A stretch of DNA of 64,000 nucleotides, taken from positions 192,001 to 256,000 of the forward strand of contig CAWHHI010000011.1 in the NCBI GenBank assembly GCA_963829055.1, read 5' to 3'. The translations under genes were made by a program, and so were the position numbers. This DNA comes from an uncultured Gemmatimonadaceae bacterium (GTDB lineage Bacteria; Gemmatimonadota; Gemmatimonadetes; Gemmatimonadales; Gemmatimonadaceae). The notes beneath the pieces were generated by a model. It was given only the letters and a program-made list of their open reading frames with translations. It did no database searches and was not told the origin of the DNA. Positions 1 to 64,000 of the stretch are shown here, piece after piece (within the stretch, counting starts at the first letter, position 1; every line of letters starts with the position of its first letter).

Positions 1-243
1 CCATGGTGTACCGGTCTGACAACGCCGATAACAATCCGGAAGCCTGACCTGCGGCCGGTGTATCGAAGAGTCCGCCCGCGACGGCCGCATGCTCGCACGC
101 ATCGAGGAGACGCGCTGCTTCACTCCGCAACGTTCCGTCGAGCCGCACGCCCGGTCGAGGAACGTGCCGCGTGCCTCGGGTGGAAGATCGAGCGCACCGT
201 CCACGAGGCGCTGGACCTCTTGCCAGTGCTCACGTGTCGGCAT
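1..243 (-). CDS. Ser/Thr protein kinase, N-terminal part (runs off window; frameshifted)
   Basis: ATG at 243 overlaps the ECF end. MPTREHWQEVQRLVDGALDLPPEARGTFLDRAC is the helical N-terminus typical of ECF-associated kinases (similar to the 26295 gene). The window edge reads ...LSALSDRYTM, the approach to kinase subdomain I. Confidence 0.7.
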   Translation of the reverse strand, partial: MPTREHWQEVQRLVDGALDLPPEARGTFLDRACGSTERCGVKQRVSSMRASMRPSRADSSIHRPQVRLPDCYRRCQTGTPW

Positions 244-831
244 CGCTCAACTCCTGGTACAGCCACCCACGCGCTTTGACCCAGTCGCGTGCGACCGTGC
301 GCTCCGTGAGGCCGAGCACTGCTGCTATCTCTGGTTCTGTCATGCCGCCGAAAAAACGACACTCGACCACGCGCGCCTGACGAGGATCGAGGGCGGCCAG
401 TCGTTCGAGCGCTTCGTCCATTGCCACGAGGATGTCATCGCGTTGATTCGCCGTTAGGCCGCTGCGATTCGCCGACTCGAGCTCCTCGAGTGAAATCGCT
501 CGCCTGCTCGGGCCGCCACGGCGAAGCGGCGTGGTTTCGTCTCGCGTGATCGACGAGCACACGGCGCATGACGTGAGCAGCCACGGCGAAGAAGTGCGCG
601 CGATCGTTCCACTGCACGCGCGTTTGATCGACGAGCCGCAAGTACGCCTCGTGGACGAGGTCCGACGTGGCGAGCGTGTGCCCAGTGGCTTCTTGCCCGA
701 GCTGGCGATGCGCGATGCGCGCAAGGTCGCCGTAGACGAGAGGAACGAGCCGATCCAGGGCGCCCGGCGTGCCGCCGACGGACGTGTTGAAGCGCGTCGG
801 TTATCGCGTGTTGCTGGCCTGCCACCACCAT
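230..831 (-). CDS. ECF-type RNA polymerase sigma factor (kinase-associated type), frameshifted
   Basis: Pieces in different frames give LVHEAYLRL, DRAHFFAVAAHVMRRVLVDHARR and RQARVVECRFFGGMTEPEIAAVLGLTERTVARDWVKARGWL. Indels near 775 and 525. Confidence 0.9.
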
Positions 832-999
832 TGTGTCCCTCGCTGCTCACGATGTCAGGATTTTCGCCGATCCTGCGCTTCTTCTCCTGCGGCAGACCGA
901 ACCCGGTGCCGAAGCTACGTCCCGCTCACCGGACCGGCAATGCGGAACGCGACGTCGCGCCTCTGCTCAGCGCCGCACACCTCGCTCAGGAGATCAACG

Positions 1000-1972
1000 A
1001 TGCGCTCGCTTACGAAAGCCGTGGTTCTGGTGGTTCTCCCTGCCCTTGTCGGCCTTGCTGGCTGCACCAGAGACGTTCCGACGTCGCCGGTCGCCGTGCC
1101 AACTCGGCGAGCGTGGGGACGTTTCCGGATGTCATCTCCCGGAACGGATTCGCGCCCGAGGGTATCGCGTTCGGTTCCCGGCCCGACGTTCTATGTGGCC
1201 TCGCTTGCCACAGGTGCCATCTATCGCGGTGATGCCAGAACCGGCGAAGGCAGCGTGGTAGTGCCGGCCCTGCCCGGGAGGTCGGCATGCGGCGTGAAAT
1301 ACGACCCGCGTGGAGACCGGCTGTTTGTCGCTGGCAGCGCCACCGGTCAGGCGTACGTGTACGATGCCTCCACCGGAGCGACAATCGCCGTGTATCAACT
1401 GGCCGATCCGACGGCCGGTCGACGGCCATCAACGACGTCGTCGTGTTGCACGACGCCGTGTACTTCACCGACAATTCGCGCCCCGTCGTCTACCGCCTTC
1501 CGCTCGGCCCGAACGGCGCGCTACCACCGGCCAGTGCCGTGCAGACGATTCCGTTGACTGGCGACTTCCAGTTCATCCCTGGCGGCATCAAACGGAAACG
1601 GGATCGTTGCGACTCCCGATAACCGCCATCGCATCGTCGGGAACACGTTCGGCGGAGCGCTCGACGCTCGTCGACCCGCTGACCGGACATGCGACCACGA
1701 TCGACGTCGACGGCAACGTGCAATTCGGCGACGGGCTCCTGCTGGTCGGTCACACCTTGTACATGGTTCAGGGTCGGTTCAACCGGATCGCTGTCGTCCA
1801 GATGAACGCGGACTTTACGAGCGGAACGGTTGAACGGACGCTCACGAGCGCGGCGCTGGCGTTCCCATTGGCGATCGCGCTCTTCGGCGGCTCGTTATAC
1901 GCGGTCAACGCGCGGTTCAACGTCCCGCGGGGCCCGTCGGTCGAGTACGACGTGATTCGCGTGCAGCGGTGA
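1000..1972 (+). CDS. SMP-30/gluconolactonase-like beta-propeller lipoprotein, frameshifted
   Basis: RBS AGGAG and ATG 1000; lipobox LAGC; blade motifs PEGIAF, AVYFTDN, GDGLLLVGHTLYMV and LYAVNARF spread over several frames. Confidence 0.75.
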
Positions 1973-2042
1973 CGCTCGATAGCGCCTTCCGTTGAGGCGC
2001 GAGCGAAACGGGATCGAGAGTGGTATCGAAGACGCGAACAAG

Positions 2043-2070
2043 AACGCCACAAGCGCGCGCTTGTGGCGTT
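2043..2070. terminator. Perfect 28-bp palindrome, probable terminator
   Basis: AACGCCACAAGCGC-GCGCTTGTGGCGTT downstream of the gene ending at 1972. Confidence 0.55.
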
Positions 2071-2403
2071 TCAGCGAAACCGATCAGGGCGGCGGTACTT
2101 GAACCCGCGGCCCCTCACCCCCATAGGCGGACGGGCACCGCGAGGTTGCGGAAAACCAAGGCCGCGGACGAGCAATTTCCACCGCGGGTCGCCGTGAAGC
2201 GTTTCGAAGGCAGGTGGAATGGCGATGGCATCGAGAACCGGCGCTCGGCGCGCATATCCGCGATCCGACCAGAGGAAGGCTCTATCGGCGTCCGCGAGCG
2301 CGGCGTATGTCATTGCGACGCTCACCGGTGAAGGTACCGGCGCGACGCCGATTGCAGCAGCCGCCGAGTATGTCTCGCGCCGCACGCTGATTGAGCCACG
2401 CAC
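2071..2403 (-). pseudogene. C-terminal TPR remnant of a kinase/regulator
   Basis: VAMTYAALADADRAFLW...AFETLHGDPRWKLLVRGLGF resembles TPR tails of TolB-like/TPR regulators. No N-terminal part. Confidence 0.55.
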
Positions 2404-2588
2404 CAGCAGTCGCGATGCCGGTCGATAGTCAGGCCCATGTTCTGGCGCGAGCGCGCCTAACGTGGGCTACCATTAGAGCCGGATCGCGAGCACGCAACGC
2501 CGGCCGCGCAATCGAGCGCCGGTGTCGCAGGCTGTACGTGCCTTGTTGCGCGTGCCAGCGACTACGGGTCGCCACATTCGGACGGCGC

Positions 2589-2900
2589 TCATTCGGCGCG
2601 AATCGCCACCAGCGGGTCCACCACCGCAGCCTTCCGCGCCGGAATCCATGACGCGAGCGCCGCCACCCCTACGACCACCAGCGCGATCGCCACGCCAACC
2701 AGCGGCATGTTGATCGTCACTTGTTCGCCGAACCGCGACACGATCACGTACAACGCGGCGACGCTCAGGGGCAGGCCAAGCACGACACCCAGCATGCTGA
2801 GTCGGACGCCGCTCATGAAGAACATGCGGATGACCTGGCGCGGACGCGCCCCGAGCGCGACGCGGACGCCGATCTCTCGGTGTCGCTGGGCGCACCGCGA
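2589..2900 (-). pseudogene. C-terminal FtsX fragment of an ADOP/MacB-type ABC permease
   Basis: REIGVRVALGARP...ASWIPARKAAVVDPLVAIRAE; upstream part missing. Confidence 0.75.
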
Positions 2901-3139
2901 GGGCCACCAGTGGAGGGCGCATTTCCAGGTAGTCCCGTCAAGTCCCGAGAAACCGCCGCTCCCTGTGGCTGGCGTCTGGCTGATCGTCTATACTCCCATG
3001 AAGGGATTCCCGACCCGGCGGCGACGAATAGCTCCGGCAGAGCGTTCATTCGTACAGCGTCCGGGCCCCGCGCCTAACGTTGCGTCCCGGATGCGAGAAC
3101 GGCCACCGTCGCTCGTACGCCTCACGAGTCGTTCCAGCT

Positions 3140-3535
3140 ATGCCGGCACTGATGGGTCCGCAGTGGCGGTGGGCGCGTGTCGCGACGGTGGCCGTTCTCG
3201 TCGGCCCGGCTGGTTGCGACGATTATGGCGGCGGTCCAACAACGCCAACCGCGACCCAGCACGTGCTCCGCGTGCAGGCGAGCGATGCCGGTTCGGGGAC
3301 TGTCACCTCCCCGAATGCGTCGCCGCAGATCTCGTGCACGATCACGGCCGGCGCTCTGTCAGGAACATGCGGGGTCGCCTACCCCAACAACTCGGCGGTG
3401 CAGCTGGTCGCCACGCCTAACGGTGCATCGACATTCACCGGATGGAGCGGGGGCTGCACGGGGACGGACCAATGCGTGGTAGACATGTCGCAGGAGCGCA
3501 CGGTAGTCGCCTCCTTCGCGCGGGCTAGCCAGTAG
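3140..3535 (+). CDS. Small lipoprotein with divergent InlB B-repeat domain
   Basis: Signal ending PAGC; VQLVATPNGASTFTGWSGGCTGTDQCVVDMSQERTVVASF matches the B-repeat pattern. Confidence 0.7.
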   Translation: MPALMGPQWRWARVATVAVLVGPAGCDDYGGGPTTPTATQHVLRVQASDAGSGTVTSPNASPQISCTITAGALSGTCGVAYPNNSAVQLVATPNGASTFTGWSGGCTGTDQCVVDMSQERTVVASFARASQ

Positions 3536-3893
3536 GAGGTAGGTCGTGTGGCGCGGAATTGCAGCGACCATCGCGGCACTTGCGCGCCTACGGTCGAGTG
3601 GGGCTACGGCCGGACTGCTTGCGGCTCGTGATGTCGGCAACCGTTCCCGCCGCACGGTACGGTCGACCAGCGCGTCGTAAAAGAAGCTTCCGCGACCAGC
3701 GATCCAACGGAGCACCGGCGTCGGCTCGGCGCGGAATTCGTGGGCGTACCGACGCGCTCGTCGCGCGCCCGGTCGATGGCGGTGGGAATCAACGCGGCTC
3801 GGTCGTCCGGATGAACCTTGGCGAAGAACTCGGTCGGTCACCAGAAAACCCGCCGGGCTTGTAGCCAAACATTATTGTGAACGTCCGACCATG

Positions 3894-4580
3894 TCATCCG
3901 GTTGGCAAATCCCAGTCCCACGTGCCGGTCTGCCCGGCAGCGAGCGCACTCTGCAGCCGTTCCCGCGTACGCTCGAGCTTCTCCATGTGTCCGGCAACAG
4001 CGGCACGTGCCTGCGCCTCGTCTGCCGAGGCATCGGCCAGAATGAGATTCGCGAACAGGGCAGCGGCGATTGCTGCGAGTGTGCCGAGCGCCAGCAATAC
4101 CAAGGTGCGACGCTGTTCCGACTCGGCCGCCGCCACCCGTGCGGCGAGCGCTCGCGCTTCTTCATCGGAGATCGCCTGCTCGACGCGGCGAATCTCGTCC
4201 ATCAACACGCGACCGCGGCCGGTTTCGATGCGCGCGATGGCCGAATCGAGCCCGAGGCTACGGCGAACTTCGACGGTCGAGTCCATGAACGCGATGCTGG
4301 CCCGTGCCAGTGTCGTCAACGTGTCGAGACGAGCCTGCCGCGTCGCGTTCGCGCGCGTCAGCTGGCGGATACTCGCGAGTCGACGAATCGAGGAAGGGTC
4401 GCCCGCTCACGAACGGCGCGAGGTATACTGGACGCCGGGTGAGAAGGAACCCTCGTTGGCCGGCCTCGGGCACCGCGAGGTACGCAAGGAAGGTCGCCGT
4501 TTCCGCGCGGACTTCGTGTGCGTGTGCGTCCAACACGATGGTCGTTCGCTCGCTCGGTCGCGCCGTTGGCTCGGAGCGGC
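3894..4580 (-). pseudogene. CHASE3-TM-PAS sensor kinase remnant
   Basis: EAGQRGFLLT..YLAPF and GRVLMDEIRR (CHASE3), a TM helix, then QTGTWDWDLPTG* truncated at the PAS start. Confidence 0.65.
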
Positions 4581-4630
4581 CGGGCGAGCGCCGGCTTGAA
4601 CCACGGTGCTCGTCGATCGCCCCCTCGATC

Positions 4631-6646
4631 TCAACGTAGATCCATCGCCGGGTTCCTCGTGAAGAATCCCACCGGCAACAGGGAGAAGCCGACGTGCGCT
4701 ACGGGCATGACTGGCCAGTCCTCAGGGCGCGGGATGTGTGTCACACCAGTGCTATACCACGTGACGACGTCCTCGTTCTCCACGCTCTCGTTGTCGCTGA
4801 TCCATTGAGGGAGGCCGTCACCGCCGCGACTCTGGTTGGGGTAGTAGCCGGCCGCGTTCATCTCGTCCGGCTTGTACCGCGTCACCCAGAAGTGATGATC
4901 GACGAACCCCGCGCGCTGCCGCAGCCGCGATCCAGGGAGCGAGTACGGCACCGAGTTGTCGCCAGGAACGAGGACGAATCCCGTCGGCGCACCTAACGAG
5001 TTCTTCACGGTGGGGTTGACCACCATCCATTTGCGCGCCTGCGGCAGATCGAGATCGCGGCCGGCGGTCTTCTCGTCCTTCAATACCGCTTGCTCGATGC
5101 GGAACGCGTTTCCGTCGGGGTTCACGTCCCGGTTGGTCTCGGGCAGCGCGTTGATCTCGACGACGGAATTCTTCTGTCCGTCGACATCGAAATCGAGCCG
5201 GAAGTTGAAGAAGTGCTGGTGATGCGGCGCGGACACGTATGGCGCGACCAGATGCGCCCCATCCATGGTGTGGCCCGAGCTGTCACTGCTCATCGACGTC
5301 AGGGTCACGCCCTTCGAGAGCATGATGCCGGTGAGGTCGGCCTGCATCTGCATGCTTCCGTCCTGACGGAAGATCCAGTTGATGCCGTAGTCGTAGTTCC
5401 CTACGCCCGCCAGATACCCAATGACCAGCTCGCGTCCGCGACGACTCTCGGTGTGATCGACGTTGATGTCGAAGTGCTTCCAGAGCAGTCCCCCGTCGCG
5501 TTCGTAGATCGTCACCACGCCCTTGGCGGTGTAGGCCTTCCCGAAATCGTCGGCGAAGTCCGCATTCATGAACGTCGCGTTGTCGGGCGCATCCTTGCCG
5601 GGGATCAGGTAGCTCGCGAGCCGACCGATCCCGTATTCGCCCACGTCGAATGCGTTCCGCCAGGACCACGACTTGTCCTTGTCGCCGTAGGGGACGACCA
5701 TCTCCGAGAGCGACGCGCGGTACAGAATCGGCCGGACCTTTCCGCCGTCTTCATAGCCCACCGTGTACAGGACGAGCCCTTCACGCGGATGGAGCGCATA
5801 GCGAAAGCGCCATTTCTGCCAGCGGATCTCGTTTCCGCGTATCTGGAAGTCGGCGCCGTTCGGCTGGGTGATCCTGAGCGGCTTGAGCGCGGCGCGTAGC
5901 GCCCCGGCATTCTTCGCCTCGAGTTGCGCCGCGTCTTTCGAGATCGGCACCACGCCGCGGTCGACGAACTCGACGACCTTTCGCTGGTTCATGTCGACGA
6001 CAATGTCCAGGCCCTCGATCGGTCGGGAATAGACACTCGACGTGGCATTCGTTCGATCGAAGCTCAGGGCCCTGATCAGACGCGGCCCTTCGGCTGTCGT
6101 TAGGCCGACTGTTCCCGGCGCCCAACCGTCGACGTGAACCCGGCTCAAGTCCGTAAAGCCGCGCCGCTTCATGGCGTCCTGCCAGCGAGGATCGGCCTTC
6201 ACGATCTCGGGAGCACTCGACAGCTCCTCGACGAGAAAGCCCGGCTGCACGCCGGGCATCTCTTTCCACGACGAAACCGACGCAGCCTTGAGGTCCGCGA
6301 CAGCTTCGAACGTCTTGTTCGTCGCGCGATCGTAGACGACGGCGAACGCCTCGCGGCGAAACAGGGCGCCTTGGCTGTACGCGAGGACCTCGTCCTTCGG
6401 CGGCTCCTTCAGAACGACGATCGGAAAGAGCGCACCCTTGGGGAAACGATCCGCAGCCTGGATGATCTTGACCGCAGCCGCGATCTCGCCACGGTTGAGC
6501 GGATCGAGCGGGTGCGCGACGCTCGGTGCGGATTTTGAAGGCTTGGCCGAGCCGCTGGCGGCGGGCCGTTGGGCCTGAAGCGCGGACCCCGCGACTGGGA
6601 TCGCGAGCGAAATCAGTGCGGCGACTGCCAGCGGTGTGATCTTCAT
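4631..6646 (-). CDS. tynA: Copper-containing primary amine oxidase, secreted
   Basis: Signal peptide MKITPLAVAA; TPQ motif GNYDY; Cu ligands HHQH and THIPRPEDWPVMP; catalytic-region AFDVGEYG. Confidence 0.95.
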   Translation of the reverse strand: MKITPLAVAALISLAIPVAGSALQAQRPAASGSAKPSKSAPSVAHPLDPLNRGEIAAAVKIIQAADRFPKGALFPIVVLKEPPKDEVLAYSQGALFRREAFAVVYDRATNKTFEAVADLKAASVSSWKEMPGVQPGFLVEELSSAPEIVKADPRWQDAMKRRGFTDLSRVHVDGWAPGTVGLTTAEGPRLIRALSFDRTNATSSVYSRPIEGLDIVVDMNQRKVVEFVDRGVVPISKDAAQLEAKNAGALRAALKPLRITQPNGADFQIRGNEIRWQKWRFRYALHPREGLVLYTVGYEDGGKVRPILYRASLSEMVVPYGDKDKSWSWRNAFDVGEYGIGRLASYLIPGKDAPDNATFMNADFADDFGKAYTAKGVVTIYERDGGLLWKHFDINVDHTESRRGRELVIGYLAGVGNYDYGINWIFRQDGSMQMQADLTGIMLSKGVTLTSMSSDSSGHTMDGAHLVAPYVSAPHHQHFFNFRLDFDVDGQKNSVVEINALPETNRDVNPDGNAFRIEQAVLKDEKTAGRDLDLPQARKWMVVNPTVKNSLGAPTGFVLVPGDNSVPYSLPGSRLRQRAGFVDHHFWVTRYKPDEMNAAGYYPNQSRGGDGLPQWISDNESVENEDVVTWYSTGVTHIPRPEDWPVMPVAHVGFSLLPVGFFTRNPAMDLR

Positions 6647-6709
6647 AGTCAGGAGACTCGGGAAGCTTCCGACATGGGGTTCGTCGCCTTCCTTGCGGAC
6701 CACTCCCAA

Positions 6710-8266
6710 TTAGCGATCGGGTGCCGCCCCTTTCCGCGTCAGCTGGGCGTACGACGACATGGCCCCGGTCAGCGGATCGTCGGTCGTCATCGCCGCGGCC
6801 CACCCGCGCAGCGTATCACCCTGCAGAAGCAGCCCCACGCCCACGTTGTGCGGGAAGCGGCGTGCCTCCTCGCTCGGGATCGTCCCGGCGAACTGACCGT
6901 TCAGCATCCGGTTGCGGAACGTCGGCGCGTTCAGCACCGTCCACAGCGCATCAGTCCCGCCGAGCCTAACGTGGATGTCGTCGGCCTTGACGAGGAGCGC
7001 GATTGGCGTGGTGGCGCCGTCATACGTGCGGACCGTCCCCGTCCACTCTCCGGTCAGTTCCGCCGGACTGGCAAAGGCGACCGTCGGCGTGGGCGGTCGC
7101 CCGGGCGTTGGCGCCTTGTATCCGGGAAGCACTGCGGCGGCAATGTCGAGCGCGACGCGATGGGGAGCCGCGCCGCCCGTGTTCGCCAGCGCGACAATGA
7201 CGACGTTGTGCTCCGGGTACAGCTTGAGGGTCGTCGCCACGCCCGGCATCCCACCTGTGTGCGACACGACTCGCATGCCTTGCTCGTTGCCAATCAGCCA
7301 GCCAAGCCCGTAGCCGCTCGTCGTGTCGCCCGGCGTGGCGCGCCGGTGCATGGCGTCGAGCGTGGAGTCTTTCAGCACCGGACGCTGGTCCTTGAGATGA
7401 TCCTCGAGGTGGAACATCCCGAAGCGCACGAGCTCGTGCGCGCTCGTGTACACTGCGGACGCCGCCCAATGATCGAAGTCGTAGAACGCGATCGGCTTCC
7501 CCTGCGCCGTGTACCGCACGGCCGAATTGGCGATCCCCGCGCCGGTCCCGATCGTGGTGGTCGTCATGCCTAACGGCTTGAAGACCTCGTCCCGCATGAA
7601 CTCCTCGTACGGTCGCCCGGAGACCTTGGCGATGATTTCCTCGAGCACGCCGTAGCCGAGGTTGGAGTAGTTGTAGGTGGCGCCAGGAGGATAGACGGTG
7701 ATCGCGTACCGGGTGATCGCCTCGTCCATCAATGGCCGGGTGACCGATCCACCCTCGTAGAAGAAGCGGTAGTGCAGCGGCAATCCGGCGGTGTGCGACA
7801 TCACCCGCCTAACGGTGGCGTCCGACGCCGAGCCGGCGAGGCCGGTGATCTTGGCCGCGCCCAGATAGTCGTTGGCGGGGCGGTCGAGGTCGATCTTGCC
7901 CTGCTCCACGAGCTTCATGACGCCCGTCGCGGTGATCGGCTTGGAGATCGACGCCATCGAGTACAGCGTGGTCGGCGTTGCGGCCACCCGGCGCTCGACG
8001 TCGGCGAAGCCGAAGCCTTCCTCCCAAATGATTCGGCCGTTCCTTGCCACCGCGACTGCAATGGACGGCGTCCTGGTCGAGTCCATCACGCGGCGGATGT
8101 GGGCGCGAAGGGAGTCGAGCGCCACGGCCGGTATGCCGGCGTCCTTTTGAGCCGCACTCGCGCGCTGGGCGGAGAGCGGAGTCGCCGGCATCAGCGGAGC
8201 GGCGACAGCACTCGCGAGCGCGAGGATCAGAAAGCGCGAAGCCACGCGCCGTTTGGGAATGAGCAT
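6710..8266 (-). CDS. Serine hydrolase, beta-lactamase (class C-like) family
   Basis: Signal peptide; SISK, YSN and HTG motifs. Confidence 0.92.
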   Translation of the reverse strand: MLIPKRRVASRFLILALASAVAAPLMPATPLSAQRASAAQKDAGIPAVALDSLRAHIRRVMDSTRTPSIAVAVARNGRIIWEEGFGFADVERRVAATPTTLYSMASISKPITATGVMKLVEQGKIDLDRPANDYLGAAKITGLAGSASDATVRRVMSHTAGLPLHYRFFYEGGSVTRPLMDEAITRYAITVYPPGATYNYSNLGYGVLEEIIAKVSGRPYEEFMRDEVFKPLGMTTTTIGTGAGIANSAVRYTAQGKPIAFYDFDHWAASAVYTSAHELVRFGMFHLEDHLKDQRPVLKDSTLDAMHRRATPGDTTSGYGLGWLIGNEQGMRVVSHTGGMPGVATTLKLYPEHNVVIVALANTGGAAPHRVALDIAAAVLPGYKAPTPGRPPTPTVAFASPAELTGEWTGTVRTYDGATTPIALLVKADDIHVRLGGTDALWTVLNAPTFRNRMLNGQFAGTIPSEEARRFPHNVGVGLLLQGDTLRGWAAAMTTDDPLTGAMSSYAQLTRKGAAPDR

Positions 8267-8529
8267 GGGGCCCGTCAGTCGTTTGAGATGGGGGAATGTT
8301 AGCGCCCAGTCCGTCGAGTGACGAGGGATCGTTGCCGGGCGAGAGAACCACCCCCTCCTGATTGCGGCCAGACCGCTTCCACAAGGGCTCGCGACCACCT
8401 TTATTCCCGTGTAGGGCGCCGCTCGCAACGTCCGTCGCCGCACCCGTGGAACAGCGAGTGTCCGGCGGAGACGCGCATCGCGGCGCGGCGACACGAGCGG
8501 CAGCCTAACGAGTCTACGGGAGGTGAGGC

Positions 8530-8736
8530 GTGGACAGCTTCTCGGGATGGGAACGGAGCAAGCTCGACCAGCTCGTCGAACTGCAATCGCGAACCATCGA
8601 GCTGGTGGGGATGGTACTGGCGACGCCGGCTCCGCCAGAAACGAAAGTCGCGGAAGCGGCGGAGCTCATCCGGCACTTTCGGGAGCTGAGAGACACGCTG
8701 ACCGAGCAAGCGACAACGCAGGGGCGCTCGCCGTGA
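8530..8736 (+). CDS. Hypothetical helical protein (68 aa)
   Basis: GGAGGTG RBS before GTG; protein-like composition. Confidence 0.5.
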   Translation: MDSFSGWERSKLDQLVELQSRTIELVGMVLATPAPPETKVAEAAELIRHFRELRDTLTEQATTQGRSP

Positions 8737-8790
8737 TGGAGTCGCCGGGTTGACTGTGCCTGCGCCTAACGCTGTGGCTTCGGCGTTCGT

Positions 8791-9159
8791 TTATGCGGCC
8801 TGCACGGCAGACTCGGCTGCGGACCGGCGGACGAAGGTGCGGCCCACTCGCTTTGATCGAATCCAATACGCCGTCCACGCGAAGGACACCAGGAATGTCT
8901 CGACGTGTGGCCGATTGGTGTCCAATGCCGCGACGCCCGTAGCCACCACGAACGCGATCCAATACGTGCGCGCGTACCGCGGCCACTGAAGAGCCAACAT
9001 CACGCCGCCGAGGAACAGGCCGGCGAGAATGGGCACCAGCAGCGCGCGCTGGAGATCTGCGGCACTGACGCTCCGAATCCCAACCGCTGCGGCGCCTGTC
9101 CCGACCGCGATGGCCCCAAGGACAAAGACGACCAGCCGCCCTCTTATGTGTGGAAGCAT
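8791..9159 (-). CDS. Hypothetical membrane protein
   Basis: Four hydrophobic segments; C-terminal YWIRSKRVGRTF. Confidence 0.6.
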   Translation of the reverse strand: MLPHIRGRLVVFVLGAIAVGTGAAAVGIRSVSAADLQRALLVPILAGLFLGGVMLALQWPRYARTYWIAFVVATGVAALDTNRPHVETFLVSFAWTAYWIRSKRVGRTFVRRSAAESAVQAA

Positions 9160-9658
9160 CGTACCATTGGAACGAAGGACCGAATTTGCTCGCCTGCACT
9201 ACCAGGCGATCGGCTCGTATCCATCGCCCGACGAAGGACGGCCGACCCGTGTGGCTAGTCACGACGCGCATGCATCATCACATCGGCTGAACGATGAGCG
9301 CGAAGAAGGACGGCATGGCGAACATTGGCGGCTTTCTGGCGGTGAACGACCCGGACCTCGCCCTCCGCTCTCGAACGCGGCTCGTGCTCACCGAGCGCCC
9401 AGCCGACTTGGAGCTCGTGCAATTGGCATTCCCTCGTCGCGTATACACGTAGAGCCACGTGGACTACGTCGCCGAGGTGGTGTTGCACGTCGGCTCGCGG
9501 CGGTACGCGCACAGCTGCTGGATCGTTAACGGCATGACGCGGTGTGGGGCTTTACCGGACACACCGCACCCGAATGTGCCGACAGCGGCGGCGCACCAGC
9601 GCTCGTAACATCAAACGCGGAAGGATTCCCCCCACGTTTTCGGCGAAGGACTGACTCT

Positions 9659-9757
9659 ATGCGCACGCGTCATGACCCGACCAATCTCGACCACGTCGCA
9701 TTCATCGGCGTCGGCATTGGTATCGTTGGCTGGATTCTCAAGCTTCTGCTTGCCTGA
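9659..9757 (+). CDS. Putative 32-aa single-TM peptide
   Basis: AAGGA RBS; MRTRHDPTNLDHVAFIGVGIGIVGWILKLLLA. Confidence 0.4.
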   Translation: MRTRHDPTNLDHVAFIGVGIGIVGWILKLLLA

Positions 9758-9783
9758 CGCGGGCTGTGCTGTATGGCCCTTGC

Positions 9784-10881
9784 CTAACGCAGCAACGTGC
9801 TACCGCCGGCGGCCGACGCCGCGCTGGATGAGGATGCGACCAACCCCAACCGAGCATCAACCACCCGCTCGGCCGCATCCTGCGCCGAGATCCCTTCCTT
9901 CTCCGCGCGACGGAGGACCTCCACCGACGATTCGAAGATCGACTCCACCGCCGCGTCCGTCTGAGCATCGGTCCAACCGGCGAGCACCCGGCACAGATAG
10001 ATCGCCCCGCCCGCGTTCGCGATGAAATCCGGCACGTACGTGATTCCCCGTGCGCGCAACGCGTCGCCGTCCCGGTTTGTTTCCAGCTGATTGTTCGCCG
10101 CCCCCGCGACTGCGCGAACCCGTAGCCGCGGGATCGTTCTCGCGTTCAACGTCGCCCCCGTAGCGCACGGAGCGTAGACGTCCGCTTGCGCCTCGTAAAT
10201 GTCATCGGGCGGAAGCGACGTCGGCCTCACATTGCGCGGCGACCGCGGTGGCGCGGTCCTCGGACACATCGCACACGATCGGCCGAGCGCCCAGCGCGTA
10301 CAGTTGGAGCGCGAGCGCCTTACCCACGTGGCCGCACCCCTGCACCGCCACGCGTACGCCGCGAAGGTCGCGACTCGATGTCCTCAGACGTACTGCGCGG
10401 CCTCGATCGCGCACACGACACCGCGCGCAGTCACCGGCGACGGGTCGCCGAGCTCGTTGGGCAGCCCCGTCACGTGCGTGGTCGTCTCGCGAACGATCAC
10501 CATGTCCTCGGGACCCGTACCGATGTCCACCGACGTCACATACCGACCCTTCAACGATTCCACGGCGCGGCCGTGCGCACGCAACAGCGCGGCGCGGTCG
10601 TAGCCGTTAGGTGGCTGGAGAATCACACTCTTCCCGCCGCCGAGTGGAATGTTCGCGGCCGCGCATTTGTACGTCATGCCGCGCGCGAGACGAAGCGCAT
10701 CCGTGAGTGCGGCATCGTCGTCGGCGTAGGGCATGAGTCGAGTGCCGCCGAGCGCAGGGCCGCACCGCGTGTTGTGGATGGCGAGGAAGGCGCGGTACGA
10801 AACGTCAGGATCGGTTGCGAGCCACACTTCCTCGTAGCCGACGACGCGCGGAGAGTCCAGTTTGGTGAGTCGGAGTGACAT
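9784..10881 (-). CDS. Glu/Leu/Phe/Val dehydrogenase, frameshifted
   Basis: GPALGGTR, GMTYK, GGGKSVI, DPSPVTARGV, VAVQGCGHVG, GAANNQL and PDFIANAGG across three frames. Confidence 0.92.
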
Positions 10882-10951
10882 GCGGTGGTTTCGGGATGGT
10901 GGCGGGGTATTCTAGGCAGCGGGACACGGACAGCGCCAATGCAGAGTATCA

Positions 10952-12200
10952 ATGACAGCGACAGCAGCGCACCTTGACCTCGACCACCTGTTCGCCGACG
11001 ACGCGATCAGGGACCCGTACTCGTTCTTCGGACGCTTACGCGAGATCGACCCAGTGCACTGGAACGCGCGACACGAGCTCTGGATCGTCACGCGGCACGC
11101 CGACGTCGTATCGATCGTGCGCGACCACGAGAGCTTCTCCTCGGCGGTGATCAAGTCCGATACGCGAGCCGCCATATCCGCCGCTCGACGACGATGGCCT
11201 AACGCGGCTCGACGAAGTGCGGCGTTTTCGCGGGGCGCAGCTCGTCGAACAGGATCCACCGCGCCACGGCAACATGCGGCGCCTGCTGCACCAGTACTTC
11301 ACCGCCGCGGCCATCGAGAAGTGGCGGCCCTTCATTCGCTCGGCGGTCGCGGAGCTGCTCGACGAGCTCGAGTCCGGCGCGACGATCGATGTCATGACGG
11401 CGCTCGCGGCTCCCCTACCGGTGCGCGTGATCGCGCATCTCATGGACGTGCCCGCGGCGGATCGCGCGCAGCTCCGAGAGCTCGCCGACAAGCTCCTCTA
11501 CATCAATCGCGGTGAGCCGAATCGATTCGCCACGCTCGTCGCAGGGATCCGCGGGATCCTCGATTACACCGCACCACTGGCTGAGCAGCGCCTGCACGAG
11601 CCCGGCCGCGACTTCATCTCGGTCCTGGCCGAGGGCGAGCGTATCGGAGTCATGGACCGCTACGAGTTGCTCGTCAACTGTGCGCTCCTCTTGTTTGCCG
11701 GACACGAGACCACGGTGAACCTGATCGGGAATGGCATCCTCGCATTCATTCGCAATCCTGTCGAGTGGGAGAAGCTGCGCGCGAACCCCGAGCTCGCGCG
11801 ACGCGCAACGGAGGAGTGCCTGCGCTTCGATCCTCCGGTGAAATCGACGCAGCGCATCGCGACGCGGGACGTCGCGGTGGGCGACCGAACGATTCGGCAG
11901 GGCGAGCGACTGCGCTGGATCATTGCCGCCGCGAACCGGGACCCGGACGCGTTCCCCGACCCTGACCGGTTTCGCATCGACCGGCACCCGAATCCGCACG
12001 TGTCGTTAGGCGTCGGGATCCACTTCTGCCTCGGCGCCGCCCTCGCGCGCGTGGAGGGCCAGGAGATCTTTCGTGGGCTGGCCGAGCGGGTGTCGTCGTT
12101 CCGGCTGGAGACCGTGGCGCCCGAGTATCAACCGAGCATCCAGTTCCGGTCGCTGCGGGAGCTGAGGGTAGCGATGACCCTGGCCGCTTCCACGCGGTAA
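10952..12200 (+). CDS. Cytochrome P450 (frameshift near 11170)
   Basis: DPYSFFGRLR, DPPRH, AGHETT, EECLR, heme motif LGVGIHFCLG. Confidence 0.95.
11969..12023 (+). repeat. Direct repeat copy 1 (P450 heme-binding segment)
   Basis: 55 bp, one mismatch versus 16403-16457. Confidence 0.9.
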
Positions 12201-12272
12201 CATCCAGCCCGAGCCTCTGAGCAACACAATGATTTACCGCATCACCGAGCGCGTCTGTCGCGCTCCATCCAT

Positions 12273-13082
12273 TTGACTGAGCGGCCACGGGTCTTCGGGC
12301 GCTACGTCGCAATCGGCGACAGCTCGACGGAAGGCCTCGATGATCCGGATGGGCGAGGCGGCTACCACGGGTGGGCCAACCGACTCGCCGCGCGCGTGGC
12401 GGCGGCGCAGTCGTCCCCGCTGCTGTACGCGAACCTGGCCATTCGCGGCCGCTCGACGCGCCGAATCCGTGACGAACAGCTCGAGCCGGCGGTAGCCATG
12501 CGCCCCGATCTCGTGACGCTCTTCACCGGTACCAATGACGTTATCGCGCCGCGCTTCGACGCCGACGTCGTGGCGCGCGATGTCGAGTTCATGCAGCGCA
12601 CCCTGATCGACGGCGGTGCGACAGTGCTGGGGTTCACGCTTCCGGATCTCTCGATCGTGCTCCCGCTCGCTCGCCCGATCGCCGGGCGTGTTCGCGCGCT
12701 GAACGAGGCCCTCCGCCATGCGTCCGCGGCGAGCGGCGCCGTCCTCCTGGACTTTGCCAAACACCCCGTGGGGTCGGATCCCAGGCTCTGGAGTGACGAT
12801 CGGCTTCACGCCAACTCCGCTGGCCACGAGCGGATCGCCGCCGCGCTCGCGTGGGCGCTACATCTGCCGGGCACCGATCAGACGTGGGCGGATCCGCTCC
12901 CAACCGAATGGTCGCGATCCCTGGGCGCGAGCATCCTTGCGGAGATTCGCTGGCAGCGCGACCACTTCCTGCCTTGGGCCTGGCGGCACCTGCGGGGACG
13001 ATCGTCCGGCGACGGCCGAGGCCCAAAGCGGCCGACGCTCTCGGAGGTCGAGGTCCGAGGCGCTAACGAGTTAGGCGCCTAA
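12273..13082 (+). CDS. SGNH/GDSL hydrolase
   Basis: GDSSTEG, NLAIRG, GTND, DRLHAN. Confidence 0.93.
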   Translation: MTERPRVFGRYVAIGDSSTEGLDDPDGRGGYHGWANRLAARVAAAQSSPLLYANLAIRGRSTRRIRDEQLEPAVAMRPDLVTLFTGTNDVIAPRFDADVVARDVEFMQRTLIDGGATVLGFTLPDLSIVLPLARPIAGRVRALNEALRHASAASGAVLLDFAKHPVGSDPRLWSDDRLHANSAGHERIAAALAWALHLPGTDQTWADPLPTEWSRSLGASILAEIRWQRDHFLPWAWRHLRGRSSGDGRGPKRPTLSEVEVRGANELGA

Positions 13083-13111
13083 CAGGGTCTCGCGTGATCG
13101 ACGGGCCCGCC

Positions 13112-13273
13112 TCACTTCTGCTCGGCCTTCCGCCGCTCCATCTCCGCGTGCCCGCGGCGGATCGAGCACCACTCCCGGTGATCGGCCACGGGCATACCGC
13201 ATTCGACGCAGATCCGCACGCGCTGTGTGGGCTCCGGGGTGTTGGACGAGAAGAGGCGCTTCAGAAACGACAT
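13112..13273 (-). CDS. 53-aa putative zinc-binding microprotein
   Basis: Manually translated (below ORF-track cutoff): MSFLKRLFSSNTPEPTQRVRICVECGMPVADHREWCSIRRGHAEMERRKAEQK; GGAG RBS. Confidence 0.65.
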   Translation of the reverse strand: MSFLKRLFSSNTPEPTQRVRICVECGMPVADHREWCSIRRGHAEMERRKAEQK

Positions 13274-13692
13274 TGGAAATCTCCAGGATACGTTGGCCAG
13301 TGCTCTCGTACGGAACGAGGGGCGACCGGGTTACACTCAGCCCCGCGAATCCGCCGACGGGCGAGAGGCATTCATTAGATCCGCGGATCCGGCAAAAGGT
13401 TGGGACGTCGAGGACGGCGACGGACTCTCGGGCCCCTACGCGAGCTCAGGCGTCCTGACGAGCGTGCTCGCGCGGGCGATGCGGCGGCGCAGAGGGATCT
13501 GCCGGGCGCGCCGGGCGATCAGCTTCCGTTCGCAGGTCGCGAAGACCGCACGATCCCCCTGCCACACGACGATGGGCCAATGGCGGGCTGTAGCCCTCCC
13601 TTCCAGCATACGCATCATGCCGGTCGTTGCCGCCGCATCGCGAACTGTGGAGCGGGCACGGACCGGTTCCTCAACCCGACTGGGAGAAGGCG

Positions 13693-14190
13693 ATGAAGCG
13701 ACCGCTCTTTTCATTACTTGCACTGGTCTGCGCCGTCACGGCGCCGAGCAGCAGTGCTATCGCACAGAAGGAAACGGCCACCGGCGTCGAGGTGGAAAAG
13801 GACATCGCATTGCTCCGTCGCAACCTGCGAACCGAGAAGAAAAAGGTCGTCGCGTTGAACATGCCGCTGACGGAGACCGAAGCGACCAAGTTCTGGCCGG
13901 TCTATGACCAGTACACGGGCGCCATGAGCAAGCACTACGATGAGTTCTACACGGTGATCCGCGACTATGCGGCCAATCAGAAGACACTGACGGATGCGCA
14001 GGCGATCGACATGATCAAGAGATGGAGCCGCATCCAGGTTCAACTCGCGCAGACGCGGGAGGAATATGTTCCGATCATTGAAAAGGTGATCCCGGGAAAG
14101 AAAGCGGCGCACTTCTTCCAGATCGACCGGCGTCTGTACGCGTTGCTCGACTTGCAAATCGCCCAGGAGATCCCGCTCGTCGTCCAGTGA
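13693..14190 (+). CDS. Secreted helical hypothetical protein
   Basis: RBS; signal peptide MKRPLFSLLALVCA..AIA; LTETEATKFWPVYDQY. Confidence 0.8.
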   Translation: MKRPLFSLLALVCAVTAPSSSAIAQKETATGVEVEKDIALLRRNLRTEKKKVVALNMPLTETEATKFWPVYDQYTGAMSKHYDEFYTVIRDYAANQKTLTDAQAIDMIKRWSRIQVQLAQTREEYVPIIEKVIPGKKAAHFFQIDRRLYALLDLQIAQEIPLVVQ

Positions 14191-14317
14191 CCGAGGGTCC
14201 AGCATTCTCGGCACGAAACAACGGGCCTCATAGGACCTAAGCACACTTGCTCGATCGTACAGCGCGGCCGAGCGTGCGCGAATGGGCAACGCATGGACTC
14301 TGGCGATGAGGTCGAAC

Positions 14318-15545
14318 ATGCAGGGAGCGCCTCGGCGGCCATCCGTTCTCGGCGTCGCGGTTGCGGCGCTCGCAGCGACGATCGCGTGCGGTGGCGACCC
14401 CGACGGTCCGTCGCCTACCACGGCGAGCAAGATTTCGATCGCGCCGACGTCGCTGGCGCTCAAAGTCGGTGCTCGCGGGTCGCTCACGGCGACGGTCAAG
14501 AATTCTTCCGGCGCCGTGATCTCGAATGCGAGCGTCACCTGGGTCTCGCGAGGGCCGCAGGTCGCGACGATCGACAACAGCGGGAACGTCTCCGCGTTGG
14601 CTGCGGGCGCGACGACCGTCGTGGCAACATCGGGGCGGGTGGCGGACTCGGTGACCATCACCGTCACCCGCGACCTGCAGCTTGGTGTCGAGCCTAACGC
14701 GGCATCGGTGAGGGTCGCGGAAACGCATCAGTTCGGCGTCACCGCCAAGAACTCGCTCGGTCAGACGGTCTCGCCGCCGGCGGTCACCTGGCTCTCATCC
14801 AGCCCACAGGTCGCGACGGTGAGCGCGACTGGCGTCGCGACCGGCGTGGCGAAAGGCACGACGTCGATCACCGCGACCGGGGACGGCGTGACGAGCACGC
14901 CCGCGACGCTCACGGTGCTCGAAGGCTGCAACAGCATGGTCAACGCCAGCACGTTCGTGGCCACGCTCGACTACGACTGGGTCTCGCAGGGAACGACCGA
15001 CCGTGGGGTCGCAGTGGCTGCCGCGTATCGCGGCAGGCTTTCGGCGACGCTCACGAAGCAGGCGCGCACGGCAGCGCGAGGCCTCATGGACGGGGGACAT
15101 CACCGGGCTTGCGTCGGTGATGGAGACCAGGCAGGACCCGGCGACTCCCGACGCGACCACGACGCTTCAGGCCGACGGCACGGTGCGTCCGCTCTCCGGC
15201 GCCCTGGCGCCGAAGATGACGCTGCGAATGGATCTGCAGGAATGCACCTACCAGATCGATGCAATGGTGACGCTCAACGCGCTCCGAACCGAGCCGAATG
15301 GTGCCGCGTCCCGATCGGACATAGCGGTAGCATCGCTACACGCGACGACCAGGCCCCTCGGGACGGGGGTCGCGATCGTCCTGGAAAATGCTCCGTTCGA
15401 CACGCACTCGCAGACCTGGTCCGCGGCCAACCTGGATAAGGATGCGTTCATGCCGCTCGGCCTCGCGGTTGAGCGGACGGGCCGATCGGCAACGGAACAG
15501 GCGGTCGGCCGAGCCACGGTCCTCTGGGTGCTCCATCCCGAGTGA
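14318..15545 (+). CDS. Lipoprotein with two bacterial Ig-like (Big_2) domains (frameshift near 15070)
   Basis: Lipobox TIAC; two VTWxSxxPQVATV..G repeats. Confidence 0.8.
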
Positions 15546-15675
15546 TGGCCTAACACCGATACCCGACAGTCCGCACAAGGGCGGACGAACCTTCGCACGG
15601 CACTCTATGTCTTTCGCGAGGCTCTCGGAGGAGAGTCGCACTGGCGTCCTCGCCATAACGGTGAGGAACGCATAA

Positions 15676-16443
15676 ATGGCGTGCGAACAGTGCGAGGGAA
15701 TCGAGCTCCAGTTCGGTCGGTCGGCGGCGAGGAAGAAGCTGCGGCAATTTCGCCGCCGCGGCCCGGATAAGACGACCCGGCTACTCGTCAATGCCCTCCG
15801 TGCCGCCCTCGACGGCACGGATACTCGTGGCGTCGTCCTCCTCGACATTGGTGCCGGTGTCGGGGCGATCCACCACGAGTTGCTGGACGGACACGTCGAA
15901 CGGGCCATCCACGTGGACGGGTCGACGGCGCACCTGGCGGCCGCGCGCGACGAAGCCGAGCGCCGCGGCCACGGCTCTCGGGTCGAGTTTGTCCACGGCG
16001 ACTTTGTCGACCTGGCCGGCGCGATTCCCGCCGCCGACGTGGTCACGCTCGACCGCGTCATCTGCTGCTACCACGATATGGAGCGGCTCGTCGGGCTCTC
16101 CGCACGGAAGGCGCGTCGACTCTATGGCGCCGTCTACCCGCGCGATGTCCGGTGGATGCACATCGCAATCCGCGCCATCAACCTGCTCCAGCGATTCAAG
16201 CGGAGCGGCTTTCGTGTCTTCCTCCACTCCCCAGCCGCAATCGACGGCGTCCTGCGAATCGCGGGGCTCGAGCGACACGCCAACTGGCGAACGTTAGGCT
16301 GGGAGGTGGTGATCTACGAGCGAAGGACGGAACCGAGCGCGATAACACCCGAAGTCCCCGCGAGTGAGGGACCCGACGCGTCCCCCGTGTCCTTACCGGG
16401 GCGTTTCGCATCGACCGGCACCCGAATCCGCACGTGTCGTTAG
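15676..16443 (+). CDS. Class I SAM-dependent methyltransferase
   Basis: LLDIGAGVG; DVVTLDRVICCY; N-terminal CEQC. Confidence 0.88.
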   Translation: MACEQCEGIELQFGRSAARKKLRQFRRRGPDKTTRLLVNALRAALDGTDTRGVVLLDIGAGVGAIHHELLDGHVERAIHVDGSTAHLAAARDEAERRGHGSRVEFVHGDFVDLAGAIPAADVVTLDRVICCYHDMERLVGLSARKARRLYGAVYPRDVRWMHIAIRAINLLQRFKRSGFRVFLHSPAAIDGVLRIAGLERHANWRTLGWEVVIYERRTEPSAITPEVPASEGPDASPVSLPGRFASTGTRIRTCR

Positions 16444-16457
16444 GCGCCGGGATCCAC
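16403..16457 (+). repeat. Direct repeat copy 2 (P450 fragment)
   Basis: GTTTCGCATCGACCGGCACCCGAATCCGCACGTGTCGTTAGGCGCCGGGATCCAC; looser similarity extends back to about 16368. Confidence 0.9.
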
Positions 16458-16615
16458 GGCTGTGCGCATAGCCGCGCATCCTAACGAGCATCGGCGCCGC
16501 TAACCCGTGCCCATCGACGGCTGACGGGGGCGCGACGGAGACGCGAGCGGCCAACCCTCGATAGACCAAAGGGCAACAAGACACCGAGGGACGTTGAACC
16601 TACGTTTCCTCACCA

Positions 16616-16630
16616 GATGGTTAAACCATC
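16616..16630. promoter_or_regulatory. Putative TetR autoregulatory operator
   Basis: Palindrome GATGGTT-A-AACCATC overlapping the TetR start codon. Confidence 0.6.
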
Positions 16631-17249
16631 CGGGCAACCTGAAACCGATACCAAGCAACGCATCCTCGACGCCGCCGACGAGATCTTCGTCCGGCGCGGC
16701 ATCGACGGCGCGCGCATGCAGGAGATCGCCGATCACGCGGGCGTGAACAAGGCGCTTCTGCACTACTACTTCCGATCGAAGGCCAATCTCGCTCAGGCGG
16801 TCTGGCTTCGCATCGCCTCGTCATTCGTTCCGGGCATCCTGGGATGATGGCGTCCGACCTATCGCTCGGCGACAAGATCGATCGGTTCGTCGACGCCTAC
16901 CACACGACACTCACACGCCACCCGTATCTCATGGCGTACGTCATCAGGTGAGGCTGCGCGCCATCCGGATGTCGTCGGTGACTTCTACTCCTCGGAGAGA
17001 CGTCAGGCGGCGCGCCGCATGATCGACAAGGTGCAGAAGCAGATCGACGATCTCGTCAAAGGGAGAAGACTCGAGCCTGTATCGGCCGAGCAGTTCTTAA
17101 TCACGATGGTCGGCAGTTGTCTATTCCCTTTCGCCGCGCGTCCCATGATCGCCACGGTTCTTGGGCTCGACGCCACCGGCGTGCGGAAGGTCATCGAGCG
17201 CCGACGTACAGACCTTCCTGCGTTCTTGAAAAGGGCGCTGCACCCATAG
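16617..17249 (+). CDS. TetR/AcrR regulator, frameshifted
   Basis: RILDAADEIF..G.DGARMQEIADHAGVNKALLHYYFRSK; indels near 16840 and 16945. Confidence 0.9.
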
Positions 17250-17258
17250 GGAGGCACC

Positions 17259-17987
17259 GTGCAAACACACTGGTTCTACACCGTTTGGCCGTTCATAGGG
17301 GTGGGGGGAGCGATCGTGATGGTCGCCATCCTCCTGCTGACCGACACATTCCGTAGCGACACCACGGTATCGCGCTGGCGTGATCCAATGTGGCTGGCAT
17401 GGCTCGCCGTACCGTTCTACTGGATCCATCAGTTCGAGGAGTACAGCCTGCCGGTGATCGGCCTCGACTACTCGATCCAGGAAATGATCTGCCAGAAGAT
17501 CGGCTTTCCGCCATATCCGGACTGCCCGATCCCGCTGGCCTTCTACCCGGTGGTGAACATCGCTCTGATGTGGTTCGGCGCGCCGCTAGCGGCGTACTTT
17601 TTCAGGCGCAACGTCCTCATCGGCCTCAGCTTCTGGGGATTGCTCTTCGCCAACGGACTTGTGCACTGCGCTGGCGGCGTCGCGGCAGGCGCGTACAACA
17701 CCGGCCTATGGAGCGCCGCCTTCTTGTTTGTTCCGTTCTCCCTCTGGGTCATTTACGTCTGCGCGATTCGCGGACCGTACAGTGGCAAGGTCGTGGCGGT
17801 GGCATACGCCGCCGGAGCTCTCACTCATGTCTTGCTTTTCGCGGGCTACGGGCTTTTCAAGGCCGGAGTGATCGGCAGTGCGGGCCTGCTGGTCTATGCT
17901 GCCGTGATCGGTTTCACGCCGATCATCTTGGCGGCCCTTGCAAGCCGTTTCTTCAAGCCTCAGTTGCTGCGGCCAGTTTCGCGCTGA
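17259..17987 (+). CDS. HXXEE-domain membrane protein
   Basis: IHQFEEY motif, multiple TM helices, YNTGLWSA; RBS GGGAGG. Confidence 0.88.
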   Translation: MQTHWFYTVWPFIGVGGAIVMVAILLLTDTFRSDTTVSRWRDPMWLAWLAVPFYWIHQFEEYSLPVIGLDYSIQEMICQKIGFPPYPDCPIPLAFYPVVNIALMWFGAPLAAYFFRRNVLIGLSFWGLLFANGLVHCAGGVAAGAYNTGLWSAAFLFVPFSLWVIYVCAIRGPYSGKVVAVAYAAGALTHVLLFAGYGLFKAGVIGSAGLLVYAAVIGFTPIILAALASRFFKPQLLRPVSR

Positions 17988-18355
17988 CCGTTAGCGGCCA
18001 GAACACGTGGAGTAAGGACCTATTTGAACATTCTCCGCCGGCACGTCGGCCGGCCGCCGGGTCTTTTCGCGCGATTGGGTTCCACGCGTCAGGCGACCGC
18101 GCAGTGAGCACGTCGCACCCCGCCGGCGTATCTGCCGGTGCGCTAATTAGCTGGCTTGCGAAATAAGCGACAACCCAGAAGCGTGAGCGTCTGGACGCGT
18201 ACACCGCGTACCGAGCAACACGCGGTAAGTGAGCGTCTCGATTGTGATCGGACTGTGATAACGTGAGCCTCGAAACCTCGAGAAACAGCTGTTCGAAAAT
18301 GCATGAAACGGCACCCAACGGAGCTTCCCGCGTTTCTGAAGCGAGCGTTACAGCT

Positions 18356-19441
18356 ATGACACAGCGCCTAACGCGGCTGACGGTGATCCTAGCGGCCGTC
18401 ACATTCTCCGGGTCCGCGTCGGCGCAGCAGCCCGCGCCGGACACGTCAGCGCAGCCGGCCGCCGCGGACAGCGCGCGTTCGCCGTGGCTCCTCGTGCCGG
18501 TGTTCTCGTCGAGTCCCAAGCTCGGCACGGCGTTCGGGGGACTGGGCGCCTACATGCACCGCTTCGATGACAGTAGCCGCGTGTCGCTGTTCGGCCTGGC
18601 GTACCAGTACACGTCCACGAGCTCACAGATCGCCACCGGGTTTGCCCGGACATCGTTCGGCCGCGATCACCATCGCATCGTGCTGCTTGCCGCGTTCGGG
18701 AAGATCAAGAACGACTACGACGACTATCTCGGGACCGGCCAGCCGCTGAAGACCGACGATGACCTGAAGGCGCTGGCGGCGCGGTATCTGTGGCGTGCGA
18801 AAGGAGACTGGTTCGTTGGCGCCCAGGGAAGTGCCGCCAATTTCCAGGTGCTGGGCGCGTCCGCGGAAGACGATCTCGTGCTCGAGACACTGGGCGTGCG
18901 CGGCTTCAAGTCGGCGGGGGTAGGTGTCAACCTGATGCACGATTCGCGCGACAACGAAGACATGCCGACGACAGGCTGGTTCGCGAATCTCAACAACGTC
19001 GCCTATCGTGAGGCGCTCGGCGGCGACGACACGTTCGATGCGTACCGCCTGGACCTGCGCGCGTTCTGGAAGCACGGCGGCGGTCACGTGCTGGCCGTAC
19101 GGCAGTACAACTGGTTGACCAGCGATGCCCCTTCCGGCGCGCAGGCGACGGTGATCCTTCGCGGTTACAAGCAGGGTCAGTACCTCTCACCGTACATGTC
19201 CTCCCTCGAAGTCGAAGAACGCTGGGCGTTCAACGAGCAATGGGGCGCCACGCTGTTCGCCGCCGCGGCGGAGTTGTACGGCGACGCCCCAGTCAAGCTC
19301 GATCGCACCACGTATCCCACCATCGGGGCGGGCGTGCACTTCGTGCTCAAACCCGTGGAGCGCATGATCGTGAATCTCGAGTACGCCCAGGGCGTCGGCG
19401 ACAGCCGGGGAGTCTACCTGAAACTTGGCCACGCATGGTGA
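18356..19441 (+). CDS. Outer-membrane beta-barrel (BamA/TamA surface-antigen-like)
   Basis: Signal peptide; HDSRDN, LRGY; C-terminal YLKLGHAW. Confidence 0.8.
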   Translation: MTQRLTRLTVILAAVTFSGSASAQQPAPDTSAQPAAADSARSPWLLVPVFSSSPKLGTAFGGLGAYMHRFDDSSRVSLFGLAYQYTSTSSQIATGFARTSFGRDHHRIVLLAAFGKIKNDYDDYLGTGQPLKTDDDLKALAARYLWRAKGDWFVGAQGSAANFQVLGASAEDDLVLETLGVRGFKSAGVGVNLMHDSRDNEDMPTTGWFANLNNVAYREALGGDDTFDAYRLDLRAFWKHGGGHVLAVRQYNWLTSDAPSGAQATVILRGYKQGQYLSPYMSSLEVEERWAFNEQWGATLFAAAAELYGDAPVKLDRTTYPTIGAGVHFVLKPVERMIVNLEYAQGVGDSRGVYLKLGHAW

Positions 19442-19589
19442 GTTGTCGAGGTCGACATGCGATCGTAATCGCCGGCGATGACGTGTGCTGACGATTCTGG
19501 AAAGAGCGCCGCCAGGCGCGGATCTACGTTGCCAAGCGGCGTAGCTCCTCGTGAGTCGTTAGGTAACGGGCCGAGCGGTCGCGGCCGGT

Positions 19590-20527
19590 TTACGGCCTGC
19601 CTGTGCGTAGCGAGTCCTGCTGCTTCCCGGAGTCCGTAGCGAACTTCTCCTTTGAGACTTCGCGGCCGCGAATGGTCGTCACCGTGCTGGTGTCGTGACT
19701 TGGCCGGCGTTGGTGTCGGATGCTGGCAGCGGGGAGGCTGGCTCCGGTGCGGTCTCGCGGCGGACCGAGGTCGTTCGCCGAACCTCCGGCCGCGGCTCCG
19801 TCGAGACGGTCGCCGCCCGGTTCAACCCCTGAACGATCTGTGCAGTCGTGGCGCCGCTTGTCTTCGCGCTGTTCGGGTCGCCGTAGCCGCGTAGCATCAG
19901 CTGGATCTGCCCCTGCGTGGTCACGAGCGCGATTTGCTCGCCTTCATCCGGAGTGGCCTCCACGGTGGCAACCGTGGCGTTCATGGGCCGCCCGTCCTCC
20001 GTCGGCTGTGGGGCCGACCCGATGGCCAGGATGCGCATGTTCTGCAGGAACACCTTGGCCAGGCGGCCCTTGTCCGCCGCGCCGTCCATGACGACCACGA
20101 TGTCGACGCGGCTGTTGGGCCGAATGAGGCCAGCAATACCGGACACGTCGTTGATCCGGAACGACACCGCCCGCTTCCCTTGCGCGATCTTGACCTCGAG
20201 GCCGGGACCTGTGCCGTCCGGCGCGAGTCGTCCCGGCACGAGCGGGTCTCCTGTAAAGAGGCTCACGCGGGCGACGCGTCCGACCACGGAGTCGATGGAT
20301 GTGAACGCGCCGACCGGGATGGTGGCGACGGGCCACTGGACGACGGCAACCGCCATCCGATCGATGGCCGCGCCTTCCGCCATGTCCTTCTGGGCGATGA
20401 CGACTGGACCGGTCACGATGCGCGCGTTCTCCTTTGTCTTTTCCAACACGCGGTAGACGCCGAACGTCGAGACGAGCGCGACAATGGTAGCGGCGTAGAA
20501 GATGAACGAGTAGCGCTTGGCAGCCAT
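19590..20527 (-). CDS. cpaB: Flp pilus assembly protein CpaB (C-terminal frameshift near 19680)
   Basis: N-terminal TM, SAF-like domain, GKRAVSFRINDVSGIAGLIRPNSRVDI, LQNMRILA. Confidence 0.9.
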
Positions 20528-20826
20528 GGGTAGCCCCGGTTTGAGGAACGCGTTCAGGGACCCGCACTATAGCGCCGTGCACCGCGTTGGACACTAGGGG
20601 AACTACGATAGTTATCGCCTAACGCGGTTAGAATGGGCGTACTACGTTAGATACCGGTATGCTGCACGACAACTAACCGTCGCCCGCATGCCTAACGCAA
20701 CGCCTGCACTCCGAAATTCCGCTATCGGTAGCCCTGCCTGAATCGATGCTTGTTCAGGGGTGACAAAACGGCCCCGCAATGAAGGTCGTTGCAGGGCCGA
20801 GAGTTGACACGCAAGCACACGAGGCA

Positions 20827-21255
20827 TCACATAGTGCCTATCTCGGAACCCGAGGTAGCCACACTGCGGCGCCGGTCGGCCATCACGAAGTCCGCCGGCG
20901 CGACCCCAATGACCATCACCGCCCGTCCGTTCAATTGGACGCGTTCGCCGATGACTTGCGGCGCCGCGTTGAAGCGTCGCCGCCAAAGCTCGTGGCTGAT
21001 CACCATGACTGGCTGGCCAACCGTTTCGTACTCGACCGGAAGAAAGAACCGTCCGAGCAACGGGCGCACGTTGGATGTGGTGAAGAACTCGGGCGAGACC
21101 ATCGCACCCGTGAGGGTATCCGTTGACGCGAGCGTGAACCGGTCAACCGCGTAGCTCGTGGCGGGGGGCTCGGCGTATTTGCTCGAGCGTTCGCAGCTCG
21201 CAGCGGCGATGATGGCGACGCTCAATGCGGGCAGGACTGTCGTTATGCGCTTCAT
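20827..21255 (-). CDS. Lipoprotein with stand-alone MacB/ADOP periplasmic-domain fragment
   Basis: MKRITT..AASC lipobox, then VSPEFF..RPLLGRFF..VISHELWRRRF..VIGVAPADF. Confidence 0.6.
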   Translation of the reverse strand: MKRITTVLPALSVAIIAAASCERSSKYAEPPATSYAVDRFTLASTDTLTGAMVSPEFFTTSNVRPLLGRFFLPVEYETVGQPVMVISHELWRRRFNAAPQVIGERVQLNGRAVMVIGVAPADFVMADRRRSVATSGSEIGTM

Positions 21256-21533
21256 ACGCGTCCTCGTGTCACGCGGCGACGTGACCCTTCCATTCCGTCC
21301 ATTCTGGTCGCCGCGCGCGAGCAAGATGGGCGGATCTGATAGAATGGCACAACTCAACGGGTCGGCCAGAAGCTTGGATTCGTTATTGTGGACACAACCA
21401 TGATCCACTTTCCGGTCCGCCTGATCGACCGAATTTGGTTCATCTTTGCGTCGCTCCCGCTGGCGCTCGTCCCGATTTCGGTGTTACGGTCGGGCGATTC
21501 GGCGCCACCGACTCACCCATCCCCCACCCGCAG

Positions 21534-22640
21534 ATGCCCAGCAGACGCGACTTCCTGAAGACCTCGGCCGCGGTCGGCGGCTCGGTGCTCGTCGGCGCCG
21601 CCGCGCCCGGCCTCCTCGCCGCCACGCCCGAGAGAGCGCGCGCGCCGATGCGCCTCCTCATCCTCGGGGGCACGGGGTTCATCGGGCCGCACCTGGTGAA
21701 GCACGCCGTCGCGCGCGGCCACACGGTTTCGATCTTCACGCGCGGCCGCCGCGACGCCAGCACGCTGCCGGCCGAGGTCGAGCGCCTCGTCGGTGACCGC
21801 AACGGCCAGCTCGGCGCGCTCGAGGGGAAGAAGTGGGACGCCGTCTTCGACGACTCGGCCACCAACCCCGACTGGGTGCGTCAGTCCGCGACGCTGCTCA
21901 AAGGCAACGTCGGTCAGTATCTCTTCATTTCGTCCACCGGCGTCTACTACCCGTACCTCAAGAAGGGCCTCGACGAGTCGACGCCGCCGCTGCTCGAGGG
22001 GGATCAGAAGGACGGCTCGGCGGCGTATGGCACGGCGAAGGCACAGAGCGAGAAGATCACGCTCGACACCTTCGGCGAAGGTGGCATCGTCGTCCGGCCG
22101 TCGTACATCGTGGGCCCCGGCGACACGACGGATCGCTTCCCGTACTGGCCGGTCCGCCTCGCGCGCGGTGGCGAGGTGCTGGTGCCCGGGAAGCGCGACG
22201 ATTCGGCGCAGTTCATCGACGTGCGCGACCTCGTCGAGTTCATGGTGAAGGTGGTGGAGGACAAGCGCTCCGGCCCCTTCAATGCCGCTGGCCCCCGGGA
22301 CCCGATCACCATCCGCGCGTTCGTGGAGGCGGCGGCGAGCGCGCTCGGCGCCAAGGTCACGTTCACGCAGGTGGACGACTACGACTTCCTCACCGAGCAC
22401 AAGATCTTCAGCATGGTGCCGTGGGTGCTGCCGACGGGGAACAACTTCGGCCACACGGCGATCAGCAACGCGCGCGCGAAGGCCGCGGGGCTCGGCTTCC
22501 GTCCGCTCGCCACGACGGTGCGCGACACGCTTGCCTGGTGGCCCACCGAGCCGGAGGCGCGCCGTAACGCCCCGCGCTTCGCGCTCACGCCTGAGCAGGA
22601 GGCGACGGTGCTCGCGGCCTGGAAAGCGAGAAAGGGATGA
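21534..22640 (+). CDS. Tat-signal NAD-dependent epimerase/dehydratase family protein
   Basis: SRRDFLK Tat motif; GGTGFIG; YGTAK. Confidence 0.93.
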   Translation: MPSRRDFLKTSAAVGGSVLVGAAAPGLLAATPERARAPMRLLILGGTGFIGPHLVKHAVARGHTVSIFTRGRRDASTLPAEVERLVGDRNGQLGALEGKKWDAVFDDSATNPDWVRQSATLLKGNVGQYLFISSTGVYYPYLKKGLDESTPPLLEGDQKDGSAAYGTAKAQSEKITLDTFGEGGIVVRPSYIVGPGDTTDRFPYWPVRLARGGEVLVPGKRDDSAQFIDVRDLVEFMVKVVEDKRSGPFNAAGPRDPITIRAFVEAAASALGAKVTFTQVDDYDFLTEHKIFSMVPWVLPTGNNFGHTAISNARAKAAGLGFRPLATTVRDTLAWWPTEPEARRNAPRFALTPEQEATVLAAWKARKG

Positions 22641-22745
22641 GCAATGCGTGAGACTCGTGCTCGGCCGCAAGCGACTTCGCTTTGTGCAACCGTTCTTGGT
22701 ATCGCCCGAGACAAAGTACGTCGCCCCACCGTCAACCACGGACAC

Positions 22746-23099
22746 ATGAAGCGAATACTCGTCGTCGCCCTAACGATCGTGACGAGCAAGGAGCTCGTCG
22801 CCCAGATACCCAAGCCGGTTATCGAACAGCCGACGCCCGTAACGGGGGTAAGCTCTGGGACGCACGGGCCGAAGATGCCGACAATGCCACGAAAGACCGA
22901 CCCGGCCAGCCGGGCGGCCCACAGTGACACGACGGAGATTCTCCACGCCATGGCCCAGAAGCTCCGGACGAAGGACGTCGACCGCTCCGCCGTCACGATC
23001 CAGAACGACACGGCCTGGGTGAGCCTCACGGACCCGAAGTATCGCGGGGTCGTCTATCGGCTCGAGCGACGCCATTCGTGGAAAGTCGTCGACCGGTGA
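22746..23099 (+). CDS. Secreted hypothetical protein
   Basis: Signal-like MKRILVVALTIV; ORF fills the intergenic gap. Confidence 0.55.
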   Translation: MKRILVVALTIVTSKELVAQIPKPVIEQPTPVTGVSSGTHGPKMPTMPRKTDPASRAAHSDTTEILHAMAQKLRTKDVDRSAVTIQNDTAWVSLTDPKYRGVVYRLERRHSWKVVDR

Positions 23100-23202
23100 A
23101 GACGACGTCGCCGCGCCGTGCTTACGCGGTGCTTGCCGGAAAAAAACGTCAGGCCCTCGTTAGGCGTGGCGCCGAGGATCGGAAGCTCACAGGAAGTCCG
23201 CA

Positions 23203-23745
23203 TCAGGTCATTGCCTGTGCCAGCCACGCGCGCGCCACGCGCCAGTCGCGCTTCACCGTCGCCGTCGACAGGCCAAGCGCGGCCGCCGTCTCGTCCACAT
23301 CCAGTCCTCCAAAGAACCGACATTCCACGACGGCGGCCCGCCGGCTGTCCACCTTCTGGAGCTCTTCCAGAGCCGCGTGCAGATCGAGCAGCTGCGCAGA
23401 CTTGAGCGGCATCGCCTGGATCTCGTGGTCGAGCGTCACGGCGATGTCCTCCCCGCCGCGTTTCTGCGCGTGGCGGCGGCGTGCTCCGTCGATGAGCACT
23501 TCCCGCATCGCCCGCGCGATGAGGAGCTTGAAATGGGCCGCGTCGTTTGCCGGAACCTTTCCGGGGAGCAGCCTGAGGTAGGCCTCGTGCACGAGCGCCG
23601 TGGTGCTCAACGTCTGCGCATGATCCCCTCGCACCCGCTTGGCGATGCGGCGCAGCTCGTCGTACGCGAGCGTGAACAGTGAGTCGAGCGCCCCCTTCTC
23701 TCCATCACGCGCGCCGCGAAGCAGTACGTCCGTGGCCTGGGTCAC
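23203..23745 (-). CDS. ECF-type sigma factor (kinase-associated type)
   Basis: TLSTTALVHEAYLRL, KRGG, VVECRFFGGL, TVKRDWRVARAWL; GTGA overlap with the kinase stop. Confidence 0.93.
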   Translation of the reverse strand: MTQATDVLLRGARDGEKGALDSLFTLAYDELRRIAKRVRGDHAQTLSTTALVHEAYLRLLPGKVPANDAAHFKLLIARAMREVLIDGARRRHAQKRGGEDIAVTLDHEIQAMPLKSAQLLDLHAALEELQKVDSRRAAVVECRFFGGLDVDETAAALGLSTATVKRDWRVARAWLAQAMT

Positions 23746-26295
23746 TTCACCGGCCGCCGCGGGTCTGCTTCCGCGAGAATGGCGGCAGCTTCGGGAATTT
23801 TCCGGAACTCATCGAGCTCGGTTCCCTGGTACATGAACCACAGCCATGCGCCACGCACTTTCACGCGCCTCAGGAGAGAAAGCGCGAGGTCGTTCTTCCC
23901 GAGCGCGACGGCGGCCATGCTGATCCAGTACGCCTCGGTGTAGGTGGGCGCAGCCGGATCTGCAATCAATCGCGTTGCTTCCTCCAGACGGACGAGCGCT
24001 CCAGCGGTGTCTCCACGAGCCGCGAGAGCCTTCGAGAGCGCGACCAGGGGAGGAATGCGATAGCTCGAATCGAGGGTGAGCGCGAACTCCGCATCCTTCA
24101 GCGCCCCCGCTACATCACCGGAAGAAACCCTAACGAGGCTCCGCGCCGCGACGGCGTACGGGACTCTTGGAGACACCGCGAGCGCGCTGTCGAGCACGCG
24201 ATGCGCTTCCTGGAGTCGCCCCTGGCGCTTGTATATCGCCGCGATCGGGACGAACACCATCGCGCGGTCCGGCTCGATGTCGAGCGCGCGGTAATAGGCG
24301 GCGAGCGCTTCGGTGTATCTGCCGAGTGCCGTAAGTGTCTGGCCGTACTGGTGGAATGCTTCGACGTTGTAGGGGTCGAGCGTGATCGTGTGCTGCAGCG
24401 CTTCCACCGCACCGGTGAGACGTCTCGGGTCACGTTGGACGAGCAGGTAGCCGCGGGCAAGCCACGCATCGGCTGATGTCGAATCGAGCGCGACGGCACG
24501 GTTCGCGAGCCGGAGCCCTTCCGCGAGCGGATCTGACGGGTACAGGCGTGATGGCTTCCATCCCCAGTCGATGAGCAGGGAGTAGGCGTACGACTGTCTG
24601 GCAAACGCTGCGGCAAACGTCGAATCCAGCCGCGCGGCCTCCCGATACCTAACGAGCGCTGCCTGGACAGAGGCCGGAGTGCGGAGAGCGAGGAGCTTGT
24701 TACCGAGCAGGAACTCCTCGTAGGCGCCGGCATTCGCCGGGAAGCTGCGTCCGATGCTGTGGCGCTCCTGCGGCGCGAGCGGTTTGCCGAGCGCCCCCAG
24801 GATGCCGATGACGAAATCGCGGCTCAGGTCGTGAATTGCCGCGCGGTGGAACGTGCGGCTTTCCGTCCACAGGACGCGGCGATCGCGTGCCGACTGCAGT
24901 GATCCGGTCACCTCGGTAGTGTCCCCGCGATGGCGCGTCGTGAGCCGGAAGAGATGGAGGTTCCGCCGCTCGCTTTCCGGTGCGAGCGTGTCGCGTGCCG
25001 GGACGAGACTGACGCGTCCCAGCGCGGTGACCCGCGCCGCGACCTCGTCGGTCAGTGCGCCGAGTATGCTGGCCGAAAGAGTGTCGGCCAGATTGCCGGC
25101 GACTGGCAGCACCGCGAGCCTCGATCACGTCATGCTCTGCGACGCCGGCTCTCGCTGACCATGCACCGAACGCCGTGGCAGCGAAGGCAACGAGCGCAGC
25201 CGCGGCGATCGTGAGATTGCGCGCGCGCGACCAGTGTCTCGCGGCGCGCTCGAGATCGCGGAAGATCGCGCTCCCGTCTGCATAACGCTTCGTCGGATCC
25301 TTCTCGAGTGCGCGCATGATCACCGCGATGGCGACCGCGGGGAGGCTGCGAATCGAATCGGGGGCTCGAACGGGCTGCGGATCCGCAACGAGCGCGAGGA
25401 TCTCCGAGGTGGTCCCTCCCGTGAACGGGGGAGATCCCGCGATCATCTCGTAGAGCACGACGCCGAGCGACCATACGTCGCTGCGCGAATCGGGCGCTTC
25501 ACGACGCGCATGCTCCGGACTCATGTACCGGACCGTGCCGGCCGTCGTAGAGCCTTCACGCGTGGAACTGACCAGCGTCGCGATCCCGAAGTCGAGCAGC
25601 TTCACGAGACCGTCGCGCGTGATGAAGATGTTCTCCGGCTTCACATCGCGGTGCACCAGCCCCGCCTGGTGCGCCGCCGCCAGACCCGCGGCCACCTGGC
25701 GCGCGATGTCGAACGCGTCGCGCGGGGGAATCGCACCACGGGTGAGCCGCTCGCGCAGCGTTTCACCCTCATACCTGGCCATCGCGATGAAGCGGTGGCC
25801 ATCCGTCGTCGTTCCGATCTGGTAGATCGTCGCGACGTTGGGATGGTCGAGCGCCGACGCGGCCTGTGCTTCGGCGACGAGTCGTTCGCCGGCGGAGGGA
25901 TCCCCGCCCATGGCGACAGGCAGCAGCTTGAGGGCGGCCACCCGGCCGAGTGTGCGGTCGCGCGCCGCGTAGACGACCCCCATTCCCCCACGGCCGATTT
26001 CGGAGACGATGTCGAAGTCGCCGACCCGGTCGCCCTCGCGAAGCGGTGCCGCATCGCGGGTGTCGGTCTCGATGGCGATGTGGGCGAGCGGTGCGATGCC
26101 CTGGTCGATGAGGTCGTTCGTGCCCTCGTCCGCGGAGAGCATGGCTCGCAGCGTCGCGAGGAGGACGACATCTCCCTCGGTCTCCGCGTCCAGCACGCGC
26201 TCGCGTTCTACCGGGGCGAGGTCCATCAACCGTTCGAAGATGGCTACAGCACGTTGCCACTGAGCGGGGTCGAGCGGCGATCTGCCTGTGACCAA
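23742..26295 (-). CDS. Ser/Thr protein kinase with TM and TPR domain (frameshift near 25115)
   Basis: GRGGMG, ALK, HRDVKPEN, DFG, YMSPE, DVWSLG; TM helix; TPR repeats. Confidence 0.93.
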
Positions 26296-26439
26296 CGGCG
26301 GCTCCGGCTGATGGTTGGGGAGCCAAAAGTGTGAGCCCGAGCAGCCTCGTGCGCAAGCAGTTGATCCCCTCCTACCCGGTTTTGCGCAGGGTGAAACAGA
26401 AGGAACGACTTCCACCCGCCTGACATACCGGGGTTCCAA

Positions 26440-29400
26440 ATGCGATTGCGCCGCATCCTCCTCATTGCTGCTGCCACTCTGTCGGCCTGCAACGACATCG
26501 ACGGACCTCGTGGCCGCGAGATCAGCCCGGTGTCCGGGTCACAAGTGCGCGATGCGCGAAACGGCGGCGTCACCGGCTTCTATTTCCTGCCGCCGATCGC
26601 GCCGGCAATCACGTATACGGGTGCGTTCGACGCGAAGCGATCTCCTGTCGTCCTGATCTGCCGCCTCGAGGATGCAGCGTGCACGGAATCCGGTCGCGCA
26701 GCTCACCAGCTCGGGATCCGGCGCCGAGCGCGTGCGCGTCAGCATCGAGAACGAGCACTATGGTGTGGAATGGAGCACCCGTGGTCCCGGCCTTCTGCCG
26801 GGTGCGACCTATCGCGTCAGGGTACTCGATGGAGCGACCGAGCTGGGATACGCCGACGTGCGCCTGTTGAAGACCGACGCCGAAGCGAAGGCCCTTCCGT
26901 CCGGCATCGTCGGGGTCGTCTTCGGCTCGACGCTGGCCATCAAGTTCCGCGTCGAAGTATCGACGGTGGGCCCGCCAGTGAACGCGACGCTCGGAGCAGC
27001 CGGCGGAACCGTGCGCGTGCCACTCGGCGCGGGTGGAATCTTCACGCTCGAGGTTCCTGCTGGAGCCCTGGATGCGGAGGTTGCGTTCACCATCACCCCG
27101 CGAGCGCCAATCGCGGGCAAGCTGGCGTCCATCGGGATCGCGCCGGCGAACGTTCTCTTCGCGCAGCCCGCTCGCATCTCCGCTCAGCCTGCCCACGACC
27201 GTCGTATCGACGTTAGGCAAGCCGGCGTTCGTGCTGGGAAACGGCTCCTTTCCCCTGCTTCTCGCCACTGACGCAGTCGAACCCGGAAAGGTCTTCAGCG
27301 CACGCCTCCCGATGCTCGGCAACCTGCCTTCGTTCCTCCGTTCACAGACGGCGACACGAGTCGGGTATGCAATGAACGCAGCAGCAGAGCCTTCGGGAGA
27401 CGCGATCGATCTCGTGATCGCGGACGCGCAACAGGTAATCACCGCCTTTCTCGCAGCGGCTGCTGACCTCGATTCGAAGCGGAGCTTCACATCTGCCATC
27501 AAGTATCGGATGGAAGCCGCGGCACTGGCGCAGTGGGCCGGCTTGGATGATCTGGCGACAGAGGCAATCGCGGCTGGCCAGGCCTCGGCCTGTGCAAAGC
27601 TCGATCAGGTCACTGGTCTCGCCCCGACGGCCCTGGGAACCGAGTTCAGGGATCTCTGGAAGGCTCTCGAGCCCGTGCTCGCATGGGTTGGTGCCGCGCA
27701 GTCGGTCGGACTGAACCCGGAAGAGTGCCCGTCTCTCGCGGCCTTTCGGACCAGCTTGTCCGAGCTCGTCGCTGACTTCGTGACACTGTATACCGCGGCA
27801 ATGGAGCGGTCGCGCTTTCCGAGCAATGCCGAAGGTCTACAGGATCAGATCTACTCTGCTCTGCTCGTCCGGAAGTACGGGTTCCCGCTGGGAATGGATG
27901 CGGACTTCGATCGCATCAAGTCGCTGATTCAGCGACCGCTCGCGCAACGCTATCGAAGGGCCGCGTACGACTTCTGCCGGAGTGACAATAGTCAGCATCT
28001 CATCAAGGAAGTATTCCTCGCTGCGCGTGATTCTGTCATGTACGCGCGCAACCTTCCGCAGGTATCTGCGCTGGGACAACGAGTACAGGCGGATGACGAT
28101 TTCGGGTTCGACGCGGCTGGCCTTTCGGAGGATCTCCAGCTTTGCGGAACCGCCATCGTCGTTACCAGCGAGGATGCCAGGGGGAACAGAACCCTCGAAG
28201 GCGGCATCGGGGGTACCAGCATCCCGGGTCAACCCGAGCGGAGCCTCGACATCGATGCGAACCCACACGGAAAGATCGAGCTCGAAGGTACCCTGATCGC
28301 GTTTCGGTGTGGTGAAGACGTCGGGAACGATGTCATCAATGTCGACTTCAACGGCGTGCGTGTCCGGACGTGGACCCGGCCCCAGCCTACCGCACATTTC
28401 ATCGTCAACGAGACAAAAAAGTTCGATGTCGACAGCCTGGCGATGGTGGCAGGACTGGACGCGAACGGCGGAGGAACCTTTCCGCTGACCCTCAGTCGCG
28501 AAGGAAACGCATGCGGAGGGTCGTACTCCCTCCCCGGCGCAGGCACATCCACGTTGCTCGCGACGATCAACGTGAAGTTCCCGAAGATCGCCGTGAGCGT
28601 CGCTCCGACGACGGCGGCACTCGCGCCTGGAGAGAACAAGACATTCACCGCGACTGTCACCGGTGCGGCCAATACCGACGTCACATGGACGGTGATCGGC
28701 GGCAGTTACGTGGCCACAGGCAATTCCATCACGTACACCGCTGGCCCTACCGCCGGTTCATTCACCGTCACCGCGACGAGCGTCGAGGAGCCGGCGAGCA
28801 GCGCAGAGGCACAGGTGAACGTTGTCGCGCCACCAGCGATCACGCTCGCACTGACGCGCATCGACGGCGGAGCGCAGTCGCAGGTGTCGGTGGCGGCGGG
28901 TAATGCATGCACCCAGAGCTTCTTTCTTCCAACGACGTCACCGCCGCCGGGCGCTGTCACACTGAGCCCCGCGCAGTGTGCAGCAGGAGGAGCAAGCGCC
29001 TCGGCGACCCAGCGATACACGTCGACCGTAACGTCCGGAAGCTTGATGACGTTCACTGCGAGCGGCCAATCCTCCACGAGCTCGGCCGTCGAGACCACGC
29101 GCGGATTCACGCAGGCGTATGCGACGTTCGATTTCGAGGTGAGCGGAGGCGACGTCTCCGTTACACTGAGCGGGCAGTTGAACGCCAGCATTCCGGACAC
29201 GACGAGTAGCACGGAGGCGCGTGCCTCGTTCATCCTGCAGCGCCGTCTCGGTGCGCGCCTGGTCGATAAGCAGGTGGGTGGAAACGCTGGCGACACGCCA
29301 TTCACGACATCAGCGCCTTTGTCCGGAACCTATCGGCTCACTCCCGGCATCTATCGGGTCAACGTGTTCGCCACTGGCGAGGCGGCGGCGGTCATGCGTC

Positions 29401-29480
29401 CGGATGCCCAGGGTGATCTGGAGTTGCGTAGCGCGGCCGGTTCGTCGAACTACAGCTTTACGCTGACTGTTGCGCCGTAG
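26440..29480 (+). CDS. Large multidomain lipoprotein (ZU5-like, helical and Ig-like segments), frameshifted
   Basis: Lipobox LSAC; GGTV..LEVPAGAL..FTITP (ZU5-like); VSVAP..TFTATVTG..VTW Ig-like domain; indels near 26680 and 27170. Confidence 0.7.
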
Positions 29481-29574
29481 GCCCGTCGTGGCCTGATCGG
29501 CGTACAGATTTGTTGGAAGGATCCGCGGCTTGAGCGCGGGCCAAAAGAATCAGACCCGATGGGTCAGGATGAGA

Positions 29575-29609
29575 AACGGCCGCGCAACCACGTCGGTTGC
29601 GCGGCCGTT
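29575..29609 (-). terminator. 15-bp stem hairpin downstream of the tRNA 3'-end copy
   Basis: AACGGCCGCGCAACC-acgtc-GGTTGCGCGGCCGTT. Confidence 0.7.
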
Positions 29610-29620
29610 CGTTAGGTTCG

Positions 29621-29654
29621 ACTGGGGCGGGTGGATTCGAACCACCGACCTCCT
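29621..29654 (-). repeat. att-like duplicate of the tRNA-Asn 3' end
   Basis: ACTGGGGCGGGTGGATTCGAACCACCGACCTCCT identical to 48719-48752. Confidence 0.93.
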
Positions 29655-29999
29655 CGTCAACAGGCAAAGCGCCAGAAACGGCATCACGTCGCTGACTGCG
29701 AGCGTGCGATTGCCACCCCGCCGTTAGGTCGCACGATGACCAAATACCATCTCTGCCCTTCCGGCGCGCCTGTCGACAGACACAAGCCGTGAGTTATCCT
29801 CACTCGGTTGCGGCGTCTCGATCCAACCGCGTTTGGGTACGGCATTCGGTACTTCCCGCTGCGCGAGATGCATCCGCTCGCGGAGCACGCCGCTGGGACA
29901 GCGGAGGCTGCGGATGGGGTGCGAGGCTGCGCCTGATCGCAACGGCTCGTTAGGCAGAACAGTGACGCCCGATTCGGACATGATCGCCCTACGTCACCG

Positions 30000-30550
30000 C
30001 GCCGGATGGTGGCCGGCGCGTGGCTGGGACTGACGAGCATGCGCGAGCGTGTGCGGCTCGTGGACGGCCAGCTCACGATCCATTCGGCGAAGGGCGAGGG
30101 CACGCGCCGCGAGGCACGCGTGCCCTGTCATTCCACTTTCCGCGCCTCTCTCTGACCCGTCCCTAAGGGCTGATAGCAGCAGAACCCGCCGCCGCGTACC
30201 GTCTCGTCAGAGCCTGACGTGCACCCGACGCCCACGTATGGCGCCGCGGTCGATGACGACGAAGAGCTGTTGCCGATCATTCGGCCGACACGAAGCGTCC
30301 GTCGTTCGACTGTCTGGTGCTCGACATCGAGTTCGGTGGCATGTCGGGCATCGACCTGGCCACGCGTCTCGTGGCCGACGAGTGTCCAACGTCATTCATC
30401 TATCTCACGGCTCTTGACGAATCCATTGCCCGCGCCAGCGCAGGCGTGTCAGGTGCCGCCGCGTACTCTCGCAAGACCGACTCCGGTGCCGACGTTGTGA
30501 CCGTCTCGAAGCTCGCCTCATTCGGCACCTTCGTGCCAGCTATCAAGTGA
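30000..30550 (+). pseudogene. Histidine kinase C-terminus and response-regulator remnants
   Basis: GLTSMRERVRLVDGQLTIHSAKGEGT; AVDDDE and LDIEFGGMSGIDLA in different frames. Confidence 0.65.
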
Positions 30551-30669
30551 GTGTCGGCGCTATGCCGTTCATCCAGAGAACGGACGGTCGTGGAAGCTAG
30601 AGGGGCGATCGTCCTTCTGCTTCCGAAGCGACACTGAGACGGATCTCGCAAATGACAAAGGATGCAATC

Positions 30670-32658
30670 ATGCGAACAACGCTGCCACTCGTCATCGGAA
30701 CCGCGCTGTTCATCGCCGCATGCGAAGGATCGCCGCCCCCGGCGACGCCTGCCGGAGGAGCATCGCCAGCGGTGCGACTTGGGGGTGAGCCGACCGGCGC
30801 TGGAACGGTCACCGCCGATGCCGGTGAGATCCAGCCGGTGGATCCCTCCAAGTTCTACAAAGAGCCCGGCTACTCTCCATACGCGGGACGCCGCTATCCG
30901 GAGCGGCCGTACTTCGGCGACGAGCACGTGCACACCGCGTGGTCTGTCGATGCGGGCGGCTTCGGGACGACACTCGGCCCGGAGGAAGCGACGCGATTCG
31001 CACGGGGCGAGGAAGTCACCTCCACCAGCGGTCAGCCCGTGAAGCTCGGACAGCCCCTGGACTGGGTCGCCATCACCGATCACTCCGATGGCATGGGCAT
31101 GATTACCGAGATCAAGAACGCGAATCCCGAGTTGCTAGCGGACCCGACGATCAAGAAGTGGTACGGCATGTTCAACAGCGGCCCGACTGAGGCGCGGGCC
31201 GCAGTGATGGAGTTGGTGAAGGCGCAGGCCACCAGAAATATGCCGCCGCCCTTCATGGATCCCAAGTTCGCGCGGAGCCTGTGGATCAGGAATACCGCGA
31301 TCGCCGACAAGTACAACGAGCCGGGGCGGTTCACCACGCTGATCGGCTATGAGTGGACGTCGAACGCCGGCGGCGGCGACAACCTGCACCGGAACGTCAT
31401 CTACCGCGACGGCAAGGACAAGGCGGACATGGTGCTGCCGTACACGACGTTCCAGAGCGAAAACCCGGAAGACCTCTGGAAATGGATGGCGGCGTGGGAG
31501 AAGACGACGGGCGGCAAGATGCTCGCGATTCCCCACAACGGAAACTTGTCGAACGGCCGCATGTTCGCGCTGACGACGTTCGGTGGCGATCCGCTGACCA
31601 AGGCCTGGGCGGACGAGCGTCAGAAGTGGGAGCCGCTGTACGAAGTGATTCAGATGAAGGGACAGGGCGAGGCCCATCCCGCGATCTCGACCACCGACGA
31701 GTTCGTGCAGAACTACGAGTTGTGGGATCGCGGAAACCTGACCCTGATCCCGAAGAAGCCCGGCCAGCTCCAGACCGAATACGCGCGGGACGCGCTCAAG
31801 AACGGACTGAAGGTCGAACAGGACCTCGGGACCAACCCGTTCAAGTTCGGCCTGGCTGCGGGCACCGACACGCACAATGGCCTGACGGCCGCGGAAGAGG
31901 ACAATTTCTTCGCGAAGTTTCCGGCGTCGGAACCGAGGGCGGACCGCTGGGACGAGAACGCGATAAAGATGGGCGAGCGGGTGGTCAAGGGCTGGGAGAT
32001 GACGGCGGCCGGCTACACTGCAGTGTGGGCTACGGGCAACACACGCGCCGAGTTGTTCGACGCGATGATGCGCCGCGAGACCTACGCGACGAGCGGTCCC
32101 CATATGACCGTCCGCTTCTTCGGCGGCTACGACTTCACGCGGGCCGACGCTACGCGCACCCCCGCGGCCACGGGCTACGCGAAGGGTGTCCCGATGGGCG
32201 GCGATCTCCCCGCTGCCCCCCCCGGGAAAGCGCCAACGTTCCTGGTCGCCGCGCTCAAGGACGTCCGGAGCGGCAACCTCGATCGCATCCAGATCATCAA
32301 AGGCTGGGTCGACAAGAGCGGACAGACGCACGAGAAGATCTTCGACGTGGTCTGGGGCAACAGGGACCGACGGAAGATCGTGAATGGCAGACTGACGCCG
32401 GTCGGCAACACGGTGGACGTGGCCACCGCCACGTGGACGAACACCATCGGCGACCCGGAACTGGTCACCGTGTGGCGTGATCCGGAATTCGATCCGTCGG
32501 TTCGGGCGGTGTACTACGCGCGGGTGCTGGAGATCCCCACCCCACGGTGGACCGCGTACGACGCCGCGTACTTCAAGATCAAGATCGGGGATCCGAAAGC
32601 ACCGATGACGACGCAAGAGCGCGCATTCACCTCGCCAATCTGGTACGCGCCGAAGTAG
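30670..32658 (+). CDS. DUF3604 family lipoprotein (PHP-like putative metallohydrolase)
   Basis: Lipobox IAAC; FGDEHVHTAWSVDA, AITDHSD, GYEWT, NLHRNV, IPHNGN, TDTH, QERAFTSPIWY. Confidence 0.92.
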   Translation: MRTTLPLVIGTALFIAACEGSPPPATPAGGASPAVRLGGEPTGAGTVTADAGEIQPVDPSKFYKEPGYSPYAGRRYPERPYFGDEHVHTAWSVDAGGFGTTLGPEEATRFARGEEVTSTSGQPVKLGQPLDWVAITDHSDGMGMITEIKNANPELLADPTIKKWYGMFNSGPTEARAAVMELVKAQATRNMPPPFMDPKFARSLWIRNTAIADKYNEPGRFTTLIGYEWTSNAGGGDNLHRNVIYRDGKDKADMVLPYTTFQSENPEDLWKWMAAWEKTTGGKMLAIPHNGNLSNGRMFALTTFGGDPLTKAWADERQKWEPLYEVIQMKGQGEAHPAISTTDEFVQNYELWDRGNLTLIPKKPGQLQTEYARDALKNGLKVEQDLGTNPFKFGLAAGTDTHNGLTAAEEDNFFAKFPASEPRADRWDENAIKMGERVVKGWEMTAAGYTAVWATGNTRAELFDAMMRRETYATSGPHMTVRFFGGYDFTRADATRTPAATGYAKGVPMGGDLPAAPPGKAPTFLVAALKDVRSGNLDRIQIIKGWVDKSGQTHEKIFDVVWGNRDRRKIVNGRLTPVGNTVDVATATWTNTIGDPELVTVWRDPEFDPSVRAVYYARVLEIPTPRWTAYDAAYFKIKIGDPKAPMTTQERAFTSPIWYAPK

Positions 32659-32666
32659 AGGCCGTC

Positions 32667-33513
32667 GTGCGCATCCGAAAAATGCTCAGCGAGCCGATGC
32701 TCCACTTCATGGTGATGGGCATTGTGCTTTTCGCGGTTTACCAGTGGAGGGCGCCTGCGGACACCACCGGACACCGCCTCGTCATTACTCAGGGCGTGGT
32801 GGACGATCTCGTCACTCAGCACGTGGCAGCGCGGGGCCGAAAACCCTCCGACGTCGAGTTGCACCATCTGATCGACGGCTACGTGCGGGAGGAGATCCTC
32901 TACAGGGAAGGCATAGCGCTGGCGCTGGACCGCGACGACATCGTCGTGAAGCGCCGTGTCCGCCAGAAGCTCGAGGTCATGGCGGAGGAACAAGCGTCGA
33001 CGGCCGCTCCGAGCGACGCGCAGTTGTCGGCGTACATGGCTGCCAACCCCGACCGGTTCAGAAAGCCGCCGATCATCACCTTCGAGCAAGTATTCCTCGG
33101 CCCGGTGACATCGGAACTGGCGGTCCTGCCCGTCGCGAGTGTGGGCCGCGATACCCGTGAGCGCGAGTTCGACCCGGTGAAGCTCGGGCGACCCACGCTG
33201 CTACCGGAGAGAATGACCGAGACCGAGTCCCCGATTATCGCGCGCACCTTCGGGCGGGCGTTCGCGTCGGCATTGGAAGAGGCGAACGTCGGCGTGTGGA
33301 CCGGACCGCTCCCATCGGCGTTCGGGGCGCACTACATCCGAGTGTCTGCGCGCACGACGGCCGTGATGCCTCAGTTGTCCGAGGTCCGCGACCTCGTTGT
33401 CCGGGAGTGGGAGAATGCGCGGCGCCAGCGGGCACGCGACGAGAGCTATGCGAAGCTGCGCCGCAGGTATGACGTCAGCATCGAAGCGAAGCCGTCGGCT
33501 GGAACAGCCATGA
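32667..33513 (+). CDS. Parvulin-like peptidyl-prolyl isomerase family protein (reads in frame into next gene)
   Basis: EPMLHF, REEILYREGIALALDRDD, WTGPLPSAFGAH. Confidence 0.82.
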
Positions 33514-34517
33514 GAAGGCAGGCGCTGCTCTTCGTCACGCTTGCGTTGCTGTGCGCCGCCAGCGTCCCGGCTCGCGCCGACGAGTTCAAGCCGGCCTATC
33601 TCCAGCTCACGCAGATCGACGGCCAGACGTACGACGTCCTCTGGAAAATCCCGGCGACGGATGAATCGACGACGCTGAAAGTGACGCCGCAGTTCCCCGA
33701 GGGAACCGAGGTGCTGACCAGCGTGCGCAGTACATATTCGCGCGGGGTCACCGTGCAGCGCTGGCGCGTGCGTGTGCCGGGCGGGCTCGACGGGAAACCC
33801 GTGACCTTCTCCAATCTGTCGGAAACAAGGATTGACGTGCTGGCGCGGCTGGCGCGGCTCGACGGCACCGTGCAACTCGAGCGCATCCTACCGGTGAGCC
33901 CGCGATTCATCGCGAAGCCAAGTCCCGGACCACTGGAAGTCCTGAGGACGTACACCGTGCTCGGTATCGAGCACATTCTCACCGGGTACGATCACCTGCT
34001 GTACGTCCTCGCGATGTTGCTCCTCGTCAACGGCTGGCGGCGCATCGTCGCCACGATGTCGGCGTTTACCGCGACCCACAGCCTAACGCTGACCGCTGCC
34101 GCCCTTGGCTGGGTCCACGTCCCGCAGCCGCCGGTCGAAGCGTGCATTGCCCTGAGCATCCTCTTCGTCGCGCGCGAGATCGTGCAGCTGCAGCGCGGGC
34201 AGCCCGGGATCACCGCGCGCTGGCCGTGGGTCGTGTCGTTCACGTTCGGGCTGATGCACGGACTTGGTTTCGCGGGGGCCTTGGCGGAGGTCGGACTACC
34301 GCAGTCGTCGATCCCGATCGCGCTGCTCTTTTTCAACGTCGGCGTCGAGATCGGACAGCTCCTCTTTGTCGGCGCCGTGCTGACGCTGATTGCCCTGGGT
34401 TGGAAGGCCGTACGACAGTTCAGACTGCCGCCGCCTGTCTGGTTGTGGCGAGTCGCGCCGTATGCGATTGGCGCCGTCGCCAGCTTCTGGGTGGTCGAAC
34501 GCGTGGCGAAATTCTAG
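33510..34517 (+). CDS. HupE/UreJ family protein
   Basis: Own signal peptide; LGIEHILTGYDHLLY, FTATHSLT, GLMHGLGFAG, FNVGVEIGQ. Confidence 0.9.
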   Translation: MRRQALLFVTLALLCAASVPARADEFKPAYLQLTQIDGQTYDVLWKIPATDESTTLKVTPQFPEGTEVLTSVRSTYSRGVTVQRWRVRVPGGLDGKPVTFSNLSETRIDVLARLARLDGTVQLERILPVSPRFIAKPSPGPLEVLRTYTVLGIEHILTGYDHLLYVLAMLLLVNGWRRIVATMSAFTATHSLTLTAAALGWVHVPQPPVEACIALSILFVAREIVQLQRGQPGITARWPWVVSFTFGLMHGLGFAGALAEVGLPQSSIPIALLFFNVGVEIGQLLFVGAVLTLIALGWKAVRQFRLPPPVWLWRVAPYAIGAVASFWVVERVAKF

Positions 34518-34558
34518 CCAGGCGCCTGCTGAAGTACCGCTTCTAGAGTGCGCGACTG

Positions 34559-35406
34559 CTACCACTGGACGCGGCTGAGGTAAGGGTTCAGTCGGAGCGC
34601 CAACGTTTCGATCCAGGACGCTTTCTTAGGTGAGAACACGAACCGTTCAGCGCCACTTGCGATACGACGGTTGATCTCCTTAACGAGTGCGGCCTTGGCG
34701 GTGGCGCGGTACACCGCGCCCGGCTCACCTTGATAACTGCCGAGCAACCCAAGATTCGACCCGAGAGGGACTGTCAACTCCGACTGGTCAGTCCCAACAC
34801 CGACAGAATCGAAGAAAAAGCTGGGGTTGTCGGTAGTGAACAGGAACAGCGACCTAGGGACGTCTACGAGTCGCCAGGTCATACGCCGAATGGCATCGAC
34901 GGTGCGGGCGCTAGGCCACGGCTCGGCGAGTTCGCGGCGAATGAAAGCGGGTGTCTGTCGCTGGTAGTCTCGTTCGATCCGTTCAAGAACATCGAGCATC
35001 GCCCCGACTCGCTCAGAGTTGTCTTCTGTCGTGAGTTCCGCGAGCTCCCGCCGGGTGTCCGCCAAACTCGATTGAAGCACCTTGGGAAACAATTCCTCGC
35101 CTTTGCGACGCCGTCGGGGCACGCGCATGATCATGGCCGCGAGATAATAGGCGAATGCGTCCCGGCCACTCGAATCCAGCGTTTCGCCACGGCGGAGCCT
35201 ATCGAGTGCCCGATGGCCAGGAGCCTCGACTTCTATCGCGAGCCGTCGTTCTACGTCCGGCGCGTAGTAGTCAGGTTCTTGAGCCACCTTCGCGATGGCT
35301 GCGTGAGACCATCGGCAAGTTTTCTTGTCGAAAAGCCAGACGTGCGAACGGTCGGGTGTCGTCGCGAACCGCGCAGGAACTCTTGTGGGACGTAGTGCTT
35401 TCCCAT
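34559..35406 (-). CDS. DUF4238 domain protein (frameshift near 35365)
   Basis: MGKHYVPQEFLRG start; FTTDNP and VPLGS motifs. Confidence 0.8.
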
Positions 35407-35829
35407 CGACGGCCTGTCGGGGCTTTAGGCGGTTCCATGCGACCATGCGAGCCATGGCACATCACCGACAACAAACGGCTTCTCGATCGCGGCGAAATGG
35501 TGGGAGCGCAGAATGCGCTGCCGTCACGCGAGATTGAGCCAAGACAATACGGTTCCGCCCGAAGACAACGTACCACGTAACGTGGCGCGGGATGAGCAGC
35601 TCGCTGAATAAACCGCGACGTCACCATCGCGACCACATCGGATTTCGAACCTGATCGAGGGTTAAGCGCGGTCGGCGGAAACTATTACCCAACTTGCGTG
35701 TCCGTCACGTTGTAGTTGAAGCCCCACGCTGCACGCAAGCCGTTTCCCACGGCCTATGGCTCATCGCGACGAACTATTCGGTCAGGAGAGATCCGTCAGT
35801 AAGCGGCCGAGCGACTGACGCAAGGGCCG

Positions 35830-36540
35830 TCAATCGATCGCGCCTTGGATGCCAAGCGGATGAGCGGCCGGTATCGATTCCGGCGCGCGGGCCGCACGAA
35901 GGCGATCGTACACGCGGGCAGCAACCGCCATACCCGTCAACGGAGCGACCCAGTACAGCCAATGCGACGCCCACAGGCCACCGACGAACGCTGGACCTAA
36001 CGAGCGGGCGGGATTCATTGACGCGCCCGTGAGTGGCCCGCCGACCAGCGCACAAAACCCGACGGTGAGCCCGACCGCGAGCGGCGCGAAACCGTCGGCG
36101 ACGCGATCGTCGGTCGCCACCGCCATCACGACGAACATCAACACGAAGGACAGCAGCCACTCGATGCCGAACGCCCGAGCGACTGCCACCGATGGGAGAG
36201 TCGCGCCCATTTGCCCTACGGGGCCCAGCACCGCCCGAAGGACCACCGACGCGGCAATGGCCCCGATACACTGCGCGATGACGTACGGGAGAACGTCTCG
36301 CGACGGGAATCGTCCGACCGACCAGAAGGCGACCGTGACGGCTGGGTTAATGTGGGCGCCCGAGAGGTGGCCGAGCGCGAACACCATCGCGATCACGACG
36401 AATGCGAACGCGAGCGAGACGCCGACATGGCCGACTGCGCCGTGAGACCACGCGTTGACCATCACCGCGCCTGGCCCGACGAGTACGAGGAAGAACGTCC
36501 CGATTGCTTCCGCCGTGAGCCGACGACCGTCCAGTCTCAT
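35830..36540 (-). CDS. MIP/aquaporin channel (ars operon)
   Basis: SGAHINPAVT and SMNPARS NPA motifs. Confidence 0.95.
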   Translation of the reverse strand: MRLDGRRLTAEAIGTFFLVLVGPGAVMVNAWSHGAVGHVGVSLAFAFVVIAMVFALGHLSGAHINPAVTVAFWSVGRFPSRDVLPYVIAQCIGAIAASVVLRAVLGPVGQMGATLPSVAVARAFGIEWLLSFVLMFVVMAVATDDRVADGFAPLAVGLTVGFCALVGGPLTGASMNPARSLGPAFVGGLWASHWLYWVAPLTGMAVAARVYDRLRAARAPESIPAAHPLGIQGAID

Positions 36541-36622
36541 GTTCGTGTGTGGCAGGGTAAGCCTGGAGGAACGTTAGTATGACCTTCACTATGTCTGCTT
36601 CACGCCTTGCGGCGAACACGGC

Positions 36623-37396
36623 CTAACGCGTCGGAGCTACGATGTTCTCTAGCTTCCCGCCCGACCGGAGGTAATCGGCAAACTCGTGGGGTAGATCGCT
36701 TTCGAGAATGGCACGGGCGGTACGCTCCACGTCGTACTCGACTCGCACGAACTCGACGCGCGGTTGACCGTCGCCGACATCGAGCAACACGTAACCCGCC
36801 CGCCAGTCTCCGTCCTTCGGCCGACCCACGCTCCCCGTGTTCACGAAGTGGATGCCCTCGACTTCTCGATGCCACGGCTTGTGCGTGTGGCCAAAACACA
36901 CCACGTCACCCGCCTTGGCGCCAGCATGCTGCGCCATCTTCGAGCAGAAGGAGTCGGGCCGGTCCTGGTCCCAGTAGAGCGTGTTGAGCGTCGGCGTACC
37001 GTGGACCAGAATGACCGTAGGACCAGCGGTGTGCCCGCCTAACGGCTTCACGTCCATGCGGAATGGCAGTGCGCCTAGATGACCCTTGGCTTCGGAGGAG
37101 GTGTGGCGCCTGGTCCAGTCGTAGCTCGAGTGCGACAGCTCCTCCTGGCGCGGGTCCTCGTACCGGCAGCCGCAGTGCTTGTAGTCCGCGGCCACCGTCG
37201 AGTCGTAGTTGCCCGCGATGCCCGCGATGCCGTTCGCACGGAGCAGCTCGACCGTCTCGTTAGGCCACGGCGCGTACCCGACGAGGTCACCGAGATGATA
37301 CGTGGCAGCGATACCCGGACGGCCGGCAATGTCCGCGAGCACCGCTTCGAGCGCGGGGAGGTTCGCGTGAATGTCCGAAATGAGTGCGTAGCGCAT
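36623..37396 (-). CDS. Metallophosphoesterase (ars-associated)
   Basis: SDIHAN, GDLVG, GNYD, HCGC, GHTH, NTGSVG. Confidence 0.93.
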   Translation of the reverse strand: MRYALISDIHANLPALEAVLADIAGRPGIAATYHLGDLVGYAPWPNETVELLRANGIAGIAGNYDSTVAADYKHCGCRYEDPRQEELSHSSYDWTRRHTSSEAKGHLGALPFRMDVKPLGGHTAGPTVILVHGTPTLNTLYWDQDRPDSFCSKMAQHAGAKAGDVVCFGHTHKPWHREVEGIHFVNTGSVGRPKDGDWRAGYVLLDVGDGQPRVEFVRVEYDVERTARAILESDLPHEFADYLRSGGKLENIVAPTR

Positions 37397-37533
37397 AGAC
37401 CTCCCGGAATGGCGGAATCGCGGTTATTTGGCGGCGATCTCGCTCCGTGCCGCGTTATGCGTGAAGACGAAGAGCATGCACCGACGCGGGGATGAGTCGT
37501 CGCGCAGCTCACCCCGTACCGAGTCGGCCATGG

Positions 37534-38001
37534 CTAGGTGTCGGTTGGACTGCACGCTCGACACATGACCACGGCCGACGCGGGGCATGCACTCGTAAAC
37601 TCATCGGTGGCGCGCACGTCGGCGGGAACTTGGTCACGCCCGACCGGCTGGAAGCCGAACTTCGGGAAATACTGGTCGGCAGTAGTGGTCAGCAGGTACA
37701 AGGCCGAGATGCCGCGCGCCTCCGCGTCGCCGATCACGCGGGTGACCAGCGCGCGACCGACGCCGTGCGAGCGCCACTCGTCGGCGACGGCAACGGAGCG
37801 CAGCAGCGCGTTGTTGCAGCAGACTTCGAGACCCGCGACGCCCACGATGTCGTCACCGGCTTGGGCAACGACGAACGTCGGGAACGCGTCGCGGAGACCG
37901 TCCAGCGGAAGCCCGCTCTGAGTGACCAGGCGCTCGACGGCGGGAAGGTCGGCGGGTGTCGCTGCGCGTACGTGCGCGCTGAGTGTTGGCGTAGCGCTCA
38001 T
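37534..38001 (-). CDS. arsN2: Arsenic-operon GNAT N-acetyltransferase (ArsN2-like)
   Basis: LLRSVAV..WRSHGVG, LYLLTTTA, EFTSACPASAVVM. Confidence 0.85.
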   Translation of the reverse strand: MSATPTLSAHVRAATPADLPAVERLVTQSGLPLDGLRDAFPTFVVAQAGDDIVGVAGLEVCCNNALLRSVAVADEWRSHGVGRALVTRVIGDAEARGISALYLLTTTADQYFPKFGFQPVGRDQVPADVRATDEFTSACPASAVVMCRACSPTDT

Positions 38002-38031
38002 GGTGTAGGCTCCGTGGCCAGATGGTTGTTC

Positions 38032-39021
38032 TTATCGGCAGCAGCCGTCGTCGCAACCGCAGTCGCGAGTCGCGTTAGGCTTCGGCTGCCTGGATGTCGC
38101 TGCGACGGGCGCAGTGGCGACGCTCGGCACACGCGGGCCAGGCTTCGTCGCCCGGACGAACCCGCTCATGATCTTGCCCTCGACCGCGTCCGCGAGCGAC
38201 ACGTCCAGGCCCGCGCCTTCCAGCAGCGCAGCGGCGTCTTCGCGGGTGTAGACACGCGTCGGCTCAATGGTCGCGTTCTCGAATCCTGCCTCCGTGAGGA
38301 GCGCGATGAAGTCGCGTTCTTCCAGTGCGCCCGCCACACAACCCGTCCAGAGCGGCATGCTGTCACGGACTGCAGTTGGCAGGCCCTCGCGTACGATGAC
38401 GTCGCTCACCGCGAACCGTCCGCCCGCCTTGAGCACGCGGAACGCCTCGTTGACGACCTTTCGCTTGTCGCCGGAGAGGTTGATGACGCAGTTGGAGATG
38501 ATGACGTCCACCGTGTTCGACGGCAGCGGAATCGCCTCGATGTGGCCCTTGAGGAACTCGACGTTCGTCGCCCCAGCCTTCTGCTTGTTCTCGACGGCCA
38601 GCGCGAGCATCTCGTCGGTCATGTCCACGCCGTACACCTTCCCTGTGGGTCCGACGCGCTTCGCGGACAGCAGCACGTCGATGCCGCCTCCCGAGCCCAG
38701 ATCGAGCACGGTCTCGCCCTCGCGCAGTTCGGCGAGCGCGGTGGGGTTGCCGCAGCCTAACGACGCCAGCAGCGCCGTCTCGGGCACCTGGCCCGCTTCC
38801 AGCGAGTCGTACAGGTCCGCCGTGATCGGGTCGCGGGTATCACTCGCGGAGCCGCAGCACGCCACCGCGCCAGCAGCCGGGCCGCAACAGCTCGCCGACG
38901 TTGCGCCTTGGGCGATACTCGACGCGACGGCGCCGTAGCGGGCCTGCACGGTGCTTCGGATGTCCTCCAGCGTGGTTGTCCCGGCCGTCGGAACGGAGCC
39001 TGCCGAATTCTGGCCTTGCAT
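38032..39021 (-). CDS. arsM: Arsenite S-adenosylmethionine methyltransferase
   Basis: SLGCGNP, VLDLGSGGGID, IISNCVINL, WTGCVAGA. Confidence 0.95.
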   Translation of the reverse strand: MQGQNSAGSVPTAGTTTLEDIRSTVQARYGAVASSIAQGATSASCCGPAAGAVACCGSASDTRDPITADLYDSLEAGQVPETALLASLGCGNPTALAELREGETVLDLGSGGGIDVLLSAKRVGPTGKVYGVDMTDEMLALAVENKQKAGATNVEFLKGHIEAIPLPSNTVDVIISNCVINLSGDKRKVVNEAFRVLKAGGRFAVSDVIVREGLPTAVRDSMPLWTGCVAGALEERDFIALLTEAGFENATIEPTRVYTREDAAALLEGAGLDVSLADAVEGKIMSGFVRATKPGPRVPSVATAPVAATSRQPKPNATRDCGCDDGCCR

Positions 39022-39036
39022 GGTGTCTCCTTGTCA

Positions 39037-39052
39037 ATCAAAAAATGTTGAT
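39037..39052. promoter_or_regulatory. Putative ArsR operator 2
   Basis: ATCAA-N6-TTGAT just upstream of the arsM RBS. Confidence 0.65.
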
Positions 39053-39077
39053 GAATTGGGCCCAAAAAAAGAGCCGG

Positions 39078-39416
39078 TCAGCCGCAGCAAGTCCCTTTCC
39101 CGGCGATTGGAAGTGCGCCGCGCGCAGGCTGCAAGCTGACGGCGAGGTCGTGCACCTCCGCGAGGGCATCAGGAACGATCCGGTAATAGGACCAGCGACC
39201 TTCGCGACGATCGGCGACCAATCCAGCATCTCTGAGTACCCGGAGGTGGAACGACAGCCGCGACTGTGCTGCTTCCAGCTCGTCCTGAAGCTCGCACACG
39301 CACAGCTCCCCGCCCCGTAGCATGCGCAGGATCGCGATGCGTGTCGCATCGCTGAGCGCGTGGAACAGCGTGACGGCGCGATCGGCGTCGAGGTCGGAAC
39401 GAGTTGCCGTGGTCAT
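39078..39416 (-). CDS. arsR: ArsR/SmtB repressor
   Basis: FHALSDATR, ELCVCEL, SRLSFHL; C-terminal CC. Confidence 0.95.
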   Translation of the reverse strand: MTTATRSDLDADRAVTLFHALSDATRIAILRMLRGGELCVCELQDELEAAQSRLSFHLRVLRDAGLVADRREGRWSYYRIVPDALAEVHDLAVSLQPARGALPIAGKGTCCG

Positions 39417-39424
39417 TGCGAGAA

Positions 39425-39454
39425 ATGATACATCAAGAAAAGTTGTTTTGTCAA
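39425..39454 (-). promoter_or_regulatory. Sigma70 promoter with internal ArsR operator
   Basis: TTGACA-N18-TATCAT, 8 nt before the ATG; ATCAA-N6-TTGTT at 39432-39447. Confidence 0.7.
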
Positions 39455-39520
39455 GTAATTGCGCACGGGATGACTCAGAACACAGCTCCAGCGCTCAAAG
39501 CGGAGTAGGACTGCGATTCC

Positions 39521-40400
39521 TCACTTCGTTCGGAATGGCAGTCCTGTGCAACGCATGCCCCCGCTCGCGAGCAACTGCTCGAAGCGTGGATTTGACCGCA
39601 ACGGATCGAAGAGCGGGTCACACGGCAGGCTCAGCTCCGTGGCCAGCATGTCACGGCGCTCAACCATGCGTCGCACCGCCGACAGCGCCGCCGCCGAGTC
39701 ACCTGCGCCCGCCGCGGCCACCGCGAAATCGTAGCCGTTGACGCGCCCCGCGGTGTAACCGCGCTGCAGCGCCGCGTACTCGGCATCCGCTTCGCGAATA
39801 CGGCCGAGGGTCCGATATGCCACGCTGAGATACGCCCGCATGTCGTAGACGAGGCCCAGTCGGCGAGCGGTCTCGAACGCACTCACCGCACTGTCCGCCC
39901 GTCCCTGAGCGAGCTGGATCATACCCTGAAACCACTAGAAGTCGTTCCTCGTGCTGTCGAGCGCGAAAGCGCGGCGCACCTCGGAGCGTGCGTCGTGGTA
40001 CCGTCGCCCTCGGATCGATGAACGGCAGTACGCCGAGGGAGCGTACTGCTCGTGCAGCGCTCGGGGTGATCGCGCGGCCACCAGACACCGGCAACGTTGG
40101 CGACGACTACCACGGCGACGGCAACGACGCCAGCCGTTCGACGCGAGGCCGTTGCCGCTCCCGCCGGGCATGCCCCAGGCGCGTGCCGGAAGCGGCGGTG
40201 TCGTTCGGAACGCGGACCAGCGCACCGGCGTTAGGCGGCCGCGCGACCTCGCTCCGATGCGCGGCGACCGTGGATTGGGCGCTCGTGTGAGCCGCGAACG
40301 GATGCCGACCCGTCAGCAGCTCGTAGGCCCCACGCCCCAGGCGTAGATGTCGGCACGTTCGTCCACGCCCGCGTCCCCGAGCGCCTGTTCGGGCGCCATA
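39521..40400 (-). pseudogene. Degraded Ser/Thr kinase-TPR gene
   Basis: YMAPEQ..DERADIYAWG..YELLTG fragment and TPR tail DPLFDPLRSNPRF; N-lobe absent, internal deletions. Confidence 0.75.
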
Positions 40401-40454
40401 CGAGCACAGTGGCGATCCGCCGGTGGAAGCGAGCCTGCCCGAGCCCCTTCGAGT

Positions 40455-41179
40455 TCATCGGAGGACCTCGACGATGGTCACGCTGAACGGGAGGTAGAAA
40501 TCCGGGCCGGTGTGCGTGAGCGCGTTGTGCCCTACGCTGTAGCAGCCGGCGATATGAGTTCCCCGGGACTCGACCCTCCACGTGCCGGCGACTCGGCTCG
40601 TGCTTCCGCTGATGCGGGTCACAGTGACACCGCTCCCAAGGTCGGCGGCGCTGTAGCGGAGACGTCCGCAGTTTGCGATGCCGTCAACTGGTCCCCATCC
40701 CACATCCTGCGCGCGGCTTTCCCCAATCGCGAGTTGCATGACCTCGCGGACTGTCGTGGTCCACGCGACCGCGAACGGACCGGCTCCGATATCGGCGGTG
40801 AGACGGCGCGGAGTGTTCTGACAGAGTGGCAATCCCTGATACTGCGGAGCGAAGAACGCGTCACCGGTGGCCGGAGGCGACGACTTGTACCAGCTGATGT
40901 TGGCCTCGACGCCGCATTGCGATTCTCCATCGTAGCCGGAGGCGTCGGTGGTCGCGTTGGCAACCGGCATCCCGGCGAGCCCTCGACCATCGCCGTACAG
41001 TCTGGCGTTCGTGATGCCGTCCGCGAGCACCCGATTGAAGAACCACTGCGCGCGTGAATCGGTCCCGGACACCGCTTTTGCGAAGACCGGTCCCAACGTA
41101 CTGCTGGTCGTGGCCCCGAAGGTGGATCCGTGCACGCTCCGAGGGCGCAGAGCATGATTGCGGCGATTTGACGGTTCAT
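40455..41179 (-). CDS. Hypothetical lipoprotein (frameshift near 41110)
   Basis: GGAG RBS; MNRQIAAIMLCALGAC lipobox; beta-rich body. Confidence 0.7.
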
Positions 41180-41235
41180 GGTCGCTCCATTGCGTTTGGT
41201 GAAGGTGCGGTTTGCGCGAGCCAAACACTCCCACT

Positions 41236-41279
41236 ATCGTAGCGTGCGCCGGTGACCGGGCGGTGACCGTTAGGTCACC
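41236..41279 (-). promoter_or_regulatory. SARP-type heptamer array with -10 box
   Basis: GGTGACC 41251, GGTGACC 41262, GGTCACC 41273 (11-bp period); TACGAT on the minus strand at 41241-41236. Confidence 0.6.
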
Positions 41280-41374
41280 GCGTGGCGATACCTTGCGTCA
41301 TCAATGTGGCGACCAGGTTGCAGACGGTGATCGACGGGTGAGAACGACGGCGAACTCCTCAGAGGCGGGACCGT

Positions 41375-43944
41375 ATGCTGTACCTTCGGACGCTCGGAGG
41401 CCTTTCGCTCGACGGCGGCGGTTCAGCGACACTCGTCGCCGGACAGAAAGCGCGACTCGCCTTGCTCGCCGTTCTCGCACTCGGAGGCCAGTCAGGAGTC
41501 AATCGCGAGAAGCTGCTCGCCCTGTTCTGGCCGGATAGCGACGTTGACCATGCGCGCGGCGCGCTGAAGCAGGCACTGTACGCCCTGCGCCGTCATCTCG
41601 GCGACAATGTCATCGTCGGAAACGGCGAGCTTCGTCTGAATCCCGGTGTGATTGGGACGGACGTCGGCGATTTCGCGGGCGCTCTTGCCGCGGGCGACCT
41701 GGAGGCAGTTGTCGCTCGCTACACCGGGCCCTTCCTCGACGGCGTTTTCCTCCGAAGCTCGGCGGAGTTCGAGCAGTGGGCTGACCGCGAGCGTGTGCGC
41801 ATCGCTCACACGTTCTGCGAGACGCTGCAGCGATTGGCCTGCGCGGCCGACGAACGCGATGACTACTCGAACGCCCTCGCCTGGTGGAGACGAGCCGCAT
41901 CGGAAAATCCGCTGGATAATCGGATTGCCGTTTCCCTCGTCCGGAGTCTGGCGCAGGGCGGCGATACTGCGGGTGCGCTGCGTCAGGCGGCTATCTATCG
42001 CGCAATCGCTAGCCGGGAAGTCGGCGACCACGCCGACCCGACGATGGACGCCGCGGTCGCGGCGGTTCAGTCCGGCTCGTTGTGCTCCATTGCCGATACC
42101 AGGTCCAATGTCGTCAGCTCACGGACGTCGACAATATCGCGCGAGACGGATGGTGAATCATCGCCCGAAGCCGCCGATAACAGTGCTGTCCCAACCCGCG
42201 CCTTGCTCGAACCGCCGGTGCACGTCACCTCGTCGCGGCCCTTTGTGCGACGATGGTTCCTGCTCGGCGTCGCGCTGAGTGGCCTCGTTGGGATCGTTGG
42301 ACTTGGCGCATGGCAGGAGCGCCGCGCCCTATCCGTGGAGGACACGGTTTCGGTGGTAGCGGCATGCGAGCCGCCCGTCAGCGCGTCGGCGCGCCAGTCA
42401 TCAACGGCGCCGCAGGGAGAACTGGGCGAGCTGGTTCGCGATCGCGTCGTGAGCGGGCTCACCGATCTCCACAGCGTGAAGGTCGTTAGGCAGGCCCGCA
42501 CGCGGTTTCTCGTCGTCGCGAGATGCCGAAACCTCGCCGATTCGATGGTCTTCTCAGCCGACATCATCGATCGGAACGCGGATCGGATTCTCACCACGAT
42601 CGGTCCGGCGTCCGCCCCGGTGGGGCAGCCCGGCGGCGGAGTCGAATTGCTGCGCGATCGCGTGATGACCGCTATCGCGCTGCGAGTGGACCCGAAGCTC
42701 AAGGCATGGGTGTACGCGTCGAACGCACCGTCGAATTACGAGAGCTATCGTGAGCTCCGCCTCGGCATCGACGCGTTCGTGGCGATGCAGCTCGCCGAGG
42801 CCACGTTGCATTTCGGCAAGGCGGCCGCGCTCGACCGTGCGTCTCCAACACCGCTCGTGTGGGCGGCGTTCGCGCGAGCCTACTATTGGGATACGGCTGC
42901 CGACTCCATTCTCGCGGAATTGGATGCGTCACATCGACGCATGGGCCCGTGGGACGATGCGATGGTCGCGCTCGTGAAGGCGTTCATGCGCGGGGACTTG
43001 CCGTTAGCCCATCGCGCCGCACATGCCGTGGCCGCCGCGGCTCCGAACTCGGAGTGGCGCGTGCTCGTGGCCTCGACCGCGATGAGTGAAAACCGCGCCA
43101 GGGAAGCCCAGCGAGTTCTCCGTGCTGTGGACCCTGCCGCTGGGTGGATAAACGGGTGGGAGTTCTACTGGGTGACGTTGGACCAGTCGCATCATTTGCT
43201 TGGCGATTTCCGTGACGAGCTTGGGGATGACCGACGGGCGTTGAAACACTGGCCTAACAATGGCCTTCTGATCGGCCTCGAGTTCAAGGCATTGCCAGCG
43301 TTAGGGTGGATCGACGAGCTCGAGCGCCGGTGGGATGAAGTCAGTTCGGTGCGCGAACGGAATCCGGCCTTCGGGTGGCTCGTCACAGGCAGCCGACGAA
43401 TTACGTGCGCACGTGGGTATCGTTGCGGCGCGACCGTTCTATGATCGGTTGATCACAGGGGAGCGCCAGAGCCTCAAGGAAGACCCAGCGAGCGAACAAG
43501 CAGAGACGAGAATCCATTGTGTGGTATCTCGCGGCGTCAGGTCGGGTGGACGCCGCACGAGTTGCGCTCGATTCGCTGCTGCCCGTGGGTCGAGTCCCGT
43601 CGTGGGGGCTGGTGGTCCTCGATGGGACGATATCGGCAATGCAAGGAGATCGAGACCGGGCTCACAAGGCGTTAGCGCAACTCGAACAAGCTTCGGTCCC
43701 CGAGGAAAAGAGAATCGGTCCGACGATCGGCCAATCTCTCGGACATCATTTCGAGGGGGACCGGATCACAATTCATGCTCTGCTCGGCGAAAAAGCGGAG
43801 GCGGTAGAACTCCTCCAGGAAACCACGCGCGCCGGCAACGCGTATCGCCACGTGCTACACGCCGTCCTAGGCCTGGACCTTCTGAAGGGCTATCCTCCGT
43901 TCGATGCACTCGTTAGGCCTGTCGACACGCCGGAGAGTCCGTAG
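41375..43944 (+). CDS. SARP/BTAD transcriptional activator with TM and TPR region, frameshifted
   Basis: LRTLGGL, REKLLALFWP, LKQALYALRR, YTGPFLDG..FEQW; TM helix; TPR-like tail; indels near 43390 and 43510. Confidence 0.88.
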
Positions 43945-44254
43945 CGCTCCGAGTGAGCTGCGAGCCGCCTCGTCGGGAAACGTACCAGGCGATCCGCCGA
44001 CACGCCGTCTTTGAAGTGGCGCGTACCGCGCGTGCGCGCGGAAGGCGCGTGCGTCGTCGCTCCCCCAGGGTGTACCGTTAGGCGACAGGACCCTCGGAAG
44101 TGCGGGGGGGCGAGTTGATCAGTCTCGCCGTCGCAGTGCGCGGGTTTCGCTGGAGCAGCGGCACCTGCCGGCAGTCGATGTCATGAAGGCTGGCGGCTGG
44201 GCAGATCGGAAGACCATGGAAGCGTGCTAGCAACACGCTGACGACGCTGGCGTA

Positions 44255-45313
44255 CTAGTGGACTGAGAGGGAATTTCTGATGGCACGCACGCGACGCTTC
44301 GGATTGTCGTAGATCCAGTGGAAGGGCTGCGCCGTCTTGTTATGCAGCGTGATGTACTGGCGCAGTTTCTTCCGCAGGTCGGACACGGAGGTGAAGATGC
44401 CGCGCGCGATGAGGTCCCGTTCGATCTTCGCGAACCAGAGCTCGACTTGATTCAGCCACGAGCTATAGGTCGGCGTGAAATGGAAGTGCACGTGCGGGTG
44501 GGCGGCCTGCCATGCCGTGACAGCCTTCGTCTTGTGCGCCGACAGATTGTCGAGGATGACATGCAATTCCTGCCGACGCCGATAGCCCGCCACTACCCGG
44601 TCCATGAACTGGAGGAAGTCGGCACTCGTGTGGCGCGCCGCCGGCATCCCGGCCACGCGGCCGGTCGCCACCTCGAGCGCCGCGTAGAGCGAGAGCGTCC
44701 CGTGCCGGTAGTACTCGAACCCATGCCGCTCGGCCCGGCCGGGCGAGAGCGGCAGCACCGGATCGAGCCGATCGAGCGCCTGGATCGCGGTCTTCTCGTC
44801 GATACAGAGCACGATCGCGTGCGCGGGTGGGTCGAGATACAACCCGATGATGTCCGCCGCCTTGGTCTCGAACTCGGGGTCCGTCGTCGCGACGTACCGC
44901 TCGAGGCGCTGCGGCTTCAGCCCCGCGCGGCGCCAGACCTGCTAGACGGTCCAGTTACTGACGCCGACGAGCGCCGCGAGGCGCCGGGAGGTCCAGTGGG
45001 TCAGTGGGGCCGGCGGCCGCTCCTCCCGCGTTATGCGCAGGATGCGCGCTTCGACGGCGGGCCGCAGTCGGTTCTGCCGTCCGGGGCGCGGCTCGTCCGC
45101 GAGCGCGAGCACGCCGCCCGCGGCGAAGCGGCCCTTCCAGCGCGCCACGAAGCGATCGGTCACGCCGAGCGCGGTGCAGACCGCACTGTAGCTCGCGCCG
45201 TCGGCGAGCAAGAGCACACACCGAGCGCGACGGGCGATGCCGGCGGGCGTCGTCGTGGCGCGTACGAGCCGCTCGAGATCCTCGCGATCCGCTGCAGTGA
45301 GCGTGAGCTCCAT
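44255..45313 (-). pseudogene. IS630 transposase with in-frame TAG at 44942-44944
   Basis: HTH N-terminus; IDEK, LDNLSAH, SWLNQVE (DDE); both ORF halves in the same frame. Confidence 0.9.
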
Positions 45314-45378
45314 AGGCGTCGCAACATGCCGACGCCCACTGCAAGACGGATGCTATCTGCACTTTGCTCTCAATCCAC
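44258..45378 (-). mobile_element. IS630-family insertion sequence
   Basis: Terminal IRs GTGGACTGAGAG / CTCTCAATCCAC, flanked by TA (in CTAG) on both sides. Confidence 0.93.
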
Positions 45379-45979
45379 TAGTCGCGTGGTGGTCGCACGC
45401 TTCTCAGGCGCTGGCCGGGGGCGCGGAAGTCCGGCAGGCTGACGGATTTTCCGAGACAGCCGTCGTCACGCGCCGCTGTTATCACCGCTCGAGGTGCCTG
45501 GGCCGCCGCCAAGGGCGCGGAACACATCCGAACCGGTAGAAGAACTACAACCAACACCGACTGCCTAACGCTTGGCTTCCTTCTGGCGACATCGATCAGT
45601 CGCAGGGCCCGCACGCGGCGAGCGGCACGGACCTTCGCCGTACGCCATCGCGACGCGTCATCACGCTCGACGACTCGGGCAACCTGCTCTGGCGACAGTT
45701 GCGGAAGCTCGAGCGCATGACGGCGTTAGGTTTGTCAGTCGTAGCCGATAGGTTCGAGTGCATCAACGCGTCGGGGACGCACCCAAGGCGTTCTCGGCCA
45801 CGCAGATTGGGCGCACATCCTCACGAAAAAAATGCGATCGACCTCGTGCGGATAAAGTGCGACACGTCGCTCTCCAACGTACCGATCATCACGCCGTGAC
45901 GGCCGCACGGCGAGTCAGTCCTTCCTCGGCGAGGCATAGCGATCGATCCGCAACGCCGACTCACCAAAGGAGTTCCTAC

Positions 45980-48649
45980 ATGATATCCCTTCCCGGTTTC
46001 AAAAAACCACAGGCTCCCAACGGCCATGGGCAGCAGTCGAATGGTTCTGCGAAACCGGGTTCGGAGGGGAACGGGGCTCCGCGGTATGCTACTGCGGCGC
46101 TAGAAGCGATGGTCGAGCGCGCCGAGCGCGCCGCCAAGGCGCTCGAGTCGTTCGAAGCCTTGGTCGACCGGGGCGAGCAGGTCGCGGCCATGGAACGGCG
46201 GATAGGAGAGCTCGAGGGCAAGCTCAGCGAAGCGGAGGCGGATTCGAACGAGCTCGCGGCCATCCGGGCTCGCTTCGCGGAGCAGTCGGCAGCACAGGAA
46301 CGAGCGGCCGCGGAGATCGCCGCCACGAAAGCGGAAGCCGGTCGAATTACCGAGTCCTTGGGTGACCTGGCGGGGAAGATCGACGGCATCCTCCACCTCA
46401 GGAGCCAGATCGACGGCCTCGCGGAGCTGAACGCGAAGTTCACCTCCATGTACGACGAGGCAAGCGGCGTTAGGGCCCAGGTTCGGGACGTGACCGAGAA
46501 CATCGCGCGTCTGCGCACCGTGCACGACGACGTGGCGCGCGCGCACAAACACGCCACCATTCGACTGGACGGGCTCGACCAGCGGCATCAGACAGCGACG
46601 AGCAAGATGGACGTGGTCGAGCGGCGGGCGGAGGCGGCCAACGAAGCTCTCGAGTCGCTCCTGCGCCTGGCGAGCGGAATCCCGAACGTCCAGCACCAAC
46701 TCGGTGTGCTGAAGGCCACAGCCGATCAGGTGTTCCAGAAAACGGCCGCGGTCGAAGCACAGCGCGAGATGCTGGACCGCGCACTCGCACAGGCATCGCA
46801 AGTCGGCACCCTGAACACGCAGCTTGCGACAGCGTTCCGCGGGATGGAGGATCAGACGCGCACGCTTTCCGCGGTCGAAGGCAAGCTGGCGGAGGTGCAG
46901 ACGCTGCACGCCACGGTGCTAGCGCGCAGCACCGAGATTGCCACACAGCAGCAGAAGCTCGACGAGGCGGAGCGCGATGCCAATCGCGAGCTCGCGAATC
47001 TGCGGGAGGAGATCCGCGCCAGCACCCAGCGCTTCGAGCTGGAAAACCGGAGCCTCGACGCCACTGGCGAGCGGATCGCGGAGCTGCGCGGCCTCGTGAA
47101 CGAGTGTGAGACCCGGGTCGCGACGGTCGACGCAACCGTTCAGGTGGTGGCCGAGACCGAAACCCGCTCCCAGGCGTTGGCCTTGCAGGTGACCCATCTC
47201 ACCGACGACATCAGCCGCATTTCCGCACAGGCCGAGCGACTGCGCGTGGTGCGCGACGACGTCGGAGCGCTCGACGACAGACTCCGCGAGCTCGCCGAGC
47301 GGACGGAGCGTGTCGAGAACATGCGCCCGGCGGTCGGCGAGGTCGCGCGCGAGCTGGCCACGCTGAACGGCGCGCAGGAGACCGTCCGCGACGGTCTGGA
47401 GCAGGTTCGGATGGCCGCAGTGGAAATGGCGCGGCTGCGCGAGACCCACTCGGAGACGAGTGCCTGGCTCAGCGACGCCGACGAGCGAATGCGAACGCTG
47501 CGCGGCCGTGTGGACGAGCTGGAGCGCGCCCGTCCGTCCGTCGACGCGCTGCACCGCGACGTGGAGCGCGTGAACGCATCGATCGCCACGATCGACACCC
47601 GCGCTTCGTCGCTGGACGACGTGCAAAACCGACTTGCCGGCATGGAGACGACGGTGGCAGGGCTCGATGAGCGCAGCACGAGCATCCGCTCGAGGATGGA
47701 CGCCGCGGAAGTGCGGTTCGTGGACCTCGCGCGGCAAGCCGGAGAGGCGGAGCGTGTGGCCATGACGATCGCAGGGGTGACCACCGCGGTCGACGGCGCC
47801 GAGCGCCGGATGGAGGGGCTCGGAACGTCGGTGGATTCCCTCGAGGAGCGCGCACACCGACTGGACGCATTCGGGGACCGGATGCGCGTGCTGGGGGACG
47901 AGATCGAGCAGCGTCAGGGCGCGCTCGAGAAGGCAGCGGAGCACCTCGCGAGGGCGTCGGACGAGCGCCGGGAAGCGGCCGACACGGCGCGCCAGCTGGA
48001 GGAGCTCACCACATACCTGGGGAGGCAGCTCGGTGAGGCGGAGTCACGATCGGATCGCCTCGCCGAGATCGCACACGAGCTCGAGCAGCGCGCCGCGGTC
48101 CTGAGCGACGTCGATCGGCGCATGACCCACCTGGAGGAACTACTCCGCCGGTGTGAGACGGCGCAGGCCACTGCCTCGCAGGCGCTGGAGCAGATCGTGG
48201 GGCGCCAGGCCACGGTGGACGCCGTGGAAGCGCAGGTCAAACGTGTATTCAGTATTGCCGAGCACACGGCGAAGGACGTGCGCGACATCGAATCGGCGCG
48301 CCGCGACGTCGAGAGCGCCCGCGTGCTGCTCGACGATTTGCAGGAGCGCCTGAAGAGCACCACCGATGCTATGAGCGACTTCGCGGAGCGAAAGCGACAG
48401 GTCGATCAGCTGGAGCAGCGGCTCGTCCGCGCCGAAGCGCTTACCCGGGACGTGCGGTCCACTGTAGAGCTGATCTCCGCGCAACGTTCGGTCATCGATC
48501 AGGTGTTGGAACGCTCGGGGTCACTGTCGGTGCAGGCGAGGCACGCCGAGGGGCTGATCGAGTCGTTGCGCGCGCAGTGCGTGATGGCGACAACGCTGCA
48601 CGATACCATTCGCGAGCAGCGACAGCAGGGCGAGCACGACGGGGAGTAA
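45980..48649 (+). CDS. ~889-aa long coiled-coil protein of unknown function
   Basis: AGGAG RBS and ATG 45980; short G/P/N-rich head, then continuous E/R/A/L-rich helix; no Walker motifs or TM segment seen. Confidence 0.85.
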   Translation: MISLPGFKKPQAPNGHGQQSNGSAKPGSEGNGAPRYATAALEAMVERAERAAKALESFEALVDRGEQVAAMERRIGELEGKLSEAEADSNELAAIRARFAEQSAAQERAAAEIAATKAEAGRITESLGDLAGKIDGILHLRSQIDGLAELNAKFTSMYDEASGVRAQVRDVTENIARLRTVHDDVARAHKHATIRLDGLDQRHQTATSKMDVVERRAEAANEALESLLRLASGIPNVQHQLGVLKATADQVFQKTAAVEAQREMLDRALAQASQVGTLNTQLATAFRGMEDQTRTLSAVEGKLAEVQTLHATVLARSTEIATQQQKLDEAERDANRELANLREEIRASTQRFELENRSLDATGERIAELRGLVNECETRVATVDATVQVVAETETRSQALALQVTHLTDDISRISAQAERLRVVRDDVGALDDRLRELAERTERVENMRPAVGEVARELATLNGAQETVRDGLEQVRMAAVEMARLRETHSETSAWLSDADERMRTLRGRVDELERARPSVDALHRDVERVNASIATIDTRASSLDDVQNRLAGMETTVAGLDERSTSIRSRMDAAEVRFVDLARQAGEAERVAMTIAGVTTAVDGAERRMEGLGTSVDSLEERAHRLDAFGDRMRVLGDEIEQRQGALEKAAEHLARASDERREAADTARQLEELTTYLGRQLGEAESRSDRLAEIAHELEQRAAVLSDVDRRMTHLEELLRRCETAQATASQALEQIVGRQATVDAVEAQVKRVFSIAEHTAKDVRDIESARRDVESARVLLDDLQERLKSTTDAMSDFAERKRQVDQLEQRLVRAEALTRDVRSTVELISAQRSVIDQVLERSGSLSVQARHAEGLIESLRAQCVMATTLHDTIREQRQQGEHDGE

Positions 48650-48684
48650 CTGGCCCGACGCGGGGAACGTGACTTGGAAAGAAA

Positions 48685-48712
48685 AGTCCCGCACGCGTAA
48701 ATGCATGCGGGA
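48685..48712. terminator. Hairpin between coiled-coil gene and tRNA
   Basis: GTCCCGCA...TGCGGGAC, followed by a T-run on the minus strand. Confidence 0.65.
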
Positions 48713-48719
48713 CAAGGAA

Positions 48720-48792
48720 CTGGGGCGGGTGGATTCGAACCACCGACCTCCTGATTAACAGTCAGGCGCTCTGCCAACTAAGCTACACCCCA
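48720..48792 (-). tRNA. tRNA-Asn (GTT)
   Basis: TGGGGTG/CGCCCCA acceptor stem, anticodon loop CTGTTAA, GGTTCGAATCC T-arm; CCA not encoded. Confidence 0.97.
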
Positions 48793-48884
48793 TCACCCGT
48801 CGCTGCGGGTTGCGCAATCTGACGAGGCTGTAGGCTCCGCGCAACGGTCTGCACCCGTTGAGCTCGCTCCTCTTTTCCGTTGGC

Positions 48885-49196
48885 CTACGGGCGCCGCTTT
48901 GTCGTGTCACGCGTCGCCGCACCCGTCCCAACCGGGCGCCCGCGCGTCGACAACGTGTCACCCGTGACGCCCGGCTTCCCGGTCCGCGGCGGACCGCCCG
49001 CCGTACTATCGGGCATGTCCTTCGTCAGCGACGTATCCAGTTTCATCGCCGGCGCCACGGCGCCGGAATCCGGCGAGTTCGAGTACTCCTCTTTCCCGCC
49101 CTTCGCGTTACACGCCGACACGGCCATCGCAGCGGTCACCACTGCAGCCAACACCCATCGCGATCGCAATCGCGCCTTCTCACGCTCCGTCCGCAT
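48885..49196 (-). CDS. Small low-complexity lipoprotein
   Basis: AGGAGG RBS; lipobox VSAC. Confidence 0.7.
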   Translation of the reverse strand: MRTEREKARLRSRWVLAAVVTAAMAVSACNAKGGKEEYSNSPDSGAVAPAMKLDTSLTKDMPDSTAGGPPRTGKPGVTGDTLSTRGRPVGTGAATRDTTKRRP

Positions 49197-49999
49197 GCGA
49201 CTCCTCCTGACCTCGTGACTTCCCTTCCCCACTCGGGTCTCCCGCACGTCCTCGTCCCTCCGCTGTCGTCGCGCGTGACGCGCGAACCCCTCGGCCAATC
49301 GCCGACTCGTCGTACCGCGCCAGCAACTCGGCCGGATCGTCGTAGATCTCCGCGGCGTCCTTGAGCGCATCGTCACCCCAGCCGCCGCCGCGCAGCGCGA
49401 CGATCCTCACGCGCGCGCGACCCGCCGCCTCCACGTCGTACGGCGTGTCGCCCAGCATCACGCATCGCTCGTTACCCACGCCCGCCTTGTCGATCGCGAC
49501 GCGCACGATGTCAGGGTCGGGTTTCGAGCTCTCCGCGTCGCTCGAGCTCGTCGCTTCATCGAGCAGCCACTCCGCGCCTAACGCTTCGAGCAGGCCTTTC
49601 AACTCATCCTCGCTCGCCGACGTCGCCACCACCAGGCGGAGACCATCCGCGCGCATGCGCGCGAGGAGATCGTTCGCGTGAGGGAATGGCCGCACCGATG
49701 GCAGATACTCCTTGGAGAAGATCTCCTTCCGCCGCTCCACCAACTGCTTGCCCTGTCTCGCTGTCCGCCTCAATGCCCGTGAGTTGCGGTAGCAGCTTGT
49801 CCGCACCCATGCCGACGAGCGGGCGCACGGTCTCCGACCCTATCTGAAGGCCCGCTTCCTCGAGCGTGTCGGACCACGCCTGCGCGTGCGCATCATTGCT
49901 GTCGAGCAGCGTGCCGTCGATGTCGAGCAGCACGGCTTCGACCGCGCCTGACGCGGCGCGGTCGGCGGCGTTAGGCGTGTCCGCGGGGCGGCCGGTCAA
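49180..49999 (-). CDS. HAD-superfamily hydrolase, frameshifted (3' end uncertain)
   Basis: [24 protein letters not shown]. Confidence 0.9.
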
Positions 50000-50556
50000 T
50001 GCTCTCTCCGCTTCGCGCGACGCTCGAGGACGACCTCGCCGGCGACGATCATGTAGCGGATGATCCGCTCCTTCACTTCCGGGAAGTGCGCGATACGATC
50101 CTTGAACCGATCATTCGACAGCACGGAGGCATCGAGCTCGCGCGCGAACGTCAGGATGAAGTAGTCGGCATCGGTGCCCGCGGGCGCCTGCTTGATCTCG
50201 CCCATCCTTCACGAGCGCCTCGTACGCGCCAGGGTCGTCGATCTGATGGCGCAGCGCCGCGTCCGCGACGAGAATCGGCGTTAGGCCCTGCTCGGTGAGT
50301 CGGTCTCGCACGAGACGGACGTTCGCCAGGCAGGCCGAGCTCTTCTCGGTGGAATGCGCCACATTCGACGCGTCGACGATCACGCGCTCCGAATGCGGAC
50401 GCGGTTCCGAACTCGGCTGGTGGTCTCCGCTCGGGACATCCCTTCGCCGACCGCGACGTGGCCCTGCCTGTGGCCGAGCCGGCCGCGGGGAACGCGGCGG
50501 GCGACCAGGCTGCGCATGACGCGACTCGCCTCGTCGGTGACCGTGGCCCGTCCCAT
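49996..50556 (-). CDS. Zc3h12a-like NYN/PIN ribonuclease domain protein (start uncertain; frameshift near 50205)
   Basis: [31 protein letters not shown] acidic PIN motifs. Confidence 0.8.
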
Positions 50557-50815
50557 CCTGCCGCTCACTGAATGCGTACGAGTTACCTCGATCCCTTCGC
50601 CGCACGATCGTCGCTCCGCCGTGAGGTATGACCCGAGGGGCGGGCAGCCGAAGCCCGACCGTTTCGCTCGTCCTCTGCAATTCACGCTTCGTGCCGTCAT
50701 GCGCGCGACGCGGGCTGCCTCACGCTCATCGAACGCGAGCGTGAGGGACCGTCGTGCCTGGCCCCTCACGCTTGCCAACTCACCTACTGTGCCGCGACTG
50801 TCGCTTCGCGACGTA

Positions 50816-51667
50816 TCAGTTGGGCTTGCGGCCAGTGTCGGACGCAGTGCGTGACTTCGACGTGCTGTCGCCGGTACCGGTCGAGCCACTCGTCAGCGAC
50901 TGCTGGAGCTTCTGCGCGCGCTCCAGATGGTCCTGCACGTGCTTCGTGGCATCGGCCAGATGCTGGCTCACGGCAGAGTTCTGCCCCTGCGATGCCGCAC
51001 CCTGCAGCAGCGTCAGCACCTGCTGGTGCCCCATCACCTGGGCATTCACGAACGCGCTGTCGAACGCCGCACCCTGCATGCCGCTGAGCCGCTCCGACGT
51101 CTGCTGATGCATCGTCTGCAACTGCATCGCGACGTTGCTCATCGAACCACCCGAGGTACCCTGCGAACCGGGGTTGACACCGGTCTTACTGGCTGAGTCA
51201 CTCGTGCCAGCCTTGCTCGTGCCCGACGCGCCAGACATGCCTCCAGTCGCGTTCATCAGTTGCACGTTGGCTGTCTTCGCGAGCTGACGATCCTTCTGCA
51301 ACGAAGCGGTGTGCTCTGTCACGAGTGTACGCGCGAGTGCTTTCACTTGTGCGTTCCGTGCCATCCGCTGCGCCATCTGCCCGTCCGCGATCTCCCCCTG
51401 ATCCACCGTGGCGAGTACCTGGATAATCTCCGGATCGCCGCCCGTGATCGACATCGAGCTGGTCCCGCCAGCCGAGCCCGGGGTCGTCGCCGCTGCGCCC
51501 GCCGTCGCGCCGGCCGTCGTGTCACGCGCGACGTCGCCGCTCGCGGTCGCCGTTGTGGCGCTGTCGGCATTGTTCGCGTCGCCGCCGTTTCGACCGCACG
51601 CACCCGTCGCTACGAGCGACGCACACATGGCCACCGCTGAGAATGTCTGCCATCGATTTCCCACCAT
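50816..51667 (-). CDS. DUF4142 lipoprotein
   Basis: Lipobox TGAC; GEI..GQMA, GAAFDSAFVNAQVMGH, HLERA. Confidence 0.85.
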   Translation of the reverse strand: MVGNRWQTFSAVAMCASLVATGACGRNGGDANNADSATTATASGDVARDTTAGATAGAAATTPGSAGGTSSMSITGGDPEIIQVLATVDQGEIADGQMAQRMARNAQVKALARTLVTEHTASLQKDRQLAKTANVQLMNATGGMSGASGTSKAGTSDSASKTGVNPGSQGTSGGSMSNVAMQLQTMHQQTSERLSGMQGAAFDSAFVNAQVMGHQQVLTLLQGAASQGQNSAVSQHLADATKHVQDHLERAQKLQQSLTSGSTGTGDSTSKSRTASDTGRKPN

Positions 51668-51794
51668 ACTGCCTCCCGCTCCAGAAGTCGCTTGCACATT
51701 GCTGATCCTGCTGCACTCTGCTCGACACCTGCGCGAGCACCAGTGAGGCCGCGCGTCGCGCAAGGACCGTGCTGCCAGAAGACAGAAAAATCGA

Positions 51795-51820
51795 AGGGCC
51801 GGTCTCGAAAGACCGGCCCT
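51795..51820 (-). terminator. Intrinsic terminator
   Basis: AGGGCCGGTCT-cgaa-AGACCGGCCCT with a T-tract nearby on the minus strand. Confidence 0.7.
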
Positions 51821-51872
51821 AACGATGACTGCCATCCCACGCGTTTTTACATGGGACTCAACGTTCCTGCGT

Positions 51873-52478
51873 TTAGTCGAGCTTGTCCTTGATGGCCTTG
51901 GCCTGGTCCAGGTGCGCCTGCACCTTCGGCTTCGCCTCGGCGATCGCGGTCTTCATGTCGGCGTTCGTCGTCTTGCTGTCGAGATCATTCAGGAGGTCGA
52001 GCGTTTCCTGGTGCATATCGACCTGCTCTTCCATGAACTCCTTGTCGAAATCCTTCCCGGTCTTCGCGTTCAGATCGGTAATGTCCTTCTGGTTCTCCTT
52101 CTGAAGGTCGCTGACCTTGTCGTTCGCCGCGGGCGTCACGTTGAGCTTCGTCGCGAGCCCCTTCACGGCGTCGAGCATGGCGCTGTGATCCTTCACCATC
52201 ATCTGCGCGAACTTCTTCACGCTCGCGTTCGTCGCCTTGTCGGCGCCGATCTGGCTGTAGTCGACTTCACCCTGATTCGCGACGGTCAGCACTTCCGCGA
52301 CGTTCGCGTCCGTCCAGCTGCCCGCGACATCAGTAGTCGTCGGCGTCGTTGCCGTTGCCGGAGGCGTGGTCGCGAGCGTGTCTGTCGCCTGCTCATTCTT
52401 CGGCGAGCACGCCGCGAGGAACCCAAAGGCCCCTACCGCCAAGGCGCTCGCAAGCCGCGTGTTGTTGATTTTCTGCAT
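51873..52478 (-). CDS. DUF4142 lipoprotein
   Basis: Lipobox LAAC; VKKFAQMMVKDH, GKDFDKEFM, HLDQA. Confidence 0.9.
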   Translation of the reverse strand: MQKINNTRLASALAVGAFGFLAACSPKNEQATDTLATTPPATATTPTTTDVAGSWTDANVAEVLTVANQGEVDYSQIGADKATNASVKKFAQMMVKDHSAMLDAVKGLATKLNVTPAANDKVSDLQKENQKDITDLNAKTGKDFDKEFMEEQVDMHQETLDLLNDLDSKTTNADMKTAIAEAKPKVQAHLDQAKAIKDKLD

Positions 52479-52689
52479 ATGTGTCTCCTCCTTCGAGTGA
52501 ACCCGCTTACAGACGAGCAGAGGGGGCAAGAGTCGTGCTTGCAGCGGCTCAGCAGTAGCGATTCACACGTCCCGGACGAGCTTACGCATCAGACAGGCTC
52601 GGCCATGTGCATAACGCGCGCGGCGATGCCGACATGCGGCTGCTAGCAGGCACCCGACTGCCGCTCACTCGGAATGACAGCGCGAGCCG

Positions 52690-53806
52690 TTAGGCGCCGC
52701 CGTACTTGTCGCGAAGATGACTCCGCAAGCCACGCGTGAGGCTCTTGATGCGTCCACGCGCCTCGGCGGTCGCCCGCTCGTCCTGCTTGCGAGCCAGATA
52801 CGCCAGCTCGCGCCGAAGCCGGTGCCAGCTCTCGAGTCGATCAACGGGCAAGTGCTCCCCGCGCTACCGCATCAAGGACGGCGCAATCCGGCTCGGCCTC
52901 GTGCTCGCAGTCGCGAAACCGACACGCCTCGGCCAGCGCTTCGATGTCCGCAAAGGCCGCGTCCAGACCGGCGTGAGCGCTCCAGAGTTGCAGTTCGCGC
53001 ATCCCAGGCGTGTCGATCAACAGCGCACCGTTCGCGAGGCGCACGAGCTCGCGATGAGTCGTGGTATGGCGACCACGGCCATCGTCGCCGACCTCCGCCG
53101 TGCGCTGATGCGCGCTGCCTAACAAGCGATTCACGAGCGTGGACTTGCCCACGCCGGATGAGCCGAGCAGCACGGCGGTCCGCCCGGGGAGGAGGTGCGC
53201 GGCGAGCGCGTCGATGCCCTCACCAGTCACGGCCGACACCGCGAGCACCGGAACAGCCGGGGCAGCAAGCGACGCGGCCGCGAGCGCCGAGGCGATGTCG
53301 TGCCCGAGATCGGACTTCGTGAGCACGACGATCGGCATCGCCCCGCTCTCCCACGCCAGAGCCAGGTATCGCTCGAGCCGACGAGAGCTCAGATCGCCCG
53401 AGAGTGCCGCGGCGATGAGCGCGACATCGACGTTCGCCGCGACGACCTGCGCCGACGTCGCCTCGCCGGCCGTCTTCCGAATGAACGCGCCGCGCCGCGG
53501 GACGACGAATCTGCACGACCCTCGTTCCGTCGCCGGACCCATGTGAGACGCCGACCCAGTCGCCAACGGCGGGCAACTGTTCGCGCGCGTCGGCGGTGTG
53601 TCGAGCGCGCCCGGCGAGGACCGCCGAGTGCTCGCCGTCCTCGCCCGCGACGACGTACCGCTCGCGGTGTTCCGCGATCACCCGCGCCGGCACTACCGAT
53701 CCCGCTTCTCGAGATCCCTAATGTATCAACACGCAACCGCGAACGCGGTCGCCCAACTCGACTCCCAGCCTAACGAGGCGAGAGGCGAGACATTTTCGAT
53801 TGTCAC
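52690..53806 (-). CDS. rsgA: Small ribosomal subunit GTPase RsgA, frameshifted
   Basis: PAVGDWV, AANVD, TKSD, GSSGVGKS, GRHTT, DTPG, CRFRDCEHEAEPDC. Confidence 0.93.
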
Positions 53807-54122
53807 TGGAGGAGGCTCCTGGTCGCTCGGTGCATCGCGCAATGCGCGCGAACACACCGGGGCTAGACAAGCCGATCGCCGTCGGCGACCGGCGTGAACG
53901 ATCACGCCCTATCCGCGACTCGGGGGACCTGAGAGGAGCTAGACGACCTGAAGGTGCGGTACTACCCGCGTGCTACTCGGTCGAACGATCCGTCGTCAGG
54001 ACGCGAAGGTCGCGGCCAGACTCACAACGACGGCGGTACGCACAGGCGCCTCTCGGTGCAGGAGATGCGACGCACTCGATGCGCGTCGCGACAACGTACG
54101 AAAGCCAGAGATCGGCCCTGGG

Positions 54123-54777
54123 TCAAGTCGTCTGCGGAATGGACGCCGTGGGCGACCGGAGCGCGCGGAACGCTGTCGCAAGCTCCCAGGCCATCAACAA
54201 CGCCACCGCCGCGACGGCGATCCGGCTCGCCTCGTTGAAGAACATCACGCCGACAATGCCGCCGATGCCCGCACCCCACGCGAGCCATGCGAGCCACCGC
54301 GGCCGCGTTGCGTCCTGCCATTCTGCCCAACCGAGACCCAGCGCCCCGAGGGATACGATGAAGTTGCCGAACCGGGCGGCAATGAGCCCGATGGGGTGCG
54401 TCCCCTCGAACACCGGCGCCATCTCCGTGCGACCGGCCGCGAACTCGGCGGCCATGTGCCACCCGGCACCCGCCATGAAGCCGATGTTGAGCGCGTTCAC
54501 CGCTGTGCCGAGCGAGATGAGTGCGAGGGCGGCGAGAAGCAGCACGTTCACGGCGGGGCGGGAGTCCGTCACGAGCCGTACCCAGATGCCGGCAATGATC
54601 AGCGCCGATCCGGCGAGCATCGATAGATGCATCGTGCGCCAGTACGGCGTGTCGGCGATCATGCGCAGCTGGTCGACCGCCGCCCCACCGAGGACGGGGT
54701 GGATCAGGGCGGGCAGCGGCGAGCATGAGCATTCCAAGCAGCAGCGCGACAGAGAGTGCGCGGATGTAGCCGTTCAC
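54123..54777 (-). CDS. Multi-pass membrane protein (frameshift near 54715)
   Basis: GGGAGG RBS; about six hydrophobic helices. Confidence 0.65.
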
Positions 54778-55057
54778 TAGATTCCTCCCGGATCGTGCAC
54801 CCCGAATCGTATCGAGTTTCTCCGCAACGTGGGATTCGGTATCGATTCGCCACTGCCGTATCACCCCGAGCTGATACTCGAGTCATGACGAGCCGATTCG
54901 GAACACGCCGAGTTGCTGGCATTGCCCTCGTCGCGGTCGCGTTTCCGTTCGCGACCGCGACGACGCAGTCCACGACGCAACCGGCCGCGGCGCACGCCGC
55001 GACCCAACGGTCGGCGGGTGATTCTGAGATTCGTGACGCGCTCGATTTGACTGTCGC

Positions 55058-55993
55058 GTGAGCGGTCGAGCCTCCGCTGCCGGCGCGCCGACGGGCGCGC
55101 TCGCGGGGCGCGTGTGCGTCGTGACTGGCGCGACGCGCGGCATCGGGCGCGCGACGGCGATGCAACTCGCTCGGCTGGGCGCCGACGTCGTGATCGTCGG
55201 GCGCGATGAGGCGCGCCTCGATGCCGTGCGAATCGAAGCGAAGCACGCGGCCGGTAACGAGCGCGTGCACTGGGTGCGCGCTGACTTCGCTTCACTGGCG
55301 TCGGTACGACTCGCCGGTCAGGAGATCGCACAACGTTGGCCGGCGATTCACGTGCTCGTCAACAATGCCGGCGTGAACACCGCTCGCCGTACGACGAGCG
55401 CGGACGGCTACGAGATGACGTTCGCCGTGAACCACCTCGCGCCGTTTCTGCTGACGGCGCTTCTCGTTCCGGCGCTTACGGCAGGTGCGGTCGCTCGTGA
55501 TGCGCCATCGCGCATCGTGAACGTCGCATCGGTATTCGCGCACTTCGGTTGGCTGAGCCTCGCCGATCCCATGTTCGAGCGCCGGCGCTACGGCTCGACG
55601 CAGGCGTACAATCAGTCCAAGCTCGCGAACATCGTGTACACGATCGAGCTGGCGGCACGGCTCGAACGCTCGGGGATCACGGTGAACTGTGTCTCGCCAG
55701 GGCTCGTCGCAACGGATCTCCTGCGTGAGCACGCGTGGTTCGCGGCACGATGGCTTCGTGGATTGTGGGAGCGGGTGCTCCTCTCGCCGGACCAGGCGGC
55801 TGCTCGCATCGTGCGCGTCGCCACGTCGGACGCACTCTCGGGTACGACGGGCCAGTGCTTCGCTGGTTCAGCGCGTCCGATCGCCGTTCCTGGTCGCGCG
55901 TCTGATCCGGACACTCGGCGCCGGTTCTGGGAGCTGAGCACAGCGTTGACGGATGCGCCGGTGCTGGACACGACGCCGACTGTCGTGCGTTAG
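55058..55993 (+). CDS. Short-chain dehydrogenase/reductase (retinol dehydrogenase-like)
   Basis: TGATRGIG, NNAG, FAVNHLAPF, YNQSK. Confidence 0.93.
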   Translation: MSGRASAAGAPTGALAGRVCVVTGATRGIGRATAMQLARLGADVVIVGRDEARLDAVRIEAKHAAGNERVHWVRADFASLASVRLAGQEIAQRWPAIHVLVNNAGVNTARRTTSADGYEMTFAVNHLAPFLLTALLVPALTAGAVARDAPSRIVNVASVFAHFGWLSLADPMFERRRYGSTQAYNQSKLANIVYTIELAARLERSGITVNCVSPGLVATDLLREHAWFAARWLRGLWERVLLSPDQAAARIVRVATSDALSGTTGQCFAGSARPIAVPGRASDPDTRRRFWELSTALTDAPVLDTTPTVVR

Positions 55994-55995
55994 GC

Positions 55996-57200
55996 ATGCA
56001 CGAGCGCGCCGACCGTCGCACGAGAAACACATCGCTCGGGGAACTGGCGCGGCTGTTTCTCAAGCTCGGCACCATAGGGTTCGGCGGGCCCGCAGCGCAC
56101 ATCGCGCTCATGGAAGACGAGGTCGTGCGCCGCCGTGGCTGGCTGACACGCGAGGCATTTCTCGACTACGTCGGCGCGACGAATCTCATTCCGGGCCCGA
56201 ATTCGACGGAGCTCGCGATCGAGATCGGACGCGACCGGGCGGGCTGGCCTGGGCTCCTGGTGGCGGGGGCGTCGTTCATTGTACCGGCCGCGCTGATCGT
56301 CGGCGTGATCGCCTGGGGCTACGTGCGCTTCGGCCAACTGCCGGCGATGCTCGCGCTGCTCGCGGGCGTGAAGCCGGTGGTGATCGCGATCGTCGTGCAG
56401 GCACTGTGGCGGCTGGCCCGCACGGCGGTGAAGACGGTGTGGCTCGCGGCACTCGCGGCCGGCGTCATCGTGGCGGTCGTTGCCGGCGTGCATGAGTTGC
56501 TCGTGCTACTGGGTGCAGCGGTGGTCGCTACTCTCGGTGCTTTGCGAAAGCGCGGCGGCGCGACGCGCGCCCTTGGAGCGGGACTGCCGTTAGGCGCAGC
56601 GTGGCCGCCGGCTGCCCCGACCGTGTCGACGGCAACATCTGCGTTAGGCATGGCGGCTATCGCACCGGCGGTCTCGCTCTGGCCACTCTTCGGGATCTTC
56701 CTCAAGATCGGCTCGGTGCTGTTCGGCAGCGGCTATGTACTGCTCGCGTTCCTTCGCGCGGACTTCGTGCAGCGACTCGGCTGGCTCACGGAGCGGCAGC
56801 TGCTCGATGCGGTCGCGGTCGGGCAGGTGACGCCGGGGCCGGTATTCACGACGGCGACGTTCATCGGCTACGTGTTAGGCGGTGTTCCGGGGGCCATCGT
56901 CGCGACAGTCGGGATATTCCTGCCTGCATTCGTGTTCGTCGCGCTGAGCGGGCCGCTCGTTCCGCGCCTGCGCAAGTCGCCCGTTGCCGGGGCGGCGCTC
57001 GATGGCGTGAACGCAGCGTCGTTCGCGCTCATGGCGCTGGTCACGTGGCAGCTCGGGCGTGCGGCCATCGTGGATGTGCCGACGGCGCTGCTGGCGCTGG
57101 GTGCTGGAGTGCTGCTCGCTACATGGCGCATCAACGCGGCGTGGCTCATCCTTGGCGGTGGAATCGTGGGCGTTTGCTGGTTCGCTGCGCGCTTGAGGGC
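55996..57200 (+). CDS. chrA: Chromate efflux transporter (reads in frame into next gene; end approximate)
   Basis: GFGGPAAH, PGPNSTE, FGSGY, TPGP; two CHR domains. Confidence 0.92.
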
Positions 57201-57262
57201 CCTCTATCGGGATGCGCGCGATTCCTTGACTCCGCGCCTTCGGCGCTTCGCTCGGAATGACA
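57195..57262. repeat. Right half of palindromic repeat element
   Basis: Similar to 58091-58155; ends CGCTCGGAATGACA. Confidence 0.8.
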
Positions 57263-57264
57263 CC

Positions 57265-58023
57265 ATGGTCAACGCCTCTGCACTGCTGGTCTGGTCATTC
57301 GTTGCCCTCGCGCTCATCGTGGCCGCCGCGTTCGTGGCGGGCGTCTACCGCTCGGGTGCGACGGTCTCCGGCTCAGGCGCAGGCCGGCAAACGGCTGCTG
57401 TCGCGCTCGCGACCATTGCGTGGCTCGCCATCACGCTCGGCCTGGCGGCATCGGGGCGACTCAGCTTTACCACGAGGCCGCCGACAATGCTCGTGTTGAT
57501 CGCCGTGACGGTCGTGCTCGCGGTCGTTCTGGGGACGTCGCGCTTTGGGCTGCGGCTCGCGACGGGGTTACCGCTCGCGGCCCTCGTCGGCGTGCAGGCG
57601 TTCCGATTTCCGCTCGAGCTCATTCTGCATCGCGCTTACGTCGAAGGGCTCATGCCCGTGCAGATGAGCTTTTCCGGGTTCAACTTCGACATCCTGACCG
57701 GCTTGTCGGCGATCGTCGTCGCGCTGGCGCTGGTGCGCAAGCCGGGCTCGCTCGTACTGGTGCGCGTGTGGAATACGGCGGGGGCGGTGCTGCTGACGAA
57801 CATCGTGACCATCGCCCTGCTCTCCGCTCCGACGCCTTTCCGGTTCTTCCATAACGAGCCGGCGAACGTCTGGATCGCGCGGGCGCCGTGGGTCTGGCTG
57901 CCGACGGTGTTCGTGTTCGCGGCGATCCTTGGCCACATCGTGGTCTTTCGCCGGATCCGTCACGAGCTGAGCTCGACCGTGCGGTCCGCGGTCGCGAGTT
58001 CCCAGGCACGGATCACGATCTAG
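57265..58023 (+). CDS. Hypothetical membrane protein
   Basis: Multiple TMs; QAFRFPLE, GFNFDILTG, PWVWLP. Confidence 0.8.
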   Translation: MVNASALLVWSFVALALIVAAAFVAGVYRSGATVSGSGAGRQTAAVALATIAWLAITLGLAASGRLSFTTRPPTMLVLIAVTVVLAVVLGTSRFGLRLATGLPLAALVGVQAFRFPLELILHRAYVEGLMPVQMSFSGFNFDILTGLSAIVVALALVRKPGSLVLVRVWNTAGAVLLTNIVTIALLSAPTPFRFFHNEPANVWIARAPWVWLPTVFVFAAILGHIVVFRRIRHELSSTVRSAVASSQARITI

Positions 58024-58031
58024 TGATCGGC

Positions 58032-58232
58032 TGTCATTCCGAGCGGAGCCGCGAAGCGGCGTAGTCGAGGAATCGAGACTCTCTTCTGTAGAGGGGCCCT
58101 CTACCACCGAGTCGCGATTCCTCGACTCCGGCCTTCGGCTCCGCTCGGAATGACATCGTCCTCGACTGCGCGCCTCCGGCGCTCCGCTCGGAATGACAAC
58201 CCGCTCGGAATGACGGACGGCTCCGCTCGGAA
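58032..58232. repeat. 124-bp palindromic REP/MITE-like element plus three partial right arms
   Basis: TGTCATTCCGAGCGGAGCC...GGCTCCGCTCGGAATGACA with nested hairpins; extra CCGCTCGGAA(TGAC) arms ending near 58198, 58214 and 58232. Confidence 0.88.
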
Positions 58233-58318
58233 AAACACCTAGCACTTCCCCCGGGTCGTGCGTAACCTCGGGGTAACCATCGACAATCCGCCACACACGC
58301 GTCACCTGGAGCGCAGCC

Positions 58319-60700
58319 ATGCTCGCCTCTCGTTTTCGGCACATCCGTGCCAGCCATTCGGCTCTCGCCATCACTGCCGCGCTCGCCTGTGTGAGCGGCG
58401 CGGTCATCGGCGCAAACGCCCGCCCCTGACGGGAAGCGCCCCATGACCTTCCTCGACCAGCAGAACATGCGGCAGGTCGGGTCACCGGCGCCGAGCCCCG
58501 ATCGGAAGTGGCTGCTCTACACGATCTCCGTGCCGGACTGGAAGGAGGCCAGGCGCCAGACCGACATCTACGTCGTGTCGATGGACCAGGGCGTCGGGTC
58601 GACGCGGCAGCTCACGTACACGAAGGACAAGAGCGAAGGCGCAGCCGACGCTGGGCGCCTGACGGCTCGTTCTTCGTGTTCTCATCGAACCGTGACGCGC
58701 CGGCGAATCCGCCTGGCGGCGCAGCGCCGGCGCCGGAAGCGCCCGCTGGCGGCGGTGGCTTCGGCGGTGGCGCCGGAGGCCCCGGCTTCCAGCTCTACAT
58801 GATGCACCCCGACGGCGGCGAGGCGCGCAAGATCACGGACGCGAAGGACGGCGTCTCGACGTTCGCGTTCAGCAAGGACGGCAAGTGGCTCGTCTACCGC
58901 AGCGGCAAGGCGGGCGAGGAGCAGCTCTATCGCGTGCCGGTCGCCGGAATCGATAGCGCCAAGGCCGAGCAGATCACGCGGCACCCGACGGGCGTTGGCA
59001 TCTGGCGCTTCGCGCCGACCGGCAACCGCATCTACTTCATCACGGCCGACACGATCGATCTCGACGAGAAGCTGCGTCGCGAGAAGCGGTTCACCGTCAA
59101 CATCCGGAATCCCGAGACGCCGCTGTCGAGCCTGTGGGCGTTCGACGTCGACGGCAAGAAGACGACGCGCCTGACGAAGGACACGATCGATCACCGTCAC
59201 CGACTTCGAGATCGTCGGACGACGGCAAGTGGGTCGCGTTCCGCGGCATCTCGTCGAACCGCTACAAGCGGAACATCACCGAACAGTCGATCAACGGCGA
59301 CGACTTCCTGCTCGACGTCGCGAGCGGTCAGATCGAGCGGCTGACGAACAACAACGAAGTCGGCGAGAGCACGCCGAGCTTCTCGCCGGACTCGAAGTGG
59401 ATCGCGTTCTCGGCGCCCGATGACCTGACGCGGTACACGATGAAGAACCACCGCGTGTACATCCGCGCCGTCGCCGACAAGGGCGGCACAGTGGCGCAAG
59501 CTCGGCACGGACTTCGACGGCGACGTCGGCGTCGGTTTCTGGTCCGCAGGACGGCAAGACGATCTACTTCAACGAAGGCATCCGGGCGACGAACAAGCTG
59601 GTCGCGCTCGACGTCGCGACGGGCAAGGTCGCGTCAGCTCACGAACGAGAAGGCGTCGGTGAGCGCGAACATGGATGAGGACACGAAGCGCGATCCTCAT
59701 CAACTACGCCGACCCGATGACGCCGCCGACGATCTTCACGGTCGCATCGATCGATCAGATCGCGAACCGCAGCGTCGTGGAAGCAGCTCACCGATGCGAA
59801 CCCGCAGGTCCGCAACATCGCGTTAGGCCAGGAAGAGGAGATCACGTGGAAGTCGACCGACGGCAGGACGGTCGGCGGCGTTCTCGTGAAGCCGGTCGGC
59901 TACCGTCAGGGCCAGCGCTATCCGCTCATCGTCGCGATTCACGGCGGCCCGGCGGCGGCGGACGTGCTCGGCTTCAACGGCGGCTACGGCGCGCAGGTCG
60001 TACGCCGGCGCGGGCTACGCGGTGCTCAAGCCGAACTACCGCGGCTCGACGAACTACGGCGAGAAGCACAAGACCGACATCGTCGGTGACTACTTCCGTC
60101 TCGGCTACGACGACATCATGACGGGCGTGAACCACGCTGATCGCGCAGGGCATCGTCGACAGCACGAAGATGGGCGTGCTCGGGCTGGAGCGCCGGCGGT
60201 CACTGGTCGAACTGGATCCTGACGCACACGAATCGCTTCAAGGCGATCAGCACGGGTGCCGGCACGACGAACTGGATCTCGATGTACGCGCAGAGCGACA
60301 TGCAGCGCGAATCGTCAGTTCTACCTCGGCGACAAGCTGCCGTACGACAACTTCGACGCGTACTGGAACCAGTCGCCGATCAAGTACATCAAGAACGCGA
60401 AGACGCCGACGATGATTCACGTCGTGCACGACGATCCGCGCGTGCCGCGTCCGCAGTCGGAGGAGCTGTTCATGGCGCTCCGGCAGCTCGGCGTGCCGAC
60501 GGAGTTCTACGTCTATCCGGGCGCGAGCCACGGCATCCCCGATCCGCGCAATCAGTTCGTCAAGTCGATGGCCGAGATGGCGTGGATGGATTACTGGGTG
60601 CGCGGGAGCGGCAAGAAGTTCGCGTGGCGGGACGTGCTGAAGACGCTCGACGATTCGACGGGCGCGCGGGCGGCCGAGACCCAAGCGGTGATTCAGGAGA
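58319..60700 (+). CDS. S9 prolyl oligopeptidase family with beta-propeller, many frameshifts (end approximate)
   Basis: SPDxKW repeats, IHGGP, PNYRGS, GWSAGG, DPRV, SHG. Confidence 0.9.
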
Positions 60701-60729
60701 TCGTTAGGCTGCCGCTCGCTCGACAATCT

Positions 60730-60773
60730 GCCCCCGCTGACTCGGCCATCGTACTCGGCCGGTCAGCGGGGGC
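60730..60773. terminator. GC-rich hairpin after S9 peptidase
   Basis: GCCCCCGCTGAC...GTCAGCGGGGGC. Confidence 0.5.
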
Positions 60774-60891
60774 AAGTGCATCTGAGGTAGCGAGCGGCGT
60801 GGCCGTTATCGACCTGCTCGTGGCCGGAATTGGACCTGGAGTGCGTGTAGTGAGGACCAGAACACGAACTACACAATTCCAGGAGTCGTTA

Positions 60892-62233
60892 ATGCTTTCG
60901 TTTTCCACACGACCCGGCCACGCGATCATCGCGCTGGCCGTGGTCGCGCTCAATGCATGCGTCGATACACCGAATCCGACCGAAGTCGCGGGTACCACAT
61001 AGCCCGAGCCTCGCCGTCGGTGACGTTATTCTCGTCACGAACACCAGCGGTGCCGGTGTGGCCGGTTCCATTCGGCAGGCGCTCAATCAGGCGACTGGCG
61101 GTGAGATCATCCGCTTCGACCCGAGTCTGGCCGGCGCGAAGATCGTCCTCGATACCACCCTCGAAGTGCCGAAGAACGTGACCATCGAGGGACCTGCAGA
61201 CAAGGGCATCACGCTCAGCGGCGGAAACAAGGCGGGTGTTCTGCACGTGCACGAAGGCGCCAAGCTCGTGAACCTGACGATCACCGAAGGCAAGGCACTC
61301 GTCAGGGCGGCGGCATCCTCGCCGAAGGCGAGTTGATACTCGATCACACCACTGTCGCCGGCAATCAGGCGAGCGTCAGCGGGGGGATCAGTGGTGACGT
61401 GATCACGCTCACCAATAGCACCGTCACGAACAACCTGGCGCGCGCCGACAATGCGCTCGGCATCGCCGGAGGCATCCTGTACAACGGCACTGGACGGCTG
61501 ACGCTGATCAACAGCGTTGTGTCCAACAACGCTCCGAACGGGATCTCGCGGCGCGGCACCTTCCCCACCAAGGATATCGTCACGTTCGACAACTCGATCA
61601 TCGCGAACAACGGCGCGCAGAGTTGCATTGAGAAAGAAGGCGTGTCTTTCACGGGCCGAAACATCTCGAGCGACAATACGTGCGGCGTCAGCGCACTCAA
61701 CATGCTGGTGGTGGACCCGCTGCTCGGGCCGTTGGCCGACAACGGCGGACCGACACAGACGCGCGCACTCGATCGCAACAGTCCCGCGATCAACGCGACG
61801 GACTGCCGCGACGATCACGGTCGACCAGCGCTATGTCGCGCGCGATTCGAAGTGCGACATTGGCGCGTTCGAGTTCGTCTTCACGACCGTCACACTCACG
61901 GTCAACGCGACCGCACAGGTCGATCCGAAGACCGGAATCGCGGTGGTCGCGGGCACCGCGAAATGCAGCCGCGACGAGACGTTCGACCTCGCCGTTAGCG
62001 CGACGCAGGACCAGAGAGCCAAGCGTGTCCCGACCGTCGTGCAGGTGTCGAAGACGCTGCCGCTCGTGTGCGGCAAGACGGCGCAGCCATGGATCGTAGC
62101 GCTCGCTCCTGCGAGCGGACAGGCGTTCGAGGCGGGGACGGCTGTTGCGTCGGCTCAAACGCTGAACATCGCGAATGGGGTCACCGCTGCCTCAACGTCC
62201 GGCGACATCAAGCTCGTCTGGGCGAAGAAGTAG
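60892..62233 (+). CDS. Lipoprotein with parallel beta-helix and choice-of-anchor Q-like domain, frameshifted
   Basis: Lipobox LNAC; GSIRQA; NSTVTNN repeats; LGPLADNGGPTQT..SPAINA..DQR..CDIGAFE. Confidence 0.8.
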
Positions 62234-62596
62234 GCGCCGGGATCCGACCGGCCCCTCAGACAAGGGGAACGAACGGATCAATCTGATCGATCGGATTGAT
62301 TCATCGTGACGCTTGGTCGGTCTCGCAAACACCGGTGATGTTTGAAGAACGACCTCGGGAGACTTGAGCTTCCGGGGTCGTTCTTGCTTCAAACGGACGG
62401 TCTTGACGCGGAGGAGTCTCGCGAATTCAGGAAGCAATCCGCTCGATCCGACGCATCCGTTCGACGCTCGTCTGAGAGGTCAGACGCTCACCGATGTGCC
62501 CAGGCCGGCTACGATGACATCACAGGAGGTCCCTCATCTGCCCGCTGCGCGGGCTCCCGCGCTCGGGATGACAACTCGGCCGCGCGGGGTGACAGA

Positions 62597-64000
62597 TCAG
62601 ATCTCCGGGCCGAGATTCCCTGCCTCGAGCGACGACTCTCGGCAATCGCCTTGAGACGCGCGTCCTGGTTCTTCCGAAGGCGCGAATGCAACGACGCGCG
62701 CGGCGATACGCCATCGGGATGAAGATGCGTGCGCAGTCGAGCTGCGCCTTCGCCGCATCCTCGCTTCGCCAGCCGCTCGATCTCCCACGTCGTCCGCGAC
62801 AGCACCGTCGTCGCGAGGTAAATGTCGATCGCCGCGTTCGCCATGCGCTCCTGCAGAAACTGACGGTCGATGATCCTCTTGCCGTGGCGCAGGATCGCGT
62901 CCTCGACCCCGAGCGCGAGATCGTGCACCGAGCGTCTCGATCAGCCCCGCCTCGCGCTCGAGCGCCGGGTGCACGAGCGTGAATCGCTGCTTCGTGATCT
63001 GCCGACGCGCCCGGCCCGCGAGATACTCGCCGATGGCGCCGAGCGAACGGATCGGCGCCTTGAAGGCCGTGCCTAACGCCTTGAGCCGCTCGCCCGGCTG
63101 CTGCAGTCCCATGAGCGCGATCAGCGCACGCAGCACCTCGTTCGTCCCCTCGAAGATCAGGTTGATCCGCGAGTCGCGCACCGCCTGCTCGTACGGGATA
63201 CTCCTTCGAGTAGCCAATGCCGCCCGCGATCTGCAGCGCCTCGTTCGACGCGCGGAACGCGAGCTCCGACCCGAACACCTTGCACGCGGCCGTCTCGAGC
63301 GAGAAGTCGATGCCGCCGCGATCGACCATCCCCGCCGTCACCATCACCGCCGAGTCGAGCGCGTAACACTCGGCCGCGAGCGTCGCGATCTTGCGCTGGA
63401 TGATCTCGAACGATCCGATCGGCCGACCGAACTGCTCGCGCTGTTTCGCGTACGCGATCGCCTCGCGCATGATGCGCCGCGTTCCGCGCGCCGAGCCGGC
63501 CGCGAGCCCGAGCCGCCCCGAGTTCAGGATCTCGAGCGCGATGCGGAACCCCTGGCCCACGTCGCCGAGCCGGTCTTCCGACCGGCACGCGAACGTTCTC
63601 GAACGAGATGGCGCGCGTGTCCGACGCCTTGATGCCCATCTTCTCCTCGAGCTTGCCGAGCTGTCACGCCGTGCGCGTGCGCGTCGACGACGAACGCGGT
63701 CACCCGCGCCTTTCGCACGCCGTCGACCTCCACCGGCACCTTCGCGAACACGGTGAGGATGTCGGCGTAGCCCGCGTTCGAGATCCAGATCTTCGTGCCG
63801 TTGAGCACGTAGTGCGTGCCGTCGGCGCTCGGGACGGCGGTCGAGCGCATGGCCTGCGCGTCGGAGCCGGATCCCGGCTCCGTGAGACAGAACGCCGCGA
63901 TCGACTCGCCGCTCGCGCACTTCGGCAGGATAGCGCTGCTTCTGCTCCTCCGTTGCCGAACAGGACGATGCCCTTGCACCCGATCGACTGATGGGCGCCG
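62597..64000 (-). CDS. Acyl-CoA dehydrogenase (VLCAD/ACAD9-like), 5' end off window, frameshifted
   Basis: [48 protein letters not shown]. Confidence 0.92.

What the first reader, a model, noticed from the sequence alone, without database searches (positions are those of the whole stretch)
452..63078. Highly iterated non-palindromic motif (G)CCTAACG / CGTTAGG(C) throughout the window
Seen: about 59 exact heptamers by manual count, roughly 29 CCTAACG and 30 CGTTAGG (approximate starts include 452, 2456, 3073, 3416, 6098, 6965, 7569, 7808, 9783, 12004, 16292, 16438, 27211, 29610, 34082, 38073, 41268, 49969, 56588, 59821, 63072). Most extend to GCCTAACG. A rough zero-order estimate at 67% GC gives about 7. 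Inside genes it occurs in several frames and forces codons rare at high GC (TTA-GGC, CTA-ACG, CCT-AAC, GTT-AGG). I saw none in the IS630 or in 30.0-34.0 kb. Established: HIP1 and DNA-uptake sequences behave like this, whereas Chi/KOPS are strand-polarised, which this is not. The motif also equals the commonest integron core GTTAGGC. Inference: a genome-wide signal (uptake tag, methylation/repair-driven motif, nucleoid-protein or recombinase site) with an unknown cognate protein.
Basis: partly seen in the sequence, partly recalled or inferred. Interest (0 to 1): 0.8.

Follow-up and report, generated by a model that had tools for sequence, protein, structure and literature searches.

The report
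Cross-phylum genome-wide DNA signal GCCTAACG
An eight-letter DNA word appears about once per gene across the genomes of certain Gemmatimonadota and Verrucomicrobiota bacteria and a phage, is kept even at the cost of rare codons, and acts on about 150 bases either side, pointing to an unidentified protein that reads it.

Summary
Confirmed and extended. The window holds 59 CCTAACG sites (29+/30-; 3.3 expected). The genome holds 6,391 (0.82/kb), 22-fold over an amino-acid-preserving null, on both strands, without replichore polarity. Sites are conserved between species (193 of 308), enrich Pro-Asn in the proteome and are missing from foreign DNA. Two new properties: a site's advantage falls when another site of either orientation lies within about 300 bp, and silent-site GC rises about 2 points next to sites, both decaying over roughly 100-150 bp. 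The word is enriched in 91 of 301 genomes of the family, patchily on the tree, in a few other Gemmatimonadales, in 17 of 151 Chthoniobacterales (another phylum; dialect GCCTAACGA), in a plasmid of cultured Gemmatirosa kalamazoonensis and in one tailed phage. It equals the integron attC core, but integrase does not track it; nor do methylases, TopIB, Ku, HU, ComEC, ComEA or a minor pilin. Best reading (0.45): a site-specific protein promotes short homologous replacement around the word, as DUS/USS or HIP1 do, driving the word up and GC-biasing its flanks. Main rival (0.3): nucleation site of a protective nucleoid protein. The cognate protein was not found. No description in seven literature searches.

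The parts
452..63078 (.). Dispersed set of 59 CCTAACG sites, 44 of them GCCTAACG; a 64-kb sample of a genome-wide signal (6,391 sites)
2456..63078 (+). 29 plus-strand sites starting at 2456, 3073, 3416, 4992, 6965, 7569, 7808, 8504, 8765, 9783, 11198, 14693, 16480, 18367, 20618, 20691, 22769, 24129, 24648, 34082, 35996, 36622, 37038, 38756, 45564, 49577, 51818, 53769, 63072
452..60708 (-). 30 minus-strand sites (CGTTAGG on +) starting at 452, 6098, 10605, 12004, 16292, 16438, 19557, 23158, 27211, 29610, 29722, 29948, 37258, 38073, 40229, 41268, 42484, 43299, 43911, 44076, 45724, 46468, 49969, 50279, 52688, 55988, 56588, 56642, 59821, 60702
16438..16486 (.). One of the rare close pairs (divergent, 42 bp apart, at a gene end); only 65 neighbour gaps under 50 bp genome-wide against 260 expected
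29955..34081 (.). 4.1-kb stretch without a site (DUF3604 and HupE/UreJ-rotamase genes); 181 gaps over 4 kb exist genome-wide, so this one is not exceptional
44256..45382 (-). IS630-type element (DDE_3 domain at 44258-44842; transposase frame interrupted by a stop near 44943) without any site: recently arrived DNA lacks the word

Best explanation
GCCTAACG (tolerated variants A or C at the first position, GCATAACG, GCCTAACA; weak preferences out to about 13 bp) is the double-strand binding site of an unidentified sequence-specific protein that makes DNA carrying the site more likely to replace its homologue, at uptake or at the recombination step, in tracts of about 300 bp. Alleles with the site therefore spread (molecular drive, as modelled for DUS/USS) until coding cost stops them; a second site inside the same tract adds little; and the extra conversion leaves a GC-biased halo. 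Shown: enrichment, conservation, orientation-independent local redundancy, GC halo, absence from foreign DNA, patchy cross-phylum spread, presence of type IV pilus, comEC, comEA and dprA genes. Inferred: that a protein binds it, that recombination is the process, the tract length, and horizontal spread of the protein.
For: Log-odds advantage of the word at amino-acid-compatible positions rises from 1.3 (another site within 50 bp) to 4.25 (500-1000 bp); Pro-Asn-GNN occupancy 19% to 73% against 5.7% neutral; by hand this fits a decay of about 150 bp. Within-gene silent GC is +2.1, +1.9, +1.4, +0.9, +0.6 points at 12-100 bp and near 0 by 160-250 bp; 25 control words average +0.3, maximum +0.9; the halo is two-sided and survives control for local protein divergence and repeats in G001/2/5, G014, G190 and a pool of other positive genera. 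Halo (log-odds about 0.18) over drive (about 4.2) implies a GC bias near 4%, a plausible size (hand calculation; bacterial gBGC recalled). All orientations repel. Sites conserved 193 of 308 against 24-58% for 30 control words; rare codons kept 52-69% inside and 10-24% outside the word; protein divergence is higher beside sites. Pro-Asn observed/expected 0.92 in negative samples, 1.39 in G000, 1.87 in G014+G190. These match hallmarks of DUS/USS: about 1 per kb, scarce in new DNA, in permissive positions, peptide enrichment, no added uptake from two sites within 100 bp (PMC7811141, PMC2817400, PMC2397512, passages read). G000 has pilA, three minor pilins, pilMNOPQ, comEC, dprA and a comEA match.
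Against: No cognate gene found. ComEC is in positive and negative genomes alike (5 of 5; 50 of 53), ComEA-like genes likewise (5 of 5). The PilW-like minor pilin is only 30-40% identical among positive genera, equally present in negatives and not found in 14 Chthoniobacterales with this query, unlike a shared receptor. In Neisseria spacing matches tract length (PMC2397512); here the inferred tract (300 bp) is a quarter of the spacing. Repulsion was not seen in the 81 sites sampled from G190 below 100 bp nor in six Chthoniobacterales loci, where pairs under 50 bp are in excess (16 against 7.4), and the halo is inconclusive there. One control word equals the motif's conservation when amino acids are unchanged (0.78). 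Density is lower in the core region of contig C16 than on accessory-looking contigs, opposite to neisserial DUS. No recombination was measured.
Confidence: 0.45

Rival explanations
1. The word nucleates an abundant sequence-specific nucleoid protein (or loads a DNA-processing machine) that covers or slides about 150 bp each way. Weak direct selection for coverage (about 4/2Ne per site suffices) keeps sites and makes close ones redundant; shielding from deamination or oxidation gives the GC halo.
For: Same two kernels; graded 13-bp preference typical of a binding protein; a single small gene is easier to move between phyla than a pilus part; plasmid and phage carry host-like densities; all 9 positive Chthoniobacterales tested lack a canonical HU match (best E about 1e-20) that all 11 negatives have (E 2e-26 or better).
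Against: No hard-core plateau or overshoot and no 10.5-bp periodicity in pair spacing; HU is unchanged between positive and negative genomes of the window's family and the Chthoniobacterales contrast is probably one lineage; known site-specific nucleoid proteins use tens of sites, not thousands (recalled).
Confidence: 0.3
2. The word is a local repair signal (strand discrimination or repair-enzyme loading) that lowers mutation nearby and protects itself; it accumulates by second-order selection or a mutational ratchet.
For: Would give enrichment, repulsion and a GC halo with one length scale.
Against: Synonymous divergence is not lower near sites: -0.1 and -0.8 points of 41 within 45 bp of sites present in both genomes, control s.d. 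1.3, which excludes a strong effect (silent sites are near saturation, so an effect of 10-15% is not excluded). No methylase found to mark strands.
Confidence: 0.1
3. The word descends from integron biology: integrase or a domesticated integrase domain acts on single attC core boxes, or genes are old cassettes.
For: attC sites of G021 end in CGTTAGGC and begin with GCCTAACA or GTCTAACA; GCCTAACA is a tolerated variant; integrons occur in both phyla; G000 has an integrase with altered catalytic residues.
Against: Integrase found in 60 of 78 genomes regardless of motif and not found in positives such as G004, G183, G209; the altered integrase's nearest match is in negative G115; GTCTAAC, common in attC, is not enriched (TCTAACG 77); sites sit in frame in ribosomal-protein and RNA-polymerase genes and both orientations are equally common at gene ends.
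Confidence: 0.07
4. HIP1-like: an orphan methyltransferase marks the word and a methylation-dependent process enriches it.
For: HIP1 is similar in abundance and conservation (PMC5861425, abstract start and passages) and raises transformation when methylated (10.1101/2024.09.10.611283, abstract).
Against: PF01555 found in 0 of 3 positives, PF00145 in 1 of 5, PF02384 in 4 of 5 but not in G000 and not as one shared orthologue; G000 is 86% complete and other methylase families were not searched. Specificity is graded.
Confidence: 0.05
5. Compositional or repeat artefact (codon bias, dispersed repeat, assembly error).
For: Maximal-order Markov models absorb the word, as expected for a dominant word.
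Against: 22-fold over an amino-acid-conditioned null; unrelated flanks; present in hundreds of independent assemblies and a finished plasmid.
Confidence: 0.01

Closest known systems
DNA uptake sequences (neisserial DUS, pasteurellacean USS)
   Same: Non-palindromic, both strands, about 1 per kb, scarce in new DNA and the rRNA region, in permissive positions yet conserved, enrich their peptides, close copies redundant, related dialects; in Chthoniobacterales some tandem and inverted clusters at gene ends.
   Different: Different sequence; 8 bp core forcing rare codons in a 67% GC genome; no inverted terminator pairs in G000 (close opposite pairs are the most depleted); shared by two phyla; no ComP-type pilin hit; uptake not shown; local GC halo not among the passages I read.
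Cyanobacterial HIP1 (GCGATCGC)
   Same: Octamer, 15-300-fold over-represented, conserved, function unsettled, linked to transformation.
   Different: HIP1 is a palindrome with two cognate methylases; this word is asymmetric and no tracking methylase was found; short-range redundancy instead of a long period (long-range period not tested).
Chi and KOPS/SRS
   Same: Short asymmetric octamers read by DNA-processing machines (recalled).
   Different: No replichore polarity on C16 (142/187 and 145/155 either side of the skew switch); opposite orientations are redundant; halo two-sided.
Integron attC core box (RYYYAAC / GTTRRRY)
   Same: Identical letters to the R' end CGTTAGGC of attC sites in G021.
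   Different: Single boxes without L boxes or hairpin, inside housekeeping genes; independent of integrase presence.
Site-specific nucleoid proteins (MatP/matS, Noc, SlmA, ParB)
   Same: Dispersed chromosome sites with local spreading (recalled).
   Different: Those sites are palindromic, number in tens and are regionally confined; these number in thousands on all replicons.

Membership tests
DUS/USS | Hundreds to thousands of copies, both strands, scarce in foreign DNA, conserved in permissive positions | tested here: met
DUS/USS | Transformation machinery encoded (type IV pilus, ComEC, ComEA, DprA) | tested here: met
   also present in motif-negative genomes
DUS/USS | Known DUS/USS sequence and ComP- or ComN/PpdA-type receptor | tested here: not met
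   sequence differs; 4 pilins and 2 minor-pilin frames scanned gave no ComP_DUS hit; PilW-like pilin does not track; PilV- and PilX-like pilins not profiled
DUS/USS | Sequence-dependent DNA uptake | not testable with these tools
   needs a bench assay
DUS/USS | Inverted pairs in terminators | tested here: not met
   in G000 close opposite pairs are depleted; a few seen in Chthoniobacterales L247
HIP1 | Palindromic word | tested here: not met
   GCCTAACG is not self-complementary
HIP1 | Cognate orphan methyltransferases | tested here: inconclusive
   three Pfam families searched in 5 genomes each; none shared by positives; other families and methylation itself untested
Chi/KOPS | Strand polarity by replichore | tested here: not met
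   forward and reverse counts balanced in positive genomes
Integron attC | R and L boxes in an imperfect hairpin, in arrays | tested here: not met
   9 hairpin candidates genome-wide against 6,391 sites; no array beside the G000 integrase
Integron attC | Dependence on integrase | tested here: not met
Xer/dif | Word is a dif arm | tested here: not met
   the one dif-like site on C16 lacks the word
Site-specific nucleoid protein | Abundant cognate protein with a footprint | not testable with these tools
   HU, Ku and TopIB do not track

The most novel reading that the evidence does not exclude
One horizontally transferred DNA-binding protein, gained separately by Gemmatimonadales lineages and by a Chthoniobacterales lineage, reads GCCTAACG inside the cell and starts short gene conversion or coats DNA there; it has rewritten thousands of codons, the Pro-Asn content of proteomes and local GC in two phyla and in their phages: a mobile, self-amplifying recombination-hotspot or chromatin-nucleation system, possibly derived from an integrase core-binding specificity.
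Probability: 0.35. Interest if true: 0.93.

Novelty: new variant of a known kind. Interest (0 to 1): 0.83.

Why it matters
Only a handful of such genome-wide words are known (DUS, USS, HIP1, Chi, KOPS; list recalled). This one is shared across phyla, has natural gain/loss contrasts even inside one genus, and has a cultured carrier, so the cognate protein can be found by profiling or pull-down. The paired 150-bp kernels give a quantitative handle on two open questions: whether such words spread by drive or by function, and whether GC-biased conversion shapes bacterial base composition at fine scale. Practically, the word may be a tool for transforming Gemmatimonadota, a binning and contamination marker, and a phage-host predictor.

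Tried and rejected
Alternative dialects in negative genomes: none in 20-60 kb samples of 12 negative genomes; the one candidate (G007) was a local tandem repeat. Candidate cognate genes that do not track the word: integrase, TopIB (47 of 80; not found in positives G315, G091, G127 and others), methylases, ComEC, ComEA, HU, Ku (21 of 24 positives and 14 of 21 negatives in the family; 9 of 9 and 4 of 11 in Chthoniobacterales; not found in positives G083, G165, G081), PilW-like pilin. Shortlisting abundant basic proteins by codon adaptation failed because expression bias is weak. An unbiased cross-phylum proteome comparison could not be run, so the cognate gene remains open. Replichore polarity, helical periodicity, cassette-remnant orientation at gene ends, dif identity and a strong local-fidelity effect were tested and not found. 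Of 132 stretches in the three-site scan, 94 were set aside as repeats by flank similarity of 0.62 or more. A plasmid search with a window protein found nothing. Earlier-findings look-ups returned nothing.
Full report
1. Observation. The window has 29 CCTAACG and 30 CGTTAGG, 44 of 59 as GCCTAACG, with unrelated flanks; shuffles give 3.3. The window lies on contig C11 of G000. I place G000 in Gemmatimonadaceae from the look of its 16S gene (recalled, not classified by a tool) and because the records titled Gemmatimonadaceae and a Gemmatirosa plasmid carry the same word. Window genes are ordinary accessory genes; none explains the word. The IS630-type element and the 30-34 kb stretch lack it.

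2. Genome-wide anatomy. 6,391 sites in 7.78 Mb, on every contig, 25.7-fold over second-order Markov. The base before CCTAACG is G 5,004, A 827, C 428, T 132. ACCTAACG, CCCTAACG, GCATAACG and GCCTAACA avoid exact sites as exact sites avoid each other, while GCCTGACG, GCCGAACG and GCCTCACG do not, so the first four are functional variants. Weak silent-site preferences run to about 5 bases past the word. With my own gene caller, 4,218 sites lie in 6,908 genes against 345 in codon shuffles; CCT-AAC makes 1,367 of 3,489 Pro-Asn pairs; 508 sites use the stop codon; intergenic density is 0.90 per kb, highest between convergent genes (1.5), lowest between divergent ones (0.61). Both orientations are equally enriched at gene ends. 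Pro-Asn is 1.39 times expected in G000, 1.87 in G014+G190 and 0.92 in negative samples. Sites occur in rpoB, rpoC and four ribosomal-protein genes, not in tuf or recA. The four site-free 20-kb windows are compositionally foreign (tetranucleotide distance 0.16-0.21, median 0.055; foreign DNA or misassembly), and an 8.4-kb gap covers one rRNA region. No polarity across the skew switch of C16 and no helical period.

3. Local redundancy. Neighbour gaps under 100 bp: 149 against 509. Pair density is 0.27-0.31 below 100 bp, 0.53 at 150-200, 0.89 at 300-500; 40 control words never fall below 0.81; same, convergent and divergent pairs are all depleted. Conditioning on amino-acid contexts that allow the word, 4,006 are used against 183 neutral; the log-odds rises 1.34, 2.19, 2.85, 3.07, 3.36, 3.70, 3.88, 4.09, 4.25, 4.27 with distance to the next site from under 50 to 1,000 bp, by hand a decay near 150 bp. 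G014 (261 sites) repeats it: 0.31, 0.26, 0.62, 0.79; G190 (81 sites) does not below 100 bp: 1.74, 1.10; six Chthoniobacterales loci show no depletion and an excess under 50 bp, from tandem and inverted intergenic clusters.

4. GC halo. After removing gene and codon-family means, silent GC is +2.1 points at 12-25 bp, +1.4 at 40-60, +0.6 at 80-100 and about 0 from 160 bp; 25 control words: mean +0.3, maximum +0.9. It is two-sided and holds at fixed local protein divergence, and repeats in G001/2/5 (+1.5, +1.7), G014 (+1.7, +1.5), G190 (+2.5, +1.8) and pooled other positives (+2.3, +2.4); the Chthoniobacterales sample is inconclusive (-2.0, +0.2, +2.8). Within-gene mosaics of old and new DNA are not fully excluded as a contributor.

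5. Conservation. In 591 aligned gene segments of G001, G002 and G005 (samples of 0.2-0.4 Mb each), 193 of 308 G000 sites are intact, against 24-58% for 30 control words; with unchanged amino acids 170 of 219 (78%) against 38-78%. Rare codons are kept at 52-69% inside and 10-24% outside the word. Silent divergence is not lower near sites.

6. Distribution. With 150 or more GCCTAACG as threshold (hand counts): 91 of 301 genomes of the family, 3 of 127 genomes of other families of the phylum (genus g102), G030 of a third family (612 heptamers), and 17 of 151 Chthoniobacterales, one borderline. An RpoC tree of 51 genomes (quick method) interleaves positives and negatives: G046 is nested among positive g43 and g73, G045 is sister to positive G010, genus g52 is split; direction of gain or loss was not tested. 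Other lineages may have been missed. Four verrucomicrobial genomes hold 1,155-5,186 sites in a dialect GCCTAACGA (G before 96%, A after 78%). Plasmid NZ_CP007129.1 of Gemmatirosa kalamazoonensis has 778 against 20 for the reversed word. Among 121 viral stretches chosen by a two-site pattern, record G470, a tailed phage, has 87 heptamers in 82 kb on both strands against 10, and G471 and G472 have 27 and 22; 78 capsid relatives of G470 have 36 in 903 kb, so the word follows the host, not the phage family.

7. Cognate gene. Ten candidate families or proteins fail to track (see Tried and rejected). The attC core of G021 is letter-identical, which I cannot explain; integrase does not follow the word. 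G000 encodes a type IV pilus operon with three minor pilins, comEC, dprA and a comEA match in a short frame.

8. Mechanism. One length scale near 150 bp governs redundancy and halo, so something acts locally and symmetrically from the site on double-stranded DNA. Site-promoted homologous replacement explains both, has precedent in DUS/USS and HIP1, and gives a consistent GC-bias size of about 4% (hand calculation). A nucleoid protein that spreads and shields explains them equally and fits cross-phylum transfer better, but lacks precedent at this density. A strong antimutator is excluded. Odds: 0.45, 0.30, 0.10, integron origin 0.07, methylase 0.05.

9. Literature. Whole-word searches for CCTAACG and for four forms, an inside-word search (25 of 71 hits listed, none on this subject by title or abstract start) and four topic searches found no description; the library lacks most subscription papers, and no supplements (for example methylome tables) were read. 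Seen: passages of PMC7811141, PMC2817400, PMC2397512 and PMC5861425; abstracts of PMC13756078 and 10.1101/2024.09.10.611283; listings only of PMC12616744, PMC4390886 and PMC12901181. Chi, KOPS, ComP, MatP, Noc, SlmA, bacterial gBGC and catalytic residues of integrases are recalled.

10. Verdict. Real, apparently undescribed, functionally constrained, cross-phylum and testable in a cultured strain. It works like a DUS/HIP1-class signal but fails membership of each known family. Interest 0.83.

Noticed in passing
G000 C20:208011-208985 (L003, L027): Integron integrase with the catalytic lysine motif and first histidine altered and no cassette array beside it; the nearest match with the same changes is in motif-negative G115.
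   Followed up: partly
Chthoniobacterales G315-G317, G319, G347, G372, G381, G398, G446: All 9 motif-positive genomes lack a canonical HU match and keep only a divergent HU/IHF-like protein, while 11 of 11 negatives have it; probably one lineage.
   Followed up: no
G000 C6:5440-55038, C6:about 600000-623330, C11:1-about 40000, start of C4: Motif-free, compositionally foreign blocks near contig ends; possible contamination or chimeric joins; the C4 start holds a truncated integrase running into unrelated ABC-transporter sequence.
   Followed up: partly
G318:C114 (L323): One contig holds 67 of the 70 sites of an Acidobacteriota bin; likely misbinned, showing the word works as a binning marker.
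   Followed up: partly
G021:C95 and C80 (L007, L008): Large chromosomal integron arrays with homogeneous attC sites about 550 bp apart in a motif-negative Gemmatimonadales genome.
   Followed up: partly
G000 genome-wide; also L282, L286: A second repeat with words TGTCATCC, CTCGGAATG and AGGGATCT tops the 8-mer list; REP-like, also beside sites in Chthoniobacterales.
   Followed up: no
L022:8116-8207 and 12377-12468 (G007): Two inverted clusters of 13-bp tandem repeats built on CGTAACTGA, iteron-like.
   Followed up: no
window 11990-12020 and 16420-16455: Two near-identical flanks around minus-strand sites (GGATCCC..CGCCTAACGACACGTGCGGATTCG), a small local duplication.
   Followed up: no
window 23742-26439: Ser/Thr kinase and TPR frames overlap by about 400 bp, suggesting one gene split by a frameshift or an assembly error; frameshifts also appear in rpoB, pilB and pilC of G000.
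   Followed up: no
G000 C20:163144 and C5:54218: Isolated attC-like hairpins bounded by the word on both arms.
   Followed up: no
L533 (IMGVR_UViG_3300027776_000003): A second phage of the capsid family with 8 sites in 21 kb at 68% GC; possibly another host-matched phage.
   Followed up: no
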